Positions 1 to 64,000 of a stretch of 64,000 nucleotides of DNA are shown here, in pieces (positions within the stretch are counted from its first letter, which is position 1; every line of letters begins with the position of its first letter). Both the position numbers and the translations under genes were made by a program. The notes under the pieces are model-generated. The model had not been told where the DNA came from. It was given only the letters and a program-made list of their open reading frames with translations, and did not search any database. This DNA is from Planctomycetota bacterium. GTDB taxonomy: Bacteria; Planctomycetota; Phycisphaerae; UBA1845. The stretch spans positions 3,291 to 67,290 of the forward strand of contig BOJX01000003.1 of NCBI GenBank assembly GCA_016860685.1, read 5' to 3'.

Positions 1-101
1 GCGAGTTCATCGGCTTGAAATGGAATTGTCGGCATGGCTGCACCAGTTCCCGGCCATTGCCAAAAGCGTATTCGCTGACCGTCGGTTGCGAAACTGCTCG
101 T

Positions 102-160
102 GGGGGGTAGAGGGTGAGGCTTGGAGCGGGAGAGGGGCCGCGTCTCCCGCTCCATCAACG
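102..160 (+). repeat. 59-bp direct repeat, copy 1, containing a 12-bp hairpin
   Basis: GGGGGGTAGAGGGTGAGGCTTGGAGCGGGAGAGGGGCCGCGTCTCCCGCTCCATCAACG is identical to 16659-16717. Stem TGGAGCGGGAGA (122-133) pairs with TCTCCCGCTCCA (143-154). Confidence 0.95.
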
Positions 161-176
161 CGGTTCGATGGAACGA

Positions 177-926
177 TTAGCCATTGCAATCTGACCGGAT
201 GTTGGCCGCATAGGCCAGCACGTCGATGCAGGGCACGGTCGCGATCGTCTGCAACGACGCGATGAACCGGAGAAGGAACAGAGCCAGTGAACAAGCGGAT
301 TGTTCGGCAGCGATTGCCGGAGGTTCGTTTGTCGAGTATTTGACACTGAAGACGCCGTGGCGCACGGCGCAGCCCATGTCGAGCCGACCATCGGCGGGGA
401 CCACCGCGAGCGCCTTCCGGAAAGCGTCGCCAAGAGGCGGACTCCAATCGCTTTCCAAGGTCACCAGCCCGCCCAGGATGTAGTGCGGCGGCTTGGCGGG
501 GTACTCGCCGCCAGCGTGCTTGATCGGGAGGCTGGTGCGGTGCAAACGGCGCACACTCGCGATCTTGTCGGCCGCATACTCGATGTGGCCGGCGTTCAAG
601 TTCTGCTTGACTTCAAGGACCGCATAGACGCTCTCGGCTGGGACGTACAGCGCGCCCCCGAGATTGAGCACGAACGGCGAGTATTGGCGGTCGTGGATCA
701 CGATGTCCTGTTGTTGGCTGGCACCGTCCTTGGAGTCGATAACGAAGGCCCTGTTTACCCGGTAGCGCTCGGGAAGGTGCTTGCGGAGCATCTCGATCCA
801 TCTGTCCTCGGTCACCGTCCCCTTGGTTCCGGAGTGGTCGATGGTTTCGCGGGCGATGCCAAGTTCACTCTCCAACTGGCGGTGCAGCCCGCCGAAGAGT
901 TGGTTCAGATTCGGTGTGTCCGTCAT
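177..926 (-). CDS. nucC: CBASS effector endonuclease NucC
   Basis: 249 aa from ATG 926. HSGTKG..E..W motif and QQDIVIHDRQYSPF...VPAESVYAVLEVKQ restriction-endonuclease-fold motif. Last gene of the CD-NTase-HORMA-ATPase operon. Confidence 0.93.
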   Translation of the reverse strand: MTDTPNLNQLFGGLHRQLESELGIARETIDHSGTKGTVTEDRWIEMLRKHLPERYRVNRAFVIDSKDGASQQQDIVIHDRQYSPFVLNLGGALYVPAESVYAVLEVKQNLNAGHIEYAADKIASVRRLHRTSLPIKHAGGEYPAKPPHYILGGLVTLESDWSPPLGDAFRKALAVVPADGRLDMGCAVRHGVFSVKYSTNEPPAIAAEQSACSLALFLLRFIASLQTIATVPCIDVLAYAANIRSDCNG

Positions 927-939
927 CGGAGTCTCCCGG

Positions 940-1872
940 TTACGAAGCGTGGCCATTGCCGCGGAATGGCGGCGTCGGCCTGATGGCACGTACAAGTTCG
1001 ACGGCGCGTGCGCCGGTGACGGGGCGCTCGGGAAAAGCGTCAAGCACGATGGTCGGGATGAGCCGCTGGGTCAGGTCGGAGTACGTGAATCCGCAGGATT
1101 GCTCGGCCGTTTCGCCCGTGGCGTCGGCCAGAGCATCTATGTCGCGGTCAGCGACAGCGGTACCCTGAAGGCCAGCACGCAACACGGCGATGCGTTGCTG
1201 GCGGTTCGGTCGGTGAAACTCAAAGACGGCGGCCGCGCGCCGGCGGACGGCCGGGTCGATGGCGTCCAGCCGGTTCGTACACATGACGATGGCAATCGGT
1301 AGCCGCTCCGCGGCGGTCTCGTCCACGCCGCGGATGAGCGCGTTCACCCCTGCGCGGTCCTCGTGGTGCATCTGCGCGGCTTCGCGCGATTGTGCGAGCG
1401 CATCCGCCTCGTCGATCAGCAGGATGATGCCGCGGCCGGATCGTCCGTGGGCGTCGCGCGATTTGGCGACGGCGTCGCGGACCTGCCGGAACGCACCGGA
1501 GATTAGCCGGGTCATTTCGCCGACCGCCCCGTTCCCTCGGGCGTTCAGACTCAGCGCGTAGAGGTGAACCTGAACCTTCGCGCGCTTGGCTACCTCGTTG
1601 CCGAACGAACGGGCCAGTGCCGTCTTTCCGGTGCCCACGTCACCGGCAAGGACGAAAAGTGACGGTCGGGCCGCAAAGTAGTCGAGGGCGGCGAGTTGGC
1701 CCTTGTGGTGCTTGCGGCTCCAATCGCTGAGCAGAGCGGGATCCACCAGCAACAGCGTCTCTTTGACCAATCGATCCTTGTAGTCGTCGAGTCCGACAAG
1801 CCGGTCGTAGTCGGTCTGCGCTTTGGGATCAGGAAAGTGAATGACCTGCTCGAAGAGATCAGCCGGATTCAT
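940..1872 (-). CDS. cap6: CBASS TRIP13/Pch2-like AAA+ ATPase (Cap6)
   Basis: Walker A GDVGTGKT, Walker B LLIDEAD, TNR sensor and DPAVRRR arginine finger. Overlaps the HORMA stop codon. Confidence 0.92.
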   Translation of the reverse strand: MNPADLFEQVIHFPDPKAQTDYDRLVGLDDYKDRLVKETLLLVDPALLSDWSRKHHKGQLAALDYFAARPSLFVLAGDVGTGKTALARSFGNEVAKRAKVQVHLYALSLNARGNGAVGEMTRLISGAFRQVRDAVAKSRDAHGRSGRGIILLIDEADALAQSREAAQMHHEDRAGVNALIRGVDETAAERLPIAIVMCTNRLDAIDPAVRRRAAAVFEFHRPNRQQRIAVLRAGLQGTAVADRDIDALADATGETAEQSCGFTYSDLTQRLIPTIVLDAFPERPVTGARAVELVRAIRPTPPFRGNGHAS

Positions 1873-2378
1873 ACGCCGCCCCCAATCGTGGCGCGCCGCA
1901 ATCCGCAGCCAACGGCGCTATAGGTCTTGTCCAGCGACCACGATCCGTTGCGGATGACCGGCTCGACACCGGACGAGCGCGCGAACGGCAAGTCGCGCTC
2001 GATGGATTTACGCTGGCCGGGCGTAAGCAAGTCCCACTTGCTGCTGTAGGAGAGAAAGGAATACCAAGTCGCGCCGGTGATGTCAGCGCCCCTGGGGATT
2101 CGCCCCGAGCGGTCGTCGGCCGTGAGATTGCCGTACATGTCGGCGGTGTACTTGAGCGCGGCGACCCATACACCGTCACGCCGAAAGCCGTAACTGACTT
2201 CCTTGACGTAGGCGCCGGCCAGAAGCTCGGTGAGTTCCTGGAGGTAGTTCTCGATGTCTGTGTCAGAGGGCCTGCCATACGCCTGCTGCATCTGTCGGAG
2301 GTCGGCAGCGACCTTGCCCGCGGCATACCGCGCGTGCGTGCGGGACCATGTTTCTGTTGTCGTGTACGTCTGTGTCAT
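1869..2378 (-). CDS. cap7: CBASS bacterial HORMA-domain protein (Cap7)
   Basis: 169 aa with the T-rich N-terminus TYTTTETWSRTHARY..KVAADL typical of bacterial HORMA1. Lies between the CD-NTase and the ATPase. Confidence 0.9.
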   Translation of the reverse strand: MTQTYTTTETWSRTHARYAAGKVAADLRQMQQAYGRPSDTDIENYLQELTELLAGAYVKEVSYGFRRDGVWVAALKYTADMYGNLTADDRSGRIPRGADITGATWYSFLSYSSKWDLLTPGQRKSIERDLPFARSSGVEPVIRNGSWSLDKTYSAVGCGLRRATIGGGV

Positions 2379-2381
2379 GAA

Positions 2382-3359
2382 TCATCCCCTGAACGAAGTG
2401 CCGAGCACCACCTGCCACATCTGCACGGCGTGCCCTTTGGTGGCCGCCGTGTGAGCTTCGTTCAGGGCGTCAAGCGCGTCCTGCGCGGCAGTCACGATCA
2501 GCCGGCGATGGTTCTCTGTGTACTGCGAAGCCACGTTGTTTTTCGGATTGACTGGATCGAAAATCTGCACGGGGTCCGGAAGCGTCGCCGGCAACTCGCT
2601 GGCCGGGTAGTGATCCTTGAAGGCAATGCGGGTTTTGAGTCCCGTATTGACGACGTAGTTGAAAAACGCCTCCATCGCCACGCGGTAGTCGGCCATGCCT
2701 TGACCCGTGTCGGCAAGATGAGCGCAAATCAGCTCCACCATGAACGACTTGAGGCGGAAGTTGGCGTCGGCACCTTTTTGCTCCGCAGCCCACCACTTGA
2801 CTAGGCGGACGACCTGAGCGAAGTGTTGCGGCTGGGCGTCCTTGCGCTTGCGAGTGAACGCGAGGTGCATCGGGATGCTGGTCAGCATCAGGCGGCCGGA
2901 TTTCTTGGACACGAGCCAGCCCTTGTCCTGCGGATCGCCCTCGTAGAACACCGGAACGATGTCCACGTCGATGCCCGCTTCCTTGTATTTGATTTTGACC
3001 GAGTATTCCTGCGGCTCGATCTGCTCAGGCTTCATCTGGGGGTACGCCTTCCGCAGTCGTTCCGCGATCCAGTCGGCGAGCTTTCGATCGGCCTTCTTCT
3101 CGCCGTCGTAGTTGATGTAGAGCGCGACATCGACATCGCTCGATGTCTTCAGCGCGGTACCCTTTGCCAGGCTGCCGGAGAGATACGACTTGGCGATGCC
3201 GCAGTCAGGATGGTCCTTCATCCATTTTGCGAGACGCTCGCGGAGGTCGTTCACCTTCTGGCGGCGTTCCTTCGCGATGTCCGCCGGCAGGTTGACGCGA
3301 TCCTCGGCAAACTGGCGGATGTCGGAGTGGGCGATTGGCGGTGCAATGGTCATGGTCAT
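2382..3359 (-). CDS. cdnC: CBASS cyclic oligonucleotide synthase (CD-NTase, CdnC-like)
   Basis: SGSLAKGTALKTSSDVDVA nucleotidyltransferase motif, third Asp in DVDIVPV, C-terminal DPVNPKNNVA. Start set at MTMTIAPP (325 aa). Confidence 0.92.
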   Translation of the reverse strand: MTMTIAPPIAHSDIRQFAEDRVNLPADIAKERRQKVNDLRERLAKWMKDHPDCGIAKSYLSGSLAKGTALKTSSDVDVALYINYDGEKKADRKLADWIAERLRKAYPQMKPEQIEPQEYSVKIKYKEAGIDVDIVPVFYEGDPQDKGWLVSKKSGRLMLTSIPMHLAFTRKRKDAQPQHFAQVVRLVKWWAAEQKGADANFRLKSFMVELICAHLADTGQGMADYRVAMEAFFNYVVNTGLKTRIAFKDHYPASELPATLPDPVQIFDPVNPKNNVASQYTENHRRLIVTAAQDALDALNEAHTAATKGHAVQMWQVVLGTSFRG

Positions 3360-3466
3360 TTTCGCTCGCTTCCTGTTCTCGGTCCTGCACAGTCCGCAGC
3401 CACCTATTGTGGCCCGCGAACTCGTTGCCCCTACCCCTGGGCCTCCGGGCAGGCTCGGCACAGAAC

Positions 3467-3508
3467 AGGATAGCCACGCTTGACGTAGATGTCAAGTAGT
3501 GCTAAAGT
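3467..3508. promoter_or_regulatory. Back-to-back sigma70-type promoters sharing a palindrome
   Basis: Minus strand: TTGACA (3495-3490), 17 nt, TATCCT (3472-3467), towards CBASS. Plus strand: TTGACG (3480-3485), 17 nt, TAAAGT (3503-3508). The two -35 boxes form CTTGAC-GTAGAT-GTCAAG (3479-3496). Confidence 0.75.
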
Positions 3509-3532
3509 GTCAAGGTGACGAGGACGACAACC

Positions 3533-4108
3533 ATGCCAGTGATCCCCCCATTCACGGACGACGGGCTCCTGCCGCGGGGCGATTTTGAGGTCACGTTCGA
3601 GGAGCTGCGTCAATCGGTCCTGGTCCTCGGACCTGGCGATCCGAGCGACTTTCCGACCTGGGACGCCGGATGGCGTGCGAGGCTCGTGGACAACCTGGAA
3701 GTCCTGACGCGGCAGCTCTGGCGGGTGGGAATCACGGAGGTCTTCGCCGACGGCTCGTTCGCGGAGGACAAGGACCATCCGAACGACATCGACGGCTATT
3801 TCGTCTGCGATTTGAATCGGTTGCGGACCGGTCAACTGGAACGGGAGTTGAACCTGCTGGACCCCGACAAGGTGTGGACGTGGGACCCGGCGTCGCGCCG
3901 GCCGTACCGCGGGTATCCGAAGCGGCAGCTTCCGATGTGGCACAGGTACCGTGTGGAGCTTTACCCGCATGTGCCGGGTCTCGGAATCGGCACTGGTATC
4001 CGCGACAAACACGGAAACGAACTGGAGTTCCCCTCGGCGTTCCGCCAATCGCGACGCGACGGCACTCCGAGGGGCATCGTGAAACTGCGTGATGGAGGTC
4101 AACCATGA
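3533..4108 (+). CDS. DUF6932-like predicted nucleotidyltransferase (toxin-like or regulatory)
   Basis: IPPF...GLLP.G N-terminus, DGSF...K.HPNDIDG Pol-beta-type NTase motif, C-terminal RDGTPRGIV. Confidence 0.75.
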   Translation: MPVIPPFTDDGLLPRGDFEVTFEELRQSVLVLGPGDPSDFPTWDAGWRARLVDNLEVLTRQLWRVGITEVFADGSFAEDKDHPNDIDGYFVCDLNRLRTGQLERELNLLDPDKVWTWDPASRRPYRGYPKRQLPMWHRYRVELYPHVPGLGIGTGIRDKHGNELEFPSAFRQSRRDGTPRGIVKLRDGGQP

Positions 4109-4551
4109 TTCGTAACGAGACAGAGTACCAAGAGGCCATGACTCGTCTCGCGGAAGAGCGAAACCGACTTACCGAGCATCGGGCGCGTCTGAAGCAAACG
4201 GGCCTCACGGATGAGGAAATCAAGCGGGTCATCGATCCGATGGAGTCGTTTCACCTGCAACTCAAGGAGGAAGTCGAGAGCTACGAGCGGCTCAAGCGGC
4301 GAGAGTTCGATGAACTCGACAACTTTCGCGGATTCGGGCACCTGCTGATCTCGCTTCGCATCGCGCAGGGCATGTCGCAGCGCGAACTCGCGAAGCGCCT
4401 CGACGTTCACGAATCGCAGGTGTCGCGTGATGAGCGCAACGAGTACTTCGGCATCACGCTCGAACGGGCGGTGAAAGTTCTCGACGCGCTCAACGTCAGG
4501 CTACGCACTACAGTCGAGCTTGACGCACCGCGTGAAATGGTCCCTGCATAA
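4105..4551 (+). CDS. XRE-family HTH regulator / antitoxin-like protein
   Basis: MIRNETEYQEA HigA-like N-terminus and coiled coil, then the HTH LRIAQGMSQRELAKRLDVHESQVSRDE. ATGA overlap with the upstream gene. Confidence 0.85.
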   Translation: MIRNETEYQEAMTRLAEERNRLTEHRARLKQTGLTDEEIKRVIDPMESFHLQLKEEVESYERLKRREFDELDNFRGFGHLLISLRIAQGMSQRELAKRLDVHESQVSRDERNEYFGITLERAVKVLDALNVRLRTTVELDAPREMVPA

Positions 4552-4592
4552 TCAACCATCGGGCGACGTGCCCAACCAGAAAGGAAGTCGTT

Positions 4593-4799
4593 ATGGCCAA
4601 GAAACCAGCCAATCATCGCGAACCCATCACGCCGACGGTCGTTCGGCAAGTGCGTCAACTCGCCGCGGAAAACACGCCGACGCGGGTCATCGGAATCAAG
4701 GTCCAGCGGACGGAAGCGGCGGTGCGAGCCATCGCTGCGGACAACAACATTTCGCTGAAACCGACGAATCAGAGTCCGTACAACCGGCGGAAGAGTTGA
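4593..4799 (+). CDS. Small basic hypothetical protein (HTH/Myb-like)
   Basis: 68 aa with an upstream AAGGAAG. NTPTRVIGIK..RTE.AV...ISLKPTNQSPYNRR resembles a widespread small-protein family. Confidence 0.75.
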   Translation: MAKKPANHREPITPTVVRQVRQLAAENTPTRVIGIKVQRTEAAVRAIAADNNISLKPTNQSPYNRRKS

Positions 4800-4870
4800 T
4801 CGGATAGGCGGCCAACTCGTGCGGAATGGAGGATGAGGGGGAAAATGGAGGGACCACGAGTTCCGCGTTT

Positions 4871-5191
4871 TCAACGCGATTGAGCCTGTTCGTCGTGCAT
4901 GAAGTTCAATACGGTGGAGTCCTCGAAGTCGTACCAGAAGCCGTGCTCGGCGACGATGCGGTCAAACTCGGTTCGCAGGGTGTCGTTTTCGCGCTCGTAG
5001 AACATGTCAACAAGCGATCCGTCAATCCGCAGGACAAGATAGACGGCTTCCGCGCCCTGGCTCGTATCGATTGATTCTGGAGCTTCGGGTGTATCAAACA
5101 TGCTGTCGGCGAAGAGTTCGTGCGATTCAAGCCATTGTTCAAGCGTCTTGCGCAGTTCCGCGGCTCGTTTCTGGTTCAGGCTCAAGGGCAT
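4871..5191 (-). CDS. Acidic hypothetical protein, last gene of the DUF499 operon
   Basis: 106 aa starting 4 nt after the DUF499 stop, with natural protein composition. Confidence 0.65.
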   Translation of the reverse strand: MPLSLNQKRAAELRKTLEQWLESHELFADSMFDTPEAPESIDTSQGAEAVYLVLRIDGSLVDMFYERENDTLRTEFDRIVAEHGFWYDFEDSTVLNFMHDEQAQSR

Positions 5192-5195
5192 GGCG

Positions 5196-8100
5196 TCATT
5201 GCTCCTCGAACCCGAACTCGGTGAACTTCAAGGTCCGGCAGTTTTCGGTCACGTCGCGGACGGTCTTGTCCGACGCACCCTCGGGCAGGCCGGCGCTGAT
5301 TTCGAGGGTGATCTCCACGTCGGCTCCCACAACGCCGGTCAGGTGTTGCACGATCTCTTCGGCAATGCGTGCGGCGTCCCTCCCCAAGCGGAGCGGGTCC
5401 ACCTTCACCGAGCCGTGGAAACGGCGCAATGCTGGAGCGGTCGGCGCTGCTGCGGCCGTCCCACCCGATGTCGGAGTGGCCGTCCCGCCAGAGCCGTTCG
5501 TTCCCGCAGCGGTAGCGCTCGGGGAGCCTCCTGGCGTCGGTGCGGCTCCCGTGCCGGCGCCGGCGGCTTGACGGTCGGCCGCAAGCTGTGCGGCGGCGGC
5601 GTCCGGTTTCACCAACACAGTCCGGTCGTCCGCGATTACGCGGATCGTCGTCGCGGCACGAAGGCCCTGATAGCGCTTGCGTTGTTCGTCCCATCCCTCT
5701 GCATACGCAAACGTCTCGCTCTGCCACATGAGCGTGGCGACGCCCTCCTGGATGGCGGCGAACAGGACGTTTTCGTCGCGGAGCCGCGGGAGATACAGGT
5801 AGCGGGCCATGTATTCGGCAAGCTGTTTGATGCCGACGTGATTACCGGTCCAAAGCGGCACGCGGTCAAGTTCCGTCCGCAGCCGAACGGCCCCCATCTG
5901 CACCAAGAGCGATTCTTCGTTCTTGAGTTTCTTCGCCGCACGGCCAGCGAGACTCTCCTGACCTTGCAGCTTCAACTCTGTCCAGGTCGCCTCGCCCTTC
6001 GGATCGGATTGGCTCGGAACCAGAAGCCATTGAAACGCCTCGGAGATTCGCAAATCGACGGCCTCGGCGGCGCTCTTGCGCTTGGTCTCGGCTTGGCGAG
6101 TCTGGAACTGGTCCAGATTCAGCGGCACGCGCTCGTCCCAGATAGAGGTCCACGCAAGGTACTGCCGAACGGACTGCTCAAGCTCGCGCAGGCGGTTGAT
6201 GTCGCCGGCGAGAAAAACGAGCGTGTTCTTGAAGTTGCGAGGCGCTGTTCCGCGCGATTCCAGGATCGCCGCAGCTTCCTTCCGGGCGGCGCTGACGCCG
6301 TTCTTGTTCGTGTGCGGGAACTCCGGCCCAAGGATCACGAGCCGCGCCTCGCGTTCATCGGGAACGTCGCTGCTCGGGACGCAGGCATGGACTTTCGAGA
6401 AGTCGGCGCGCGTGCGGGCCTCCTCCCGCAACCGCTTGATGATCTCGTCGCCGATCTGGTCGTCGGTGAGTTGGCCGGCTCGATCGTCGGCCAGTCGCGT
6501 AACCGTCGGCTGTGTCGAGTACCAGTACCGCTTGCCGTCTACATAGAGGTATGTGGCGCTGTCGGTCAGTCGCCGCAGAGCGTCGCCAAAAGTGGCGACG
6601 GACTCGCCCGGCTGGGCGCAGCCGAGCTTGACCTGGCGCTCGTCGATTCCGCGGTGCGATGCTCGCATCGTGGGCGCGGACCCCATGTAGATGGTGCGCG
6701 CAACACGGCGCGACGCGGAATACCGGCCTAGATTCGGGTTGGCGCGGTCCAGGGCCAGCGGGAGCGAGTTCGCCCCGTCCACGTCCTTCTCGATCACGGG
6801 AACCCATTGATCTTCGAGGTAACGGGTGAGTTCAAACTGCACGATCTGGTCATCGACGGGCACGTTGCCCGGCATGATGAGCAGATTGCCGTCCTGGCGT
6901 TCCCACAGAGAATGGATTACCGCTGCCATGAGGCGCAGCACGCCGCGCGTGCGCTGGAACTTGTCGAGCGTGGACCAGTCGTTGTAGAGTCGGTCGAACA
7001 TTTCGGGGTGAATCGGGTACGCCATCTTGATGCGGCGTTCGTAGTCGGCCTCGCGGCACTCGGTCGGAAACTCCTGTTGTTGCGTGCCGTACCAATCGAC
7101 GAATGCGCGCGCCACGGCGTCGCGGGCTACGAACTGGTCGCCCGAAAGCGGCTGGAACAGCCGCCGGCGGACGATCTCGAATCCCTCGTCCGGGCTTGCC
7201 GGCCGCCACGATGCCTCAACGCGGCCGACGGCGTTTTTGAGGCGGGCCAGTGCCTCACGGCCGCGTTCGCCGCCGACTTCGATATCGGTGACGCCGCGGT
7301 CGGCCCGCTGATGCGGGCTTTCCGACGCCGGGATGCTCACGACCAGCAAGGTGTGCTTCGCGGCTTTGGCCGCTTCGCTGAGGGCCTGGGCGAAGGTGAA
7401 CTGCGTGTCGAACGTGCCCGCGGGAAGGTCGGCCGTGCCGTGAAGTTGCCGTGCGTAAGCGACCCATTCGTCGATCAGGATCAGGCACGGGCCGTACTTG
7501 TTGAACAACTCCGTCATCGTGGCGCCGGGATTCGTCGCCCGCTCGTCATCCTCCTTGACGAGCTTGTACCCCTCCTTGCCGCCGAGTTGCCAAGCGATCT
7601 CTCCCCAGACGGTGCGGATCGTCGTGCCGTCGGGTTTCTTGTGCGGCTTGCCTGGCGAAATCTGCGTGCCGACGAAGACGGTTCGGTGGACATTTTTCGG
7701 CAGCGGGATGCCGACGGCCTTGACCAGCTCCTCGGCGCCGGGCAGGTCGGCCGGCGACGCGCCGGAGAAAAGGTGATACAGCGCGAGCATGGAGTGCGTC
7801 TTGCCGCCGCCGAAGTTCGTCTGAAGCTCCACGACCGGATCGCCGCCCTTGCCCGACAATCGCAGCACGGCTTGCGACAGCAGTCGGCGCAGGCCCTCGG
7901 TGATGAACGTCCGGCGGAAGAACTCGGTCGGGTGCTTGTATTCGTCGGAGCCTTCGCCCTGGTACACCTGCCACAAGTCGGCTGCGAACTCGGCCTGCTG
8001 ATACCTGCCGCTCGCCACGTCGGGGTGCGGGGTGACGACCTCGCGCCACGGCTTCAACCCGCCCTGCGGCTTGCCCTCAGTCGGCTGGGCCGATCGCTTG

Positions 8101-8555
8101 CGCATCTCCGAGCGACGCTGCTCGTCGAACATCGTGCGCATCAGGTCCATCCGCATCTGGCCTACTTCGCCGGCGGAGTCGGCGGCGGACACGGCGTTCA
8201 ACAGGCGCTCCATCGAATCCAGCGCCCGGATGGCGTCGTTGCTGGTGAACTGTTCGTTGTGCGCCCACTGGTTACGGATGGTGCGAAGTTCGCTGACGAT
8301 GCTGCGCTCGGCCGGTCCGAGCACGTCGCGGAACACGGCATTCCACTGGTCCCAGAGGACGCCGAGCAACGTGGCCGGATCGTCCAGGTTGATCGGCTGA
8401 GGTTTGCCGCGTGGTCCCCGGTTGGATGGATCGGGCAAGGCGTTCTGCCAGTTGTCGCCAAGGTGGGATTTCAGTTCGCGCTCGACGAACGGCCGCAGGC
8501 CCGCGGAGAGCAGGTCCAGTCCCTTGCCGACACGTTCTCGATTGCTTACTGCCAT
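5196..8555 (-). CDS. DUF499 AAA+ ATPase with N-terminal Swt1-like HEPN domain
   Basis: HEPN RxxxxH motif (RNQWAH), LKPWREVVTPHPDV, Walker A TNFGGGKTHS, Walker B LILIDE, FQRTRGVLRLMA. Confidence 0.9.
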   Translation of the reverse strand: MAVSNRERVGKGLDLLSAGLRPFVERELKSHLGDNWQNALPDPSNRGPRGKPQPINLDDPATLLGVLWDQWNAVFRDVLGPAERSIVSELRTIRNQWAHNEQFTSNDAIRALDSMERLLNAVSAADSAGEVGQMRMDLMRTMFDEQRRSEMRKRSAQPTEGKPQGGLKPWREVVTPHPDVASGRYQQAEFAADLWQVYQGEGSDEYKHPTEFFRRTFITEGLRRLLSQAVLRLSGKGGDPVVELQTNFGGGKTHSMLALYHLFSGASPADLPGAEELVKAVGIPLPKNVHRTVFVGTQISPGKPHKKPDGTTIRTVWGEIAWQLGGKEGYKLVKEDDERATNPGATMTELFNKYGPCLILIDEWVAYARQLHGTADLPAGTFDTQFTFAQALSEAAKAAKHTLLVVSIPASESPHQRADRGVTDIEVGGERGREALARLKNAVGRVEASWRPASPDEGFEIVRRRLFQPLSGDQFVARDAVARAFVDWYGTQQQEFPTECREADYERRIKMAYPIHPEMFDRLYNDWSTLDKFQRTRGVLRLMAAVIHSLWERQDGNLLIMPGNVPVDDQIVQFELTRYLEDQWVPVIEKDVDGANSLPLALDRANPNLGRYSASRRVARTIYMGSAPTMRASHRGIDERQVKLGCAQPGESVATFGDALRRLTDSATYLYVDGKRYWYSTQPTVTRLADDRAGQLTDDQIGDEIIKRLREEARTRADFSKVHACVPSSDVPDEREARLVILGPEFPHTNKNGVSAARKEAAAILESRGTAPRNFKNTLVFLAGDINRLRELEQSVRQYLAWTSIWDERVPLNLDQFQTRQAETKRKSAAEAVDLRISEAFQWLLVPSQSDPKGEATWTELKLQGQESLAGRAAKKLKNEESLLVQMGAVRLRTELDRVPLWTGNHVGIKQLAEYMARYLYLPRLRDENVLFAAIQEGVATLMWQSETFAYAEGWDEQRKRYQGLRAATTIRVIADDRTVLVKPDAAAAQLAADRQAAGAGTGAAPTPGGSPSATAAGTNGSGGTATPTSGGTAAAAPTAPALRRFHGSVKVDPLRLGRDAARIAEEIVQHLTGVVGADVEITLEISAGLPEGASDKTVRDVTENCRTLKFTEFGFEEQ

Positions 8556-8571
8556 AGGTCAGGTTCCATCG

Positions 8572-11508
8572 TCAGAAGAGTTCTCGTTGAGATTCAGGTT
8601 GCCGGACCCGGCTCGAAAGGGCAAGCTTCGAGAGTTCCGGCCACGCGATCACGAGGCCGTTGTAGGCCCGCTCCTCGTCGGGCCACTTCTTGCGGCTGGA
8701 TATCGAGTGCAGGCGATAAGCCAGTTCGCGAGCGATCTCGCCCATGCCTCCCAGGCTTGCCAGCAATCGAGCAGCTTCGGCCTCGCCTTTGTTCTCCAGC
8801 GTGCGGATCAAATGTTGGGTCGTCTCCCATGCCGTGAGACGGTTGTCCGTCGATGGACTCCAGTCGTCAGACAGTTCGGCCCTGGTCACGAGCCGGACCT
8901 TGCCGCCGCGCGCCTTTACGATGCCCGCTTCGACCAATCCGTTCACGGCGGTGTTCTTGGCCTTGCTCAACGTTTCGGCGACGCCGAAGGAATCCTCGTT
9001 CGTGCCGTACTGCTCGAACCACGCGAGCGCCCAGCGCGTGTCGGGATCGAAATCGCCTTCCTGTTCGGCGAGTACCTCGTCAAGCACCTGATTGATGATG
9101 CCGAGCGCCGTTCGCACGGTCATGGGAGTGCCGTCGGACTCGATGACTCTCGCGTAGCGCGTGAACACCGCCATGCCCGGCCCGATGACCGCCTGGGCAA
9201 GGTCCACGGGCGCAACGTTGCCGTGTTGCAGCGCCTTGAGAGCGCTCGGCAGTTCACTCCTGAGCGCAGTGAGAAAGTCCCGCCGAGTCGTCATGGCCGC
9301 AGTGCTTGAGCGCAGCCGACACACCAGTACGATGGACGACGCGAGCGAGTTCCGGCCGTGCTCGCGAAGTCCGCCGGGCTGTTCGGTTCGCATCGGCCAT
9401 GTGCCGGTCACGGTCCATCCGGAGTCCACGATGCCCTGGAGGATGGTGTCCCAGCCGCTTGACGTTCGGGCTTCCTCGTCGTCCTCTTCCTGTTTGAATG
9501 CGTAGTAGACGGTGACGGGTATTTCGCGGTTTGCGCTCTTGCTGATGCCGGTGAAAACTGCTCGCAATCCGTCCTCGAAGAACTGCTTCGCCTGGTCGGC
9601 GCTTTCGTGCCGGGCCGGCTCCGCGATGAGTTCCATCTGTTTGGGCGTCAGCAGAGTCGAATACAACTGCGGAAACAGTCCGGAGAGCGCGCGGCGATGC
9701 CACACGTAGAAGAAGTCCGACAGGTCGGCATAGGGGACGTTGTCGTAGTATGGCGGATCGGTCGATACGACCGGAGCATCGTTGGTCCAGGGCACCCGCG
9801 CGTCCCGTTGTTCGACGACTCCCGGTGCCGCGGCCGGTACGGCGGCAAGCGCGTGGTACAGATACTCGAATTGTCCGTCCACGTTGCCGGATGAGTCGGA
9901 AAACGGATTCGCTTCCGCGTAGACCCAAATCATCGGCAACGCATTGCGCGCAAATACCTGTTCGACAGTCTCGCGGTTGGGGTTGTAGAAGGACTGCGAC
10001 GCGTGTCGATTGGCGACGCGCCCGATGCCAAGAGCAAGATACACGGCGATCGCTCGCGCGTAGTCGTCGTCTGCACTGTCGCGTTTCGCTAGATCAAACG
10101 CACCCTGCGACGCCTGACAGAGGGTGTCGAGAAGCAGCAACTGGCGGTCGGTGAATAGATCCCGGTGACGACGGATGCCGTAGTTCTGTACCCTGAATCC
10201 GAGCGCCTTCTCCGGCAATGCGGAGTTCAAGAGGTCGGGACTCGTGCTCGGCACTCGTGGAAGATCGATCGCTCCCCCGGGCAGATAGACGCGCTCGCGG
10301 TCTCCGGCGGCGACGACGGTCATCAACTGACGGCCGAGCTTTCCCTTTTGTCCTGCGTCGCGGATGTCGTCGAGCGCGATCGGGGAACCGCACGACGGGC
10401 AGGTAGCGCCGCGCCGCCCGATCGTGGAAAACTTCGGATCGGCCTTTTCTGCGACTACGGACCATTCGGCCGCGGACGCGGCACCACGCGCCCTCTCCCA
10501 TCTGAGCGAGTACCAGCGTCGCGGTCGTTTGCAGAGTCCGGGATCGCTGACCAAGGGGACGGATTGACCACACGCGGGGTTGGTGCATGGCGTCGTGCGA
10601 GCCCAAATCCACGCGATGACGGTCAGTTCCCTACCTATGTACTTGGCGAGGTCCGCGCGGCCTCTGGCCATTGCCGCAGTGACCCTCGTCTTCGGATAGA
10701 GTTGCCCCATCCGCTTCTCGGCCTCGTCACGCATCCATTTGCCGTAGTAGCGCACGTCTTCGGCCAATCCCTCGGCACCATGCCATTGGCTCGTGGAGCG
10801 GGCCTGCTCATTCTTCTCGGGCGGATGCACGGGCGGACGGCCGGAGAACTTGGGCGGAATCTCGATCAGCGCCTTCGTAATGAGCACTGGCACTGGGTTC
10901 AAGTCGGACGCGTAGGCGCGGAGGCCGAGCCGCTGGGCTTCGAGCGGAATCGAACCGCCGCCGCAGAACGGGTCAAGGATCGGCGGCGCATGTTCGGCGA
11001 GAAACGCGTTGACGATCTCCGGCTTGGCCTTCGTCGTCAGCACGTCCCAGGCGGTGACGCCTTCGCCGGAGACGGCCCCCTTCGGGTGCTTCTGGCCTTT
11101 CCTGCCGCCGAAGATAATTGCTTCTTTGGCAAGTTCGCCGAGTTCGATCTTGCGGGAAGCGACGCAGCGGGCGATCTCGGCGCGCGCGGCGTTGATGACG
11201 CGCGGGTTGGTCGAGTTCTCCCACTGGACAAGTTCTTCGATCAGGTTGAAGAGCTCGGCTCGCTTGATGCCGGCGCGCTCCTCGTCAACAGTGCCGTCTG
11301 CCCGACGATAGACGGGATCGCTGTCGGGATCATCGACCAGCGAAGCGAACAGGACGGCCCGACACGCGGCAAGAGGCCGCCGCGCCCACCACAGGTGAAG
11401 CGTGCTCGGATGTCCGTGTCGGATGGACTTCTCCCTCGCGCTGGCCTCGTTGATGGCCTTGAGCGGCAGAGCGACTTCGATCAGCTTCTTGCGGTGCGGT
11501 ATGGTCAC
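8572..11508 (-). CDS. DUF1156-domain adenine-specific DNA methyltransferase
   Basis: KKLIEVALPL, LHLWWARRPL, SAM-binding DPFCGGGSIP, catalytic DPPYY and a zinc ribbon. GTG start at 11508 overlaps the upstream stop (GTGA). Confidence 0.92.
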   Translation of the reverse strand: MTIPHRKKLIEVALPLKAINEASAREKSIRHGHPSTLHLWWARRPLAACRAVLFASLVDDPDSDPVYRRADGTVDEERAGIKRAELFNLIEELVQWENSTNPRVINAARAEIARCVASRKIELGELAKEAIIFGGRKGQKHPKGAVSGEGVTAWDVLTTKAKPEIVNAFLAEHAPPILDPFCGGGSIPLEAQRLGLRAYASDLNPVPVLITKALIEIPPKFSGRPPVHPPEKNEQARSTSQWHGAEGLAEDVRYYGKWMRDEAEKRMGQLYPKTRVTAAMARGRADLAKYIGRELTVIAWIWARTTPCTNPACGQSVPLVSDPGLCKRPRRWYSLRWERARGAASAAEWSVVAEKADPKFSTIGRRGATCPSCGSPIALDDIRDAGQKGKLGRQLMTVVAAGDRERVYLPGGAIDLPRVPSTSPDLLNSALPEKALGFRVQNYGIRRHRDLFTDRQLLLLDTLCQASQGAFDLAKRDSADDDYARAIAVYLALGIGRVANRHASQSFYNPNRETVEQVFARNALPMIWVYAEANPFSDSSGNVDGQFEYLYHALAAVPAAAPGVVEQRDARVPWTNDAPVVSTDPPYYDNVPYADLSDFFYVWHRRALSGLFPQLYSTLLTPKQMELIAEPARHESADQAKQFFEDGLRAVFTGISKSANREIPVTVYYAFKQEEDDEEARTSSGWDTILQGIVDSGWTVTGTWPMRTEQPGGLREHGRNSLASSIVLVCRLRSSTAAMTTRRDFLTALRSELPSALKALQHGNVAPVDLAQAVIGPGMAVFTRYARVIESDGTPMTVRTALGIINQVLDEVLAEQEGDFDPDTRWALAWFEQYGTNEDSFGVAETLSKAKNTAVNGLVEAGIVKARGGKVRLVTRAELSDDWSPSTDNRLTAWETTQHLIRTLENKGEAEAARLLASLGGMGEIARELAYRLHSISSRKKWPDEERAYNGLVIAWPELSKLALSSRVRQPESQRELF

Positions 11509-12785
11509 AGGGTGAACTCCCTGAACTCGGTCTCGCGGATGTTGTCTGCTGTGACCGTGCCGCACATGCTGCCGTCCGGCATCACGCTTCCATCGAACTG
11601 CGCTGTCTCGACTTCAAACAATGGCTCTATCGCAAATAACGGAGCTTCTTCCGGGGTTGTCAGCGCACGCGAAATCGCCTCGATCACGTCCACGCGCAAT
11701 CCGACGATTGTCATTTCCAAAGCGTCCCGACCGGGGCCGAAGAAGAACCACTCCGGCCAGTGCGGCCAGTGGTGGCGGAAGTCGCGCATGAAGCGCCGCT
11801 GATACCGAGGATTTAGACCTGCTCCCGTGACGACGTAGGCGTAATCGCGGGGGCCGACTCGTTTTATCGGCAGAGAAAGCGTGACTCCGTCCCGGATAGC
11901 GCCTGTGCGGAGGGCGGCAGCGGCTTCGGGAAATCCCATGCCGAGCAACCATGCCGCATAGTTTCCGCGGCGAATCCAGTCGCGGGGGAACTCAACAGTG
12001 AGATCGCCATCCTCGCGGCCTTCCGGGTCCACGAAGGCAATCAAGGACGTGTCCTCATGCGGATCATCGACTTCGCGCAGGTACGTCCCGACCGCAAAGG
12101 TCTTGGACGGTTGCGGCGAAATCAATGGTTTGGTCGCCGCGAGCTGCTTCAGTGCATCGCTCAGGTCGGCCTTGATGGTGCTGCTCGTGCCGGGCGAGAG
12201 AAGGCTGCCCTTGGCCTCCGCGAGCGCAGTCTCGGACTTCGCGTTCTCGATGACGAAGTCCGATCGCTTGTCGAGTTTTCGCTTGGCCAGCTTGTTTCGG
12301 ATGGCTTGGGCGCGCTTCACGCTCTCCGGGTGTTGCACTATCTGATTTCGTAGTGCGCGCTTCACAAGCACGTCAAACCGATCCCAGAACGCATAGCCCT
12401 GGGCCTGCATCGCCAGCAGCAGCATTCCTTCCCCAATGAGCCGAGAGCGGCTGCTGTGTGCCGCAGTTTCGTAGTGGTCGGTTGTGCCCGCAGCGAGTCG
12501 GAGTTCCCCGCCGTTCCAGCGAAACATGGCGTGATGCTCAGCGGCAAAGCAGGCCGCGAGGTGATCGACGTGGGCGCCGTCGAAACTGCGAGTCAACTCG
12601 GCCTTCTTCGCAGCCTGATACAGGCTCCAAGCGGAGACCCGCAGTTGCCGTTTCGCGGCTGGTAAAGGGCGGACACGGCCGTATCTGGTACGGATGACCC
12701 TACGGTCCAACTCGATTACAGGGAGCGTGGCCTGACCCGCCGGAGCGACCGAAAGCGTGAAGGGGGTGAGTGATGGGAGAATCAT
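11505..12785 (-). CDS. Hypothetical protein with a PD-(D/E)xK-like nuclease motif
   Basis: 426 aa, translationally coupled on both sides. RSDFVIENAKSETALAEAKGS resembles a restriction-endonuclease active site. Confidence 0.65.
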   Translation of the reverse strand: MILPSLTPFTLSVAPAGQATLPVIELDRRVIRTRYGRVRPLPAAKRQLRVSAWSLYQAAKKAELTRSFDGAHVDHLAACFAAEHHAMFRWNGGELRLAAGTTDHYETAAHSSRSRLIGEGMLLLAMQAQGYAFWDRFDVLVKRALRNQIVQHPESVKRAQAIRNKLAKRKLDKRSDFVIENAKSETALAEAKGSLLSPGTSSTIKADLSDALKQLAATKPLISPQPSKTFAVGTYLREVDDPHEDTSLIAFVDPEGREDGDLTVEFPRDWIRRGNYAAWLLGMGFPEAAAALRTGAIRDGVTLSLPIKRVGPRDYAYVVTGAGLNPRYQRRFMRDFRHHWPHWPEWFFFGPGRDALEMTIVGLRVDVIEAISRALTTPEEAPLFAIEPLFEVETAQFDGSVMPDGSMCGTVTADNIRETEFREFTL

Positions 12786-15700
12786 GCCGGCTCCTGGGCC
12801 TGGGCCAAGAGCGCCGACAGGTCGTAGTTGACGCTGGTCGCCTTGAAGTCGGGTTCCTTCTCAAAGGGCTTGCGGACGTACCGCACGTCCGCCCGATCCT
12901 GGTCGATGACGGCGATGGCGAGAATGAACTCGTCCGGTTTGTTCAAGGCGGTCAGGATTTCGTTCTTGGTGATGGTGACGGTCCTGGCCCCTCTCACGCG
13001 GCCTTTGACCTCGATGAAGCGAAGCAGGCCCGTGTTCGGGATGGCGGACTCGATGTCGTAGCCGAGATTCTGCTCGCTCACGTCCCGCGGGACGAAGCCG
13101 AGCCGGCGCTCGGTCTGCGCCACGGCGTCCATCGCCAATCGTTCGGAACGCTCGGTGTCAATCGCAAAGTCCGGCGGCGCCGCGGCAGACGCGGCTCCCA
13201 GCTTCCGAAGCAGCCCAACAGGCAGGATCATCGCGCCGCCGAGCACGACCGGCGGAAGCGCGGCGAGCTTGCGTTCCTGCTCGATCTCGGTAAGGCGCTT
13301 CTGCAATCGGGCCGTGAGTTCATCCGCTCGCTGCCGGGCAAGGCCGGAGTTGAGCTTGGCGTTGACCTTGCCGGCGAGTTCCTGGTCCTTGAGTTGGGCC
13401 GCGCGGTGGTCCCAGTAGTTGATCTCTTTGGTGAGCCGGTCCTGGACCGCGGCTTTCGTCTTGTCGAGCAGCTCCTCCTTGCGGCGGCGGAGTTCATCAA
13501 GGTGCTGCGGAACTATGTGGATCGCGGCGTGTTCCATCGCCCGCGTTTCGAGGTCTCCGCGAACCCAATCGGGCAGTTTCACTTGCTCCAGCGCCCTCGC
13601 CTCTTCCTCGGTCGCGGGCCGGTAGTCGAGATACGGGGCGGGACCGGCGTTCTCGGCGTGTCCGTCGGCGTCGATTTCGACGAACTGCAATCGCTTGGAG
13701 ACGACGCGGCGGTTGCCGGCGCGGTCGGTGCGGGCATCCTGAATGGCGTGCTCCAGGTAGAGCAACGTCCGCGGGTGTTCTCCGTCGTCCGTGTCGTCGA
13801 TCAGGATGGCGCCGCGTTTGAGCAAGTCGCGGTGCCGCTCGATCACAAGGTCGAGCGTCGCGTCCAACAGCGGATGGCCGGGACACACGAACGCGGCCAG
13901 CGGCTTGCCGGGAACGCTGATGAGGCCCTTCTCGAACGCTATGCGCTCGTAGCGAGAGAGCACGGCGTCGCCGCGGCCGATCTCGCGGTCGCGGTTGCGG
14001 ATGACGGCGGGCACGTGCTTGATTTCGTAACGGTTCGCCTCGCGCTCGTGGATCGTCCCGCCGAGCAGCTTGAACGCTTCGAGGAAGAATGCGGCGATGA
14101 AGTGCGGTTGCAGGCGGCGGGCTTCGGCCCGTTCCATATCCTCGCGAATCTGGCGGACCTTCGACACGTCCATCGCGTCGTGGGTGAGCGCTCGGACTTC
14201 GACCAGCTCGCGAAGGTGCTCCCGGTCGAGGGCCTTGTCCACGACCTGAAACAGCCTTGCCCGGACCTCGGGCTGGTCGCCGTAGCGGATGGCTTCGAGC
14301 AGCAGTTGGCGAAGCGGCTTGTCCTCGAAGGTCACTTGCCCGAGCACGTCGAAGACCTGGCCGCCGAGTGCGTTTCGCTCCTCGTCCAGTTTTTCGAGAA
14401 GTCGGTAGTAGACCTCGCCCTCACGGGTGTCCTTGGCGACAAGGTTCCACAGGTGGCACACTTCGGTCTGCCCGATGCGGTGGATGCGGCCGAATCGCTG
14501 CTCCAAGCGGTTCGGGTTCCACGGCAGGTCGTAGTTGACCATCAAGTGCGCCCGCTGGAGGTTGATGCCCTCGCCCGCGGCGTCGGTGGCCACGAGGATT
14601 TCGACTTCCTTGTCCTGGGTGAACGCCTCCTGCGCGTTACGCCGGTCCTCGCGGCCGACGCCGCCGTGAATGATGACGACGGCCTCGGGCTTGCCGATGA
14701 GCGCCCCGATCCGCTCGGCAAGATAGTTCAACGTGTCGCGATGCTCGGTGAAGATGACGAGCTTGCGCCGGTGGCCGTATGCGTCGAACATCTCGGAGTT
14801 GTTCTGCAACAGCCGTGAGAGTTCGTCCCACTTGCGGTCGGTGCCCGATTGGCGGACGCGGAGCGCCGTCCGCTCCAAGTCCTGCAACTGGGCGATTTCG
14901 GCTCGGAGTTCCGCGATGGTGCGGGCGGCGGACGCCTGATCGACGACGTGCTCCTCGGTGTCCTCGATCTCCTTGTCGGGAGCGTCGTCAAGGTCGTCGA
15001 TGTCGTCGGCCGTCAACGCAGGCAAGCCGGCGGTCATGTCGATGCCGACTTCTGCGCCACGCTTGAGCAACTGCTCCTCGCGGAGCCGCTTTTCCAGGCG
15101 TTCGCGACGGCGGCGCAGCGATTGGTAAATGGCTTCCGGGGATGACGCCAGTCGGCGTTGCAGGATGGTCAGGGCGAATCCGACCGTTCCCTTGCGGCCC
15201 TCGTTTTCCAGCGCCTCGGCGCGGTTGAACTCTTCGCGGACGTAGTCGGTGACCTGCTTGTACAGGTCCGCCTCGGCGTCGGAAAGCGCATAGTTGACCG
15301 TGTAGGCGCGGCGCTCGGGAAAGAGCGGCGTGCCGTCGAACTTGAGCAACTGCTCCTTGACCAAGCGGCGCATCATGTCCGTCGCGTCGGTGACGTGAAC
15401 GCCGTCGCGGAATTTGCCCTCAAAGCGGTCGCCGTCGAGGAGCGCCATGAAAAGTTGGAAGTCCGCCTCCTTGCCGTTGTGCGGCGTGGCGGTCAGCAAC
15501 AGGAAGTGGCGCGTCAACGTCGAAAGCGATTGTCCGAGCCTGTAGCGTTTCGTGTATTTGACTTCGTTGCCGAAGTACGTGGCGCTGAGCTTGTGCGCCT
15601 CGTCGCAGACGATCAGATCCCAGTCGGTCTGATTGAGCTTCGCCTGGGTGTCTTCGTCGCGGCTCAGTTTGTCCAGCCGGCAGATTGCCAGCGGCGTCTC

Positions 15701-16291
15701 GCTGAACCAGTTGCCGGTGCGCGCGGATTCGAGCGCGTCGTTCGTCATGATGTCGAAAGGCAGGTGGAACCGACGGTCGAGTTCGTCCTGCCATTGCTCG
15801 ACAAGGTTGCCGGGGCAGACGATGAGGCAGCGTTGCAGGTCGCCGCGTGCGATCAGTTCCTTGATGAACAGTCCGGTCATGATCGTCTTGCCGGCGCCGG
15901 GGTCGTCGGCCAGCAGGAACCGGAGCGGCTGCCGGGAGAGCATCTCGCTGTAGACCCCCGTAATCTGGTGCGGGAGCGGCTCCACAAGCGACGTATGAAC
16001 GGCCAGCAACGGGTCGAAGAGGTATGCGAGCCGGATGCGGTTCGCCTCGGACAGAAGCCGGAACAGGGCGGCATCGCCGTCGAAGCTCCACGGGCGTCCG
16101 GCTTCGACGATCTCCAGCGTCGGTTCACGGTCGCGGTAGAGCAATTCGTTGCCGAGTTTGCCGGCGGCGTCTTTGTACGTGACCTCGATTGCGACGCTGC
16201 CGATCCAGCGCACGTCGCTGATGGTGACGAGCGAGTCCGGGAGGATGCCTCGCACGGCCGTTCCGCGTGTGATGGTTTCGAGGGTCGCCAT
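12782..16291 (-). CDS. SNF2-family helicase with C-terminal DUF3883/NOV-C nuclease-like domain
   Basis: LLADDPGAGKT, DEAH, TATPH, TDAAGEGINLQ, EQRFGRIHRIGQ, and C-terminal GYDIES...FIEVKGR. Confidence 0.93.
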   Translation of the reverse strand: MATLETITRGTAVRGILPDSLVTISDVRWIGSVAIEVTYKDAAGKLGNELLYRDREPTLEIVEAGRPWSFDGDAALFRLLSEANRIRLAYLFDPLLAVHTSLVEPLPHQITGVYSEMLSRQPLRFLLADDPGAGKTIMTGLFIKELIARGDLQRCLIVCPGNLVEQWQDELDRRFHLPFDIMTNDALESARTGNWFSETPLAICRLDKLSRDEDTQAKLNQTDWDLIVCDEAHKLSATYFGNEVKYTKRYRLGQSLSTLTRHFLLLTATPHNGKEADFQLFMALLDGDRFEGKFRDGVHVTDATDMMRRLVKEQLLKFDGTPLFPERRAYTVNYALSDAEADLYKQVTDYVREEFNRAEALENEGRKGTVGFALTILQRRLASSPEAIYQSLRRRRERLEKRLREEQLLKRGAEVGIDMTAGLPALTADDIDDLDDAPDKEIEDTEEHVVDQASAARTIAELRAEIAQLQDLERTALRVRQSGTDRKWDELSRLLQNNSEMFDAYGHRRKLVIFTEHRDTLNYLAERIGALIGKPEAVVIIHGGVGREDRRNAQEAFTQDKEVEILVATDAAGEGINLQRAHLMVNYDLPWNPNRLEQRFGRIHRIGQTEVCHLWNLVAKDTREGEVYYRLLEKLDEERNALGGQVFDVLGQVTFEDKPLRQLLLEAIRYGDQPEVRARLFQVVDKALDREHLRELVEVRALTHDAMDVSKVRQIREDMERAEARRLQPHFIAAFFLEAFKLLGGTIHEREANRYEIKHVPAVIRNRDREIGRGDAVLSRYERIAFEKGLISVPGKPLAAFVCPGHPLLDATLDLVIERHRDLLKRGAILIDDTDDGEHPRTLLYLEHAIQDARTDRAGNRRVVSKRLQFVEIDADGHAENAGPAPYLDYRPATEEEARALEQVKLPDWVRGDLETRAMEHAAIHIVPQHLDELRRRKEELLDKTKAAVQDRLTKEINYWDHRAAQLKDQELAGKVNAKLNSGLARQRADELTARLQKRLTEIEQERKLAALPPVVLGGAMILPVGLLRKLGAASAAAPPDFAIDTERSERLAMDAVAQTERRLGFVPRDVSEQNLGYDIESAIPNTGLLRFIEVKGRVRGARTVTITKNEILTALNKPDEFILAIAVIDQDRADVRYVRKPFEKEPDFKATSVNYDLSALLAQAQEPA

Positions 16292-16295
16292 CGGA

Positions 16296-16577
16296 TCAGC
16301 GGCCCTCCCTGGAAGTCGATTTCTCGGTCGGACTGCGGGTACGTCGTCCTCGGCGGTTGTTCCCGCCGGATTCGAGGACGTATCGCCAGCCGTCGTCGCG
16401 CCGCTCGGCTCTGATATCGTGCCCGCGCTGCCGTAAGGCCGTCACGTCGCGCGACACGGTCGGGATGGATACCCCAAGTTTTTCGGCGATTCTCGGCGTG
16501 GAGTAGGTTCCCTTGCGGATCATGCCGAGCACGGTCTCCAGTCTTCGCTCGATGTCGAGGGATCGTTGGTAAAGCAT
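16296..16577 (-). CDS. Winged-HTH (HTH_11-type) transcriptional regulator
   Basis: IAEKLGVSIPTVSRDVTALRQRG. First gene of the DUF499 operon, with a GGAGG RBS. Confidence 0.8.
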   Translation of the reverse strand: MLYQRSLDIERRLETVLGMIRKGTYSTPRIAEKLGVSIPTVSRDVTALRQRGHDIRAERRDDGWRYVLESGGNNRRGRRTRSPTEKSTSREGR

Positions 16578-16604
16578 CCGCGGGGCCTCCTGACCGCCGC
16601 TACC

Positions 16605-16633
16605 TGTCTATCGGAGCATGATAGACATGTCAA
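16605..16633 (-). promoter_or_regulatory. Operator palindrome and -35 box of the DUF499 operon
   Basis: TGTCTATC-GGAGCAT-GATAGACA (16605-16627) lies immediately downstream of a minus-strand TTGACA (16633-16628). Confidence 0.6.
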
Positions 16634-16658
16634 CCCGTGCCTGCGTACCCTGCTCGGA

Positions 16659-16717
16659 GGGGGGTAGAGGGTGAGGCTTGGAGCGGGAGAGGGGCCGCGT
16701 CTCCCGCTCCATCAACG
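16659..16717 (+). repeat. 59-bp direct repeat, copy 2
   Basis: Identical to 102-160. The upstream CTGCTCG is also shared. Confidence 0.95.
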
Positions 16718-16764
16718 TGGTCGGCTTGCGCCGGACTCGCCGCGTTCAACTTCGGACGCGGTGC

Positions 16765-16794
16765 TGTCAAGTTTTCTTGCCCGAAAACTTGACA
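16765..16794. repeat. Perfect 12-6-12 inverted repeat
   Basis: TGTCAAGTTTTC-TTGCCC-GAAAACTTGACA. Confidence 0.85.
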
Positions 16795-16861
16795 TCGGTC
16801 GCAGCGATTCGACGATGCTCGCCTCGCCCCCGCTCCGTCTCGCGCGCCGCCGCTTCCAACA

Positions 16862-16894
16862 GAAAAGCACCCCGGCGGTCGGCCGCCGGGGTGC
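16862..16894 (-). terminator. Rho-independent terminator of ardC
   Basis: 12-bp stem GCACCCCGGCGG/CCGCCGGGGTGC followed by TTTTCT on the minus strand, about 10 nt after the ardC stop. Confidence 0.75.
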
Positions 16895-16903
16895 GGTGAA
16901 GAG

Positions 16904-17722
16904 TCAGGCGGCGTGCGCCTGCTCGTCGGGGGCGTCGTGAAGCGCCGCGATGATCTCGGCGGCGACGTGCTGGATGCGGTCCAGCGACTCGGCCAGCGTC
17001 TCGGTCTTGCCGTCATACAGCTGGATGTAGTCGCTGGCGGCGGCACCGGTCTCCAGCCCGATCGCGTTGCTGACGACGAACGCGACGGCCTCGGCTTCGG
17101 TTTCGCGGACGGTCTTGCTCGCCGGGCGGTTCTCGCCGCGATGCAGAAGCTCGTGGGCGAGTTCATGCACGGTCACGGAGAACTCGTGCGCGGGGACCAG
17201 CCCGGCCCGGATGCTGATGCGTCCGCCGCGGGACACGCCGTCGGCGCCGATGGGCACGTCGGCGTTGTCGAGCGTGATGCCGCGTTCGGCGATGACCTGG
17301 CGCAGGCGGTCGATGTGGCGGCCGGGATCGCCGTTGACGCGGTGCGGTTCGGGGAGCGGCTGACCGTCCGTCTGCGATACGTCGAAGACATACACGCCGC
17401 GGAATCGCAGCATGGGCTTCTGCGGCTCGCCGTCCTTCGCCTGCTCGTCCTGCACGCGCAGCACCATCGGCGCGATGATGACGATGCCCTTCTCGCCCTT
17501 CTTCACGAATCGGCCCATCTGCTTCCAGGTGCTGAAGCCGGCGACGTGGGTCGCGTCGGGCATCTGCGACAGGATCAGCATGACGTTTCCGAAGCTGTAC
17601 CGGTGGAACCGGGCCAGCATGGCGAGATAGCGGGTGAGTTCTTCGCTGCGGCCGTTCTTGAGCGCGTCGGCGAGTTGTTCGAGGGCTTGGTCGGCGATCT
17701 TCTTGGCTTGTTCGGCTTTCAT
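16904..17722 (-). CDS. ardC: ArdC-like ssDNA-binding antirestriction protein
   Basis: FHRYSFGNVMLI...ATHVAGFSTWKQMGRFVKKGEKGI...VFDVSQTDG and a zincin-like HELAHELLH...ETEAEA motif. Start MKAEQ with an AAGGAG RBS. Confidence 0.85.
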   Translation of the reverse strand: MKAEQAKKIADQALEQLADALKNGRSEELTRYLAMLARFHRYSFGNVMLILSQMPDATHVAGFSTWKQMGRFVKKGEKGIVIIAPMVLRVQDEQAKDGEPQKPMLRFRGVYVFDVSQTDGQPLPEPHRVNGDPGRHIDRLRQVIAERGITLDNADVPIGADGVSRGGRISIRAGLVPAHEFSVTVHELAHELLHRGENRPASKTVRETEAEAVAFVVSNAIGLETGAAASDYIQLYDGKTETLAESLDRIQHVAAEIIAALHDAPDEQAHAA

Positions 17723-18252
17723 GTTTTGCTCCTTGTCGGGACCCGCGACGTGCGGTCCCTTCGCCGAGACAGGGACCCCGGCGGGGGTGACAAAGGAGCG
17801 AGCGGCGCGCAGGCCGGCAGCACGCCGGAGAGTCCCGCGAAGCGGAGCAGGACGAATGACGGACCGGACCCGGAGGGCGCCCTTCTTGGCGGGTCCGGCG
17901 TGAGGCGTGCATGACTCGGAGGCGGGAAGCGAAGCGGTGACGGCCGGAGCGGCGCGATTGAAAGCCGTTAGACAAGCCAAACGCCGACGGGCCGGATGAG
18001 CCGACCGGATACGACAGCGAAGGCATCAACCCGTGCCGGTTGCCGACACGTGACTACAGCGGAGGGAATGGTGCCGGTCCGCTCGCTCGACGCGGGTCGT
18101 CGGCTGACACCGGGTGCGGTCGCGCTAGCGGATTGGCGGCGTGGGCATCGAGAGCGCCATGCGGCAATCTGGGAAAGGCGAAGGCGGCGGTAGGGACGGG
18201 CGCAGCGAATCCCGGCGGCACAGGACCGACGGAAAAGCCGCCTTCGGGCCGC

Positions 18253-18465
18253 TTATCGGTCGGTGTGGGCCTCGACGCGGGCGATCAGGGCGGACGGTCG
18301 GACCTTCAGCACCTTGCAGAGCTTGAACAGCATCTGGACGGTCGGCGACTTCTGGTTCAGCTCCAGCAGGCTCACGTAGTTGCGCGAGACGCCGGCCTTG
18401 GCCGCAAGGGTTTCCTGCGTCAGTTTCGCCCGGAGCCGTTCTTCGCGGAGTTCATTGCCAAGCAC
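18253..18465 (-). CDS. XRE HTH regulator resembling restriction-modification controller (C) proteins
   Basis: LGNELREERLRAKLTQETLAAKAGVSRNYVSLLE...SPTV. Possibly leaderless (minus-strand TAGCCT at 18478-18473). Confidence 0.8.
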   Translation of the reverse strand: MLGNELREERLRAKLTQETLAAKAGVSRNYVSLLELNQKSPTVQMLFKLCKVLKVRPSALIARVEAHTDR

Positions 18466-18501
18466 CAAAAGAAGGCTAAAGGCTGGTATTGGCCGGGTCT
18501 G

Positions 18502-18515
18502 CCAACTATAGTTGG
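18502..18515. promoter_or_regulatory. C-box-like palindrome
   Basis: CCAACTATAGTTGG between the XRE gene and the divergent PEP-CTERM gene. Confidence 0.55.
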
Positions 18516-18567
18516 AATACGGCAGGGGCGTCCCGGCCGAATGGCTCCATTCCCTGGAGGACCGCTC

Positions 18568-19179
18568 ATGCGCAAGTCGTGTTTTGTCGTAAGTGTTCTG
18601 GCCCTCGCCCTCTGCCCCGCCGCTTCTCGTGCCGACATCGTGCAGAACGGCAGCTTCGAGTTCTTCGGCGGCAGCGGCAACAGCAACATCGGCATGGGCA
18701 TCGCGCCCTGGGTCATCGGCGGCGGCGGCATCGACATCTGCGAGCCGAGCGCGCCCAACTACTGGCAGGCCGCCGACGGCCTCGTGTCGTTATCGCTCAA
18801 CTGGTCCTCGCCGGGGTCGGTGTCGCAGACGCTCACGACCACGGCCGGACAGGCGTACGAAGTCCGGTTCTGGATGGCCGCTGAAATCTACGGCGGGCCG
18901 GCGCTCCGCACGATGGACGTGGCGTGGAACGGCTCGGTGGTCGGCTCGCCGTCCTTTCTCTACACGGGGCAGGGTCCGAACAACATGGGCTGGACGGAGT
19001 TCGCCTACGTCATCCAGGGCACGGGCCTCGACACGCTCTCGTTTGTGAGCACCACCTCTGCCAACTATGGCCCGGCACTCGACAACGTGTCCGTGAACCC
19101 GGTCCCCGAGCCGGCGGCGCTCGCGATGTTCTCGCTCCTGGGCGTGTCGTTGCTGCGTCGGCGGAGGAACGGTGCCTGA
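18568..19179 (+). CDS. PEP-CTERM surface protein with DUF642/choice-of-anchor-C-like domain
   Basis: Signal peptide, IVQNGSFE, W.AADG..SL.LN, GPALDNVSV, and C-terminal VPEP + TM + RRRR. GGAGG RBS. Confidence 0.88.
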   Translation: MRKSCFVVSVLALALCPAASRADIVQNGSFEFFGGSGNSNIGMGIAPWVIGGGGIDICEPSAPNYWQAADGLVSLSLNWSSPGSVSQTLTTTAGQAYEVRFWMAAEIYGGPALRTMDVAWNGSVVGSPSFLYTGQGPNNMGWTEFAYVIQGTGLDTLSFVSTTSANYGPALDNVSVNPVPEPAALAMFSLLGVSLLRRRRNGA

Positions 19180-19236
19180 TCCGCATTGCGTTTCGTGGTC
19201 CCATCCAAGTGATCAGGAGTGTAAGGAGTTGAACAA

Positions 19237-20640
19237 GTGTTCCGATTGTGCGCATTGTCAGCAGTTGCTCTGGTGTTGGTAGCCGCGCATCTGGCGAAGG
19301 CGCAGGAAAGCGCGCCTCCGCCCATTCTGCGCATGACGTTCGGACCGGCGCCGGGAGCGCTGCCACCGCCTGTGATCGACCTCGTGTTTTCCGCGGACGG
19401 TAAGTCCGTCGCCGCTGTAGGGGCTACGGCGGCGTGGGTTTTGGAACTGAACACGGGGCGCTGTTCCCTGTCGTCCGTGCAATCGGGTTTCCGGGGACCT
19501 CAATCGCCAACGGGCCATCTTTCCAAGAGCGGCTCGCTGTTCGTGACCAGGATTGATGTGCAGGATGCGCCGAAGCTGTACGACGCCAACGGCGCGAAGC
19601 TGTTGTGCGAAATGAGATTTCCGACTCATGCCGCGTTGTGGCCCCGCGCCAAGAGTCCACCATCGGGAATCGAGGGCAACTACCCGCCTCATCTTTACAA
19701 AGATGGTAAGCCTCCTACGCAATACGTTGCCGGCTCCCCGTTCATGGACATCTCGCCCGACGGAACCATCGCGGCGCTGTCCTATGACCCGCATCGCCAC
19801 GACAAGGACGGTGAATCCGCGGCGAAGGATGTCCTGACGAAACCAGTCAGACCGGTGTCGCTGAGCGAGGTCGCTCTGTTTCGTCCCGGTACAGGTGAGA
19901 TCGTCCGGCGGCTCACCGCCCCGAGCGAGGCGCAGCCGGAAGCGGTCGCCGCGTTCCCGCGCGAGCCGAAATGCTTCCTGATTGATTTTGTGGCGTTCTC
20001 GCCGACAGGCAATCGTCTCGCCGCTCGCGTACCGACCGGCGCGATCATCATCTGGAACGTCGCCGCTGGGAGCGTTGAGCAGGTGCTGCATGGCAGGCCC
20101 TTCGACCAAACGATTGAGCTGACGGATGGTGAACGTGCCCGGCGCGTACTGACGTGGCTCGGCGACGACACGCTGATCACGTTGGCGCCGGTGGATGCGC
20201 ACGCCTCGGCGAATGCGCGCCGGTATGTCCGCTGGGATGTCAACAAAGGCGTCAGCGACGAGGTCGCGTGGGAAGCGGCGGCGCGGCGTGGCAGCGGAGC
20301 CGACAAGGATGATGACGGGGGTCTGCGAGCGCGCGCTGTGCGCGCCAAGGTTGGCGTGGCGGAATTCTCACCCGATGGCCGGTGGGCGGTTTGCATCCGA
20401 ACCGGTCCGAAGAAGGGCAAGGCACGCACGGGTTATACGCTGGAGGTCGCCGATGTCGCCGCACGCCGAGCCGTCGGCGCGCTGGCGTGCTCGCCGGATG
20501 ACGAGCCGGTCGCGATCCGTTTCTCGGCGAGTTCGGATTCCTTGGCGATCGCGACGCGACATGGGGCGCTGTATGTCGTGCCGGTCACCCGGCTCGTCGA
20601 GATGGCGCACGACGGGAGACTGCTGGCGGCCCGTGAGTGA
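19237..20640 (+). CDS. Secreted WD40/beta-propeller protein
   Basis: Signal peptide and repeated FSADG/ISPDG/FSPTG/FSPDG blade motifs. Confidence 0.75.
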   Translation: MFRLCALSAVALVLVAAHLAKAQESAPPPILRMTFGPAPGALPPPVIDLVFSADGKSVAAVGATAAWVLELNTGRCSLSSVQSGFRGPQSPTGHLSKSGSLFVTRIDVQDAPKLYDANGAKLLCEMRFPTHAALWPRAKSPPSGIEGNYPPHLYKDGKPPTQYVAGSPFMDISPDGTIAALSYDPHRHDKDGESAAKDVLTKPVRPVSLSEVALFRPGTGEIVRRLTAPSEAQPEAVAAFPREPKCFLIDFVAFSPTGNRLAARVPTGAIIIWNVAAGSVEQVLHGRPFDQTIELTDGERARRVLTWLGDDTLITLAPVDAHASANARRYVRWDVNKGVSDEVAWEAAARRGSGADKDDDGGLRARAVRAKVGVAEFSPDGRWAVCIRTGPKKGKARTGYTLEVADVAARRAVGALACSPDDEPVAIRFSASSDSLAIATRHGALYVVPVTRLVEMAHDGRLLAARE

Positions 20641-20691
20641 AAGCGGAGGAACGGCGATGCCGTGTGGCGACATAAGCACTGAGGAGCTGAT

Positions 20692-22155
20692 ATGACCTCA
20701 ACTTGGTTCAAGATGATCGCGGTCGCGGTTCTCGGGGCGATGACCTCCGTGGCAGCGGCGCAAGGGGACGAACACGGGCTCCCGCTGGCGGCGTTCAAGT
20801 TCGGCCCCGACGCGGCAGAATCGGTCTCGGTGGTCTCCCTGTCGTTTTCGACGGACGGGCGACTGCTGGTGGCGAACGGCGAATTCGAGACGGGCGCATC
20901 AAAGGGTGACTTGGTGCAGACATGGGACATTGACAAGGGCGAGAAGCGTTTCTCCAAAGCCATTCGACGGGCAAAGTCGCCCTTCCCGGGATTTGGGTTC
21001 TGTGGTGGGGTTGTCGTTGTTGACGTATCCGTACCCGGTGCCGCACCCACGCGTGGCGGTCAACCTGCCCCCGACACCTTGACCCTCGTGGACGCGGTGA
21101 AAGGAATCCCGCTGGGGCGATGGCGGGCACCAGTCCTCAGCGGGTCGCTCGACGGTTCGTTTGATGCGGGAAGTGGGCCGACATCCGTCGGAGTCATGGA
21201 CCTCGCCTCGGACGGAAGCCTCGTCGCCTTCGCGTGCAATCGCTTCACGGAGAACACCATTCGCACGAGCCCGGACGGCAAGCGGCTGCCCGGGGAGTCT
21301 GATTCGATCGTCCTCGTGCGGCCCCTTTCCGGCGAGGTCGTTCGCGTCATCCAACTGCCTGTCGCCCCGCATGAGATTGCACCAGGACTCCCGGGCGATC
21401 CCGTTCCGATCAATATCCGCTGGATGGCGATCTCGCCTGCGGTGAAGTGCCTCGCCGCTCGCGACGACGATGGTCGCCTGTTTGTGTGGAGACTCGACAC
21501 TGGCAAGGAACTGGCTACGTTCAAGACTGCGGTGCGCGGTCGCCCGAAGTTCGACGAGAACGGAAGTGTCCTGCATCCAATCGAATGGATCGACGACGAC
21601 ACGCTCGTCGTGCGGCTCATGGATGGCTTGAACCAGGACGCAGCGCGGCGTTACCAGCGTTGGAGAGTTTCTGACAAATCAACCGAAACGCTCAGTTGGA
21701 CCGTGCCCTCCAGCCCCCCTCAATCCACGTCGCGGCCCGGCCGGCTACCAATGCCGCAGGATGAACACGGCACCATGCCGTGGGCCGGAAAGGCGGCCTT
21801 CTCGCCCGACGCACGTCTGGCGGTCTGCGTCGGCGAGCCTATCGTGACCAAGGCTCGCAAACACGGTGTCGAATCGGCATGGTTGGAAGTCTTCGCGGTA
21901 CGAGACAAGAAACTGCTGGGGATGGTCCCGTGGCCCGTTGCGGACGCGGTGCCGGACATGCTGCGGTTTTCGGGTGATTCCAAACGCTTGGCACTGGCGA
22001 GCGCGGATGGACACTTGTGGGTCACAAACACTGCCGATCTCGAGCAGGCGGTGCGGGCCTTCCCGGTGCCCGCAATCCAGCCGCCCGCCGATCCCGCGGA
22101 CCCCGAACCGTCACGCGGGCGTCATCCGCGGCGTCCCGGGCGGCGTGGCCGGTGA
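20692..22155 (+). CDS. Secreted WD40/beta-propeller protein (paralog of the upstream gene)
   Basis: Signal peptide, FSTDG/ASDG/FSPD motifs, and a shared W.DDDTL...ARRY.RW.V segment. Confidence 0.75.
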   Translation: MTSTWFKMIAVAVLGAMTSVAAAQGDEHGLPLAAFKFGPDAAESVSVVSLSFSTDGRLLVANGEFETGASKGDLVQTWDIDKGEKRFSKAIRRAKSPFPGFGFCGGVVVVDVSVPGAAPTRGGQPAPDTLTLVDAVKGIPLGRWRAPVLSGSLDGSFDAGSGPTSVGVMDLASDGSLVAFACNRFTENTIRTSPDGKRLPGESDSIVLVRPLSGEVVRVIQLPVAPHEIAPGLPGDPVPINIRWMAISPAVKCLAARDDDGRLFVWRLDTGKELATFKTAVRGRPKFDENGSVLHPIEWIDDDTLVVRLMDGLNQDAARRYQRWRVSDKSTETLSWTVPSSPPQSTSRPGRLPMPQDEHGTMPWAGKAAFSPDARLAVCVGEPIVTKARKHGVESAWLEVFAVRDKKLLGMVPWPVADAVPDMLRFSGDSKRLALASADGHLWVTNTADLEQAVRAFPVPAIQPPADPADPEPSRGRHPRRPGRRGR

Positions 22156-22345
22156 ACCGGCAGGCGTGGTCAATGCGGAGCTGTCAGTGGCGCTTGTCGG
22201 TCCGAACTGGGAGATTCTGAGGGAGTGATGGCTGAGGCGCTTGTATCGGTTCGCGGCGCATCCTCCCAGAAATGGGCCAGGAATCGTCAAAGGGCATGTC
22301 GTCGCCGTTTGCTCCCTCCCCTGCCTTGCTCGCTTCCTCCGGGCC

Positions 22346-25300
22346 TCAGAATCGGAATGAACGGGTATCCGTTGACGGATCGGCGCGCATTCCTCTGAAT
22401 GCCCTCTCCGGAGTGTCGGGCGGTGTCGCCGCGTCCGTGCCGGAAGGCGATTCCGTGCGACGGCGAATGCGGACCGTGACGGGTTCCTCCGCATCGAGCC
22501 GGCGGTTGCCGGCGCGCTCGGGCGCCGCCTCGATGGTGTGTTCGGCTTTCAGCGCCTTGATCCGTTCGGCGAGTTCGGAAGCCGACGGCGGTGGCTCGTT
22601 GCCCGGTTCCGGCGTAGCACCGGACAGGCTGACCTTGAGTTGATCGCGCAGGCTGGTCAATGCAGATTGGTAAGCGTCATGGACGAAGGGCTTGCCGATG
22701 CGAGCCTGGTAGTCGCGAAGCTGGGCTTCCGCGATGGATAAGTCCTGTCGAACCCTGGCGATTTCGGCGCCATACGCACCGGCAAGGCGGTCGAGGGCGT
22801 TGAAGACGGCGCGCGGTCCGTGACTGCCCCGCAAGAGCCGGTCGTGCCGGGTTGTCGCCCCTTCAAGATAGACCTCGGCCGGGAACTGCGGATGCAGCAC
22901 AAGGCCGAACCGCAGGCCGCGAAACACGCCGAGAGGAATCCGGCGCTCCTGCCGGATCTCTCTCGGCAACGCATCCAGTTGACCGCCCAAGACGGAGGGC
23001 GCGTCCTCGCGTGAGTATGTGCGGCCCCCGATGGCAATGGGATCGCCGGCGCGAGCGGCGGCGACGGATTGGTCTGCGGTGAGGTTGGACAAGCGTTCTG
23101 ACAGGCCGGCAATCGTGCCCGGCAAGTCGCGCACGCTGCGCCGGGCGACGTACTGCTCGTCGATGTGCTGCTTCTTCAAGAGTGCGAGCCGCTGCAATTC
23201 TGCGTCGGCCTCGGCCAAGGTCAGCACCGCGGGGTTGCCCGATGCAATCGCCTTGACCTCGGCGTAGGAGAGTTCCTGGCCGCCGACATCCTCGGCGCGA
23301 CGCGCAGCATTGTTGCCGGTGATGACCTGGCCGATGAAGCGGGCCTTGGTTTCGAGGGCCTGCCACATGTAGGCGTCGAATGAACCCTCCGTGACGTAGC
23401 GGTAGACCGCCACTTCCTTGTTCGTGTTTCCCTGGCGGAGAATGCGGCCCTCGCGCTGCTCGACCTCCGCCGGCTTCCACGGGGCGTCGAGATGATGCAG
23501 GGCCACCAGACGTTGCTGCACGTTGGTGCCGGTGCCCATCTTTTGCGTGCTGCCGATCAGCACGCGCACCGAGCCGTTGCGGACTTTCTCGAAGAGCGCC
23601 TGCTTCTTGGCATCGGAATCGGCATCACCGATGGCCGCGATCTGCGCTCGCGGTATGCCGCCGGCGACCAGCTTCTCGATCACGTCGTCGTAGGCCGAGT
23701 ATCCCCACGGGGTCGGGTGAACCCCCATGTCGCAGAAGATCATCTGCGTGCCTCGCGTCGCGGCCGTCCGCTCCCATATCGCGGCGACGTTCTCCACCAT
23801 CCGGTTGACCTTCGAGCCGGCGAAATCCGCAGCGGCAGCCGAGAGCATTCTCGCGTCGATAGCGAGCTTGCGGCCGTCGGTAGTGATGTTCAGCGCGTTG
23901 TCTACGCGCGGGTCCACTTTCTCCGAACGCAGACGTTCGTAGCGTTCGACGAGTTTTTCCTGGAGGGCGTGCTGCTCCGCTGACATCGGGCAAGCGACGA
24001 CGATCGGCTTGCCGGTTTCCAGTTGCGGCTGGGGCAGGTCGAGCATCCCGGCCGTCTGCACGTCGGAGAAGGCCCGGAACATCTGCTGGAGTTCCGGCAG
24101 GTTAGTGAAGCGGGCGAAGCGGCTCCGCGGCCGCAGCGACGCGCCGTCGGGAGAAATCTCCATCGTGTCGATCACTTCCCCGAACGTGGCCGCCCAGGCG
24201 TCGAAGTGCTCCAATCCGCGGGTCTTGAGTCCGTCCGGGTCGAGGAACCGCTGCATGGTGTACATCTCCACCATCGTGTTGGAGATCGGCGTTCCGGTGG
24301 CGAAGGTGACGCCGTGGCCGGCATGTTGCTCGCCCAGAAAGCTCGCCTTCATGTATACGTCGAAGGCGCGTTCGCTGCCGCCGGTCTGGATGCCGGCGAC
24401 ACGCTCCATCTTGGTCGGCGTCTCCAGATTCTTGAAGAAGTGCGCCTCGTCGATGAAGACATGATCGACGCCGAGTTCGTCGAACACCAACCCGTCGTCT
24501 TTTTTGTCCTCGGCAAGCAGGTCTTTCAGGCGTTCCACGCGAGCCGCCTTCTGTTTCTCAATCGCCTTGATGAGATTGCGGTTGGAACCCTTTGCCTCGG
24601 CGTGCTCGCGCAGCAGCTCGTCGTATTCGGCGATCTGCTCGATGAGGAACTTCTCCTGGTAATCCCGCGACATGCCGATCCGCTCGAACGATGAATGGGT
24701 CACGAGAATGCCGTCCCATTCGCCGCTGGCAATCTTGGCGGTCAGAAGCTTGCGGCGGTCCCGGCTCAGGTCGTCCTTGGTGGCGACGAGCAACTTGGCG
24801 TTGGGATAGAGCTGCATGAACTCGCGGGCGAACTGCTCCAGCAAGTGATTGGGAACGACGTACATGGGCTTCTTGATGAGGCCGGCCTGCTTCATCTTCA
24901 TGCCGGTGGCCGCCATCGTGTAGGTCTTGCCCGCGCCGACGGCGTGGGCGAGCAGCGTGTTGCCGGAACTCATCCCCCGCCACACGGCGTCGGCCTGGTG
25001 CGGCCGAAGCCGGATCGTCTGGTTCATGCCGGGGAAGTCCAGGTGCGAGCCGTCGAAGAGACGCGGCCGGAGGTTGTTGTACGTGTCGTTGTAGAGCCGC
25101 ACCAGCCGCTCGGTTCGCTCTGGATCGGTGAAGACCCATGCGCGGAAGCGCTCCTTGATGAGCTTTTGCTTTTCACGTGCCGCCATCGTGTCTTCCTGGT
25201 TGACCACGCGCTCCTCGCGGTCGCCGTGGTCGATCACGTCGTAGATGACGGGGGACTTCATGTTCAGGGCGAGTTCGAGCAACCACGTTCCGTTGGCGCG

Positions 25301-27964
25301 CGCGGTGCCGTACTCGGAGGTTGCGGCGACGGACGCTTTCGCAGCGTGCCCCGCGTCAAGGTTCCAGACGGCATCTTTCTGAAGGTGAGCGACCGGGACT
25401 GCGGACGGCTCGACGTGGAACAGGTCGGCCGCGAATGCCTGGATGTCGGACGCGGGAATCCACGGCGCACCGAGATTCGCGTCGATATCGCCGGGCAACA
25501 CGTCCTCGGGCTGCACGCGCCGCAAGGTCTCGGCGTTGCGGGCGTAAGCGGGGCCGGCCTGCTCGGCCCTGGCGAGCTTGGCGCGCACGTTGCCGGACAA
25601 ATAGGCATCGGCAGTCTTCCACGTCTGCGATTCCGGGTCGTGGAAGATCAGGTCTCCCAGTTCGGTAATGACCTGCTCCTCGGGCTTGCCGTAGAGGCCG
25701 GCGATGAACGGCAAATCCACCGTTCCCCGCTGGTTGAGTGAAACGAGCAAGCCTTCCTCGGCGCTGCGGACGTGGGTGACGGGCGGCGTCTTGCCGACCA
25801 CATCCTTCGTCATGATGGCGGCCCTGGCAGCTTTTCCCGTGACCTCGTCGTACTCCTCCAGCGACATGACCAGCATGGCGTCGGGGTCTTCGCTGAACTT
25901 CACGAGGTTGGGCCGGCGGCGGATCACGTTCCCGTCGCCGGTTGCATTGAACGTGGTCTTGTTGATCGGGCCATACGCACTTTGGAATCGGTCGTAGGCG
26001 CGATTGAGATCCCGGCGTGCCGAGTCGCGGTGTTCCGCGGGCCAGCCCTCGTTCTGCGATTGCAGCACGCGGCGCGCGCGGTCGCGCAAATCGACCAGTG
26101 CGGCCAGTCGCCGGCCGGTCCGCGTTCCGTTCGCTTTCAGCGTGGTTCCGCCGTACACCACGGGCACGGCCTGTCTGCCTACCGACTGGCAGAGCGTCTG
26201 GTCGGGGCCGACGAAGAAGCTCCCTTCGTTGATGTGGCGTTCGGGCGGCGGCGGTGAGAACGCCGCGACCGGCTCTTGTTCTTCGGTCGGAGATGCTTGC
26301 GATGGAGCGAACTCCGGCAATCGGCGGATGGCGTTCTTTAGCTGGCCGGCCAACTCGCCGTTGCCGACGACGCTGTACCCCTCTCCGCCGTAGAGCGTGT
26401 CCTTCCGCGTCCAGGAGCCGAGGACCATTTCGGGATGACTGAGGAAGTAGCGATTGACTGGGACCGCGACCCCTTCGACGGCCAGCGGCGCGATGCCGAG
26501 CCACTGCGGGTCGGCGTGATGTGCCGGTTCATTCGCGGCGCGTTTGCGCAGAAAAACGATGTCGGTGACGACGGCGGTGCCTTCGCGCTTGAAGGCGTCG
26601 GACGGCAGCCGAACCGCCCCGACGAAATCAGCCTTCGCCGCGAGGTATTCGCGGATGGCGGCATTCTGCTTGTCGAGCGTGAAGTGCGTCGTGACAAGCG
26701 CGAGCACGCCGCCGGGCTTCAAGGCATCCACGGACTTGGCGAGAAAGTAATCGTGGATCGACAGCTTCTGCCCGTGATAGTCGAGCTTGATGTCGGCGAA
26801 CGGCACGTTGCCGATCACCGCGTCGATGCGATCCGCCGGCAGACGGGTGTCGCGGAAGCTCTCAATGCGGATGTCCTGGTCGGGGTGAAGCGCCCTAGCG
26901 ATGCGCCCCGAAACGGAATCCAGTTCGACGCCGATGAAGCGATAGCGGTCGCTTCCCTGGCTCATGAAGTTGCCGGTGCCGCATCCGGGTTCCAGGATCA
27001 CGGCGTTGCCGGGAACGCCTAACCGCGTGATGGCCTCATGGATGGCCGCGATGACGGTGGGAGACGTGTAGAAGGCGTTGAAGGTCGTGCGTTTGGCGCT
27101 GTCGTACTCCGCGGGGCTGAGAAGCGCCCTCAACTCCTCGCCCAAGCCCTGCCATGCGGCATCCTTGTAGTTGCCGGTTACTGGGTCGGGAAAGATCGAC
27201 AGGGCGACCGGACCGAAGCCGGCGAAACGCGAGAGCACCTGCTTCTCGTCCGGCGAGGCAAGCCGCTGCTCGTCCTCGATTCGCTTGAGCGTGCGGATGG
27301 CGGCGATGATGTCGCGGGCTTTCCCCTTCTCGCCGCCGGCGATCTGGCCGGACGAAGCCGGCGCCATGTCTTCAGGCCGGGACGCGGGCGAATCGGAAGG
27401 TCGGGGTGCTTCGGTAGATGCCGCGGTGTTGCCGACCGGGGCCTGCGAGTCTTCTCTCGGCCCTGGCGGTTCTGGTTTGTCAGCGGCCGGCTCAGTCGGA
27501 AGCGCGTCAAACAGCGACGGAGTTCGCAACCATTTCAGGCGTGCGACGTGTGACGGCGGATGAACGCGATTGCGGCGTCCAGCGAGAGCGGTTGCGGATC
27601 GTTCGGAGGAAACGCGAGCCGCAAACGACTCTCCACTTCCTGGAGGGCGATCTCCAGAGCCGCGCTCGCGGCCTGGCTCGGGTCGATGTCCGGCCTGTCC
27701 TCGGTCAGATTCTCCTTCCAGGATTCGTGGCGGGTCTTCAGCTCCCCGGCGAAGTTGTCCACCACGGCGAGCAGCTTCCGCTTCCTGCGTAGCAGGTCGT
27801 GGAGCTTCGGTCGCTGTCGCAGAAGTTGGAGGATGATCGTCTTGTACTGCATGTTGACCTCCATCGTGTGAATCGGGCGGTTCTTCCAGGGCGACTGGCG
27901 GATCATCGGGATCGGACTCGAACGGCAAGAATGGATGCTGCGGGGGGCGCGACCTCCGGCGCAT
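22346..27964 (-). CDS. Giant N6-methyltransferase + SNF2 helicase fusion (DarB-like family of plasmids and ICEs)
   Basis: LEPGCGTGNF, IGNVPF, AHAVGAGKT, DEAH, HHLDAPWKPAEVEQREGRILRQGN. True start uncertain. Confidence 0.88.
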   Translation of the reverse strand: MRRRSRPPQHPFLPFESDPDDPPVALEEPPDSHDGGQHAVQDDHPPTSATATEAPRPATQEAEAARRGGQLRRGAEDPPRILEGESDRGQAGHRPEPGRERGSGDRPPGSGESFAARVSSERSATALAGRRNRVHPPSHVARLKWLRTPSLFDALPTEPAADKPEPPGPREDSQAPVGNTAASTEAPRPSDSPASRPEDMAPASSGQIAGGEKGKARDIIAAIRTLKRIEDEQRLASPDEKQVLSRFAGFGPVALSIFPDPVTGNYKDAAWQGLGEELRALLSPAEYDSAKRTTFNAFYTSPTVIAAIHEAITRLGVPGNAVILEPGCGTGNFMSQGSDRYRFIGVELDSVSGRIARALHPDQDIRIESFRDTRLPADRIDAVIGNVPFADIKLDYHGQKLSIHDYFLAKSVDALKPGGVLALVTTHFTLDKQNAAIREYLAAKADFVGAVRLPSDAFKREGTAVVTDIVFLRKRAANEPAHHADPQWLGIAPLAVEGVAVPVNRYFLSHPEMVLGSWTRKDTLYGGEGYSVVGNGELAGQLKNAIRRLPEFAPSQASPTEEQEPVAAFSPPPPERHINEGSFFVGPDQTLCQSVGRQAVPVVYGGTTLKANGTRTGRRLAALVDLRDRARRVLQSQNEGWPAEHRDSARRDLNRAYDRFQSAYGPINKTTFNATGDGNVIRRRPNLVKFSEDPDAMLVMSLEEYDEVTGKAARAAIMTKDVVGKTPPVTHVRSAEEGLLVSLNQRGTVDLPFIAGLYGKPEEQVITELGDLIFHDPESQTWKTADAYLSGNVRAKLARAEQAGPAYARNAETLRRVQPEDVLPGDIDANLGAPWIPASDIQAFAADLFHVEPSAVPVAHLQKDAVWNLDAGHAAKASVAATSEYGTARANGTWLLELALNMKSPVIYDVIDHGDREERVVNQEDTMAAREKQKLIKERFRAWVFTDPERTERLVRLYNDTYNNLRPRLFDGSHLDFPGMNQTIRLRPHQADAVWRGMSSGNTLLAHAVGAGKTYTMAATGMKMKQAGLIKKPMYVVPNHLLEQFAREFMQLYPNAKLLVATKDDLSRDRRKLLTAKIASGEWDGILVTHSSFERIGMSRDYQEKFLIEQIAEYDELLREHAEAKGSNRNLIKAIEKQKAARVERLKDLLAEDKKDDGLVFDELGVDHVFIDEAHFFKNLETPTKMERVAGIQTGGSERAFDVYMKASFLGEQHAGHGVTFATGTPISNTMVEMYTMQRFLDPDGLKTRGLEHFDAWAATFGEVIDTMEISPDGASLRPRSRFARFTNLPELQQMFRAFSDVQTAGMLDLPQPQLETGKPIVVACPMSAEQHALQEKLVERYERLRSEKVDPRVDNALNITTDGRKLAIDARMLSAAAADFAGSKVNRMVENVAAIWERTAATRGTQMIFCDMGVHPTPWGYSAYDDVIEKLVAGGIPRAQIAAIGDADSDAKKQALFEKVRNGSVRVLIGSTQKMGTGTNVQQRLVALHHLDAPWKPAEVEQREGRILRQGNTNKEVAVYRYVTEGSFDAYMWQALETKARFIGQVITGNNAARRAEDVGGQELSYAEVKAIASGNPAVLTLAEADAELQRLALLKKQHIDEQYVARRSVRDLPGTIAGLSERLSNLTADQSVAAARAGDPIAIGGRTYSREDAPSVLGGQLDALPREIRQERRIPLGVFRGLRFGLVLHPQFPAEVYLEGATTRHDRLLRGSHGPRAVFNALDRLAGAYGAEIARVRQDLSIAEAQLRDYQARIGKPFVHDAYQSALTSLRDQLKVSLSGATPEPGNEPPPSASELAERIKALKAEHTIEAAPERAGNRRLDAEEPVTVRIRRRTESPSGTDAATPPDTPERAFRGMRADPSTDTRSFRF
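27535..27852 (-). CDS. TnpV-like helical protein nested out of frame in the 5' part of the methylase-helicase ORF
   Basis: GGAGG RBS and MQYKTIILQLLRQRPKLHDLL..., 105 aa with natural composition. Confidence 0.65.
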   Translation of the reverse strand: MQYKTIILQLLRQRPKLHDLLRRKRKLLAVVDNFAGELKTRHESWKENLTEDRPDIDPSQAASAALEIALQEVESRLRLAFPPNDPQPLSLDAAIAFIRRHTSHA

Positions 27965-28534
27965 GGTCAGGAACGATCACGGTTTTTTCGTTCCCGACCT
28001 GCACGTCGGCCCTTGGGTCGTCTATTTGGCGTTCGACCAGCCATGTTCCCGCATTGTGGTTATTCACGATTTCACATAGCACACTCTGGAGCTTGACTCA
28101 ATCGGAAAGGTCGAAACGAATGAATCGTCCGCGACTGATGTCGGTGGGTGACGGATCGGCGAGCATTCCCCTGAATGCCCACTTCCCGACTCACCGAGAC
28201 TCGCAGCCACAGCTTCCTGGACAGTCCGCGCAACACTCGGGAACACCGGTGTCGCCTTCTCGTCTCGTTTCAGTTGATGTTTCTCTTTCAGGGCATCATC
28301 GGCCGTCGCCGTCGCCAGCGCTGTGGGGGCGCGCTCGGCGCCGGCCTTCATGGGTGGTGGTATTGAAGTATAAGAAAGAGCACGGGCGCAACTCGTTGAT
28401 TTATCTCGCTCCGAACCGTCACGACTTGTCGGTCGGCCGTCAGGACCAGTCGGCATACCGACAGAAACCGCTTGCGCCTTTGTCGGTCATGTGCCAGTGT
28501 GTTGACTGTCTACAGACACATTCGGAGGCGGAAA

Positions 28535-29161
28535 ATGACGGCAGAACGACAGACCGCGGCGGTGTCCGCGAATCAGATCAGTACGAAGCGGGGCTTCCCT
28601 GTCTACCGCACGAATCCGAGCGTGCCGTCGGCGAACGGGATCACGACGCGGACCAAGCGGTTCCACGTGCCCGGCGGCAGGGGCTCGGTCATCGTGGATA
28701 ACAGCAGCGGCGAGATCAAGGGCCTCGGCGGCATGGGCTTCTGGTGGGAAGAGGAAGTGGACAGCAGCCGGTTCGTGAAGCTCTTCCTCGACGGCATCAA
28801 GCAGGCGGCGGACCTCTCGAAGACGGGGATGCAGGTCTTTGAACTCGTCTACCACGAAATGCGGGCCAATCCCGGATCGGACGAAATCAAGCTGAATCAG
28901 TACGTGGCGAAGGATAACGGGATCAACGACCGAACCTATCAGCGCGGCGTGCGGGAGTTGCTGGAGAAAGAGTTCCTGTACCGGAGTCCGAGCGACGGCG
29001 TGTTCTTCGTGAACATCCGGTTCATGTTCAACGGCGACCGCCTCGCCTTCGTGCGGTCGTACCACTTGAAAGGCGCCGGCCGGCAACAGGAGCTTCAACT
29101 CGGCGACACGGCGGCGCTCCCCTCGCCCCCGCCGGTTGGTTCGGTGGATCAAGACAGATAG
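28535..29161 (+). CDS. Plasmid replication protein, RepL-like winged helix
   Basis: VDSSRFVKLF...LSKTG..VF...TYQRGVRELLEKEFL...FFVNIRFMFNGDR. GGAGG RBS. Confidence 0.75.
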   Translation: MTAERQTAAVSANQISTKRGFPVYRTNPSVPSANGITTRTKRFHVPGGRGSVIVDNSSGEIKGLGGMGFWWEEEVDSSRFVKLFLDGIKQAADLSKTGMQVFELVYHEMRANPGSDEIKLNQYVAKDNGINDRTYQRGVRELLEKEFLYRSPSDGVFFVNIRFMFNGDRLAFVRSYHLKGAGRQQELQLGDTAALPSPPPVGSVDQDR

Positions 29162-29460
29162 CCGTGCGTGCGAAGCCAAGGCTCGATGGCTTGCTCCAGG
29201 ATGTCCTGGAGCGTGTTCGGCTCGATGCCCTTCAACTGGCGCTCCAGCGATGCGCGTTTCAGCGCCGCCGCGAAGTCGGCGCGGACGCGAGTGCTGATCG
29301 GAGCGCGGTTCACCACGGCTGCGGCCGGATCGGCGGCAGTCGTCGTCGGCTGTCGGGTTCCGGCATTCGTCTTTCCTGCGTGGATGAACTCCCGGGCAAC
29401 GGCCGCATCAACTCCCGGCGTCGCTTTGAGTCCATCGGTGAGTGAGCGGCGTTCGACCAT
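29149..29460 (-). CDS. Small ParA partner (ParG/ribbon-helix-helix-like)
   Basis: Directly downstream of parA. C-terminal PISTRVRADF..ALKRASL...LQDILEQAIE. Confidence 0.65.
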   Translation of the reverse strand: MVERRSLTDGLKATPGVDAAVAREFIHAGKTNAGTRQPTTTAADPAAAVVNRAPISTRVRADFAAALKRASLERQLKGIEPNTLQDILEQAIEPWLRTHGYLS

Positions 29461-29472
29461 GTGTCCCCTTCC

Positions 29473-30150
29473 CTACGTTGATGCCGGCTGCCGTCGCATG
29501 GACGGCTTCGCGGTCTTGCGGACCGCCTCGGGGACCAGCTCGCGGAAGAGCCGGTCAACTTCGATGGCTGCCTCCCGCGCGCGTGATCCCAGTTGCCAGA
29601 CGACCGCCGCCTGGCCCGGCGCGTCGGCGTAAATCTGGCGCAGCGTCATGAACGTCGGCGTGATGGGAAGCTTCAGCAAAGCCGCGGCTTCCCGCATGTC
29701 CTGCGTGAGCCGGTAGTTTTTTCCGACCATGCTGAGCACGATCTTGGCCTTGGGCATCCCGGAGCGAATCTTCTGCGCCTGGCGCAGCACCTTCGTGGCC
29801 GCGTCAAGCGCCCGGATTTCCAGCATGGATGCCTTGCACGGAACGATCGCCGTATCCGCCACGAGCAGCAACGCCCTGCTCGTTTCGGCAAGGCTCCCCG
29901 GCCCGTCGGCCACGACGTAGTCGGTGTCCTGGGCGAGCATCGGCAGGTCGCTGATGATGTCGTCCGGGTCGCGTAGGCAAAGCGCCTTGACCTGCGGAGC
30001 GGCCTCACGAATCCACTGCGACGATGACTGTTGGGTATCGCAGTCGGCGAGCGTCACCCGGTGGCCCTGTTTGTCGAGCCAAGCGGCCAGGTGGACGGCG
30101 AGTGTCGATTTCCCGACCCCGCCCTTGGAGTTCGCCACGGCGATAATCAT
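29473..30150 (-). CDS. parA: Type Ib ParA partition ATPase
   Basis: MIIAVANSKGGVGKST deviant Walker A, DCDTQQS, VADGPG. Confidence 0.9.
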   Translation of the reverse strand: MIIAVANSKGGVGKSTLAVHLAAWLDKQGHRVTLADCDTQQSSSQWIREAAPQVKALCLRDPDDIISDLPMLAQDTDYVVADGPGSLAETSRALLLVADTAIVPCKASMLEIRALDAATKVLRQAQKIRSGMPKAKIVLSMVGKNYRLTQDMREAAALLKLPITPTFMTLRQIYADAPGQAAVVWQLGSRAREAAIEVDRLFRELVPEAVRKTAKPSMRRQPAST

Positions 30151-30393
30151 GCTTGATTGCTAGCACGATTTCATGCTGGCTGGCAAGCAGTATTTATTGA
30201 CTGCATGATGGCACGCAGTCATGCCAGCAAGTCGGATGGCTGGCAAGCAGGCATGTCAGCTTTCCATCCATCTGTCTTTCTGGCTGTCCTGCTCTCCATC
30301 ATGCTGTCCGTCATGCCTGCAATCATGACGGACAGCAAGCCTGCATGATGGCTGGCTTGCCGTCTGGCTGTCATGCTTTCATGCTGGCTTTCA
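30151..30393. repeat. Degenerate short-period repeat tract (centromere-like) upstream of parA
   Basis: Many CATGC/GCATG/GCTGGC/GCAAGC units with apparent 4/8-nt periodicity, e.g. GGCTGGCAAGCAG twice. Confidence 0.6.
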
Positions 30394-30427
30394 CGGTGAA
30401 AGACGGCCTAAGCACCGCTTAGGGGAG

Positions 30428-30623
30428 ACGTCTGCTCGCTGATCGCCAGCTGCTGGCACAACTCGGCGATCGTCTTCCCGGCCGACAGCATCCCGTCGGC
30501 TTCCCGAAGCTTCCGAATGATCTGCTCCGCACTATGCCGCTTCTTCTTCATCGAGAATCTCCCCGGCCCTTCGGGCCGCAAAGACTCTCATACCAGATGG
30601 ATCAACTTTTGGGGAGCAGGCCA
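30428..30623 (-). mobile_element. IS3-family remnant (left end plus truncated orfA)
   Basis: Terminal TGGCCTGCTCCCCAAAAGTTGATCCA. ATG at 30551 gives MKKKRHSAEQIIRKLREADGMLSAGKTIAELCQQLAISEQT, after which the similarity breaks off. Confidence 0.8.
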
Positions 30624-30786
30624 GTCGGGTTCTCGCAGGGGCCGGGACCCGACACGAACGGCCGGGCGGTCAGGTTTATTCAACCATCTGCCGGTAAGGT
30701 TCGGAGTCAGAGGGGAACTCTTCTGGGCCTTTGGATTGCAGGGGCAGGGGACGTGACAGGCGCGGCCCCGACTGGCGCGGACCGTG

Positions 30787-31017
30787 CTAGAGATCGGGTT
30801 GCTCGGCGAGAATCTGTCTGTAAACCTGCTGACGGTGTGTGGCCTCGTCGATGACAGCCTGCATCAGATCGAGATAGGCTGGGCCTTGCGGTCCGCCAAG
30901 TTCCTCGGCGTTCTGCATCGCAGCGAGCACTTCATTGAAGACCCATCGTGCGGCGGCAGGCAATGCGCGGGCACGCAACTGCGTGCAATAGGTGGTCGTT
31001 TTCTCGTGTTCGGTCAT
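30787..31017 (-). CDS. Hypothetical protein
   Basis: 76 aa immediately after the methylase, in the same operon. Confidence 0.6.
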   Translation of the reverse strand: MTEHEKTTTYCTQLRARALPAAARWVFNEVLAAMQNAEELGGPQGPAYLDLMQAVIDEATHRQQVYRQILAEQPDL

Positions 31018-31021
31018 GGGC

Positions 31022-31759
31022 TTACCTCTCGAAGATCATGCACACGTCGTGCAGGCCGGGGATGAAGGCGGATCGGTAGACCTTCCTGCCGCTGCTGGCT
31101 CCGTGGCTGAACCGGGTAATGTCCGTGCAACACTGCCGCAATCCGGCGTCGAAGGCAAGCCGTTTTGTGTGGTACACGAGCGGCACGAACCCGGCCTCGC
31201 GGTCGGAGTAGTCGCCCATCAGAATGGCAAGCCTGCCGCCGGGCACGAGCGAGCCGGCACAGTTGACGATGAGCTGGCGATAGCGATTCAGAAATGCGTC
31301 AAGGGTCGGTGTGCGCGATAGATCACGGGGATCGTCGGTGTACAGCTTCTGCCGCCAGTACGGCGGATGAAGCCAGCAAAACTCGAATGACTCTCTTGGC
31401 AGGGCTGACGGAGAACAGGCGTCAATGCCCTGATGGAGGTCGCTTGACCAGCAGGACACGCCCAGTTCTTGGCACACGTCGAAGCATGTGCCGCTGCCAG
31501 TCATCGGGTCCGCCGCGATGCTGACTGAAAAGTAACGGAGCAGGTCGCGGATCAGGTTTCCGCCGCAGTTGCCTGGGTAGTCGCGCCGGCCGTATTCGCC
31601 GGCCTCGGAGTTGTGGTAGAGGCTGGTCAGGTGAGGGACCGGGCTGGCGTTGACCGGAATGCGCGGGAGTTTCGCGTATCGGCTCGGTGCTGGTGCGCGG
31701 GTACTCGGCTCGACCCGTGACGAGTAGAAGGGATTGACGGATGTGCCGGAGCGATTCAT
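31022..31759 (-). CDS. Orphan DNA methyltransferase (N4/N6 type)
   Basis: YPGNC, SAM motif DPMTGSGT, catalytic LHPPYW, LVPGGRLAILMGD. Confidence 0.8.
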   Translation of the reverse strand: MNRSGTSVNPFYSSRVEPSTRAPAPSRYAKLPRIPVNASPVPHLTSLYHNSEAGEYGRRDYPGNCGGNLIRDLLRYFSVSIAADPMTGSGTCFDVCQELGVSCWSSDLHQGIDACSPSALPRESFEFCWLHPPYWRQKLYTDDPRDLSRTPTLDAFLNRYRQLIVNCAGSLVPGGRLAILMGDYSDREAGFVPLVYHTKRLAFDAGLRQCCTDITRFSHGASSGRKVYRSAFIPGLHDVCMIFER

Positions 31760-32019
31760 ACGGTCGCCTCCTCTTCCGTGGTATCAGCATGGGGAAAGAG
31801 GTCGTCGGCCACTGTCTCGATGAGGAGCCAAGTGAAGCCGACTTCGCAGTGGTGGACACGAATGCAGCGTTGCAGCACGTCCCAGGATTGGTTGTCGCTA
31901 AGGTCGGGGCGGACCGCCTGAACGTCTTCGATGCTCCACAAGACGGCCACTTGTCGCCGGGAGGTGACCAGTTCATGAATGTTGATGTCGTCAAGTGAAT
32001 ACGAGGGGTCTGTGGTCAT
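31756..32019 (-). CDS. Hypothetical protein
   Basis: 87 aa, AAGGA RBS, WSIEDV..VRPDLSD.Q.W.VL motif, ATGA coupling to the methylase. Confidence 0.65.
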   Translation of the reverse strand: MTTDPSYSLDDINIHELVTSRRQVAVLWSIEDVQAVRPDLSDNQSWDVLQRCIRVHHCEVGFTWLLIETVADDLFPHADTTEEEATV

Positions 32020-32077
32020 GATCGGAGTCCTTTCCAGAGAAAGGGCGGGCCTTTTTCGGCCCGCCCGGTTGGTTGAA

Positions 32078-32281
32078 TCAGTCTTTCTTCTCGCTCGCGA
32101 CGCGGAGCGTGATGCGGCCGTCAAGCGGCACGACTTCAAGCTGGATGTTGAAGCCCTTGCCGTCGGCGTGCGGCCATGCGCTGCCGATGCGGGTCCAGAA
32201 GCTCTTCTTGCCTTCGCGGTCGCGTACTTGGTAGGCGACGTGCGTGGGAGCCTTGGAAGCGGTGTTGTTCGTGTCGGTCAT
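32078..32281 (-). CDS. Conserved small plasmid leading-region protein
   Basis: KSFWTRIGSAWPHADGKGFNIQL..VPLDGRITLR, AAGGAG RBS, followed by a GC hairpin at 32043-32066. Confidence 0.8.
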   Translation of the reverse strand: MTDTNNTASKAPTHVAYQVRDREGKKSFWTRIGSAWPHADGKGFNIQLEVVPLDGRITLRVASEKKD

Positions 32282-32763
32282 GGTGAAGTCTCCTTTTCTT
32301 GTTTCCGGCCGCGCCCATCGCGGCCTGATGGCACGCGGAAACCAGCCGCCTCAGCCGGAGCGACCTTCGGGAGCGCACGGGTCACAGCGGAAAACGGGAG
32401 GGACCCGGTCTGCAACGCAGTGAAGATTGGGAGGAACCGGTTTTCTGCTTGACCTGGACGGCGGCGGCTGTAGCGATGCCGTCGATCAGGCCGTGTGGTG
32501 CGCAGGAAACGACAAGAGAAGGGGGGACAAGCCTGCCGCACGAGCCGCGACCGGGCGACCGCCCGCGCCGACGGTGCGCAGCGATAGCCGTGCTTCTGGC
32601 TCGCATCTGCACTGGCCTTACGTGCAAGGGCTGGCGTTCATCGGTTCTCGTGCCCGAGGGATGCGACTGAAGCGAGCGGGAGTGATTACTGATTCATGGG
32701 CGGGGCGACGGCCAAGCACCGGAATAGCAAGCGGGATCAATAGGATATCATAAACCGCGCCGA

Positions 32764-32781
32764 CTGTCACACAAATGGCAC
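32764..32781 (+). promoter_or_regulatory. Pho-box-like tandem half-sites
   Basis: CTGTCAC-ACAA-ATGGCAC. No clear -10 at 10 nt. Confidence 0.45.
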
Positions 32782-33209
32782 GCACAAGTACGTCGGCCCG
32801 TGTTGAACGCATGTGATCGACAACGGATGGGGGAAAGATGGATAGAGGTGACTGGCCCTGCCGACACATGGCGCGTTCCGGCGCTCATGACATCACTGCC
32901 GGAACGAGTCGCGCCGGCCTCACAAGCGGCACGCGATAGCGGGCCTGCCGTGGCGACGCCGCAGGAAACTCCGCTGGGGGAGTGGCTGCCCCCGGAATGC
33001 CGGGCGGATGCTCGCGCGCAGGAGGTGCTCGCAGAGCTGGTTCGGCGTAGTGCGGCGCGTGCCGCCAGCGTGCGCGAAGCCGCAAAGGGCCTCGGTGGGC
33101 CAGGGCGGTGACATGTGTCATGAGGAGTGTTTTGGTACACCTTGAAATGGAATGTCCGCCCGTCGGAGATACGCCTATTGTGATGATGGCACAATCAGGG
33201 CGTTACGGC

Positions 33210-33665
33210 TCAGGCAAGAGTCAACAGGACAAACAATAGCGCAAGAACCGCCGCGTAGGTAAGGCTGGGAGCACAGGCGGCGCGGCGGCGCGCAAAGCAG
33301 GCCGCGGCTACGCCAAGGCCGACGGCGGCAGACAGCAAGGGGATGAGGTGCGGCGCGCGGAGTGGGATGCTCGGGTGAATCGGCCAAGCACCCACGATAC
33401 ACAGTGTTCCCGCGAAGGCCGTGAGCGCACCAACGGCGTAACAGCGCTTGGTCAAGGTGACCGCGGCGACACACAGCGCCAGCAGGCCAACGCGGCGGGC
33501 CACCTCAGGCGCGACATGAAGTTGGAGCTGAACAAACAGGATCGTGGACGCGGCGAAGAGGGCTACAAGCCCGCACGCCAGGACGATCCGGCGCTCGACG
33601 GGCGCCGTCTCCAATGGCTCACTGGGAGGCAGGTCAGGACGGGGGTTGCCTGGTCGGGTGTTCAT
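33210..33665 (-). CDS. Hypothetical membrane protein
   Basis: 151 aa with several hydrophobic segments, preceded by an 11-bp-period box at 33710-33727. Confidence 0.5.
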   Translation of the reverse strand: MNTRPGNPRPDLPPSEPLETAPVERRIVLACGLVALFAASTILFVQLQLHVAPEVARRVGLLALCVAAVTLTKRCYAVGALTAFAGTLCIVGAWPIHPSIPLRAPHLIPLLSAAVGLGVAAACFARRRAACAPSLTYAAVLALLFVLLTLA

Positions 33666-33751
33666 CTCGGGGCTCGCTCGGTGGTGCGAACGATGTGTAG
33701 CACGTCATGGTAAATAAATGGTAAACGGTGATGCAGGTAAGTCGCCGAGAC

Positions 33752-33769
33752 CTGTCACATAATTGTCAC
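33752..33769 (+). promoter_or_regulatory. Pho-box-like tandem half-sites upstream of the ankyrin gene
   Basis: CTGTCAC-ATAA-TTGTCAC, close to the E. coli pho box consensus. Confidence 0.65.
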
Positions 33770-33817
33770 ACACTGGCCCGTTGAAGTGTGCTACCGGTGG
33801 AGGTGCATGGGAGGGTT

Positions 33818-34442
33818 GATGGGGACACGGGACGGGTCAGACGACGACGTCGAGGGAAGCGGGGCATCGAGCGGCGCGCTTCCGAAAGGCGGCGCGCACG
33901 AGAACAAGAGTCGCACGCGGGAAAAGCGCCGCAGGGCGTGGATGAAGAGCGATCGACGGACCGCACTTCACCAGGCCGTGTATGGCGACTCTGCGGAGGT
34001 GCGAGCATTGATCAGCGGCGGGGCAAACGTGAACGCGAGGGACATCGATGGAGACACCCCGCTGCACAGCGCGGCGCATTCGGGCAACCGTTCGGCAATC
34101 GAAATCCTCATTCACGCCGGAGCCAACGTCAACGCGGCCGATCGGAACAGGAACACTCCGCTGCACTACGCGGCGAGCGGAGATGCAGAGGTGATTCGGA
34201 CGCTGCTGAAACTCGGGGCCAAGCCGGACGTACAGAACGTCAACGGCATCACGCCGCTTCATTGGGCGGCATTCTCTGGCAACGTGAAGGGTGTAAAGGC
34301 ACTGCTCGCCGCAGGGGCAACGTGCGACAAGAGAGACGTGCGGCAGCGGACGCCGGAAGCCGTCGCTCGGGAGTGCGGCCATGCGGCGATTGGCGAGATT
34401 CTCCGCGCGGCCGCGAAGGGTCGTGGTGACCAGGGCCCCTGA
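33818..34442 (+). CDS. Ankyrin-repeat protein
   Basis: TALHQAV, GDTPLHSAA, NTPLHYAA, GITPLHWAA and GANVNA repeats. Start uncertain. Confidence 0.9.
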
Positions 34443-34514
34443 CGTGTCCTGGGCGGTCGGCCGCTGGGACTGGCGCGGTGAAAGCCCGTGAAAGAAACAC
34501 GCCCCGCGTGCGTT

Positions 34515-34548
34515 CGGTAACGATTTCTCAACCATTGCGGTGTAGAGT
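34515..34548 (+). promoter_or_regulatory. Tandem-half-site promoter of the relaxase (predicted leaderless)
   Basis: CGGTAAC-GATT-TCTCAAC, 10 nt, TAGAGT, 6 nt, ATG (34555). Confidence 0.55.
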
Positions 34549-34554
34549 CGAGTG

Positions 34555-37194
34555 ATGCTCCGCATCACTCAGAACAGCACGGCTGAAAGAGCCAAGAGTT
34601 ACTATTCCACCGCCGATTACTACACGGAGGGACAGGAGCTTGTCGGCCTCTGGCGCGGCAAGGGTGCGGAGCGCCTGGGCCTTTCGGGAAGCGTGGAGCG
34701 CCAACAGTGGGACGCGCTCTGCGACAACCGCAACCCGGCGACGGGCGGCGTGCTGACGCCGCGGCAGAAGCGGGACCGTCGCGTCGGCTACGACTTCAAC
34801 TTCCACGTTCCCAAAAGCGTGTCGGTGCTCTACGGCCTCACGCGGGACGATCGCATTCTGCAAGCGTTCCGCGATTCGGTGGACGTGACGATGGAGGACA
34901 TCGAAGCGGACATGCAGACGCGCGTACGGGCCAAGGGCAAGAACACCGACCGCACGACCGGCAACATGACCTGGGGCGAGTTCGTGCACTTCACGGCCCG
35001 GCCGGTGGACGGTATCCCGGACCCTCACCTTCACGCCCACTGCTTCTGTTTCAACCAGACCTGGGACGCGGAAGAGTCTCGCTGGAAGGCGGGTCAGTTC
35101 GCGGGGATCAAGCGCGACGGCGAGTTCTTCGAGGCCGTGTTCCATTCCCGCCTGGCACGGCGGCTCGAGGAACTCGGGCTGCCAGTGGAACGAACGAGGC
35201 GCGGCTGGGAGATTCGCGGCGTGCCGCAGTCGGCGGTCAAGAAGTTTTCGCGGCGGACGGCGCTCATCGAAGAGAAGGCAAGAGAGAAGGGCATCACGAA
35301 TCCCGATGCCAAGGGTGAACTCGGCGCGAAGACGCGCGAGCGGAAGGTCAAGGACCTGTCGATGGATGAACTCCGCGAACAGTGGGCCTCGCGGCTCTCG
35401 CCGGAGGAACTCGCGGCGCTCACCGCCGTCCGGGGCCGGCTCGGCGGCGACGGCATCCCGGAGGACGGCCGGCTGGTCGCGGAGTCGGTGCTGCACGCGG
35501 TCGGACATTGCTTCGAGCGCAGCTCGGTGGTGCCGGAGCGCAAGGTCCTGGCGGAAGCGCTCAAGCGTTCCCTCGGTTCTGCATCGCCGGATGTTGTGCG
35601 TCGGGCGGTGGACGCGCAGGGCCTTGTCGTCGGCGAGCGGAACGGACGGCGCATGGCGACGACGCGCGAGGTACTCGCTGAAGAGCGGAAGATGATCGAC
35701 TTCGCGCGTAAGGGAAGGGGAGCGTGCCGCACGCTCGGTTCTGCAAACCGCGCGTTCACGCGCGACTGGTTGAACGCCGGCCAGAAGCAAGCCGTGCGGC
35801 ACCTGCTCGAATCACGCGACCGCGTGATGCTGGTCCGCGGCGCCGCGGGTACCGGCAAGACGACGATGATGAAGGAAGCCGTCGAAGCGATCGAAACTGC
35901 CGGGACGCCGGTCCACACCTTCGCGCCGTCGGCGGATGCCAGCCGCGGCGTGCTGCGGGAAGAGGGATTCGGCGATGCCGACACGGTGGCCCGGCTGCTT
36001 ACCGATCAGTCCTTGCAGGCACAGGTGGCCGCGGGCGTGGTCTGGATTGACGAGGCAGGCTTGCTCGGCACGCGGATGATGGGTCAGGTTTTCGACCTGG
36101 CCGACCGGCTTGATTGCCGGGTGGTCCTCTCCGGCGATCGCCGTCAGCACGGCAGTGTCGAGCGCGGGGCGGCGCTGCGGCTGCTGGAGGAAGAGGCAGG
36201 TCTCAAGCCCGCGGATATCCGCGACATTCAGCGCCAGAAAGGCGACTACATGTCGGCGGTGCGGGCGCTCTCCGACGGCCGCATTGACGATGGCTTCCGC
36301 CAGCTCGACAAGCTCGGGTGGATTCGCGAAGTAAACGAGACGGAGCGCTACAAGTCGCTGGCGGAGGACTACGTCGCCACAATCGCCGACGAGAAGACTG
36401 CGCTCGTGGTGTCGCCCACGCACCTGGAGGGGGAATGGATCACCGATGAAATCCGCGCACGTCTGAAGCAGGCCGGCCGGCTCCAGGGCGGCGAGCATCG
36501 GCTGCTCACGCTGGAGAACGCGAACCTCACGGAGGCAGATCGCGCGGAGGCGGCGAGCTACGAACCGGGCGACGTGCTGGTGTTCCACCAGAACGCGACG
36601 GGATTTCGCAAGGGCGAGCGCGTCGTCGTCGGCGACGATCCACTGCCGCTCGACCATGCGGACAGGTTCCAGGTATTCCGCCAAGGCGTTCTGCCGGTCG
36701 CTGCCGGCGACATCCTGCGTATCACGCGCAATGGCATGACGGCCGACGGTGAGCACCGGCTCAACAACGGTGCGCTTTACACGGTCAAGGGATTCACGAA
36801 GGCCGGCGATATCCGGCTCACGAACGGATGGACGATCTCGAAGGACTATGGGCACCTGGCCTATGGGTACGTCGTGACAAGCCACGGCTCACAAGGAAAG
36901 ACGGTCGATCGCGTGTTCATCGGCCAGTCGTCGGAGTCCCTGCCGGCGTCGTCGCGCGAACAGTTCTACGTCTCGGTGTCGCGCGGGCGCGAGCGGGCGA
37001 CGGTGTACACGGACGACAAGGAAGCCTTGCTCGAAGCCGTGAGTCGTTCGGACGAACGGCTGACGGCGACGGAATTCATCGAAGGCCGCGAGATTCGCGA
37101 CCGCGCCGCTGCGCTGCACCGCATGGAGGGACTGGCCGGCCGCGACAATGTGCCGGCGCACCCGGAACGGGAAGGAGTGAACCATGACAGATAA
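34555..37194 (+). CDS. trwC: MOBF relaxase-helicase (TrwC/TraI family)
   Basis: N-terminal YY..ADYY, YDFNFHVPKSVS, HUH motif DPHLHAH, FSRRT, helicase GAAGTGKT, WIDEAG, YVVTSHGSQGKTVD, FYVSVSRGR. Confidence 0.93.
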   Translation: MLRITQNSTAERAKSYYSTADYYTEGQELVGLWRGKGAERLGLSGSVERQQWDALCDNRNPATGGVLTPRQKRDRRVGYDFNFHVPKSVSVLYGLTRDDRILQAFRDSVDVTMEDIEADMQTRVRAKGKNTDRTTGNMTWGEFVHFTARPVDGIPDPHLHAHCFCFNQTWDAEESRWKAGQFAGIKRDGEFFEAVFHSRLARRLEELGLPVERTRRGWEIRGVPQSAVKKFSRRTALIEEKAREKGITNPDAKGELGAKTRERKVKDLSMDELREQWASRLSPEELAALTAVRGRLGGDGIPEDGRLVAESVLHAVGHCFERSSVVPERKVLAEALKRSLGSASPDVVRRAVDAQGLVVGERNGRRMATTREVLAEERKMIDFARKGRGACRTLGSANRAFTRDWLNAGQKQAVRHLLESRDRVMLVRGAAGTGKTTMMKEAVEAIETAGTPVHTFAPSADASRGVLREEGFGDADTVARLLTDQSLQAQVAAGVVWIDEAGLLGTRMMGQVFDLADRLDCRVVLSGDRRQHGSVERGAALRLLEEEAGLKPADIRDIQRQKGDYMSAVRALSDGRIDDGFRQLDKLGWIREVNETERYKSLAEDYVATIADEKTALVVSPTHLEGEWITDEIRARLKQAGRLQGGEHRLLTLENANLTEADRAEAASYEPGDVLVFHQNATGFRKGERVVVGDDPLPLDHADRFQVFRQGVLPVAAGDILRITRNGMTADGEHRLNNGALYTVKGFTKAGDIRLTNGWTISKDYGHLAYGYVVTSHGSQGKTVDRVFIGQSSESLPASSREQFYVSVSRGRERATVYTDDKEALLEAVSRSDERLTATEFIEGREIRDRAAALHRMEGLAGRDNVPAHPEREGVNHDR

Positions 37195-37600
37195 GTCGAT
37201 TCTCCAGCGCTACGCGATGCGAAACGGTGACGCGGCAAACGGCAACGCCACGCCAGCCGACGTGGAGGGTACCGATGACCTGGGCGCATTCGGGTGGCTC
37301 CGCGGGATTCGGGACCGGGCCGTGAGCCTGGAGCTGCGGAAGAAGGACGGCAACATCCTGGCCGTGAGCTACGGCTACATGGACAAGGCGGAGTTCGACC
37401 CGTCCGAAGGCATCACGGTGTCGGTCGGCGGACAGAAGATCCGCATCAAGGGCCGCAATCTCAACGCACCCGTCAGGCCGACCGTTCGGTTATTCGAGGG
37501 CATCACGCGGCATCGCGTACCCTGGATTCGCGAGGCGGCTCACGTTGAAAGCATGCACGCCGATGACAACGTGACGATCATCGACAGCCTCGACTGGTAG
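37184..37600 (+). CDS. Hypothetical protein coupled to the relaxase
   Basis: 138 aa overlapping the relaxase stop, GAAGGAG RBS. Confidence 0.75.
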   Translation: MTDKSILQRYAMRNGDAANGNATPADVEGTDDLGAFGWLRGIRDRAVSLELRKKDGNILAVSYGYMDKAEFDPSEGITVSVGGQKIRIKGRNLNAPVRPTVRLFEGITRHRVPWIREAAHVESMHADDNVTIIDSLDW

Positions 37601-37603
37601 CGG

Positions 37604-37637
37604 CGTTAACGGTTCGGTAACCGGTTTCGGTTAAACT
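37604..37637 (+). promoter_or_regulatory. Tandem-half-site promoter of pilin-like gene 1
   Basis: CGTTAAC-GGTT-CGGTAAC, 10 nt, TAAACT. Confidence 0.6.
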
Positions 37638-37665
37638 GATGCCTGATCGTCGGCATGAGAGGAAG

Positions 37666-38457
37666 ATGCAGCAGCGCATAGTACACGAAGGCCGAAGTGC
37701 TTCGACGGGTATGACGATCATGGAACTGACCGTCGGACTTGTCGTGATCGGCCTGCTCGCAGGGATGATCCTGGTGGGGCGCGAACTACTGGAGTCCGCG
37801 ACCATGCATCGCGCTGTATCGCAAGTTGGCCGGGTTCAAACCGGCATCAGCCTGTTCCGGGCAAAGTACAGCGCGTTCCCTGGAGACTTCGCCAAAGCGA
37901 GCCAGTATTGGCCCGGACAAGGCATAATCGATGGCGACGGTGATGAACGGATCGGCGGCGGGTACCTGAGCGACGTGAGCGCGGTGGCCGATGGATCGCT
38001 GGAGTGTTACAACGCATGGAACCACTTGGCGGCGACAGGTGTGCTGGAGTGGCACGCGGAACCCGTGAGTGCCCCTCCGACCGCGGCGCAGACCGTGGCG
38101 ATGCCGGGCGTGCTGGATCGCTCCTATCTTGGCCTGCATCATGACGGAGCGACCTACGGGTACGGCGTTGAGAGCAATTACATCACGCTGACCCGGCTGG
38201 CGCTGGGAACCACGCGTGAATCATTTCGTGGTATCGTGTATGGGATGCTGACGCTCCCGGGGGTCAGTGACGTCGGCCTTCGGCCGGCGGTGGCCGCCCG
38301 GTTTGATGCCAAGGCGGACGACGGACAGCCGCTCACCGGGGCGGTAACGGCCGCATATCCGGGTGGCGCCTGCTCTGACGCGAGCGCGAACACCTATCTG
38401 TATGCCCAGACTCGAAATAGCTGCGGATTGTGGATCGCGTTCTCAGCCGCACAGTGA
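37666..38457 (+). CDS. Prepilin-type N-terminal cleavage/methylation protein 1
   Basis: G|MTIMELTVGLVVIGLLAG, FRAKYSAFPGD, DGDGD, DAKADDGQPLTG, C-terminal Cys pair. Confidence 0.85.
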   Translation: MQQRIVHEGRSASTGMTIMELTVGLVVIGLLAGMILVGRELLESATMHRAVSQVGRVQTGISLFRAKYSAFPGDFAKASQYWPGQGIIDGDGDERIGGGYLSDVSAVADGSLECYNAWNHLAATGVLEWHAEPVSAPPTAAQTVAMPGVLDRSYLGLHHDGATYGYGVESNYITLTRLALGTTRESFRGIVYGMLTLPGVSDVGLRPAVAARFDAKADDGQPLTGAVTAAYPGGACSDASANTYLYAQTRNSCGLWIAFSAAQ

Positions 38458-38638
38458 CGGGCCGTGGCCATCTGGCTGATGCTCAACCTCGTAGAGCCCA
38501 TGCTGGTCCGCCTTGCGCACCTCGCTAACCGGATCAGGGGGTGGCCGGGTGTGGCCGCGGTCTGCTGACAGCGCGGGCGGCAATCGCGAGCGTTGCCGCG
38601 AGACCGAAACGCCCGAGTCTTGGAATCCATGTACGCAT
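38443..38638 (-). pseudogene. Possible frameshifted small secreted protein
   Basis: MRTWIPRLGRFGLAATLAIA (signal-like) joins PALSADRGHTRPPPDPVSEVRK... after a 1-nt shift, downstream of a four-half-site box. Confidence 0.35.
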
Positions 38639-38713
38639 AAAGGTCGTTCCCAGTTCGAGCGGCAGCAGGGCACGGTCTGTCGCCTTTCTTACACGTCACT
38701 ACGTTCCTTCACT

Positions 38714-38753
38714 GTGACAGTTTGATGACGGTTCGATGAACAGTCCGTGACAA
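38714..38753 (-). promoter_or_regulatory. Four Pho-box-like half-sites with 11-bp period
   Basis: Minus strand: TTGTCAC-GGAC-TGTTCAT-CGAA-CCGTCAT-CAAA-CTGTCAC. Confidence 0.65.
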
Positions 38754-38828
38754 TCGGCGGCGGCGGGCCACCTGGAAACCATTTGTTAACCACGGCAGCC
38801 ATAGACTGAAGGGAAAGGACACCGGACA

Positions 38829-39584
38829 ATGGCCTTGCACCTAAGCACCGCGCGCCGCGGGTTCACGTTGCTGGAACTGTCAGTCGTGCTGGTTATCATC
38901 GGCCTGGTGGCGGGCGGGATACTCGTCGGCAGCGAGCTGATCGCCCTTGCCGAACTGAAGAGCGTCATGCGGCAGTTGGAGTCTTACAACACCGCGGTAA
39001 ACACGTTTCGCGTCAAGTACGGCGGGCTCCCTGGAGATTTTGTGCAAGCTGTGGAATATGGTCTGGGGGATGCGGGTTGCCCGACCGCGAACCCCTGCCC
39101 CGCGACACCGACGGGATCGTATGACTACGCGGGATGCAATGGGAACGGGAACGGGCGGCTCGATGACCTGGGCGTTGGAACCGACCTCGCGTGGTGCCCT
39201 GAGAACCTGAACTTCTGGCATCATCTGAGCCGAGCGAGCCTGATAGAAGGTTCGTACGACGGCAAAACCCTGACTGGCGGTGGCTGGGAGCCGCAGTACG
39301 GAATATCAAGCCCGGTAACCAAGCTGCGCGGGATCGGCATCTGGGTTATGCTCGATCAGTACTATCTTGGCATCCGGCAGGGGGACGGCGCCCCGCAGCT
39401 CTCGACGAAGGAGGCTGCATATCTGGATGAGAAGATGGATGACGCGCTGCCGCTGACGGGTCGCGTTCGGCTCCTGATCGGATTTGGATGCAATACAGGA
39501 AACAGCTACAACACGCGCGCCCTGCCGGGCGTGACGCCGGAACTCTGCTCGCTGAGGATATCCGGCATCCCTGGGTTCCAATGA
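38829..39584 (+). CDS. Prepilin-type protein 2
   Basis: RRG|FTLLELSVVLVIIGLVAGGILVG, FRVKYGGLPGD, GNGNG, DEKMDDALPLTG. Upstream TGGAAAC-CATT-TGTTAAC, 11 nt, TAGACT. Confidence 0.9.
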   Translation: MALHLSTARRGFTLLELSVVLVIIGLVAGGILVGSELIALAELKSVMRQLESYNTAVNTFRVKYGGLPGDFVQAVEYGLGDAGCPTANPCPATPTGSYDYAGCNGNGNGRLDDLGVGTDLAWCPENLNFWHHLSRASLIEGSYDGKTLTGGGWEPQYGISSPVTKLRGIGIWVMLDQYYLGIRQGDGAPQLSTKEAAYLDEKMDDALPLTGRVRLLIGFGCNTGNSYNTRALPGVTPELCSLRISGIPGFQ

Positions 39585-40450
39585 ATGGCGCGCTGGTCGT
39601 GATTGGGTTTGGGCCACGAGGTCCAACGAAACATGCCGCGACAACGAACGTCTGCTTTGTAAGCGGTTTCACTCTCGTCGAGCTTTCGATCGTGCTGCTT
39701 ATCATCGGATTTGTGGCAGGCGGCATACTTGTCGGCAGGGCGCTCGTGCATACGGCGGAAATCAGAAGCGTGCTGACGCAGCTCGGGCACTATGATGCTG
39801 CGGCAATGACGTTCAAGAACAAGTACGGCGGCCTGCCCGGCGATCTCGCCCAGGCTGAGGAAGCGGGGCTGGCCGAAGCGGGGTGTCCCGACGTATACGG
39901 TTACGGGGATAATGAGTGCTTCTACGCCGTGGTCCTGCGCGCCGGGTGCAGCGGAAACGGCAACGGCATGTTCGACGACGGTAACGGGGCAGCGAATTAT
40001 CTGAATTGCCCGGAGAACCTCAACTTCTGGTATCACCTGAAGCAGGCAGGGCTGCTGGACGGGCCGGCCGATGGTAAAACCGTGTCGGACATAAACCCCG
40101 TATGGGGACGGCCGATCTTCGGCGCCTCGGCACCGCTGACGCGCCTGCGCAATGTCGGTATCATGGTGGCGACCTACACACCACTGCCGCCCCGTCGTGC
40201 GAATTACTACACACTTGGTCTGTCCGATCGCTACGATATATTGCCGTCAGCGCGGACGAAGGCGCTTCGCGGCCACGAAGCATTCACGATAGACAACAAA
40301 CTGGATGACGGGCTTCCGACAACAGGCAGAGTGCTGGTCTATGTTCTATCAATGCCGCAATGCATTGCGGCCGGCCAGTACAGGATGGCTGACGAGACCA
40401 GCAACTGCGGCTTGTTTATCAATACGGCCGTGCTGGGCGGCCAGCAGTAA
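39581..40450 (+). CDS. Prepilin-type protein 3
   Basis: G|FTLVELSIVLLIIGFVAGGILVG, FKNKYGGLPGD, CPENLNFW shared with gene 2, DNKLDDGLPTTG. ATGA coupling. Confidence 0.88.
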   Translation: MNGALVVIGFGPRGPTKHAATTNVCFVSGFTLVELSIVLLIIGFVAGGILVGRALVHTAEIRSVLTQLGHYDAAAMTFKNKYGGLPGDLAQAEEAGLAEAGCPDVYGYGDNECFYAVVLRAGCSGNGNGMFDDGNGAANYLNCPENLNFWYHLKQAGLLDGPADGKTVSDINPVWGRPIFGASAPLTRLRNVGIMVATYTPLPPRRANYYTLGLSDRYDILPSARTKALRGHEAFTIDNKLDDGLPTTGRVLVYVLSMPQCIAAGQYRMADETSNCGLFINTAVLGGQQ

Positions 40451-40501
40451 TTGTCTGCCATCGACTCGGCCGCAGGGCGGCACTACGGAACGCCGATCAA
40501 G

Positions 40502-40535
40502 TCCTAACCATTTGTTAGGCGTTGCCTGGTATGAT
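40502..40535 (+). promoter_or_regulatory. Tandem-half-site promoter
   Basis: TCCTAAC-CATT-TGTTAGG, 10 nt, TATGAT. Shares AACCATTTGTTA with 38777-38788. Confidence 0.6.
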
Positions 40536-40569
40536 CGGGGAGACGATCATTGAAGGGGGGTATTGCGCC

Positions 40570-40771
40570 GATGACACAGAAGGGCAACGGCCAGTGGGTC
40601 CAGGGAATGCGCGCCGGCGCGATGACGCTGGTCGCTTTGGTTACGGGCACGCACGCGGTGTGTGCGCAAGTAATGAGTCCGGATGTGCCGGAAATTCCGG
40701 CTGGGACGGCACCCGCGGTATTGGCGGCGCTGTTGGCGCTGACGCTCTGGGTGAGGAATCGGCGGCCATGA
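40570..40771 (+). CDS. Minimal PEP-CTERM/VPEID-CTERM-like peptide
   Basis: Signal peptide (AVCA|), QVMSPD, then VPEIPAGTAPAVLAALLALTLWVRNRRP. Confidence 0.6.
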
Positions 40772-41128
40772 TAGCGCCTTCGGGAACCGGGAACCAAACG
40801 CGACAGGTTCGTTATCCGGGAAACACCCACAGGGACGTCAGCCTGCGATGTCGCAGCTGGCCATGCCGCGGAAAGGGGGGCCGGGGCAGATGCTGCCGTG
40901 ACCTGGTTTCCGTCCGAGGTGCGCTGCCGCATCAGCTCCCCCACAACCGAATGCCGGTTGGCACGTGCAAGGTCCTCTGGCGTGAATGTCGATGTCCCGC
41001 CGGCGCGCGTTGGCGCCGGCATCGAGCAGCAGTCTGGCATCGTAAGCAAGGTGCCGATAAGGGCTCATCATCCGCGCCGGTCCCCGCCCTCATCAGTTAT
41101 CGCCGCGGCCCCCGACAGGCGCGTGTGG

Positions 41129-41542
41129 CTATTGGCACGTGAGGGTGCCACTGATCACGTTGCCGCTGATCGAGATGAACGGCACCGGCGTACCTTCTCC
41201 CATGGCGTATTGACATAGAGCGTCAGCACCCTGATTGCAGAGCGCCGGCGCATAATCAGGGAAGTACAGTGAGGTCGTGAGGCTCAGGACCTCGATGCCG
41301 TTGAGAATGCCGCGGTACTGAACCCAGAATACGCCTTGCTGATCGATACTGGATTTGCAGGAAATGGAGGCGCTCGATGGAAGGACGGCAGAGGCCGCGT
41401 CGTCCGCCGCTGGCTCGGCGGCCACAGTGGTGGAACCGGACATCGTGGGCTTTCTGGCCTCCGCCTGGCTCGTCATGGAAAGAACCGCCGCTAGCGCCAC
41501 AAGGCCAGCGATGCCAGCCACTCTTATTGGTGAAGATTGCAT
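41129..41542 (-). CDS. Small secreted protein (4 Cys)
   Basis: Signal peptide ending AEA|, GGAG RBS, own boxed promoter. Confidence 0.65.
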   Translation of the reverse strand: MQSSPIRVAGIAGLVALAAVLSMTSQAEARKPTMSGSTTVAAEPAADDAASAVLPSSASISCKSSIDQQGVFWVQYRGILNGIEVLSLTTSLYFPDYAPALCNQGADALCQYAMGEGTPVPFISISGNVISGTLTCQ

Positions 41543-41625
41543 ACATTTCTCCGTTGATAGGTTGATAGAACTGGGTCGCAACGCCGGTGAGGCCAAGCGA
41601 CATGAGGCGAATCCCTCACGATCCC

Positions 41626-41670
41626 AGCCTACCATAGAAGTGTGACATATTTATGACGCTTTGATGAAGG
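41626..41670 (-). promoter_or_regulatory. Pho-box-like promoter
   Basis: CCTTCAT-CAAA-GCGTCAT-AAAT-ATGTCAC, 10 nt, TAGGCT. Confidence 0.7.
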
Positions 41671-41813
41671 TTCTGGGATGGCTGCACCGGCACAACGAGC
41701 GGCGCTTGACCGCGGAGGGGGCTTGGCCGGTCGCCCCACCGATTGGCGGCGAGCGATGAAGGCACGCGCAGCAACGGCATGGGCTACGCCGGCGCGGGTT
41801 GTGGAGGATCCGC

Positions 41814-42191
41814 TCATTTCATTCCAGCGAGGGCGCACTTGGCAAGGCACTCGGCGAAGGTAAGTCCCCGCGAAACGTCATTGCCAATCGTGCAGTACGT
41901 GTCGGTACCAAACCGGTCGGTCGAGACGTGGTAAGAGCACTGAAACTGCCCGTTGATGTACCCCCAGTGCATAACGCAGTTGCTACCGGGAATGTAGTCA
42001 AAGTTGAGGCCCTGAAACGGCACCCTGGTATCGCCGCCGCCGCAAGACAGTTCGCAACTGTAACAGTCGATGGCAGGATTGTACGACGCGTGCCCCCTAA
42101 TCAGGCTGATGGTCGCAAGGGCGGGCGTACTGGCGAGAAGAAGCATCAGCACACCAGCTACGGCAGATATCTTGAAGTGAGCGTGTTCCAT
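41814..42191 (-). CDS. Small secreted Cys-rich protein (8 Cys)
   Basis: Signal peptide ending ALA|, GAGG RBS, CxxCxxxC and CxxxC patterns. Confidence 0.7.
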   Translation of the reverse strand: MEHAHFKISAVAGVLMLLLASTPALATISLIRGHASYNPAIDCYSCELSCGGGDTRVPFQGLNFDYIPGSNCVMHWGYINGQFQCSYHVSTDRFGTDTYCTIGNDVSRGLTFAECLAKCALAGMK

Positions 42192-42209
42192 AATAGCCTA
42201 CCTCACTGC

Positions 42210-42605
42210 CTATGGCCTGGGACAAGTGAAGCTCTGGTATGGCAATGCGTTCACGAAGACCGTGACAGTTACAGAGTCTGTTACTTCCGGAACGATCTCG
42301 CCGTACTTGGTCCAGCACTCGTTGCAGTATTGCTCAGTCGTTGCCGGTGCCGTCAATGGCCCAAGGTAGGTTCCAGGCATTGGGGAATAACACGCTGCCG
42401 TTACCTTGTTCTCCAACGGAGCAGGGGTTCCGCCGGACGGATTCGAACCGAATGTGCCCGAGGGGCAGTTGAGCCCCAGCGGATTCAAGAGACAGGGCGG
42501 CTGGCCGCCGGCTGCGTGAGCGGAAAAGTGAGCGGTCGCAAGCAGCGCGACGGCTGCTGCTGTGACGGCGCGTCCGGTAAGACGGCGGTAAGTACGATGT
42601 GTCAT
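42210..42605 (-). CDS. Small secreted Cys-rich protein (6 Cys)
   Basis: Signal peptide ending AHA|, CxxC, first gene of a two-gene unit. Confidence 0.7.
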   Translation of the reverse strand: MTHRTYRRLTGRAVTAAAVALLATAHFSAHAAGGQPPCLLNPLGLNCPSGTFGSNPSGGTPAPLENKVTAACYSPMPGTYLGPLTAPATTEQYCNECWTKYGEIVPEVTDSVTVTVFVNALPYQSFTCPRP

Positions 42606-42635
42606 AGTGTCATCCTGTAGTATGTTGATGAGATC

Positions 42636-42691
42636 ATCGTAACACCGTACTGTGACTGTTGTGTGTCCGTTATGTGACATATTTGTGACAA
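42636..42691 (-). promoter_or_regulatory. Pho-box-like promoter with four half-sites
   Basis: TTGTCAC-AAAT-ATGTCAC-ATAA-CGGACAC-ACAA-CAGTCAC, 10 nt, TACGAT. Confidence 0.72.
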
Positions 42692-42866
42692 TGCGCGCGG
42701 ACTGGCTGCGATAGGCGTACTCAAGTGCCGGGGAAATCAGAATGCCAGGGCTAGGCTACTTCGGTATTCGCCATTTCGCAGCGCAAACGAGCTGCGGGCT
42801 TCAGACCGCGCCCGCAGGACCGCGACCGTACCAATCGCTGCCGGATCTTGCGCCGCAATCGTACGA

Positions 42867-43610
42867 GGGTCATGACTAGCTGAGCCTCCCGGAATCGTCC
42901 GGATAGGCTGGTTTTCCCGTGAAGAACCGCTATGTCGCCCGTTCACGAGTTTCAGAGCACGTTGTCCGCCGGTTCCTGCGGCACGTCGCCGCCGACCTCA
43001 CCGCCGTCCAGATCGCCCAGCCCACCGGCCTCAACCGCAACACCGTCAACCGCCTGCTCGCGGCCCTGCGGCTCCGCATGGCCGAGGCGTGTGAACGCGA
43101 GAAGCCCTTCCGGGGGCGGTGGAGGTTGACGAGAGCTACTTCGGACCCCGCCGCGTCAAGGGCAAGGCCGGCCGTGGCGCCAGCAAGAAGACCCCCGTCT
43201 TCGGCGTCTTCAAGCGTCACGGCAAGGTCTACACCGAGGTCGTGCCCGACTGCTCGAAAGCCACTCTCTTGCAGGCGATCCGGGGCAAAGTCTCACTCGA
43301 CAGCATCATCCACTCCGACGGCTGGGGCGGCTACGACGGCCTGGTCGACATGGGCTACAAGAAGCACCTGCGTGTCGATCATGCCAGGAACGAGTTCAGC
43401 AGCCGTCGCGTCCGCGGCAACCACATCAACGGCATCGAGGGCTTCTGGGGCTACGCCAAGACCCGCCTGGCACGCTTCCGCGGTATCCATCCCGACACCT
43501 TCCTGTTCCACCTCAAAGAGTGCGAGTTCCGCTTCAACCATCGCCGCCACGACCTCTACAAGGTCCTCCTGCTACTGTGCCGCGAACACCCGCTCAGCTA
43601 GTCATGACCC
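42867..43610 (+). mobile_element. IS1595-family (IS1016-like) insertion sequence, 744 bp
   Basis: Perfect 19-bp terminal inverted repeats GGGTCATGACTAGCTGAGC and an 8-bp target duplication TCGTACGA (42859-42866 and 43611-43618). Confidence 0.92.
42919..43601 (+). pseudogene. IS1595 transposase, frameshifted near 43111-43118
   Basis: MKNRY...LNRNTVNR...KPFRG is in one frame and VEVDESYFG...HSDGW...HINGIEGFW...ECEFRFN in another. The break is at CCGGGGGCGGTG. Confidence 0.85.
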
Positions 43611-43765
43611 TCGTACGAATAGGTATTTAGGATGGGCGCGCTTCGTCCGCGGGGGGCCATCGTCCAGTCTTCCTAGCCAGGGCGAAGGCGGTGGCCGCGA
43701 GGGAGACGCCGCTACCACCGCCCACGGCCCTCACGAATGATACGTCCCGCGTGGGTGTTGCCGGC

Positions 43766-44797
43766 CTATCGGCCACGCATGCCCGGGCCGGGAATGTCGC
43801 GGCGCAGGTCTCCCTGGGACAGGGACCGACGGCAACGCTCCAGTGCAAGGCTCTCCAGATGATGAACATAGGTCTTGGACAGCCCCAGCTTCTGGCCTAT
43901 TTCCTTGCACGTATGACACGGTCCGTTGTCGAGACCGAAACGAAGGCGTAAAACCTCACGTTCGCGGGGCTTCAGGGTGTGGAGCACGCGCCGGAGCTGC
44001 GCGGTCTCCTCGGCGGCCATCATAGAGGCCCCCGGAGGGGCTTCGCGCTTGCCGTCGGGGTGTGAATCCAGCATCCCGTCGTCGGCCGGCGCTATCAGCA
44101 TGGATCGGGAGACCGTGTTCCTCACATCCGAAGCGAGGAACGACTTGAGTCCGCCTTGGACGAAGGTGGTGAAGCAGGCATTGCGATCTGGACGGTAGCG
44201 GAAGAGCGCCCGGTCGAAGCGATCGTACGCCAGGTCCAATACATCGTCATAGTCAATGCGTGGAGTATATCGGTCGTACACGCGCTGTGCCGCGACGCGG
44301 ATGAGCCGGTCGTGTGCGAGCTTCAGGGTGCCGCCAAGCAGGCCGCCCGCGGGCGTGCGAAGTATCGCCGCATATCGGCGCTGCACGGCGTCCTTGTCCT
44401 GAAAGGCCACACCGACGGCGGAGGTAATGTCCGGCGGCGGATAGAGTGCGTGGTCGCTCTCCAACGCGATCCACTGCGTAATCAATGATGAGACAATGGC
44501 TTGGTGCAGCGGGTACATCCGCGAGTCGCCCGTATGATCGGACAGGGCGCGCGCGGCATCCTCGATTCCCTTTTTCGCGTGCCGGATGGCTTGAGGGCCG
44601 TCGGCCTGCCGGCGAACGATTGCGCCGATGCCGTCGCCGAACGCGAGGTCGTCGAGCATAGTTGCGTTGTCGGCGTTCCGGGAATACCTGCCGTGGTCGG
44701 TGTATTGATCGACGAACCGCTCCCAAAGTGGAGCAAGTTCAGCGGGACCGTGGAACGGGACGATTCTTGACCCAATCGAATCCAAGCCGCCCGTCAC
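43766..44797 (-). CDS. Sigma-70-family factor-like protein with unusual N-terminal half
   Basis: Region-2-like ALFRYRPDRNACFTTFV and region 4 LKPREREVLRLRFGL...CKEIGQKLGLS...ESLALERCR. Confidence 0.75.
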   Translation of the reverse strand: MTGGLDSIGSRIVPFHGPAELAPLWERFVDQYTDHGRYSRNADNATMLDDLAFGDGIGAIVRRQADGPQAIRHAKKGIEDAARALSDHTGDSRMYPLHQAIVSSLITQWIALESDHALYPPPDITSAVGVAFQDKDAVQRRYAAILRTPAGGLLGGTLKLAHDRLIRVAAQRVYDRYTPRIDYDDVLDLAYDRFDRALFRYRPDRNACFTTFVQGGLKSFLASDVRNTVSRSMLIAPADDGMLDSHPDGKREAPPGASMMAAEETAQLRRVLHTLKPREREVLRLRFGLDNGPCHTCKEIGQKLGLSKTYVHHLESLALERCRRSLSQGDLRRDIPGPGMRGR

Positions 44798-44861
44798 AAG
44801 TGCCTCAAGCCCAACGATGACGGGAGAACGGCACGCGAGCGGGAAGGCAGGGATGTGCGCT

Positions 44862-45071
44862 TCATCGACTTCTGCGCCGGTCGCGGTGATCGTAATTGCG
44901 GGTATTCAACTCGCGTAGAAGCGGCTGAAGAATCTGCATCACGGAGGCTGCGGCCATGACGCCCATGCAGACCATCGCGACCTTGTTGAATACAACGGCG
45001 TCGGCGGCCGGCGCGAAGCGGGCCATCTGCTGGGCCGTGCTGGCGACGTGGAAAGGACTTGGTCCGTTCAT
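44862..45071 (-). CDS. Small membrane protein upstream of the sigma-like gene
   Basis: 69 aa, GGGAGAG RBS, one hydrophobic segment, boxed promoter. Confidence 0.6.
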   Translation of the reverse strand: MNGPSPFHVASTAQQMARFAPAADAVVFNKVAMVCMGVMAAASVMQILQPLLRELNTRNYDHRDRRRSR

Positions 45072-45104
45072 GCTCTCCCCCGGGGAGTTGTGACGTATCC
45101 CCCG

Positions 45105-45138
45105 ACAGTACCACAGATGTGTTACCGTTTTATGACAA
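45105..45138 (-). promoter_or_regulatory. Pho-box-like promoter
   Basis: TTGTCAT-AAAA-CGGTAAC, 10 nt, TACTGT. Confidence 0.68.
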
Positions 45139-45186
45139 TGATGTGCGAGGCGTTGGCCTCAGCTACTGGCTGCCCGGACCCCGGGT

Positions 45187-45408
45187 CTACATGGCAAGCA
45201 GTCGGCGCACGTACGCGCGGCTGACACCGAGCACGACGGCGATCCGGGTGAGCGAGAACCCTTTGCCGGCGAGGTGGTGCGCCAGCGCGGCCTTGCGGCG
45301 TTCAACCGTGAGGGCGGCCAGAGGCGCAATCGTGCGAGCGGTCATGAATGCCAGCGTACCATGCGGATGGTTAACAACCGATAAAGACACGCCCTCACCG
45401 TTAAGCAT
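45187..45408 (-). CDS. Small HTH protein
   Basis: GFSLTRIAVVLGVSRAYVRRLL. Start uncertain. Confidence 0.45.
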   Translation of the reverse strand: MLNGEGVSLSVVNHPHGTLAFMTARTIAPLAALTVERRKAALAHHLAGKGFSLTRIAVVLGVSRAYVRRLLAM

Positions 45409-45429
45409 CGCCGATGTGTCGTGATAGGG

Positions 45430-45607
45430 TCTACCTCAACCTGATGTCAGACACTTCCGCTCTACGCCGTCAGGTTGGAGTCGCTTCAAGTATTTGTTGA
45501 CAGGTGCAGTGCGATTTCATAGACCTGATCTGACATTTCACAGGGGGGTGCGGCGGTGTCGATTGTCAAAGTGCTCTTCAGCATTCTGTCAAAGTCCTCT
45601 TCAGTAT
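45430..45607. promoter_or_regulatory. Putative res site of the resolvase
   Basis: CAACCTGA...TCAGGTTG inverted repeat and TGTCAAAGT(G/C)CTCTTCAG(C/T)AT direct repeat (45564, 45587) directly upstream of the resolvase. Confidence 0.55.
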
Positions 45608-46202
45608 GACGGTATCGGGGAAGGGGCAACGGATCGGGTACGTGCGAGTCAGTACCCTCGATCAGAACACGGAGCGACAACTCGAAGGCGTCGATCTCGA
45701 CCGCGTGTTCACGGATACCGCCTCCGGCAAAGACACGGATCGGCCGCAGCTTCAATCGCTGCTCGCCTACGCGCGCGAAGGCGACACGATCGTCGTCCAC
45801 AGCATGGACCGTCTGGCCCGCAACGTGGACGACCTTCGCCGGCTCGTCCAGGAGCAGACGAGGCGCGGCATCCGGGTCCAGTTCATCAAGGGGGACCTGC
45901 TCTTCACTGGCGAGGAGTCGGCGACGGCGAACCTGATGCTCACGGTGCTCGGCGCCTTTGCAGAGTTTGAGCGGGCGCTGATCAAGGAACGGCAGCGTGA
46001 AGGCATTGCGCTTGCGAAGCAGCGCGGCGTCTATCGCGGTCGGCGGAAGAAACTGACGCCGGAGCGCGTTGCCGAACTTCGCGCTCGTGCCGCGAAGGAA
46101 AAGAAGGCGGGACTCGCCCGCGAGTTCGGGATCAGCCGCGAGACGCTCTACCAGTACCTCCGCGAGCCGGAGAAAGCGGAGGCGGAATGCTCGACCTCCT
46201 GA
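45606..46202 (+). CDS. Tn3-family resolvase/invertase (small serine recombinase)
   Basis: IGYVRVST.DQN, SMDRLARN, AEFERALIKERQREGI, C-terminal HTH. Confidence 0.93.
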   Translation: MTVSGKGQRIGYVRVSTLDQNTERQLEGVDLDRVFTDTASGKDTDRPQLQSLLAYAREGDTIVVHSMDRLARNVDDLRRLVQEQTRRGIRVQFIKGDLLFTGEESATANLMLTVLGAFAEFERALIKERQREGIALAKQRGVYRGRRKKLTPERVAELRARAAKEKKAGLAREFGISRETLYQYLREPEKAEAECSTS

Positions 46203-46519
46203 CGATCTCGCTCGAAGCGCACAACGACGAGCGGAACCATCACCGGCGGTACGAAGTGTCCGTGGGTCGGGACCTGCTCGGGCACTGGATCGTGACCGTC
46301 CGGTACGGGCGGGTCGGCCGACCGGCGCGGGAGCTTCGGTTCGGCAGTAGGGATGTGGAAACGGCTCGCTCGATCTTCGCCGATCGGCTGCGGCGTCGGC
46401 TGTCGGCTGTGCGACGGATTGGTTGTGCGTATCGCATTCGGGAGCTGTCGGTGCCGTGCAACTCGGCGCTATCCGACTGGGTGCCTCCGCCGGTGGCGGC
46501 GGTTTTGATGGCGGGGTGA
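46187..46519 (+). CDS. WGR-domain protein
   Basis: RNHHRRYEVSVGRDLLGHWIVTVRYGRVGR. Confidence 0.75.
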   Translation: MLDLLTISLEAHNDERNHHRRYEVSVGRDLLGHWIVTVRYGRVGRPARELRFGSRDVETARSIFADRLRRRLSAVRRIGCAYRIRELSVPCNSALSDWVPPPVAAVLMAG

Positions 46520-46573
46520 TTCAGAGGGCACGATTCGTGGATGGTGCCGCATAGACCGCGGTAGAATGGAAGA

Positions 46574-48013
46574 ATGAGCGGCTTGAACGGGCGAATTGGG
46601 CGGGTTCGTCGGAGTGATGACGGTCGGGTGCCGACGCGACGCGGAAGTCGCGCGCGGCCGGATGAGTTGCGCGGGGACTCTTTTGAGTCTCGCGTCATTC
46701 ACCTGGCTTCTCACTTCAGTTGGGTCGTAGACGATACGGACACGGAACGGGCGCTTGCAGAACTCCGTGCGCTCGGCAGTCGAGCAACTACAACGCTCTA
46801 CGGTCGTCTCAGGCATGGAACTCCGTCGGAACAGGAACATGCAGCTATGGCGCTGGGTTTCCTGAGGCCGAATCCCCGCAAGGCTGTGCCGGAACTGGAA
46901 TGCGCACTACGCAGCAAGAATTCCGATGTCGCTTCTGCCGCTGCAAATGCCCTGGGACGACTAGGCGCTATGGGCGCCGCATCCCTCGTCGAAGGGTTGC
47001 GGAGTGACGATCCTCTGCTTCGGCGCGTAGCCGCCCACGGCCTCACGCTGATCGCTGACGAAAATGACGACGTGGTGATTGCGCTCTGCGCGGCGCTTCG
47101 CGACCCAGACGAGAGCGTGCGACAATCCGCAATCCAATCGCTGGGATTCATGAGGGCACGTGCTGTCCAAGCACTCCCGGCGCTCCTGGCCGCGAAGAGC
47201 AGGGAAGGCGACAGTTGGCAGGGCTATTTCATCTCCTGCGCGTTGTCTTGGGTGGTCCCTTCAGCCGTGCCACATTTGATTGAGGCACTCAAAGACGGCG
47301 ATGCCGAGGTGCGCCGTAATGCTGCCCGCCATTTCGCGGACGCCGTCAGTTTCAGCAAGAAGAATATCGAGTTGCTCGCAAAGGCGGGCAGGCATGATCC
47401 CGTCGAAGGAGTTCGAGCGCAGGCGCTCATGGTGATGGAGCAGATAGGCATCGATGCGGCTGAGGCATTGGCAACGGTCATGGATGCGCTGGAGAAAGCT
47501 GAGCACAGTCCGAACCACGCGGAAGTTCGTACACGGAGCCTTCTGTCACAGGAGAAGATTCGTACCGAAGTGGCTCGCCTCCTGCGAGTACCTCGGTCAA
47601 CGCTTCAGCTTACGCCCGTCGTGTCCAGCAAAACTCGGAAGCCAAAGCGCTTGCCCGACGACTTCGGAAAGAGCGTGCTGGCATTGCTGAGAACGTGCCG
47701 GTACTGGGCTCACGACAGCGTGTCCGAACGCAAACTGCACGCTTCGGAGAATCTCAAGGATCAGCGCAGCCGTCTCGGCCTGGATGAGCAGGTAAGTCAA
47801 ACCTCGGTTCATAATCACATGATGTTTCTCGCGAAGCTCTGTGGGTTGGATAGCCTCGTAGAGGTGGACAAGAAGCGGCAGGTATCGCGCTTTCGGAAGG
47901 GTGCGAAGGAGAGGCTGGCGACAATCGAAAATAGTCTGGGGCAATACGTTCGGGACGAGGCCGATCTTGCGGCAAGGAAGATTCAGACACCACCATTCGA
48001 TCGAGCCACTTGA
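46574..48013 (+). CDS. HEAT/PBS-lyase repeat protein with C-terminal HTH-like segment
   Basis: AVPELECALRSKNSDV..AAANALG, ALRDPDESVRQSAIQSLG, LIEALKDGDAEVRRNAA, and C-terminal VSQTSVHNHMMFLAKLCGLDSL. Confidence 0.7.
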   Translation: MSGLNGRIGRVRRSDDGRVPTRRGSRARPDELRGDSFESRVIHLASHFSWVVDDTDTERALAELRALGSRATTTLYGRLRHGTPSEQEHAAMALGFLRPNPRKAVPELECALRSKNSDVASAAANALGRLGAMGAASLVEGLRSDDPLLRRVAAHGLTLIADENDDVVIALCAALRDPDESVRQSAIQSLGFMRARAVQALPALLAAKSREGDSWQGYFISCALSWVVPSAVPHLIEALKDGDAEVRRNAARHFADAVSFSKKNIELLAKAGRHDPVEGVRAQALMVMEQIGIDAAEALATVMDALEKAEHSPNHAEVRTRSLLSQEKIRTEVARLLRVPRSTLQLTPVVSSKTRKPKRLPDDFGKSVLALLRTCRYWAHDSVSERKLHASENLKDQRSRLGLDEQVSQTSVHNHMMFLAKLCGLDSLVEVDKKRQVSRFRKGAKERLATIENSLGQYVRDEADLAARKIQTPPFDRAT

Positions 48014-48066
48014 CACTGCGCATCGATGTGTGCTTTCGTGCAGGGTGAGTATCACGAAAGCAGTGG

Positions 48067-48435
48067 TTGTTCGTGCCCGAGCATTCCAATCCTCCCCCCA
48101 GCGTTGACTGGACGAAGGTGCCTTTTCCAAGCGACCGTTTGACGCTCGGGCATTTGCGGCAACGCGCGGCGAGTGATCCCGACGAGCTTGAAGTCCTCGC
48201 CTACAACTTGTTGAGCTTCGAGCTGGACGTGGCCGGAGCGGTACTGCTTCAATACCCGCCGGGCTCCAACACCGCGCGCGTCAGTGACGCGATCAAAGAA
48301 GAAAACTGCAAGCAACTGGCGGCGCTTTACGTCGAAATGGGCGTGGCCTCTGGTCCCCAGGAAGCGAAACTCCTCGTCGATGAACTGATCGCGGCAGTTC
48401 GGGCGCATGTACGCGCGCCCGGCGGCCGTGTGTGA
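48067..48435 (+). CDS. Hypothetical protein
   Basis: 122-aa ORF with plausible composition. Confidence 0.5.
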   Translation: MFVPEHSNPPPSVDWTKVPFPSDRLTLGHLRQRAASDPDELEVLAYNLLSFELDVAGAVLLQYPPGSNTARVSDAIKEENCKQLAALYVEMGVASGPQEAKLLVDELIAAVRAHVRAPGGRV

Positions 48436-48630
48436 CGGCGTCCCTTCCCATCAACCGCTGATGTGCTCACGTGCTCAACTGGAGTTGAGCGCGCTGACCC
48501 ACCAGTGGGTGGTCCATATCTTCTGACATGAATAGTCGCCGCGAGCGTTCGGCGAGCGACAGAAGCGGAAGCTCTACGAAGAACTCGAACTCAAGGACCT
48601 CCAGGACAAGGCGACCAAAGGAATAAGGCA

Positions 48631-48875
48631 ATGCCGGAGCGCATCGTTCAGGACATTCCGACAGAGAAGCCCATCTCTCGCGGCAACATGCGGACGCGGT
48701 TCGATGAGGAAGTGCAGGTGTCGCTCACGCAGAGCATCGCGCAGAACGGCATTCTCGTGCCGCTGCTTGGGCACCCCGAAGGCGACAGGATCGTCGTCGA
48801 TGACGGGCATCGCCGGCTCGACGCGGCGAAACGAGCAGGTCTCGCCACGGTGCCGATGGTTCAGGCGCAACACGC
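48631..48875 (+). pseudogene. Truncated duplicate of the ParB N-terminal domain
   Basis: MPERIVQDIPTEKPISRGN...DDGHRRLDAAKRAGLATVPM aligns with the next gene, then similarity stops. Confidence 0.8.
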
Positions 48876-48913
48876 TCAGGGGCTTACACGACAAGGCCAC
48901 CAAGGAGTAATCC

Positions 48914-49741
48914 ATGCCGAAGCGAGTATTTCAGGATGTTCCGACGGAAAAGCCTGTCTCTTGGGGAAACGTGCGGGAGCGATTCGTCGAGGAAGAGCAG
49001 GTCTCGCTCGCGCAGAGTATCGCCCAGAACGGCATCCTCGTCCCGCTGCTCGGGCATTCCGAAGGCGACCGGATCGTCGTCGATGACGGGCATCGCCGGC
49101 TTGACGCGGCGAAACGTGCGGCCCTGCCCACGGTGCCGATGATCGTCGCCGAACACGCTCCGACGGCGGCGGAGCGCGGGATGCTTCAACTTCTGGCCAA
49201 CACGCTACGCGTTGATTTGAAGATCATGGAAAAATCCCGCGCCCTTGCCGGGCTGATGAAGGAAACGAACTGGTCGGCGGCGGACGTGTCGCTCAAGCTC
49301 GGCGGGCCGTCTCCCGCATCGATCTCCAAGCTCCTGACGCTGCTCGTTCTGCCGCGCGAAGTGCAGGACTTCATCGACGCCGGGCGCATCCCCATGAGCA
49401 GCGCGTACATCATCGCAACGGTCGCGGACGCCGCGGAACGCGAGCGACTGATTCAGGAAGTCCTCAGTGGCCGGCTCACGCGCGATCGCCTGGTGGCACA
49501 GACGAAGGCGAACAAGTCGGCAGCGGGCGTCACTCGGCCGCGCAAGCCACGGCAGGCACGGCGCGAGCGCTTGGTCATTCCGCTCGGGCCGGGACGATCG
49601 GTCGCGCTGTCCGCTCCGACGCTGAGTGTCGAATGCGTCCTCGCCTGGCTCACGGACCTCGTTGATCGAATCAGGACCGCCGGCGCTAACGGCCGCGCGC
49701 TGGGCGATGTCGTCAAGGAACTTGCGGCAAATGCCAAGTAG
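48914..49741 (+). CDS. parB: ParB/RepB/Spo0J-family protein
   Basis: SIAQNGILVPLL...VDDGHRRL, QLLAN, HTH region. AAGGAG RBS. Confidence 0.85.
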   Translation: MPKRVFQDVPTEKPVSWGNVRERFVEEEQVSLAQSIAQNGILVPLLGHSEGDRIVVDDGHRRLDAAKRAALPTVPMIVAEHAPTAAERGMLQLLANTLRVDLKIMEKSRALAGLMKETNWSAADVSLKLGGPSPASISKLLTLLVLPREVQDFIDAGRIPMSSAYIIATVADAAERERLIQEVLSGRLTRDRLVAQTKANKSAAGVTRPRKPRQARRERLVIPLGPGRSVALSAPTLSVECVLAWLTDLVDRIRTAGANGRALGDVVKELAANAK

Positions 49742-49867
49742 GAGGCCGGGACAATGGAAATGCTCCTGATCGCGATGCTGCTCATGTGCGTGCTCGATTG
49801 TGAATCGGAAGGATCGCTCTACGACCGGGATCAGCGGTGACAGAAAGACGGTAACGGAGGCACTCGG

Positions 49868-51370
49868 ATGTTCGGATTGTTTCGGAACAAGCAGAAGCTC
49901 AAGACTGCGAAACACGCCGCGGCGTGGAACATGGACGCGGCGGTTCTGAAGCTGTCGAACAATGAGTTCATCTCCCTGCTCTGGGCGATGGCCGGGCTGT
50001 TCATCGCGGGCATGACGGGGAGTTCCAAGAGCACGTCGTCCGCCAAACAGGCGGCGCGGGCGCTGCTTCGGCTGGGCTGTGGCGGACTAATTCTCACAGT
50101 AAAAAACGAGCGGGCGATGTGGGAAAAACTGTGCAAAGAGGAAGGCCGGCTCGACGACCTAGTGATTTTCAATCCGCAGAACCCCTGGCGGTTTGATCCG
50201 ATTTTGCACGAGACCGAACGCAAGGGTCCCGGCGCGGGGATGACGGAAGTCATCGTCGAGCTTCTCATGACGCTGGTTGAGTTCACGTCGCGGGATCGGA
50301 ATCAGGGCAGCCGCGAGAACGAAGCGTACTGGCGGAATTCCTGCATGCGCCTGCTGAGGTCCGCTACCGATTTGTTGCTGCTGGCCGGTCGCCGCGTGAC
50401 GGTGCGTGACCTGTACCGCGTAGTGATCAGCGCGCCGCAATCGCTCGCCGATGTCGTCTCGGAGCAATGGCGCCGCTCGTCGTTCTGCTACGAGTGCCTC
50501 GCCGAAGCTGACAAGCGGCCGCGAACTGCCAGTCAGACAGCCGACTACGAGATCGTCGCTGACTTCTTCTTGGCCGAGTTTCCTGGAACAAGCGATAAGA
50601 CGCGCAGCATTACCGTGTCCCAATTCACGTCCACGTGTGACGTGCTGCTCCGCGGCACGCTGCGTGAAATGTTCGCCGGCGGGACGAACATCACGCCCGA
50701 AGCGACGGAAGAGGGACGGATCATCCTTGTCGATATGCCGCTCAAGACCTGGGGGGCTGTCGGTCTTTGCGCGAATCTCCTGTGGAAGACGGCGTTTCAG
50801 CGGTCGATTGAACGCCGTGACGTGCGCGTCAGCCCTCGTCCGGTGTTCCTGTTCGCCGACGAAGGGCACTACTACCTGCATCGTGACGACAGCCTTTTTC
50901 AGACGACCTGCCGCAGTTCGCGGTGTGCGTCGATCCTTGTGACCCAGAACATCGCAAACCTCGACGCCGCGTTGGGCACGGGTGACGCCGGACGCGCCGA
51001 AGCGGAGAGCCTGCTCGCCAACTTCGGCACGCTGATATTCCACTGCAACACCTGCCAGCGCACGAACGCGCTGGCATCTCAGCTCTGCGGCGAGCAGCGC
51101 GTGCTGATGGCGAGCGGCAACTCGACGTACGACGCCGACTCTCAATGGTCTGGCGTACTGGGCCTCGACTGGCTCGGTCACAGCGGGAGCACCTCGGCCG
51201 GATTCAGCGAGCAATACCGACCAATTCTAGAGGCGGCGGCGTTTACGCGCCTGAGAGCGGGCGGCAAGGTCAATGGATTCGAGGCCGACGTGATCGTGGT
51301 CAAGAGCGGCGATTTGTTTCGGAGCACGGGCACAACGTGGCTGCCCGTGACTTTCCGACAGGACTTTTAG
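49868..51370 (+). CDS. VirD4/TraD-like type IV coupling ATPase
   Basis: Walker A-like GMTGSSKS, Walker B FLFADEGH, RSSR..SILVTQNI, SLLANFGT.IFH, F..LRAGG. Confidence 0.8.
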   Translation: MFGLFRNKQKLKTAKHAAAWNMDAAVLKLSNNEFISLLWAMAGLFIAGMTGSSKSTSSAKQAARALLRLGCGGLILTVKNERAMWEKLCKEEGRLDDLVIFNPQNPWRFDPILHETERKGPGAGMTEVIVELLMTLVEFTSRDRNQGSRENEAYWRNSCMRLLRSATDLLLLAGRRVTVRDLYRVVISAPQSLADVVSEQWRRSSFCYECLAEADKRPRTASQTADYEIVADFFLAEFPGTSDKTRSITVSQFTSTCDVLLRGTLREMFAGGTNITPEATEEGRIILVDMPLKTWGAVGLCANLLWKTAFQRSIERRDVRVSPRPVFLFADEGHYYLHRDDSLFQTTCRSSRCASILVTQNIANLDAALGTGDAGRAEAESLLANFGTLIFHCNTCQRTNALASQLCGEQRVLMASGNSTYDADSQWSGVLGLDWLGHSGSTSAGFSEQYRPILEAAAFTRLRAGGKVNGFEADVIVVKSGDLFRSTGTTWLPVTFRQDF

Positions 51371-51456
51371 TGCCACGGACACCCTGGATGCGGATGAGAC
51401 GGCGTGGACCGTCGGCGCGATCGGTGCGCGCACCGATCGGCGGAAAGGAAAGACGA

Positions 51457-52044
51457 ATGAATCAACCACAACCTGCCAATCACAGCGACGGACTCAGGAA
51501 CGCGGTCGGGCTTCTCGTGATGGTCTGTCGCGCCTTCGCGATATCGGTGGAGGTCTTCCTGCACCGGACATCGACGTTCGGCGAGCGATACCTCGGCGTC
51601 CAGGTCTTGATGGCGATGGCGCTGATCTTCTTCTGGCCGGCGTTCTGCTCGCCGCATCACGACCCTGAGCCGCTTTATGTGTTCCTCGCCCTGTTCGCAT
51701 GCATGTGCGGGTGCATCCGCGCGCAGAACGCCCTGCGGCGCAAGCGCGGTGGTCCGCAGCCGCACACTTTTTACACCGGCACGCCCATCGTGATGCGTTT
51801 CACTGGCCGCATGAGCGAAGCCTCGGTCAAGTGCATTGAGCCGGTGATCGTGTTCCTTGCCGGTGCGGTGGTGTGTGAGTTCACCCCGCCGCTAGGCGGG
51901 TTCCTGATGATTTCTGCGCTGGGCCTCCTCGTCTCGACGCAGCTCACGGTCGGCTACGAACGCCGGCGCGCACTCGACATGAATGACGCCGCTATTGACA
52001 CACAACAAACTGTCTCGCGGTTTCGCGCAATGCGCCGCGATTAG
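51457..52044 (+). CDS. Multi-pass membrane protein of the transfer operon
   Basis: 195 aa, AAAGGAAAG RBS, four or five hydrophobic segments. Confidence 0.75.
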   Translation: MNQPQPANHSDGLRNAVGLLVMVCRAFAISVEVFLHRTSTFGERYLGVQVLMAMALIFFWPAFCSPHHDPEPLYVFLALFACMCGCIRAQNALRRKRGGPQPHTFYTGTPIVMRFTGRMSEASVKCIEPVIVFLAGAVVCEFTPPLGGFLMISALGLLVSTQLTVGYERRRALDMNDAAIDTQQTVSRFRAMRRD

Positions 52045-52067
52045 TCCGCGATCAAAGGAGAACAGGC

Positions 52068-52355
52068 ATGGCACGAAGTGAATCAAGTCCAAAAATCGGC
52101 GCCGGATCATTCGGTGCGTGGATTCGCACCGGGTGGCGGGAAATCAGGGCAGCCCTGTACCCGGATTCAAACGTGGCTCAGCAACCCGACGCGGGGGTAT
52201 GGGGCAATAAGACGCCCGGAGAAGTGATGTTGGAACGCCAAGGCGAGGCGCGCGATCCGGACGAGCGCCCGTCGATCCTCGGCGAGCGATTGCAACAGGC
52301 AGAGAAGGCCCGCGACGGTCGCGAGCCGGAGTCCCCTCAACTCGAAAAGGAGTAA
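52068..52355 (+). CDS. Hypothetical protein
   Basis: 95 aa, AAAGGAG RBS. Confidence 0.75.
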   Translation: MARSESSPKIGAGSFGAWIRTGWREIRAALYPDSNVAQQPDAGVWGNKTPGEVMLERQGEARDPDERPSILGERLQQAEKARDGREPESPQLEKE

Positions 52356-52358
52356 CAC

Positions 52359-52496
52359 ATGTTCGTCTTCTTCAGCATGATGGTCTGGGCCATGTTCCTC
52401 GGCTGGATCATCCCCAAGGCATACCGCTTCGCGGTCAACAACCCCGATGCCGTCAAGGGCGGCATCGCGAGCCTCCGCCGGATGTTCGGCCGGTAG
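52359..52496 (+). CDS. Small membrane peptide A (45 aa)
   Basis: AAGGAG RBS. MFVFFSMMVWAMFLGWIIPKAYRFAVNNPDAVKGGIASLRRMFGR. Confidence 0.75.
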   Translation: MFVFFSMMVWAMFLGWIIPKAYRFAVNNPDAVKGGIASLRRMFGR

Positions 52497-52575
52497 GCGG
52501 CAATGACCATCGCACTCGCGGGCGGGGCGCTCACGCGCCCTGCCCGCATTCCCCGGCTCACTGAAAGGAGAAGTC

Positions 52576-52740
52576 ATGGATCCAAATGCTCCGCTCATCA
52601 TTGTCGGCTGGCTCTTCGGCATCGTCTTCTGGGTCGCCGTGTTCAAGTACATCCTGATTCCCGCGTATCGCTGGGGATCGCAAAACCCTGAGTCCGTCAA
52701 ACGCGGGATTCTCATCGCGCGAAAGCTGCTGCGCAAGTGA
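52576..52740 (+). CDS. Small membrane peptide B (54 aa)
   Basis: AAAGGAG RBS. MDPNAPLIIVGWLFGIVFWVAVFKYILIPAYRWGSQNPESVKRGILIARKLLRK. Confidence 0.78.
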   Translation: MDPNAPLIIVGWLFGIVFWVAVFKYILIPAYRWGSQNPESVKRGILIARKLLRK

Positions 52741-52819
52741 GTCGGTATCGAAGCGACAGCCTGGTCACGTCGCCAGTCGCGGCCGGACCACCTGTGTCAC
52801 TGCCAATGGAGGTGTTCTC

Positions 52820-52975
52820 ATGGCTCTGTTCAATCTCATCATCAACGTCGTCGGCTGGTACCTGATCCTGCGGTATGTGGCTCCGCGCGTCGTCCGGTTC
52901 CTCGCCGGAAACCCGGAAGTCGCCAAGGGCGGAGCCTCACTGCTCAAGCGGCTGTTCAAGTGGCTCATGGCGTGA
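52820..52975 (+). CDS. Small membrane peptide C (51 aa)
   Basis: GGAGG RBS. MALFNLIINVVGWYLILRYVAPRVVRFLAGNPEVAKGGASLLKRLFKWLMA. Confidence 0.78.
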   Translation: MALFNLIINVVGWYLILRYVAPRVVRFLAGNPEVAKGGASLLKRLFKWLMA

Positions 52976-53033
52976 CGCAGAGCGGGCGCGGCGTCTAGCC
53001 GCGCCATGTCCGCAATCGAAAGGAGCGATAGCC

Positions 53034-53753
53034 ATGTGGGTCGTCAGTCTCATCAGCATCGCGATCATCGGGTGGTACGTGTCGAAGCGACTCAGGTGCT
53101 CAGGCACGCGCTGCGAAATCGCTTGGAGCCATTTTGACTGTATCGCGTACCCTGCGGCGCTTGTCTGCGATGTCCTTGACGAGTGCTTCGGTACGGCGGA
53201 TCGCACCTACCTGGAGGATGGCAGCACCATCAACGTGTACCTCCGTGGTGATCCGAAGGCAATGCGGGTGTCGGACCCGCACAAAGTACGGTTTTGCGAC
53301 ATTCCGTCGTGCTTCAGCGTCACAGTTGTCCCAAGCGAACTCGGGACGCTAGTCAGCCTTCGGATCGGCCTTCACCCGAAGGTGAGAATAAGCCCTTCGG
53401 CGGCGAAATTCTTCGAGCCTACAGCGCAAGACGTGTTTGTCGTGGCAGTTGAGCGGATGAAGCGGGCGGCGGCGCAGCGACGATACGAGCGCAAGGCTCA
53501 GAAGCAGAACATGCCCGGTGCTGTTGCCTCAGGCGATGGCCCAGACTACGTGACACTGGGCGTCAAGCCGGGGGCGACCCTGGAGCAGGTGAAGGCTGCG
53601 TACCGCGATGCCTGCCGCAAGTACCACCCCGACCGGCTCAGCGGCCAGAACGTGGAGCCGCAGTTGGTTGAACTGGCAGTGCAGCGCTTCAAGGAAGTCT
53701 CCGCTGCCTACCGCCGGCTAAAGGACCACCTCGCGCAGCCGCAGCACACCTGA
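53034..53753 (+). CDS. Membrane-anchored protein with C-terminal J-domain (DjlA-like layout)
   Basis: N-terminal TM segment and YVTLGVKPGAT...VKAAYR...KYHPD...FKEVSAAY. AAAGGAG RBS. Confidence 0.85.
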   Translation: MWVVSLISIAIIGWYVSKRLRCSGTRCEIAWSHFDCIAYPAALVCDVLDECFGTADRTYLEDGSTINVYLRGDPKAMRVSDPHKVRFCDIPSCFSVTVVPSELGTLVSLRIGLHPKVRISPSAAKFFEPTAQDVFVVAVERMKRAAAQRRYERKAQKQNMPGAVASGDGPDYVTLGVKPGATLEQVKAAYRDACRKYHPDRLSGQNVEPQLVELAVQRFKEVSAAYRRLKDHLAQPQHT

Positions 53754-53786
53754 ACCGCCCGCACGCGAAACGGAGAACCGCGAGCG

Positions 53787-54002
53787 ATGCCGCAGGAACG
53801 GCTCCAGGTCGAAACGACGGACGAGCGCGAAGGCGCGTGCGCCGCCGTTCCGCCCGGCACGCCGGAGTGGATCACGCCCGAACTGGTCCGCTTGACGCAG
53901 AAAGTGTGGAATCCTCGCTACAAAACGTCGCTGACCCGCGACGAGGCGATTACAATTATCCAGAACGCTGGACGGTTGTTCGACCTCTTGACGCGGGAGT
54001 GA
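53787..54002 (+). CDS. Small hypothetical protein upstream of the integrase
   Basis: 71 aa, PPGTPEWITPELV..T.KVW.PRY. GGAG RBS. Confidence 0.7.
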   Translation: MPQERLQVETTDEREGACAAVPPGTPEWITPELVRLTQKVWNPRYKTSLTRDEAITIIQNAGRLFDLLTRE

Positions 54003-54008
54003 TTCGGC

Positions 54009-55502
54009 ATGAAGCGATTCGTCGCACTGGCACGGGTCAGCAGTCGGGAACAGGAGCGGGAGGGCTTCTCGCTCGCGGTCCAGGAGGACGCTCTCAGGCG
54101 ATACGCGGTCACTGCCGGCGGCGAGATTGTCCGCTTCTTCCGCATCGCGGAGACCGCAAGCAAGAGCGATGAGCGGAAGACCTACCGCGAGCTGATCGCC
54201 TACGCGAAAAAGAACGCGGAGGAACTCGACGCGCTGTTGTTCTACAAGGTCGATCGTGCGGCCCGCAATCTCTTCGACTACGTGGAACTCGAACGGCTGG
54301 AAAGCGAGTACGGCCTCGCGTTCGTCTCCGTGTCTCAGCCGACCGAGAACAACCCCGCCGGCCGGATGATGAGGCGCACGCTCGCCAATATGGCGAGTTT
54401 TTACACCGAGCAACAGTCAGTCGATGTCCGCGAGGGCCTGGCCCGTCGCGTCCAGGAAGGCTGGTTCGTGGGCAAGGCGCCCTACGGCTACCGCAACGTC
54501 CGCAAGGATGGCCGCTGCGTCACCGAAGTCGATGCGGACGCGGCGGAGAATGTCCGGAGAATCTTTCACCTCTACGCCTACGAACCGCTGACGCTCGATT
54601 CCCTGCGTGACCGGCTGCACGACGAAGGCATGACGTATCGGCCGGATGCTCCACGGTTCACGCGGAGCAAGCTGCACGCGATGCTCACCGACCGGGCCTA
54701 CATCGGAGAGATTCCGTTCAAGGGACAGTGGTACCCCGGCAAGCAGAAGCCCATGATCGACCGTGAGACCTGGGACCGGGTTCAAGCCCTCCTGGGCGGG
54801 CACGTCCGTCACGCTCACCAGATGACCTTTGCCGGCGAGTTCATGACCTGCGGTCATTGCGGCCGCGCCGTCACCGGTGAACAGGTGATGAAGCGCTTCA
54901 AGACGACCGGCGAACGCCGGTATGTCTACTACCGGTGCAGCGGGTACACCGCGGCCGGGCATCCGCGGGTGCGGATACCAGAACCCGAACTGGATCGGCA
55001 GGTGCTTGAACTCTTCGGCCGGATGCGGGTCGAGGACCCGGAGGTACGCGACTGGTTCCGCATGGTGCTGGCGTCACAGACGCGGGACGCTCAGACGGAC
55101 GCCCGCGCCCAGCGGGAGGAACTCCAGCGGCAGGCGTCGCTCCTGGTCGGCCAGCAGGACCGGCTGCTCAACCTGCGGCTGGGAGAGGAAGTCGATCAGG
55201 ACACCTTCGCACGGAAGCACACGGAGCTACGGGACCGCCTGGCGTCGATCAAGCTGCAACTGGACGTTCTGGACCGCTCGCACGACGAAACGGCCGAACT
55301 CGCGGCGAAGGTGTTTGAACTCTCGCAAACCCTGCAAAATCAGTGGGTTTCTGCTGATTACACCACCAAGCGGCGAATCCTCGAAATCGTCTGTTTGAAC
55401 TGCCGCCTCGATGGCGTAAGTCTCGTCCCCACAATGAGAAAGCCCTTCGACGTGCTCGCCGAAGGGCTTGATCTCTCGAAAAGTCGGGGCGACAGGATTT
55501 GA
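54009..55502 (+). CDS. Large serine recombinase (integrase)
   Basis: ARVSSREQ catalytic Ser, YKVDRAARN, APYGY, recombinase domain, zinc ribbon CGHC...YYRC, coiled coil. Confidence 0.93.
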   Translation: MKRFVALARVSSREQEREGFSLAVQEDALRRYAVTAGGEIVRFFRIAETASKSDERKTYRELIAYAKKNAEELDALLFYKVDRAARNLFDYVELERLESEYGLAFVSVSQPTENNPAGRMMRRTLANMASFYTEQQSVDVREGLARRVQEGWFVGKAPYGYRNVRKDGRCVTEVDADAAENVRRIFHLYAYEPLTLDSLRDRLHDEGMTYRPDAPRFTRSKLHAMLTDRAYIGEIPFKGQWYPGKQKPMIDRETWDRVQALLGGHVRHAHQMTFAGEFMTCGHCGRAVTGEQVMKRFKTTGERRYVYYRCSGYTAAGHPRVRIPEPELDRQVLELFGRMRVEDPEVRDWFRMVLASQTRDAQTDARAQREELQRQASLLVGQQDRLLNLRLGEEVDQDTFARKHTELRDRLASIKLQLDVLDRSHDETAELAAKVFELSQTLQNQWVSADYTTKRRILEIVCLNCRLDGVSLVPTMRKPFDVLAEGLDLSKSRGDRI

Positions 55503-55559
55503 ACCTGCGACCTCTGGACCCCCAGTCCAGCACTCTAAACCAGGCTGAGCTACGCCCCG
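55484..55559 (-). tRNA. tRNA-Pro (GGG), CCA not encoded
   Basis: CGGGGCGTAGCTCAGCCTGGTTTAGAGTGCTGGACTGGGGGTCCAGAGGTCGCAGGTTCAAATCCTGTCGCCCCGA folds as a cloverleaf. Confidence 0.96.
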
Positions 55560-56066
55560 ATAGGATTGAATTTCGTCATGACACAGATGCGAGCGCGGGG
55601 CGCCGATGGGCGGTTGTCTGCTTTACCGCCCGTGCGATTTCCGGCGGGCGCGCGACTGTTCCTCCCGGCCGCTCGGCGCCTCAACGGCGGAATGCTCGGG
55701 GCGTCGCCGAAGACGTCGCCCGAACCGCCAAGCTTACGCCAGGAAAACGTTTAACAGCGTCAGCCCCAGCAGCACCCCGACGATCAATGCAAACAAAGCT
55801 TCCATCGCGGTCCTTTCTCCGATCAGACGCTGCGCGGCGCGGCACCCTGCGGCCCGCCGCCTCCACCACGTGCATCAGGCTACCTCACAGGCAAACCCGG
55901 CACAAGCGTCGCAGGCCTCTCGCCGAACCGGTCGGCAACGTGGGTTTGCGGGTGTCGGTCAGGCCGGTCCAGCCCCATTCCCCACTGTTTATCGCACGAA
56001 TACTCGGGGTCATTCCCGAACACGGAAGATCGAACCCCGAGTGCATCCGGCGATGGGGGCAAGTCT

Positions 56067-57320
56067 TCATGCCCCTCCGCAGCATCGTTTGTACTTCTTC
56101 CCGCTGCCGCACGAGCACGGTTCGTTACGGCCGACTTTTCCGCCGGAAGTCACGGGCGCTAACGCGTCGTCCTCCTCCTTCGGATTGAACAGCAGCGACG
56201 CCGCGGAGTCCTTCACCGTCCGCGCCCCCATAAGGCGGGCCATCTCGTTCCGGCGACGCTCCCGGCGCAGCTCGTCATTCTCGCGCTGGCGGCGCCAGTC
56301 GTCGCTCTCGGGAATCGTCAGGCCCAACACGTCAGCGGCGACGAGAATCTCGTCTTCAAGGTCCACCATCATCCGGTCATACCCGTCCGCAACCTGCTTC
56401 CGGGCCAGTTCGACGCCACGCGGCGAAAACAGGCGGCAAAGGGCGTGGCAGAGCATCGTCCGGATCGTAAGATCCGGCTCACCTTCAAGCAGCGCGATCC
56501 CCGCATCCTCCGACTCCGGCAGGCGCAGCCCCTCGAGCACCTCCGCCGCCATCATGCGGAAACCGAACCCGCCCGACGGATAGTCCTCACGGATCAGCCG
56601 GACGGCGTCCACGTCGCCGATCCGCACCAGCGCATCGCGGACGCGCTGCGGCATCCAGTCGTCGTCCGCGCCCAGGCGGCGCACCAGCTCGGGGACGGCC
56701 TTTCGCATCTTGCACGCACCGGCCAGGTCGACCAGAACCAACTCCAGAAACGAGTTCTCGACGTCCGGATCCGCAAGCCGCTCGCACACCGCCTCCGCGC
56801 CGGGAAAATCATGCCGGCCCAGCGCCTCGACCAACCCATCGACATAAGTCCAGTCCAGCTTCCACGGCTCCCGGGCGTTCTCCGCGCGCCGCGCGAAGGC
56901 GACCAGCGCATCCCAGAGTTCCGCCGCGGACAACCCGGCCGCTTCGATGCGGTGGGACATTGTCTTCGCCTGCTGCGGACTGAGCAGCCCCTCGCGGCGC
57001 AGCCGATCGCCGCCATCCCGAAGCAATTCGACCGGCGCCTTCACCAGCAGGTCGCCGGCGCATTGCCCCAGGGTTCCCGGCCCCAGCGCTGCACGGGCCG
57101 CCACGACGTCCTCGAAGACCGGCGAATCCAGCGGAAACCGATCCCAGGCGTGCAGCGCCGTGTCGTTCGCCGCAAACCCGAACCGCCGGCACGCCGCCAG
57201 AATCGTCGGCACCAGCTCCGCGTCCCGCGCCCACGCGTCACGCAGACACCGGACCACCGTGTCCCGCACGTACCCGTCCGAATGAAGGAGCAACGGCTTG
57301 AGCGCTTCCACCGTCAGCAT
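56067..57320 (-). CDS. HEAT-like repeat protein with C-terminal SEC-C motif
   Basis: [21 protein letters not shown]. Start [10 protein letters not shown]. Confidence 0.8.
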
Positions 57321-57402
57321 AAAAGACGATCTCCGGACCACGCCGGTGTCGCAGCGATCAGCACGGAGGCCCTGAGATCCACGCGAGACCTCGACGCGCG
57401 AG

Positions 57403-58963
57403 TTACTCGCGGCATCGCGCCGTGCGATCAAACTCCGGGCAATCAGGCTCGACCAGCGAAACCGGAACCCGGCCCGAGTCACCGGAGTCGCTGCGCACCT
57501 TGGCACGATCGCCGCGGACGCGCGTCGCGTGCTCCGTCTCGCCGATCCGGATCCGCACGCGCTGCCCGTCAAACAACGCGTTGACGAGCCGCAGCTTCAC
57601 CTTGACTTCGCCGGATTTGCACCGCGCCTTAAGCGACGCGACGTCCGCACACCCGACCTCGCATCCGCCAACGCGGACCGGCGACAGACGCACGCGCCGG
57701 TCCGCCTCCAACGCCAGCTCGACCGGCGAACCGTCGCTCGACGCCACGACCCACGACGTGACGCCTACCGGATCAAACGGCGGCGTGGCCTCGTCGCCGT
57801 CCACGTCCGTGAACGCGGCGGTTACGCCCCAGTCTCCCGCCAGCCCGCTGATCCCGAATCCGTCGGTATTGCAGCCTTGCCAACCGTTCTGCGCCGTGAA
57901 TTCGCGGCGATCCTCGGCGAAGAAGTACTGCTCGGCTTCACTCTCCTGGCCGTGCGGTCCGTCCTGGATCGTGTTCTCCAAATCTTGACGGTTGCCCGTG
58001 AACGTCAGCCTCATCTGTGCGGTTCCATCCACCGCTTCGCCGCTACAGCTGCAATTGCCCGGCACGGTTGTGAACGACCAACGCCGTCATTCCCTCCCGG
58101 GCATCCAGAAACGCAAGCGTGGTTCGCGTCTTCTGCAGGTCCAGCATCTCCTGAAATTCTCCGTAGGAGACGGGATTCGAGGTCATCCCGTAGGAATACA
58201 GGTGGCAGACGCTCGGCGTCGGCGGCGGCGGCGAACGCCAGGGGCGGACGACTCCGAGCACATTTGCATCAAAATCCCCTGCGCCGGGCGCCGACTCCTG
58301 CGCGACTTGAATGAAGAATTCAACCGGCTGCGGCTGCGGGTCGCGGAACACGGACAATGCCCCGAGCGAGAATCCCAGCGACCCTCGGGACGACGTTAAC
58401 TCCACGCGCGTAAACGGCTCATGATCGTCCGCCCACTCCGTGAACCGTCCGCTGCGCCCCGTGCAGTCCTTGTGCGACTGCACCGACTGCTCCGGATCGC
58501 CGTAGTAGGCCCGTACCTGGGGCAGTACACCCCCTTCCGGGATATTAACCCAGAACCGAAACCCGCGCGCCGGCGGATCGAACGTGATCCGAATCGGGCG
58601 AAACGCGAAAACGTCGCCCCCCTTCCCCACGGGATCCGTCAGCCCGTGCGCTACAACGCCTTCCTCGCACGTCATCAACTCCTTGATCGGCGTGTCGTCC
58701 CCGTCCGGGCCGGTGAACGCAACCGCCGGCGAACCTTCCGCCACCGCGATCGGCGCGCCAGGACCGTCCGCCAACGAGAAATACACTCCGAAGGCCGCGT
58801 ACCGGTCCGTGATCGAGTCCCCTTCGGTCAGTTCCTGAAAGTTGATCCGGGTGTATTCCGGAACCTGCGCGGCGATCGGACAGGCCGCCCCTGCGCAGAC
58901 CAGAACAAGCATCAGAGCCCGAACGCGCACGCTTCGGGAAAGGAGATTCTCGGGACGGCTCAT
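57403..58963 (-). pseudogene. Secreted protein split by a single frameshift near 58066
   Basis: The signal-peptide ORF ...ALVVHN continues as VPGNCSCSGE... if one C is removed (CAC AAC C GTG CCG). Confidence 0.6.
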
Positions 58964-59119
58964 GCAACGACTCCCGCTAAGAGACAAAGGGAATCATGTC
59001 GCTGGCGTCCCGGTCAGAACTGACCCGCCGGTCTCGCCGCGCAAGCAAACGCTCGTCGAAAGTATATTGAGTTGTTCGGACGCTTCAAGAAAAAAATCGC
59101 ACCGCGGATCGGCCCCTCG

Positions 59120-59455
59120 TCAGCGCTGCCGCTGCGGGTCTGGAAAAGTGCGGTACAGCGCCGAGCGGAAGTCTGTGACGCGGGCGTAGACGTTGGCGTG
59201 CAGCTTCTCGATGTCTCCGCCGCGCCGCGCGATGACCTCGAACGCCTGCTCAAGCTGCGCCAGATCGCGGCACGCCAGCGACATATTGAACTCGCCCAGC
59301 TCCGCCGGTCCGAACCCGAGCTTCCGCCGGGTCAGGCGGTAGTCCTCGATCAGCCCGCGCCGCTTCAACTCGCCGAGGTAGGCATGCACCGCGTCGGCGA
59401 ACTCGATGTCCTTGTGCGTATCCTTGAGATTGCACCAGATTTCATAGTAGTTCAC
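59120..59455 (-). CDS. DUF6614-like small protein
   Basis: GTG start. NYYEIWCNLK...YRLTRRKLGFGP..LGEF...ALYRTFPD. Confidence 0.7.
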   Translation of the reverse strand: MNYYEIWCNLKDTHKDIEFADAVHAYLGELKRRGLIEDYRLTRRKLGFGPAELGEFNMSLACRDLAQLEQAFEVIARRGGDIEKLHANVYARVTDFRSALYRTFPDPQRQR

Positions 59456-59571
59456 GTGGGCCTCGCAGACCGCGGATTTCAAGCCCGCGCAAAACCACAG
59501 CCGGGAAACCCTTGCACGGAATGCAACAACGGGGGAACCCAGGACGAACGATGCGCGGACGCCGCCACGCT

Positions 59572-61188
59572 TCACGGAGAGATCATCACCGTCTGCACCG
59601 CGATGTCCACCACCGGCGGACTGCCATCGAACACCAGCGGATCGCCCGCGCGGCGCCCGCCCTGCACCGGCGGCGGGAACACCCAGACCGTCCGCAGACG
59701 CTCGCAGTCGTCGAGAACCCGGTTCGGCTGAACCTGGCATTCCGTCCGGTCAGGGTTCCCGCAGGGATCGCAATCCGGGTCGTTCGGATCGCACACGCCG
59801 TCCAGCGTACCGAAGTCCACATCCTCCCGGAAGACTTCGCGGTCCAGCGTCAGGTACGCCGTGCGGTCGTCGTCGGTGAGACGGGCTTTCTCGACCCGGT
59901 AGATATTCCCCGAAAGCTCGTCGATGAACACCGCCCCGCGATCGAACAACCCCGTCACCCATGCCGGCTGGTTCCGGTCGATTTCCGCGTCCTTGTGATT
60001 CACGGTGATCTCGGTGGCGACGCCCGTCGGGCAGTCATCCGGATCGGACGTCGCCTCGCACCCGCTGCGAAGCTTCAGGTCGTCCGGGAAGAGCACCTGC
60101 ACGCGCCAGGGCGTCGGCAGCATCACGTCCTGGTCCGACGCCAGCGCCGCCACGCGCGTCGCCCCGTCCTCGTAAGCTTTCCGCGGGTCCGGGTTCGGCA
60201 CGGCGTCCGGATCCTGTCGGGCATAGCGCGCCGTCGGCTTCGGACGGCGGAGCGTGACGTAGTACATCGCTACGACGCGCGAGTCGCTGATCGTGTCCAG
60301 ATCGAGGTAGCGGTCGCCGTCGTTGTCGAGGCAGCTTCCGGCGTTGGCCGTGCAGACGTACTCGTCGTCGAACCGGTACAGCGCCGCCCAGGCGTAGCGC
60401 CGCGCCGAGTACGCATCGTCCCAGCGCCGGTTGTCCGCCGAAAGATCGGTGAAGTCGTCGGTCGGCCGGCTCGGCAGCGGCGGATACACCCGGTCCTGCA
60501 CGGCGATCACGGGCTTCAGCACGTTCGGCAAACGCGAAAAATCCACCGTGTTGTTCGACGCGCGATACGGGCAGTTGCACGACGACGGGATGTTGAATGT
60601 CCCGCCGCCCCGGAGCAACTCGCCGACGCGCGTCTGCTCCAGCATCCACGCATCGTCGCCCACGAACGCCCGGTTCTCAAAGAGCACGTTGCCGAGGTTC
60701 AGCACGTGAACGCGGCCGATCGGAACCCCGGGGTCGCCTTTGAACTCGATCGAACCCGCCTCGACCGAAAGCTGGCCCTGGTCGCTGCAATCCGTGCAGT
60801 CGCAGAACTGGATCTGGTCCCCCGGCAGCACCGCGACGTCCGTCGTCTCCCCGTCCACCTTCAGCAGCGTCCGCACAGCCAGGTCCGCCGCTTGCCGGCA
60901 GGAGAACTGCGTCGTGTTCTCCGCCAGCCGCCGCGCCGACAGCCACGACACCGGGAACAGGCTCGCCACCATCAGGAGGCCCAGCCCGAGGATCACGACC
61001 GCGATCATCATCTCCGCCAGCGAGATGCCGCGCCGACGCCCGCCGACCCCCGAAATCGCCGCACGCGGGAGGTGCATCGCAGCAAGTGCGCCGCGCGCCG
61101 AAAGCACGCCGCACACCGCACGCATCGAAGCCCGCCGCCCCGCGACAAGCCGCGCCACACCCGGATTCTCTGCCTGCCTCTGCGTCAT
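59572..61188 (-). CDS. Prepilin-type protein (GspI/PilV-like)
   Basis: RRG|ISLAEMMIAVVILGLGLLMVASLFPV. Start uncertain. Confidence 0.8.
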   Translation of the reverse strand: MTQRQAENPGVARLVAGRRASMRAVCGVLSARGALAAMHLPRAAISGVGGRRRGISLAEMMIAVVILGLGLLMVASLFPVSWLSARRLAENTTQFSCRQAADLAVRTLLKVDGETTDVAVLPGDQIQFCDCTDCSDQGQLSVEAGSIEFKGDPGVPIGRVHVLNLGNVLFENRAFVGDDAWMLEQTRVGELLRGGGTFNIPSSCNCPYRASNNTVDFSRLPNVLKPVIAVQDRVYPPLPSRPTDDFTDLSADNRRWDDAYSARRYAWAALYRFDDEYVCTANAGSCLDNDGDRYLDLDTISDSRVVAMYYVTLRRPKPTARYARQDPDAVPNPDPRKAYEDGATRVAALASDQDVMLPTPWRVQVLFPDDLKLRSGCEATSDPDDCPTGVATEITVNHKDAEIDRNQPAWVTGLFDRGAVFIDELSGNIYRVEKARLTDDDRTAYLTLDREVFREDVDFGTLDGVCDPNDPDCDPCGNPDRTECQVQPNRVLDDCERLRTVWVFPPPVQGGRRAGDPLVFDGSPPVVDIAVQTVMISP

Positions 61189-61233
61189 CTGCGGATCACT
61201 TCCTGCGTCTTGCTCCCCCGCGACGCAACGCCG

Positions 61234-62295
61234 TCACTGCGCCTCGCTGCCGATCGGCCCGCGGATCACGTCCCCCGTCGTCGCGCTGACGTAATACGGA
61301 CGCGCCGTCTCCCGCAGGTATTGCCGGTGCGTCCCGGGCGTCGCCTGCTGGAACTGCTCGTCGTCGTACACGATCACCCCGCGCACCGACGGGAAGTTCA
61401 CCGCCACGTCCTCGCCCCGCATCCGCACGGTCAGCATGTGCGCCAGGTTCGCCAGACGGTTCGACGGATCCAGTTCCCGCGGCATCTCCTTCAGCACCGG
61501 GTCATACGAACCCGCCGCGTACTTCGTCACCATCGGCATCGCCCGCACGCCCGTCAGATCGCCCCGTTGATATCCCGCCGACCCCGCCAGGTCCGTCTCG
61601 CCGTCCTCGTCGTACACCAGCACGTCGCGCCCGATGAGCTGCTGCCCCAGCGGCGAGAACACCACCGCGAAGTAGTTGCGATGCCGCTGCGGCTCGAACT
61701 CCTCCTGTCCGGTCAGACCGACCGGGGCGTCGAAATCGTTGTTCACCAGCTCCGCGTCGCTGAAACGCTCGAAGGAGAGCTGCCGGTCGCGGCGCGCGTT
61801 CCGCGCCGGATCGAGCAGCGCCGCGCTCGGCGCCGCCCGGATCGGCTTGGGTATCGTGAACTGCACGCCCGGCACGATCTCGAACCGGCTCGACGAGATC
61901 AGGTCCACCCGCACCGACGGATCCAGCGGATCGACCGTCGTGTACTTCGGATTGCCGCCCTCGTCATACCGCGCCGACAGCGGCTCATCCGCCCGCTGGA
62001 TCAGCACGACGTGCTGCACGCCCGCTCCGTCGAGGTAGAACAGCAGCCCCGCCTCGGTCGTCCCCAGCGCCCGCTGCCGCGCGTTCATCAGCGCCCCGCG
62101 CAGAATCGTCTCCGCCTCGGAGATCTTCCGCTGCTCCCACATCTGGTTGATCGCCGGAACCGCCGCCAGCGCCAGCAGCACAACGATCCCGATCACCACC
62201 AGCAGCTCGGTCAGCGTGAACGCGCTGCGCCGCGCGGGTTTCATCTCACGGGTTGTCCACATCCGTCGTTTCATAACAAATGCCGCAAGCGACAA
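61234..62295 (-). CDS. Prepilin-type protein (GspH/FimT-like)
   Basis: RSA|FTLTELLVVIGIVVLLALAAVP...ALMNARQRA. Start uncertain. Confidence 0.85.
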   Translation of the reverse strand: MSLAAFVMKRRMWTTREMKPARRSAFTLTELLVVIGIVVLLALAAVPAINQMWEQRKISEAETILRGALMNARQRALGTTEAGLLFYLDGAGVQHVVLIQRADEPLSARYDEGGNPKYTTVDPLDPSVRVDLISSSRFEIVPGVQFTIPKPIRAAPSAALLDPARNARRDRQLSFERFSDAELVNNDFDAPVGLTGQEEFEPQRHRNYFAVVFSPLGQQLIGRDVLVYDEDGETDLAGSAGYQRGDLTGVRAMPMVTKYAAGSYDPVLKEMPRELDPSNRLANLAHMLTVRMRGEDVAVNFPSVRGVIVYDDEQFQQATPGTHRQYLRETARPYYVSATTGDVIRGPIGSEAQ

Positions 62296-62334
62296 ACCCC
62301 CGGCTGCCCACCCGAGCCCCCGAGTCCCCGATCC

Positions 62335-63345
62335 TCACTTCCCCCCCGCCAGCTTCTCCGCCAGCGCCGGGTTCGCGTATACGTTGTCCGCGTTCAGGGG
62401 GTTGTCGATCCGGTTCGGCGCCGATCCGTCCAGTCCCAGAAGATCCGTCGCGATATTCGCCGCCGTCGACCCGGTCTGGTTCTCCGGCGTCCGCTGGTCC
62501 TTGCCGTCCGGTCCCCACGACATCAGCACCGGCGCCCCGCCGTTCATCTTGACCAGCCGCGTCGAAACCTCGTTCCAGCTCCAGTCCTGCTGCCGGTTGC
62601 TCGACGGCGTCGCCCCGGCGCGGAAGTCCCGCTGCGCGAAGTAGCTCACCGGAACCTGCCAGTCATCGACCAGCCAGCGCAGCCCCTCATCGTCCTTCGG
62701 GTTGTATTTACCGTCGCCGTTACGGTCGAGGTACTGCACCGGGTCGCCCGCGGCGTCCACCGGCACGGCCACGAGGTGCTTCTCCGATACCCGCGAAAGA
62801 ATCTGCGCCGCCGACTCGCTGTGCAGTTCGATCGCCAGCAGCATCGCCGCGATGTCCCGGTTCTCATATTGCGGCGCCGCACCCCCGAGGATGAACGTCA
62901 TATCCTGAAACTCACCGGAATCCGGAACGACGACCCCGCCGCCCGGCGCGAGACTGCGGCCCTGCGTCGCGCCCGGAATCCCGCTGCCGTAAACCTCCAG
63001 CTCATCGGCCGGGTACTTGCCGTAGCGGGAGACGTACGTGACCTGCCCCGCTCCCCCCGGTTGCTTCACCGCCGCCAGAGGCGCGTCCGCCGCGAACTGC
63101 TCCAGCGCCTCCGCCACGATCCGCAGCATCCCCTCGGTGTTCTTCGACTGCCCCTTGCGCACCGCCCACCCGCCCAGCGTCACCACGCTCACCAGCAGGA
63201 TGACGATGATCGCCACCACCACGAGGATCTCGACCAGCGTGAACGCCCCGCGACGGAATAATCCGGCGGACGAGGCGCGGCGCACGCAAAGCCGCATCGA
63301 CCTGTCAGACGCTGTGATCCTCATTCGTAATTCGATATTCGACAT
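62335..63345 (-). CDS. Prepilin-type protein (GspG-like)
   Basis: GA|FTLVEILVVVAIIVILL, VDDWQVPVSY, LMSWGPDG. Start uncertain. Confidence 0.85.
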   Translation of the reverse strand: MSNIELRMRITASDRSMRLCVRRASSAGLFRRGAFTLVEILVVVAIIVILLVSVVTLGGWAVRKGQSKNTEGMLRIVAEALEQFAADAPLAAVKQPGGAGQVTYVSRYGKYPADELEVYGSGIPGATQGRSLAPGGGVVVPDSGEFQDMTFILGGAAPQYENRDIAAMLLAIELHSESAAQILSRVSEKHLVAVPVDAAGDPVQYLDRNGDGKYNPKDDEGLRWLVDDWQVPVSYFAQRDFRAGATPSSNRQQDWSWNEVSTRLVKMNGGAPVLMSWGPDGKDQRTPENQTGSTAANIATDLLGLDGSAPNRIDNPLNADNVYANPALAEKLAGGK

Positions 63346-63359
63346 TCGACCTTCTTGCG

Positions 63360-64000
63360 CTACTCCTGCCGCTGCCAGTTCACGATGTCGTCGCCCGTCC
63401 CGTAAACCAGGTCCGGCCCCGCGCTGATCAGCAGGTAGCTGTCCTTCCGCACCGGCTCATTCCGCGCCGTGATCGACTTGTCCCAGATGAACCGCGCGAA
63501 CGTGTTGTCGAAATCCGATCTCGTCAGATCGCCGTTGTTTCCCCGCGGCACCGCCTCCACGTACCCCGGCTTGCCGATGCGATGCACCAGGTCCGGATCG
63601 TCCGCCAGCGGACCCGCGCCGAAGTCGATCCCCACCGAGTTGTACGTCGTGTTCAGCGCCCCCTCCGTCCCCGTGATCAGGCCGTTATCCTCCTGGTTGT
63701 AGATCCCGCCCCAAGGCGTCCCGCCTATGTCCAGACCGCACATCGACTTCGCCGACGGCGTCGCCCGGTAGTAGAGAATCGGGAGATTCCACGCATCCGT
63801 GAAAAACGGCAACCGCCTGCTCTCCGGCGTGTCCAGCAGCGAACCGCCCGGCAACTGCCCCGCAGGGATCGTCCCATCGGTGATCAGATTGTCGATCGTC
63901 TTCAGCCGCTCCCGCGCCGACTCATCCACGTAACCGCTGCCCCCGCCGTAGCGCGTCCACTTCGCCTGACCCGTCGCACGGTCCAGACCGTAAAGACCCG
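63360..64000 (-). CDS. GspG-like pseudopilin, C-terminal part (start beyond the window)
   Basis: DAWNLPILYYRA, YLLISAGPDLVYGTGDDI. Confidence 0.8.
   Translation of the reverse strand, partial: GLYGLDRATGQAKWTRYGGGSGYVDESARERLKTIDNLITDGTIPAGQLPGGSLLDTPESRRLPFFTDAWNLPILYYRATPSAKSMCGLDIGGTPWGGIYNQEDNGLITGTEGALNTTYNSVGIDFGAGPLADDPDLVHRIGKPGYVEAVPRGNNGDLTRSDFDNTFARFIWDKSITARNEPVRKDSYLLISAGPDLVYGTGDDIVNWQRQE

Follow-up and report, generated by a model that had tools for sequence, protein, structure and literature searches.

A conserved hairpin repeat at the cargo joints of tRNA-Pro-integrating mobilizable elements in Planctomycetota

Integron attC sites carry RYYYAAC/GTTRRRY core sites and form a long imperfect bulged hairpin, and pdif sites are 11-6-11 Xer sites in alternating orientation. 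In the sections of the R388 study used here (PMC4176350), the nic site was described as a hairpin followed by 9 nt of single strand, of which the proximal arm and tail were essential and the distal arm and flank tolerated change. TrwC was described in excerpts of a second study (PMC3264647) as integrating DNA into oriT copies and recombining oriT copies. According to the available part of a preprint on integrative elements, defence and anti-defence genes cluster near oriT, and elements with two oriTs are known (bioRxiv 10.64898/2026.01.13.699239). For planctomycetes, the available text of a survey lists 29 MOB_F relaxases in 21 chromosomes, often accompanied by a coupling protein and never by a full mating-pair system, and within that text the word oriT has 0 occurrences (bioRxiv 10.1101/2024.01.22.576637).

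The window (the whole stretch of 64,000 nucleotides that was analysed) contains two direct copies, B and C, of a 59-nt repeat (102-160 and 16659-16717; 100% identical over 59 nt), and the match can be lengthened to 63 nt at 98% identity (102-164 and 16659-16721). The preliminary description of this DNA had reported an exact 59-bp direct repeat with a 12-bp stem and a 9-nt loop, and coordinates, shuffles and folding all agreed with it. The 31-nt palindromic core occurred exactly twice in the window, at least two core matches were found in 0/100 dinucleotide-preserving shuffles of the window, and both strands were predicted to fold as single-stranded DNA (z ~ -2.6) with pairing confined to the central, perfect 12-bp stem and the repeat flanks unpaired. 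A third direct copy (A; C3:2362-2432, 70/71 identical) was located outside the window, 1,022 bp left of copy B, as anticipated by the suggestion that an array continues past the left edge. BLAST against the whole 3.9-Mb assembly returned no copy beyond these three. The coordinates of all features are collected in Table 1.

Table 1. Features of the window and of the mobile element that it overlaps (window coordinates)
Feature	Coordinates	Strand	Remarks
Repeat copy B	93..164	-	minus (gene) strand: 11-nt variable lead, 12-9-12 palindrome, 29-nt C-rich tail
Type III CBASS operon	177..3461	-	CD-NTase 3461-2382, HORMA 2378-1869, Trip13-like AAA 1872-940, NucC 1043-177
Sigma-70-like promoter of CBASS operon	3495-3467	-	own promoter, predicted
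DUF6932 + XRE-type HTH pair	3515..4551	+	DUF6932 3515-4108; HTH 4105-4551; strand opposite to CBASS
Hma system operon	5196..16577	-	five genes
HmaC (HEPN_Swt1 + DUF499 ATPase)	8555-5196	-	PADLOC 1114 bits
HmaB DUF1156 methylase	11565-8572	-	PADLOC 1061 bits
426-aa Hma-operon protein of unknown kind	12785-11505	-	
HmaA SNF2 helicase	16291-12782	-	PADLOC 1740 bits
Small wHTH (Hma operon)	16577-16296	-	
Promoter-like TTGACA, then 7-N7-7 palindrome	16598..16645	-	half-site GATAGAC
Repeat copy C	16650..16721	-	variant, one additional tail base; between ArdC terminator and Hma promoter
Canonical intrinsic terminator of ardC	16867..16894	-	12-bp stem + T-run; 150 nt before copy C
ArdC anti-restriction gene	16904..17980	-	backbone gene adjoining cargo array
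TrwC/TraI-type (MOB_F) relaxase-helicase	34552..37194	+	PF08751 TrwC, E 3e-70
Small serine recombinase (resolvase + HTH_7)	45606..46202	+	
TraG/TraD-type coupling protein	49868..51370	+	
Large serine recombinase of element	54009..55502	+	ORF extends into tRNA
tRNA-Pro(GGG)	55483..55559	-	element's right end; homology with four sister elements stops at 55559

A conserved cis-element of ~60-72 nt has the 59-nt repeat as its core. Searches of Rfam with the repeat and its neighbours gave sub-threshold miRNA noise only, the repeat was not matched in the plasmid collection, and 15 nt of the core were absent from the roughly 8.4 million papers and preprints searched. A tRNA or tmRNA origin was rejected, with none found by ARAGORN in 8 loci around copies. 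A coding reading was rejected as well: an ATG-opened frame runs through the repeat and third codon positions hold 4/7 variable sites, but there is an in-frame stop in G004, the frame is shifted in G065-1 and in copies of the copy-C type, and spacer lengths differ. At four variable sites examined by four-gamete reasoning for the placement of crossovers, every combination occurred, which places none.

The 16.56-kb block between copies B and C is a composite cargo (Hma, the DUF6932/XRE pair and CBASS) with at least three transcription units, and is not an autonomous unit. Assignment to type III CBASS was made on the domains SMODS, bacHORMA_1 and AAA together with a NucC model (E 2e-94); the neighbouring operon is a Hma system by PADLOC, with predicted defence activity. 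The repeats were confirmed to lie just past the nucC stop (177; copy B follows after 13-17 nt) and before the promoter of the DUF499, i.e. Hma, operon (copy C is 75 nt upstream of its first gene). The palindrome in that interval is likely to be the operator of the wHTH gene, and the same arrangement of TTGACA and palindrome was found 3' of the repeat in a related element (G061b). No recombinase or transposase domain was detected in the block among 14 ORFs scanned, in keeping with the original observation that it holds neither.

The block had been proposed to stand by itself. Instead, the array was found to lie inside a larger mobile element with its own relaxase, resolvase and large serine recombinase, three strand-transfer enzymes encoded just outside the 16.56-kb block. 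This element belongs to a family of ~58-kb integrative mobilizable elements (IMEs) of Planctomycetota inserted in tRNA-Pro genes, with a backbone comprising a large serine recombinase, a TrwC-type MOB_F relaxase, a coupling protein, ParA/ParB and ArdC. The N-terminal domain of the relaxase matched the relaxase domain of R388 TrwC (E 5e-31), and the two align at the HxH motif. The element fits the picture of planctomycete MOB_F elements given in the available text of bioRxiv 10.1101/2024.01.22.576637: its relaxase is accompanied by a coupling protein, and the element ORFs scanned included no VirB4-size ATPase. Homology among 4 elements stops at the 5' end of the tRNA-Pro genes, and the left end, marked by a 12-nt tRNA fragment, lies ~240 nt past the outermost repeat (G013, G061a, G065). 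In this genome the left end is at C3:993, abutting the 3' end of a truncated second recombinase gene. The repeat was placed in the cargo end of the element, in the stretch from ardC to the left terminus. It was rejected as attachment site of the large serine recombinase: the junctions are tRNA-Pro (window 55559) and C3:993, and the repeat lies at least about 240 nt inside them and has no sequence in common with them.

The repeat belongs to the backbone of this one IME family and is not genome-wide. All three copies in this genome are on one contig within 17.6 kb, and in a complete related genome (G061) 6/6 copies fall in three regions, all of them mobile elements, each with a relaxase 73-75% identical to that of the window, 15-25 kb off and on the same strand. 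Orientation of the repeat relative to the relaxase gene was constant in all six elements with contigs spanning both (G000, three in G061, G063, G064). In G058 the repeat lies beside a recombinase and a Fic gene in a genome where no relaxase was found. Apparent cases of relaxase without repeat in G002 and G051 were discarded, their contigs stopping 24 kb and 11 kb from the relaxase, as was G001, whose relaxase contig stops 4 kb away. A selfish dispersed repeat of REP or MITE type, independent of the element, could share the short hairpin and the sharp 3' boundary, and a genome-wide REP-like element had been named as a refuting case in the preliminary description. This reading is largely refuted by the distribution of copies and hardly credible: the exact core is scarce (11 stretches in 185,579 species genomes, 9 matches in the metagenome scan and 1 in IMG/VR), no target duplications were seen, and the ORFs scanned included no HUH transposase.

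Repeat copies are 92-100% identical across Phycisphaerae and Planctomycetia genomes, while the nucC flanks are 69% identical, the relaxases 61-75%, and neighbouring genes differ by about 15-35%. Conservation within the repeat is asymmetric and reaches 29 nt past the palindrome: the tail-proximal arm and the tail are near-invariant among copies, the common variant sits in the other arm, the 11-nt lead is replaceable, and the 9-nt loop is also conserved. Palindromic binding sites of element proteins were considered in this light, the element encoding a resolvase, ParA/ParB and HTH proteins, any of which might use the repeat as a res-like site, a ParB centromere or operator, or a wHTH regulator site; KorB-type ParB proteins bind dispersed operator palindromes. 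Such a role is very unlikely, however, given the asymmetry beyond the palindrome, the distance of the resolvase and parB genes, which are not beside the repeat, the expectation that direct res sites would be resolved, and the occurrence of the repeat in G058, a genome in which no relaxase was found.

The repeat combines a hairpin with a conserved single-strand tail, and TrwC-type relaxases are able to join two sites of this build; on these grounds it can be read as a candidate relaxase recognition hairpin and part of oriT, which we regard, tentatively, as its likeliest role. As for MOB_F oriTs, a cognate MOB_F relaxase is encoded in the same element, on the same strand in 6/6 contiguous elements, and the anatomy of an inverted repeat followed by a conserved stretch, as well as the pattern of conservation, resemble R388, the nick position and strand being unreadable from sequence. 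The likeness extends to the mutational map of the R388 nic site, as far as given in the sections used of PMC4176350, with a variable other arm and lead and a retained tail-side arm and tail. Defence genes and ardC adjoin the repeat in the way that the available part of bioRxiv 10.64898/2026.01.13.699239 describes for oriT neighbourhoods of integrative elements.

Differences from R388 and F oriT were also evident: a 12-bp stem and conserved 9-nt loop in place of 5 bp and a free 4-nt loop, a tail conserved over 29 nt, and up to three copies per element at 15-25 kb from the relaxase gene. By-eye comparison with the quoted oligonucleotides of the R388 and F nic regions gave no convincing match. 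Several further observations count against an oriT role. A conserved non-coding hairpin block (window ~32290-32560), 85-88% identical in 5 sister elements and at a distance of 2 kb from the relaxase, would be just as usual a location for an oriT. Conservation of the loop would not be required by a relaxase. Clues to the strand conflict, the conservation pattern indicating minus and ardC as a leading-region gene indicating plus. Proximity of 11/21 copies to stop codons, and the hairpin covariation score, which was reached by 97/500 shuffles and so was not significant with little variation among copies, weigh on the same side.

Stop-codon proximity, to be expected of a terminator or of an integron-like 3' element, leads to the main rival of the oriT reading, namely that the repeat is a terminator, insulator or RNA 3'-end element that is passively carried, with arrays arising by accretion and deletion only. 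By crude gene calls, the 11 copies start 0-16 nt past a stop codon in the same orientation, and another 5 do so within 77-323 nt; the hairpin is strong, the tail is C-rich and G-poor, a composition like that of Rho-loading tracts, and accretion remnants account for 2 internal copies. We nevertheless consider this rival rather unlikely. No T-run follows the hairpin on either strand, and a terminator scan did not list the repeat but did list that of ardC, a canonical terminator 150 nt upstream of copy C. Five of the 21 copies follow an opposite-strand gene or sit between divergent genes, inversion of the neighbouring czc module in G061a leaves the repeat's orientation towards the relaxase unchanged, and conservation of loop and tail at 92-100% across classes goes far beyond the need of a terminator.

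Whatever its biochemical role, the repeat marks joints between cargo modules. Homology between loci breaks at the repeat, and the cargo on either side varies among Hma, CBASS, AbiE, PLD nuclease, Fic, czc/P-type ATPase metal efflux and orphan genes; one gene end (NucC, AbiEii, P-type ATPase, the Fic promoter) may be joined via the repeat to differing downstream DNA, and the reverse also occurs. Locus L041 is 95% identical to copy A through the attachment junction and diverges upstream from the hairpin edge. Hma adjoins the repeat with CBASS absent in L058, CBASS ends the element in G013, and some module differences, such as that between Hma with and without CBASS, fall where there is no repeat. 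Sharp differences in cargo at the repeat between related loci are what the first account of the block had predicted, and its idea of an exchangeable defence cassette holds in so far as the cargo varies there, but not as regards the block, which is divisible, with at least three transcription units. Specificity for defence was not upheld, since the repeat also bounds czc/P-type-ATPase modules, Fic genes and orphan genes.

Direct-oriented arrays of the repeat were found in 6 loci. Tandem accretion at the tRNA-Pro attachment site built part of these arrays and was seen for two of them: behind the internal copies G065-1 and G061a-2 come a structured element and the last ~100 nt of an earlier left end, as in the tandem accretion of ICEs, IMEs and cis-mobilizable elements, and the left end in this genome abuts a truncated second recombinase gene. 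In difference from simple accretion, six of the 8 internal copies have no attachment-site remnant, and attachment takes place elsewhere than at the repeat. Each accreted element brings its own repeat copy, ~240 nt from its left end, and recombination between copies would then remove inner backbone or swap modules. The array foreseen in the original proposal is real, but part of the arrays comes from accretion at tRNA-Pro and not from recombination at the repeats.

Recombination between copies was looked for in Logan contigs of 4 metagenome runs from 4 studies, in which contigs are blind to rare excised forms. Contigs ended at each repeat (L048: pieces 1-890, 891-1914 and 1922 onward), and depth was equal across array pieces (e.g. 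58.6, 57.2 and 60.8 in X2). No joint linking two repeat copies appeared in the contigs of the 4 runs, where rare forms are not visible, nor did the excised circle or empty site that had been envisaged for the block. An active relaxase should resolve intact direct oriT copies, so the even depth in the 4 metagenomes counts against the oriT role.

The same data bear on the original proposal of an exchangeable defence cassette of 16.56 kb, here read as a self-contained one that is moved or amplified by integron-like site-specific recombination between repeats. Direct repeats flank the block and form an array with the third copy, other loci have arrays with different cargo, and homology breaks at the repeat. 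As in integron cassettes and pdif modules, a conserved hairpin-forming site recurs in the same orientation between cargo, is often directly 3' of the last ORF, and accompanies defence and resistance genes. This account is quite improbable, however. The array neither contains nor adjoins an integrase gene, and 64 Pfam queries of the window and L001 (some in overlapping frames, small ORFs unscanned) returned no IntI or tyrosine recombinase domain. In a core-site test of 22 aligned copies on both strands, GTTGATG was at the wrong end (on the gene strand) and the other end had no GTT/AAC; unlike attC, the repeat has no core sites and no bulged whole-site hairpin. For the core of a serine or tyrosine recombinase site, its spacer of 9 nt is long and has an odd number of bases, and the site of the large serine recombinase of the element is the tRNA-Pro junction. 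Repeat-bounded units span 1-16 kb and hold several operons, on both strands, unlike integron cassettes, and the repeat differs from the pdif sites of Acinetobacter plasmids in not being an 11-6-11 Xer site and in its non-alternating orientation. The block is divisible (Hma without CBASS in L058), and the 4 runs gave equal depth and no joint, with contigs that break at the repeats.

If the repeat is indeed a relaxase site, a further step can be imagined, in which a TrwC-type relaxase would stitch circular or incoming single-stranded one-copy modules into a resident copy, making the array a relaxase-driven capture platform. TrwC-mediated insertion into a resident oriT, as described in excerpts of PMC3264647, would yield direct repeats like those of the arrays here, yet we consider the capture platform unlikely. 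Were it true, it would amount to an integron-like library of defence and metal-resistance genes at oriT, with each module lying between two origins and so transferable or lost singly. On the whole, the evidence is best accommodated, with fair probability, by a cis-element of the IME backbone that sits at cargo joints, arrays formed by accretion and presumably recombination, a composite block between copies B and C and, more tentatively, an oriT-type role for the repeat.

The repeat represents a previously undescribed, sharply conserved cis-element with no Rfam match, and through it a family of mobilizable elements that integrate at tRNA-Pro is defined in Planctomycetota; we know of no demonstration of conjugation in this phylum. 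The repeat can be used as a search handle for cargo hotspots where exchange of the defence systems Hma, CBASS, AbiE and PLD nuclease and of metal-efflux operons takes place. Should the repeat prove to be a terminator only, what is left would be a mobile-element cargo region of the ordinary kind; should it prove to be a relaxase site, it would be the first candidate oriT for planctomycete elements, and its arrays would be natural, relaxase-made cargo arrays.

The 59-nt identity reported to bracket the defence block (window 102-160 and 16659-16717) proved sound: the match stretches to 63 nt at 98%, and the window contains exactly two occurrences of the 31-nt palindromic core, two or more matches being obtained in 0 of 100 shuffles. 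The repeat hairpin, with a 12-bp stem and 9-nt loop, is the predicted fold on both strands. The window corresponds to positions 3291-67290 of contig C3 (assembly of 3.9 Mb, 437 contigs, 65.5% G+C). BLAST of the repeat against this whole assembly returned a third direct copy (70/71 identical) 1,022 bp to the left of copy B, bearing out the guess in the preliminary description that the array runs past the left edge, and no copy in the 3.9 Mb beyond these three, all on C3.

Twenty-two copies were aligned and read on the gene strand, which is the minus strand of the window. The tail-side arm and 29-nt C-rich tail are near-invariant, the tail stopping at a sharp boundary common to the copies, and the 9-nt loop hardly varies; the commonest variant lies in the other arm, away from the tail, and the 11-nt lead is wholly replaceable (stretches L041 and L039, and the second copy of genome G065). 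Repeats of Phycisphaerae and Planctomycetia are 92-100% identical, and the adjoining nucC genes of this genome (G000) and G013 are 69% identical; the conservation level equals that of the best-conserved non-coding backbone block. This conservation suggests a sequence-specific cis function rather than a mere hairpin. The covariation score of the stem was reached by 97 of 500 shuffles, the copies varying too little to confirm the stem.

The array occupies the left, cargo end of an element of ~58 kb. Its relaxase domain matches R388 TrwC with E 5e-31 and an aligned HxH motif. Homology with four sister elements stops at window 55559, where the tRNA-Pro(GGG) gene has its 5' end; the large serine recombinase ORF overlaps the 3' end of this gene by ~20 nt (ORF and tRNA gene together span window 54009-55559). 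Sister elements are inserted at tRNA-Pro GGG, TGG and CGG (L045, L046, L047; recombinases 88-90% identical), with a ~12-nt tRNA fragment duplicated at their far end. The last 65 nt of the right end recur with 94% identity at C3:928-992, behind a truncated second recombinase gene, which places the left end at ~C3:993, abutting a tandem neighbour. That second recombinase retains the C-terminal part only and shares 39% identity with the recombinase of the element, but 94% over the last 65 nt; it is a remnant of the tandem neighbour at the contig start. No VirB4-size ATPase was seen among the ORFs called. In this, and with its relaxase and coupling protein, the element agrees with a survey of planctomycete chromosomes, which reported MOB_F relaxases and coupling proteins with no full mating-pair system (bioRxiv 10.1101/2024.01.22.576637).

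Three further features of the element were recorded. The most conserved non-coding block of its backbone (~570 nt at 85-88% in five sister elements, near-invariant over ~150 nt) lies 2 kb from the relaxase, with a 7-bp hairpin immediately preceding a conserved 67-aa gene, and is a rival oriT or regulatory region. A perfect 27-bp inverted repeat, its arms 706 nt apart around an IS1595-type transposase fragment, looks like a decayed insertion sequence. Two direct repeats of 247 nt, 283 nt apart and 82% identical, fall just ahead of a parB-like gene and inside its start, and possibly form a centromere or iteron region.

Coordinates of the features in and around the window
Feature	Coordinates	Remarks
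Repeat copy A	C3:2362-2432	outside window; direct; BLAST
Repeat copy B	window 93-164	
Repeat copy C	window 16650-16721	
Structured element, ~65 nt	L010:10015-10077; L011:9823-9887; L012:10083-10148	10 more
Structured element remnant	C3:1477-1540	outside window
Truncated second large serine recombinase	L001:124-993	C3, left of window
CBASS promoter-like site	window 3495-3467	
HmaC	window 5196-8555	
ardC canonical terminator	window 16894-16867	
67-aa gene	window 32281-32078	minus strand
Conserved non-coding block	window 32290-32560	
TrwC-type relaxase-helicase	window 34552-37194	
27-bp inverted repeat	window 42859-43618	
IS1595-type transposase fragment	window 43119-43601	
Small resolvase	window 45606-46202	
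247-nt direct repeats	window 48631-49160	
parB-like gene	window 48914-49741	
TraG/TraD coupling protein	window 49868-51370	
Large serine recombinase	window 54009-55502	intact
ParA, ParB, RepL-like protein		encoded in window

A search of 61 relatives gave repeat matches in eight genomes including G000, five of them strong. Scanning a single genome from each of 185,579 species for an exact 47-mer gave 11 stretches, all in Planctomycetota records but for two metagenome-assembled genomes with Cyanobacteria and Nitrospira labels; nine stretches came from a metagenome scan, one from IMG/VR and none from a plasmid scan. Direct-oriented arrays occur at six loci (three copies in G000 and at locus a of the complete genome G061; two at its locus b, in G063, in G065 and on the 'Nitrospira' contig). 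All six copies in G061 fall within three regions, each with a same-strand relaxase 15-25 kb off that has 73-75% identity to that of the window; G063 and G064 share this arrangement, which thus holds for 6/6 elements with contiguous sequence. In G058 and G013 the repeat is present and a relaxase was not found, the G058 copy having a Fic gene on one side and a recombinase gene on the other; a relaxase without a detected repeat occurs in G002 and G051, on contigs that end too close to judge. A full sister element (relaxase 73%, recombinase 90% identical) lies on the 209-kb 'Cyanobacteria' contig (L016/L034, RHKP01000011.1), and the 'Nitrospira' two-copy array on a 9.9-kb contig (L018, CAZXRB010000112.1); these labels reflect either mis-binning or transfer across phyla. 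A 30.7-kb IMG/VR sequence classed as viral (L058, UViG 3300021969_000066) has both the repeat and the structured element, together with an Hma system and remnants of recombinases, and is more likely a fragment of such a mobile element than a phage.

Between copies B and C, the genes at window 177-16577 are mostly on the minus strand. Down that strand from copy C follow a 93-aa winged-helix gene and then HmaA, a 426-aa gene, HmaB and HmaC (PADLOC; 1,061-1,740 bits for the Hma components), HmaC having an N-terminal Swt1-like HEPN domain (HEPN_Swt1) fused to the DUF499 ATPase. Two small ORFs separate these from a plus-strand DUF6932 and XRE pair, and a minus-strand type III CBASS operon (CD-NTase, HORMA, Trip13, NucC) has its own promoter-like site, so the block comprises at least three transcription units. 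Domain scans of 14 ORFs in it found no recombinase, as had been stated of the interior. The 16.56-kb block is composite cargo, not the defence cassette mobile in its own right that had been envisaged. One 231-aa orphan gene lies between copies B and A, and beyond copy A come a DUF6789-like gene, the structured element and the element terminus; the right neighbour of copy C is ardC.

In G013, G061 (locus a) and G065 the left attachment junction, the element terminus followed by the 12-nt tRNA fragment, lies ~240 nt outside the outermost copy, and the repeat was therefore rejected as the site of the large serine recombinase. Behind two internal copies (G065-1, G061a-2) the structured element and an old terminus still follow, which shows tandem accretion and then decay. 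The other six internal copies have no terminus remnant and may have arisen by recombination between copies, homologous or enzyme-made. Window 12000-21000 was found nearly word for word (93-98% of sampled words) in 20 runs from 10 studies (bioreactor, sludge, sediment, biofilm); engineered systems widely harbour either the host strain or the element. Logan contigs from four runs, compared with C3:1500-21499, break off at each repeat into pieces of equal depth. The excision at the repeats that had been suggested was looked for in these contigs, and no joint linking copies was present, rare forms being undetectable this way; the bulk population keeps a stable arrangement, and rare events may still occur.

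Among molecular roles, a relaxase recognition site is ranked first, as a tentative candidate. The R388 nic region consists of a hairpin and 9 single-stranded nt, its proximal arm and tail essential and its distal arm, loop and outer flank tolerant (PMC4176350); TrwC recombined two oriT copies and integrated incoming DNA into a resident oriT (PMC3264647); and integrative elements are reported with multiple oriTs, defence and anti-defence genes clustering near oriT (bioRxiv 10.64898/2026.01.13.699239). Against a relaxase site stand the conserved loop, which in R388 is tolerant, the lack of sequence likeness to known nic regions, the 15-25 kb to the relaxase, the rival conserved block, conflicting strand clues and the stability of direct copies. 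The main rival, a terminator or insulator, would suit the position after stop codons, but the T-run is missing, ardC has a terminator of its own (150 nt before copy C), orientation is fixed and conservation is too deep; we consider it less likely.

Genes near the copies were called crudely, from ORF length and third-position G+C, and recurrent families were named by Pfam. The repeat lies 0-16 nt past a co-oriented stop codon in 11 of 21 copies and 77-323 nt past one in five, the other five following an opposite-strand gene. Families beside the copies include P-type ATPase, CusA/CusB-type efflux, AbiEii, PLD nuclease, Fic/DOC, NucC/CBASS and Hma, with ArdC on the backbone side. One upstream gene end plus repeat leads into differing downstream DNA for NucC (G000 and G013), AbiEii (G001 and the 'Nitrospira' contig) and the ATPase (G062 versus G065 and locus a of G061), and the reverse, the same downstream DNA joined through the repeat to different upstream genes, is also seen. 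L041 and G000 are 95% identical between copy A and the attachment junction and unrelated upstream from the hairpin edge. Downstream partners are of few types: a ~65-nt structured element (13 distinct versions), a DUF6789 gene (five loci), and a promoter-operator with a winged-helix gene (G061b-1 and copy C of G000, first six codons the same).

The structured element lies on the stretch that leads from the outermost repeat to the left end of the mobile element. It has a three-helix-junction fold with compensatory changes in 3 of 17 pairs, an invariant T-G wobble favouring the gene strand and an invariant 9-nt core with GATAGAC; an Rfam search gave no match. It may serve as an element for single-strand initiation or as a promoter, belong to the oriT, or be a 3'-UTR RNA.

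In L058, the HmaC protein is 93% identical to that of the window and the repeat follows within 3 kb with no CBASS between, so not every cargo difference is marked by a repeat. Of the exchangeable defence block first described, variation of cargo at the repeats was borne out, and its restriction to defence was not, as the joints also flank metal efflux and Fic genes. The repeat belongs to the backbone of a planctomycete mobilizable element and marks cargo joints of all kinds.

Follow-up and report, generated by a model that had tools for sequence, protein, structure and literature searches.

Tandem-box promoters of an integrative mobilisable element in Planctomycetota and their likeness to host Pho promoters

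Gene content of the element

The DNA analysed here is a 64-kb stretch of a planctomycete genome, hereafter called the window. The boxes lie in the part of an integrative mobilisable element that combines transfer and cargo genes. Besides a TrwC relaxase, the element encodes ParA/ParB, a coupling protein and a serine recombinase, the last beside tRNA-Pro. The relaxase gene (34555-37194, + strand) encodes a TrwC-type (MOBF) protein with a helicase domain (TrwC, 3.1e-70; AAA_30, 6.6e-47), for which 31 related loci were found. Coupled to it is the gene of a 138-aa protein (37184-37600, + strand), kept in 29 of these 31 loci, whose predicted structure is beta-rich (pLDDT 81.7), with no match to a known fold and no helix-turn-helix. 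A res-like site with inverted TGTCAG-type half-sites (45420-45605, + strand) precedes a small serine recombinase gene (45606-46202) and is a feature separate from the box arrays. The right end of the element lies at 54009-55559, where a large serine recombinase gene (54009-55502, + strand) abuts tRNA-Pro(GGG) (55483-55559, - strand). The RHH protein encoded beside ParA has CATGA repeats of its own.

The element matches the description of planctomycete MOBF islands, in which 29 MOBF relaxases were reported from 21 chromosomes, many of them accompanied by a coupling protein and lacking a complete mating apparatus (10.1101/2024.01.22.576637). The passages of that source on these islands are silent on regulation, and the term 'promoter' is absent from its main text.

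Tandem-box promoters

The first-pass annotation had described about ten promoters carrying tandem boxes with an 11-bp period. Sequence inspection found the described boxes at all eleven of its coordinates, and ten promoter-like sites were recognised within 32765-45137, each with two to four head-to-tail hexamer boxes repeating every 11 bp. The -10 elements TAGGCT, TACGAT, TACTGT, TAGAGT, TAAACT and TATGAT each lie exactly 10 nt past the last box, as had been proposed.

The predicted relaxase promoter (34516-34557, + strand) consists of GGTAAC (34516-34521), CTCAAC (34527-34532), a 10-nt gap and TAGAGT (34543-34548). Since the relaxase ATG at 34555 follows TAGAGT by just 6 nt, the mRNA would be leaderless, in agreement with the earlier proposal. 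Two pilin-like genes are preceded by boxes of the same TTAAC type: GTTAAC-N5-GGTAAC-N10-TAAACT (37605-37637, + strand) stands before the gene at 37639-38457, which has a prepilin-type N-terminus in its translated sequence and no Pfam match, and GGAAAC-N5-GTTAAC-N11-TAGACT (38774-38807, + strand) before that at 38829-39584 (N_methyl, 1.3e-06, Pfam). The gap in the latter is thus 11 nt, not 10. At 40503-40535 (+ strand), the pair CCTAAC-N5-GTTAGG does have TATGAT at 10 nt but is inverted, not direct; the site scores 12.3 bits with the host Pho matrix described below and lies ahead of an ORF of 66 codons (ATG 40572, to 40771) for a secreted microprotein whose tail is PEP-CTERM-like. The GGTAAA-N5-GGTAAA pair at 33710-33726 (+ strand), between a divergent membrane-protein gene (33210-33665, - strand) and the ankyrin gene, is present as described, yet it is a weak member with a loose fit to the geometry, lacking a -10 at the 10-nt offset on the + strand.

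TGTCAC-type arrays make up the bulk of the proposed regulon. The genome's top-scoring site in a two-unit weight matrix (28.2 bits) is TGTCAC-N5-TGTCAC at 33753-33769 (+ strand), before an ankyrin-repeat gene (33786-34442); TGTCAC-N5-TGGCAC at 32765-32781 (+ strand; 20.9 bits) precedes an unconserved 103-codon ORF (32800-33111). Neither has a TAnnnT 10 or 22 nt past its last box. Four units read on the - strand at 38714-38752 (TGTCAC, GTTCAT, CGTCAT, TGTCAC; 26.3 bits) have CGTAGT at +10, face just a 34-codon ORF and are antisense to the 3' end of the pilin-like gene 37639-38457. The remaining arrays, all on the - strand, end 10 nt before a -10 with a TGn extension. Three units (TTCAT, GTCAT, TGTCAC) with TAGGCT (41626-41674; 26.0 bits) form an array at 41642-41674 that heads a small secreted protein gene, 41129 to about 41543, and four units (TGTCAC, TGTCAC, GGACAC, AGTCAC) with TACGAT (42636-42695; 26.7 bits) form one at 42652-42695 that heads a pair of genes (42210 to about 42606, and 41814-42191) for small Cys-rich secreted proteins. 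Finally, the 45121 site is indeed a hybrid of both box types, TGTCAT-N5-GGTAAC with TACTGT (45105-45137), recurring in the related loci L021 and L037; it heads a conserved 69-aa membrane protein (44862-45071) and a sigma-70-family gene (43766-44797). Profile scans confirmed the latter as a real sigma-70-family gene, although it lacked any tblastn relative (E<=1e-5) across the 31 related loci, so it cannot be the general second tier of regulation that had been suggested.

Chance controls, spacing and conservation

In the window, KGTMAY-N5-KGTMAY occurs three times exactly, against a mean of 0.12 in dinucleotide shuffles, and 13 times with one mismatch, against 4.73 expected, counts far above those of shuffled DNA; none of 100 shuffles reached either count, and nine of the 13 one-mismatch matches fall inside 32765-45137. 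GTCAY-N6-GTCAY has 47 matches in the 3.92-Mb genome, four of them at window positions 33754-42674. With the two-unit matrix at a threshold of at least 15 bits, the genome yields 34 matches, ten of which, including the top four, lie in 32760-45121; across the whole window, six array sites pass and no others.

Spacing was counted in 40 non-redundant array sites from the window and the 31 related loci. A TAnnnT starts 10 nt past the last box in 12 sites and 22 nt past it in seven, the latter class (a gap about one helical turn longer) being found mostly in relatives; no other offset within 31 nt is used by more than two sites. A TGn extension precedes the -10 in 8/12 of the 10-nt-spaced sites. 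The element promoters have a good, mostly TGn-extended -10 and no TTGACA-like -35. Because the upstream regions of host tRNA genes display canonical TTGAC(A/G)-N17-TAnnnT housekeeping promoters, the box promoters are genuinely devoid of a -35.

Arrays of this kind are also present in related elements with a TrwC relaxase from other Planctomycetota, where the same unit with a 10-nt gap to TAnnnT is found in, for example, L019, L021, L022, L024, L027, L034, L037, L040 and L047. In these relatives they precede small secreted Cys-rich proteins, 41-residue-repeat proteins and the 69-aa gene; an array-adjacent ankyrin-repeat gene is confined to the window (33753). Hybrid arrays carrying both box types in phase are present at window 45121 and in L021, L037 and L043, which suggests a single reader for both types. 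The box sites are real, non-random, phased to the -10 and conserved.

Host Pho promoters and response regulators

The Pho regulon promoters of the planctomycete host were defined in the present analysis. Strict TTARC-N6-TTARC occurs at only three genome sites, upstream of pstS, pstB-phoU and a PhoB-like regulator gene (phoB), and these promoters share the box-N5-box-N10-(-10) geometry of the element promoters, with CTTARC boxes. Among the 31 related genomes, 17 pstS-type loci were matched in 16; CTTARC-type tandem boxes precede pstS in about nine of the 16 upstream regions viewed, and also in three further genomes from two classes, a weak -10 following 10 nt after the last box.

A matrix built from host Pho boxes only gave 17.3 bits for the window relaxase promoter (rank 12 in the genome) and 19.3-22.7 bits for the relaxase promoters of five relatives (L030, L031, L032, L039 and L041), the same range as host promoters (pstB, 17.8 and 17.2; phoB, 18.6 bits). 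GTTAAC, found at window 37605 and 38774, is also the proximal box of the phoB promoters in genomes G001 and G003, and CTCAAC is another box that host and element promoters have in common. Judged by this sequence likeness, the TTAAC-type boxes at the relaxase and pilin-like genes are close to CTTARC and probably read by the host PhoB ortholog. Host and element sites do differ, the former having weak -10s (CACACT, CATACT, TACGTC) and boxes with C at position 1 and T at position 2, the latter reaching four TGTCAC units.

The TGTCAC-type arrays score -5.6 to 3.7 bits with the same matrix and are absent from the host pst and pho genes. The possible phosphate signal that had been proposed for the whole set finds sequence support at the relaxase promoter and none in these arrays. 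In the host PhoB ortholog, E. coli PhoB Arg201, a residue described as reading guanine (PMC3973317), is replaced by Ala; the guanine concerned is the G of TGTCA. In the host chromosomes of the genomes checked, no promoter-like intergenic TGTCAC array was found outside the elements, which makes a host activator reading TGTCAC look odd. Outside element copies, TGTCAY-N5-TGTCAY is absent from G001 and G003 and occurs once in G002, with a GC-rich spacer. Predicted coding sequence contains seven of nine inspected matches outside the element in the window's genome and 19 of 20 fetched matches in G034 and G043, while in G037 most of 21 matches in 20 fetched stretches are chance-like and two or three are element-type arrays.

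As stated in the first-pass annotation, the window encodes no OmpR-type regulator detectable by Pfam and NCBIfam scans of its ORFs or by six-frame searches with TIGR02154 and PF00486, whose 31 and 5 genome places include none on contig C3. The element copies of G001 and G003 likewise encode no OmpR-type domain.

Discussion

The boxes are tentatively explained as class-II activator sites, with host PhoB as the probable reader of the TTAAC type and another or a relaxed reader for the TGTCAC type (probability about 0.45). A winged-helix activator would bind the tandem boxes head to tail along a single DNA face, recruiting RNA polymerase. The host PhoB ortholog would read the TTAAC-type boxes at the relaxase and pilin-like genes, and the TGTCAC arrays would control the secreted Cys-rich proteins, the ankyrin protein, the 69-aa membrane protein and the sigma gene, through either the same ortholog, if its specificity is relaxed, or another, as yet unrecognised factor.

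The earlier comparison with PhoB promoters holds for the geometry. In the E. coli pho box as described (PMC4971064), directly repeated units recurring every 11 bp, with AT-rich DNA between them, occupy the place of the -35, and PhoB binds them head to tail (PMC3973317); the element sites share at least two direct repeats, the 11-bp period, replacement of the -35 and closeness to the -10, with boxes ending 10 nt before it. However, the host Pho box is CTTARC and not TGTCAC, host PhoB is without the guanine-reading Arg, and the element -10s, unlike those of E. coli PhoB promoters, are strong and TGn-extended. The TGTCAC/TGTCAT unit of the arrays does resemble the E. coli half-site. An activator that touches RNA polymerase must keep to a strict helical phase relative to the -10, whereas for a repressor overlap is enough; the strict 10- or 22-nt spacing therefore points to activation. 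Both the activating role and the identity of the reader are inferred.

The main competing explanation, less probable yet still plausible, holds that an element-encoded, StbA-like global repressor uses the arrays as operators and would shut off constitutively strong promoters by cooperative binding over the -35 region. Strong TGn-extended promoters need no activator, and most element -10s are of this kind (8/12), which fits repression, as does the confinement of promoter-like intergenic arrays to elements in the genomes checked. A precedent exists on the IncW plasmid R388, where the StbA (stbDR) system is described with 9-bp repeats at 2-bp spacing (an 11-bp period), in arrays of 2, 3, 5 or 10 situated at five promoters (10.1101/2022.04.29.490116). 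Both systems thus combine a TrwC relaxase with 11-bp direct-repeat arrays at several promoters, but the unit sequence differs, no StbA-like gene or 10-unit centromere-like array was found, and StbA is a repressor whereas the phasing in the planctomycete element points to activation, a fixed spacing being unnecessary for repression. No StbA-like or other small helix-turn-helix gene occurs among the conserved genes, no candidate regulator gene is preceded by a large array, and the RHH protein beside ParA is already provided with its own repeats. The only conserved DNA-binding candidate left is a RepL-like winged-helix protein (28472-29161), present in 11 loci including the array-bearing L021, L022, L023, L027, L034, L035, L037 and L040; its gene is nevertheless found in L025 and L036, both without arrays, and L020 has an array and no RepL-like gene within 10 kb.

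It is rather unlikely that a second host OmpR-family regulator, of the C124 type, reads the TGTCAC arrays while host PhoB reads the TTAAC boxes. Hosts have only three to five OmpR-family regulators, with three types in common, and the C124 type alone has Arg at the guanine-reading position of E. coli PhoB, kept in the recognition helix of the G001 and G003 orthologs. Upstream of the C124 gene in the window's genome are GGACAC, GTTACA and GTGACA with an 11-bp period and TAGACT 21 nt later; these boxes are, however, oriented opposite to the element arrays, the orthologs keep a single GTTACA, no other host sites were found, and hybrid arrays would require two different regulators side by side.

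There is very little likelihood that the small serine recombinase uses the arrays as additional binding sites, even though a conserved res-like region with TGTCAG, TGTCAT and TGTCAA half-sites and AT-rich flanks lies directly upstream of its gene in 12 loci, and in several relatives an array separates this gene from the divergently oriented 69-aa gene. A Tn3/gamma-delta-type res half-site starts with TGTC followed by AT-rich bases, and the site at 45420-45605 is a real res-like site of that kind. Its half-sites are nonetheless inverted, mostly end in G and are confined to one place, whereas the arrays are scattered direct repeats linked to -10s, with C or T and never G at position 6. The recombinase is also present in L025 and L026, both without arrays, and has no match (E<=1e-10) in the genomes with the array-bearing L034, L027 and L043, which are metagenome bins of uncertain completeness.

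Equally improbable is that the boxes are repeat remnants or replication-origin iterons without a regulatory role, as the missing -10s at the usual offsets of 32765 and 33753, the weakness of 33710 and the nearby gene of a RepL-like initiator might suggest, because the arrays are kept across many elements despite differing downstream genes, precede genes on the correct strand at a fixed distance to the -10, and are dispersed over 12 kb instead of clustering at the rep gene.

The mobilisable element and its gene content

The source bin (3.92 Mb, 65.5% G+C, 90% complete metagenome bin; window at C3:3291-67290) carries a mobile island whose genes were called by our own ORF and GC3 picking, with no gene finder. 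It encodes ArdC, a methyltransferase-helicase, a RepL-like protein, ParA and a small RHH protein. A DNA methyltransferase-like gene, identified solely by a PPY-type motif in its translation and with no Pfam match, is present together with genes for the TrwC relaxase, a protein of 138 aa and three pilin-like proteins. Further products are several small secreted proteins, the transposase of an IS1595 insertion, a 69-aa membrane protein accompanied by a sigma-70-family protein, a small resolvase, WGR and HEAT proteins, ParB and a coupling protein (TraG-D_C domain), and a large serine recombinase gene adjoins tRNA-Pro. No mating-pair apparatus was seen, there being no VirB4-like match among the scanned window ORFs. 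With a relaxase, a coupling protein, an integrase at a tRNA gene and no mating apparatus, the region is an integrative mobilisable element with a MOBF relaxase. Nearly all relatives of the relaxase (31 related loci) came from bins and genomes of Planctomycetota, in the classes Phycisphaerae and Planctomycetia. A preprint describes planctomycete chromosomes with MOBF relaxases and coupling proteins but without a complete apparatus, and the gene content of those islands agrees with that of the window element (10.1101/2024.01.22.576637).

Several other features were observed in the window. The left 16 kb is occupied by a defence island on the same contig (940-16291), containing a CBASS-like trio of AAA ATPase (940-1872), bacterial HORMA protein (1869-2378) and SMODS cyclase (2382-3461), together with a HEPN/DUF499 protein (5196-8555), a DUF1156 methyltransferase (8572-11565) and an SNF2 helicase with a NOV_C domain (12782-16291). 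Upstream of parA (29473-30150, minus strand), about a dozen CATGA-containing repeats spaced 10-12 bp apart (30151-30400) probably serve the 103-aa RHH protein (29149-29460, minus strand) as centromere and operator. The C-terminus of a 66-codon secreted microprotein (40572-40771) combines a P-E-I-P motif, a hydrophobic stretch and basic residues, resembling a PEP-CTERM sorting tail. Contigs from RNA libraries of two studies depart from the window at 37500, 37605, 43057 and 43726; these points are module junctions, located where the 138-aa gene ends and on either side of the IS1595 insertion, and the samples therefore contain a mixture of variant elements that differ in cargo.

Tandem-box promoters of the element

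Re-reading of the sequence found boxes, as the first-pass annotation had described, at all of its coordinates (in the numbering used here, 32765, 33710, 33753, 34516, 37605, 38714, 38774, 40503, 41642, 42652 and 45121). In the orientation of the gene that follows, boxes of the first type read TGTCAC or TGTCAT and have an A-rich spacer before them, forming an 11-bp unit that is present two to four times at each site; those of the second type (GGTAAC, GTTAAC, GGAAAC or CTCAAC) occur in pairs, also with an 11-bp period. Each of the six -10 hexamers originally named lies exactly 10 nt past the last box: TAGAGT (34543), TAAACT (37632) and TATGAT (40530) on the plus strand, and TAGGCT (41631-41626), TACGAT (42641-42636) and TACTGT (45110-45105) on the minus strand. 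Some details were amended: at 38774 the -10 (TAGACT, 38802) follows after 11 nt, the pair at 40503 is inverted and 33710 is weak, while 32765 and 33753 do contain boxes but have no -10 at the usual distance. A similar GGCCCGT..TTGAA stretch comes after both of these latter arrays (32765-32830 and 33753-33800) and may be a promoter element of a different kind, placed downstream.

Exact matches to KGTMAY-N5-KGTMAY numbered 3 vs 0.12 expected and those with one mismatch 13 vs 4.73 expected, counts that none of 100 shuffles reached in either case. When a two-unit matrix was applied to the whole genome, the best four scores and 10 of the 34 matches of at least 15 bits fell here, and within the 64-kb window the six array sites alone passed. 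The box sites are thus not explained by chance, and the observation of tandem-box promoters is confirmed and strengthened. Since the promoters of host tRNA genes are of the ordinary TTGAC(A/G)-N17-TAnnnT kind, the box promoters truly lack a -35; the same canonical promoters, together with three- to four-unit arrays that misfit a sigma contact, led us to reject the boxes as ECF-type or odd housekeeping -35 elements. In metatranscriptomes, the window stretch was recovered from four runs of three studies as flat low-depth contigs covering 22-30 of 30 bins, for which DNA carry-over is possible and which cannot show transcription starts.

Two of the promoter regions have further peculiarities. The four-unit array at 38714 (38460-38752, minus strand) faces only a 34-codon ORF, and its predicted transcript runs antisense into the pilin-like gene at 37639-38457, so that the array may drive an antisense RNA. 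Directly upstream of the relaxase promoter, a direct repeat, CGTGAAA..CCGTGAAAGAAAC (34470-34500), is conserved in most related loci and kept even where the promoter type of the element differs; it may belong to oriT or be a site for an accessory protein.

Conservation and phasing in related loci

Arrays recur in the related loci, 17 of 31 having at least one two-unit match of at least 15 bits, although some of these fall in coding sequence by coincidence, as at the start codon of the RepL-like gene of L027 and L034; the other 14 have none. Clear arrays, with two to four units and TAnnnT 10 nt on, were found in L019, L021, L022, L024, L027, L034, L037, L040 and L047. The genes downstream vary, encoding small Cys-rich secreted proteins, 41-residue-repeat proteins or the conserved 69-aa protein. 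Array-driven cargo with 41-residue tandem repeats was observed at L022:13929-15293, L037:16379-18049 and L021:7672-8445, and also in L040, L029 and L024; the repeats carry conserved PEF and SDP motifs and received no family assignment. The sigma-like gene, which had been proposed as a second regulatory tier, is not conserved in relatives and is better regarded as a local addition.

Phasing was assessed on 40 non-redundant sites from the window and its relatives. The gap from the last box to the start of the -10 is 10 nt in 12 sites and 22 nt in seven, any other offset being represented by at most two sites each, and a TGn extension is present in eight of the 12 sites with the 10-nt gap. The complete tandem-repeat geometry (11-bp period, -35 replaced, about 10 nt to the -10) is found at six of the ten window sites. 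Both box types belong to a single series (TGTCAC, TGCCAC, TGTAAC, GGTAAC, GTTAAC), and hybrid promoters mixing both in phase are themselves conserved (window 45121, L021, L037 and L043). The layout of the relaxase promoter (box-N5-box, 10-11 nt, TAnnnT, 5-6 nt, ATG) is common to twelve relatives, and the position of the ATG 5-6 nt past the -10 therefore predicts a leaderless relaxase mRNA. Another group of relaxase relatives has an ordinary TTGACG -35 instead.

A Pho box in Planctomycetota and its relation to the element

The strict pattern TTARC-N6-TTARC occurs at three sites only in the genome (C137:781, C38:8150 and C132:955), upstream of pstS, pstB-phoU and a PhoB-like regulator gene. Matches of the pstS type were obtained in 16 of 31 related genomes (17 loci). 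Among the 16 upstream regions inspected, about nine carry CTTARC-type tandem boxes (L017, L055, L057, L052, L056, L061, L064 and L050, with L053 weaker) and the remaining seven have none; such boxes also precede pstS in three further genomes from two classes. In most of these promoters the last box lies 10 nt ahead of a weak -10, and the phoB promoters of two related genomes, G001 and G003, end in GTTAAC-N10-TAGCGT. Judging from these sequence comparisons, the Planctomycetota Pho box reads CTTARC-N5-CTTARC and is placed 10 nt before a weak -10 at pstS, pstB-phoU and phoB, and thus in exactly the geometry noticed by the first-pass annotation. The Pho box of the phylum is thereby given a first definition by comparison. 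Among the papers listed by our literature searches, none dealt with these arrays or with a Pho box of planctomycetes.

A matrix built from 23 host Pho units only gave the window relaxase promoter 17.3 bits (rank 12 among 7.8 million genome positions), a value taken from the genome scan because promoter-by-promoter scoring was shifted by one base for four of the ten window promoters. For reference, the host pstB promoter scored 17.8 and 17.2 bits and the phoB promoter 18.6 bits, and the relaxase promoters of relatives (L041, L030, L032, L039 and L031) reached 19.3-22.7 bits. The other TAAC-type window promoters scored 12.3 bits (40503) and 8.7 bits (38774). The TGTCAC-type arrays, at -5.6 to 3.7 bits, do not match the host Pho box, and TGTCAC-type boxes are absent from the host pstS, pstB-phoU and phoB promoters, which carry CTTARC or GTTAAC only. 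A host PhoB ortholog is encoded at C132:151-834 (best PhoB match, scoring 233 bits against a cut-off of 296 bits); among solved structures RegX3 and PhoB are its best relatives, and a Pho box stands in its own promoter.

The earlier analogy with PhoB is correct for the architecture and plausibly also for the biology of the relaxase and pilin promoters, but unsupported for the TGTCAC arrays. It is unlikely, on present evidence, that in planctomycete mobilisable elements the relaxase and the pilin-like and secreted cargo are wired to the host phosphate-starvation regulator through a copied Pho-promoter design, with the TGTCAC arrays acting as a relaxed-specificity or high-occupancy Pho box. If they were, phosphate limitation would directly induce both DNA mobilisation and a surface programme in the phylum.

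Activation, repression and candidate readers of the arrays

An OmpR/PhoB-type binder would activate transcription from boxes held at a fixed distance to the -10, a reading to which we give a probability of about 0.45. Activation is favoured because the -10 distance is fixed (10 nt or one turn more), the boxes point towards the genes and the host PhoB layout is alike. An element-encoded repressor of the StbA type is the less probable reading. In its favour, the -10 elements are strong and TGn-extended, and 11-bp-period direct-repeat arrays stand at several promoters of one element, as in an StbA-type regulon; StbA of the TrwC plasmid R388, also with an 11-bp period, is a well-studied repressor precedent (10.1101/2022.04.29.490116). 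No cognate DNA-binding protein was recognised among about 60 ORFs scanned, with the RepL-like protein as a candidate. The remaining options are minor.

The first-pass annotation correctly reported no OmpR-family regulator in the window: no OmpR-type DNA-binding domain is encoded on contig C3, and none was found inside the element copies of G001 and G003. The host PhoB aligns to E. coli PhoB through the recognition helix, keeping Thr194, Val197 and Arg219, with Thr-Ala replacing Arg200-Arg201. Arg201 of E. coli PhoB bonds the guanine of the half-site (PMC3973317). Its loss fits the G-less host box and argues against a special affinity of PhoB for TGTCAC; loss of the guanine contact could also relax specificity at that position. 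Another host OmpR-family regulator, of the C124 type, is the only one keeping the Arg. The sequence before its gene contains boxes similar to the array unit in reverse complement, but these lie in the opposite orientation and are poorly conserved, leaving this regulator a minor option.

Among element proteins, the RepL-like winged-helix protein is a possible reader; an element-borne reader of TGTCAC would be a new tandem-binding regulator. Others were rejected. The 138-aa protein encoded after the relaxase is beta-rich in a good AlphaFold model (pLDDT 81.7), with no PDB match at E<=0.001 and no sign of DNA binding. The likely sites of the RHH protein next to ParA are the CATGA repeats, a different motif, and neither the sigma-like protein nor a 73-aa HTH protein (45187-45408) is conserved in relatives. 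The small serine recombinase has its own TGTCAG res site, the arrays being direct and dispersed, not inverted, and no recombinase match at E<=1e-10 was obtained in the genomes holding the array-bearing loci L034, L027 and L043. A conserved res-like region of about 130 bp before this recombinase gene (45420-45605), seen also in 12 related loci, consists of three pairs of inverted TGTCAG, TGTCAT and TGTCAA half-sites with differing spacings.

Control of gene transfer in Planctomycetota

To our knowledge, little is known about the control of gene transfer in Planctomycetota, and the main value of these observations is to make it testable. They provide a concrete conserved promoter code for a widespread relaxase-island family and a testable link between phosphate status and mobilisation, and the box promoters could serve as genetic-tool parts in the phylum. 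Conjugation between members of Planctomycetota is given as unreported in the preprint on MOBF relaxases (10.1101/2024.01.22.576637).

TGTCAC sites outside the elements

Outside the elements, no clear promoter-like intergenic TGTCAC copies were found in the window's genome and the relatives examined. Seven of nine outside matches inspected in the window's genome fall in coding sequence, the other two (C47 and C67) lying between genes. Exact TGTCAY-N5-TGTCAY pairs are located in element copies in G001 (3/3) and G003 (1/1), and the single pair in G002 has a GC-rich spacer; reversed-pattern controls gave 0. Higher counts were recorded in G037 (30), G034 (14), G051 (13), G043 (10) and G048 (6), and across these five genomes the N5 spacing was preferred (73 matches vs 15 for N6 and 4 for N4). 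A host TGTCAC regulon in other genomes was nevertheless rejected, as 19 of the 20 fetched G034 and G043 matches lie in predicted coding sequence, one of them within a conserved Hsp70 motif. In G037, two to three of 21 matches (20 fetched stretches) resemble element-type arrays. A palindrome, GTGTCA-N6-TGACAC, has five copies in the window's genome, including C296:1130, C65:11107 and C47:8552, and is possibly the site of a dimeric host regulator.
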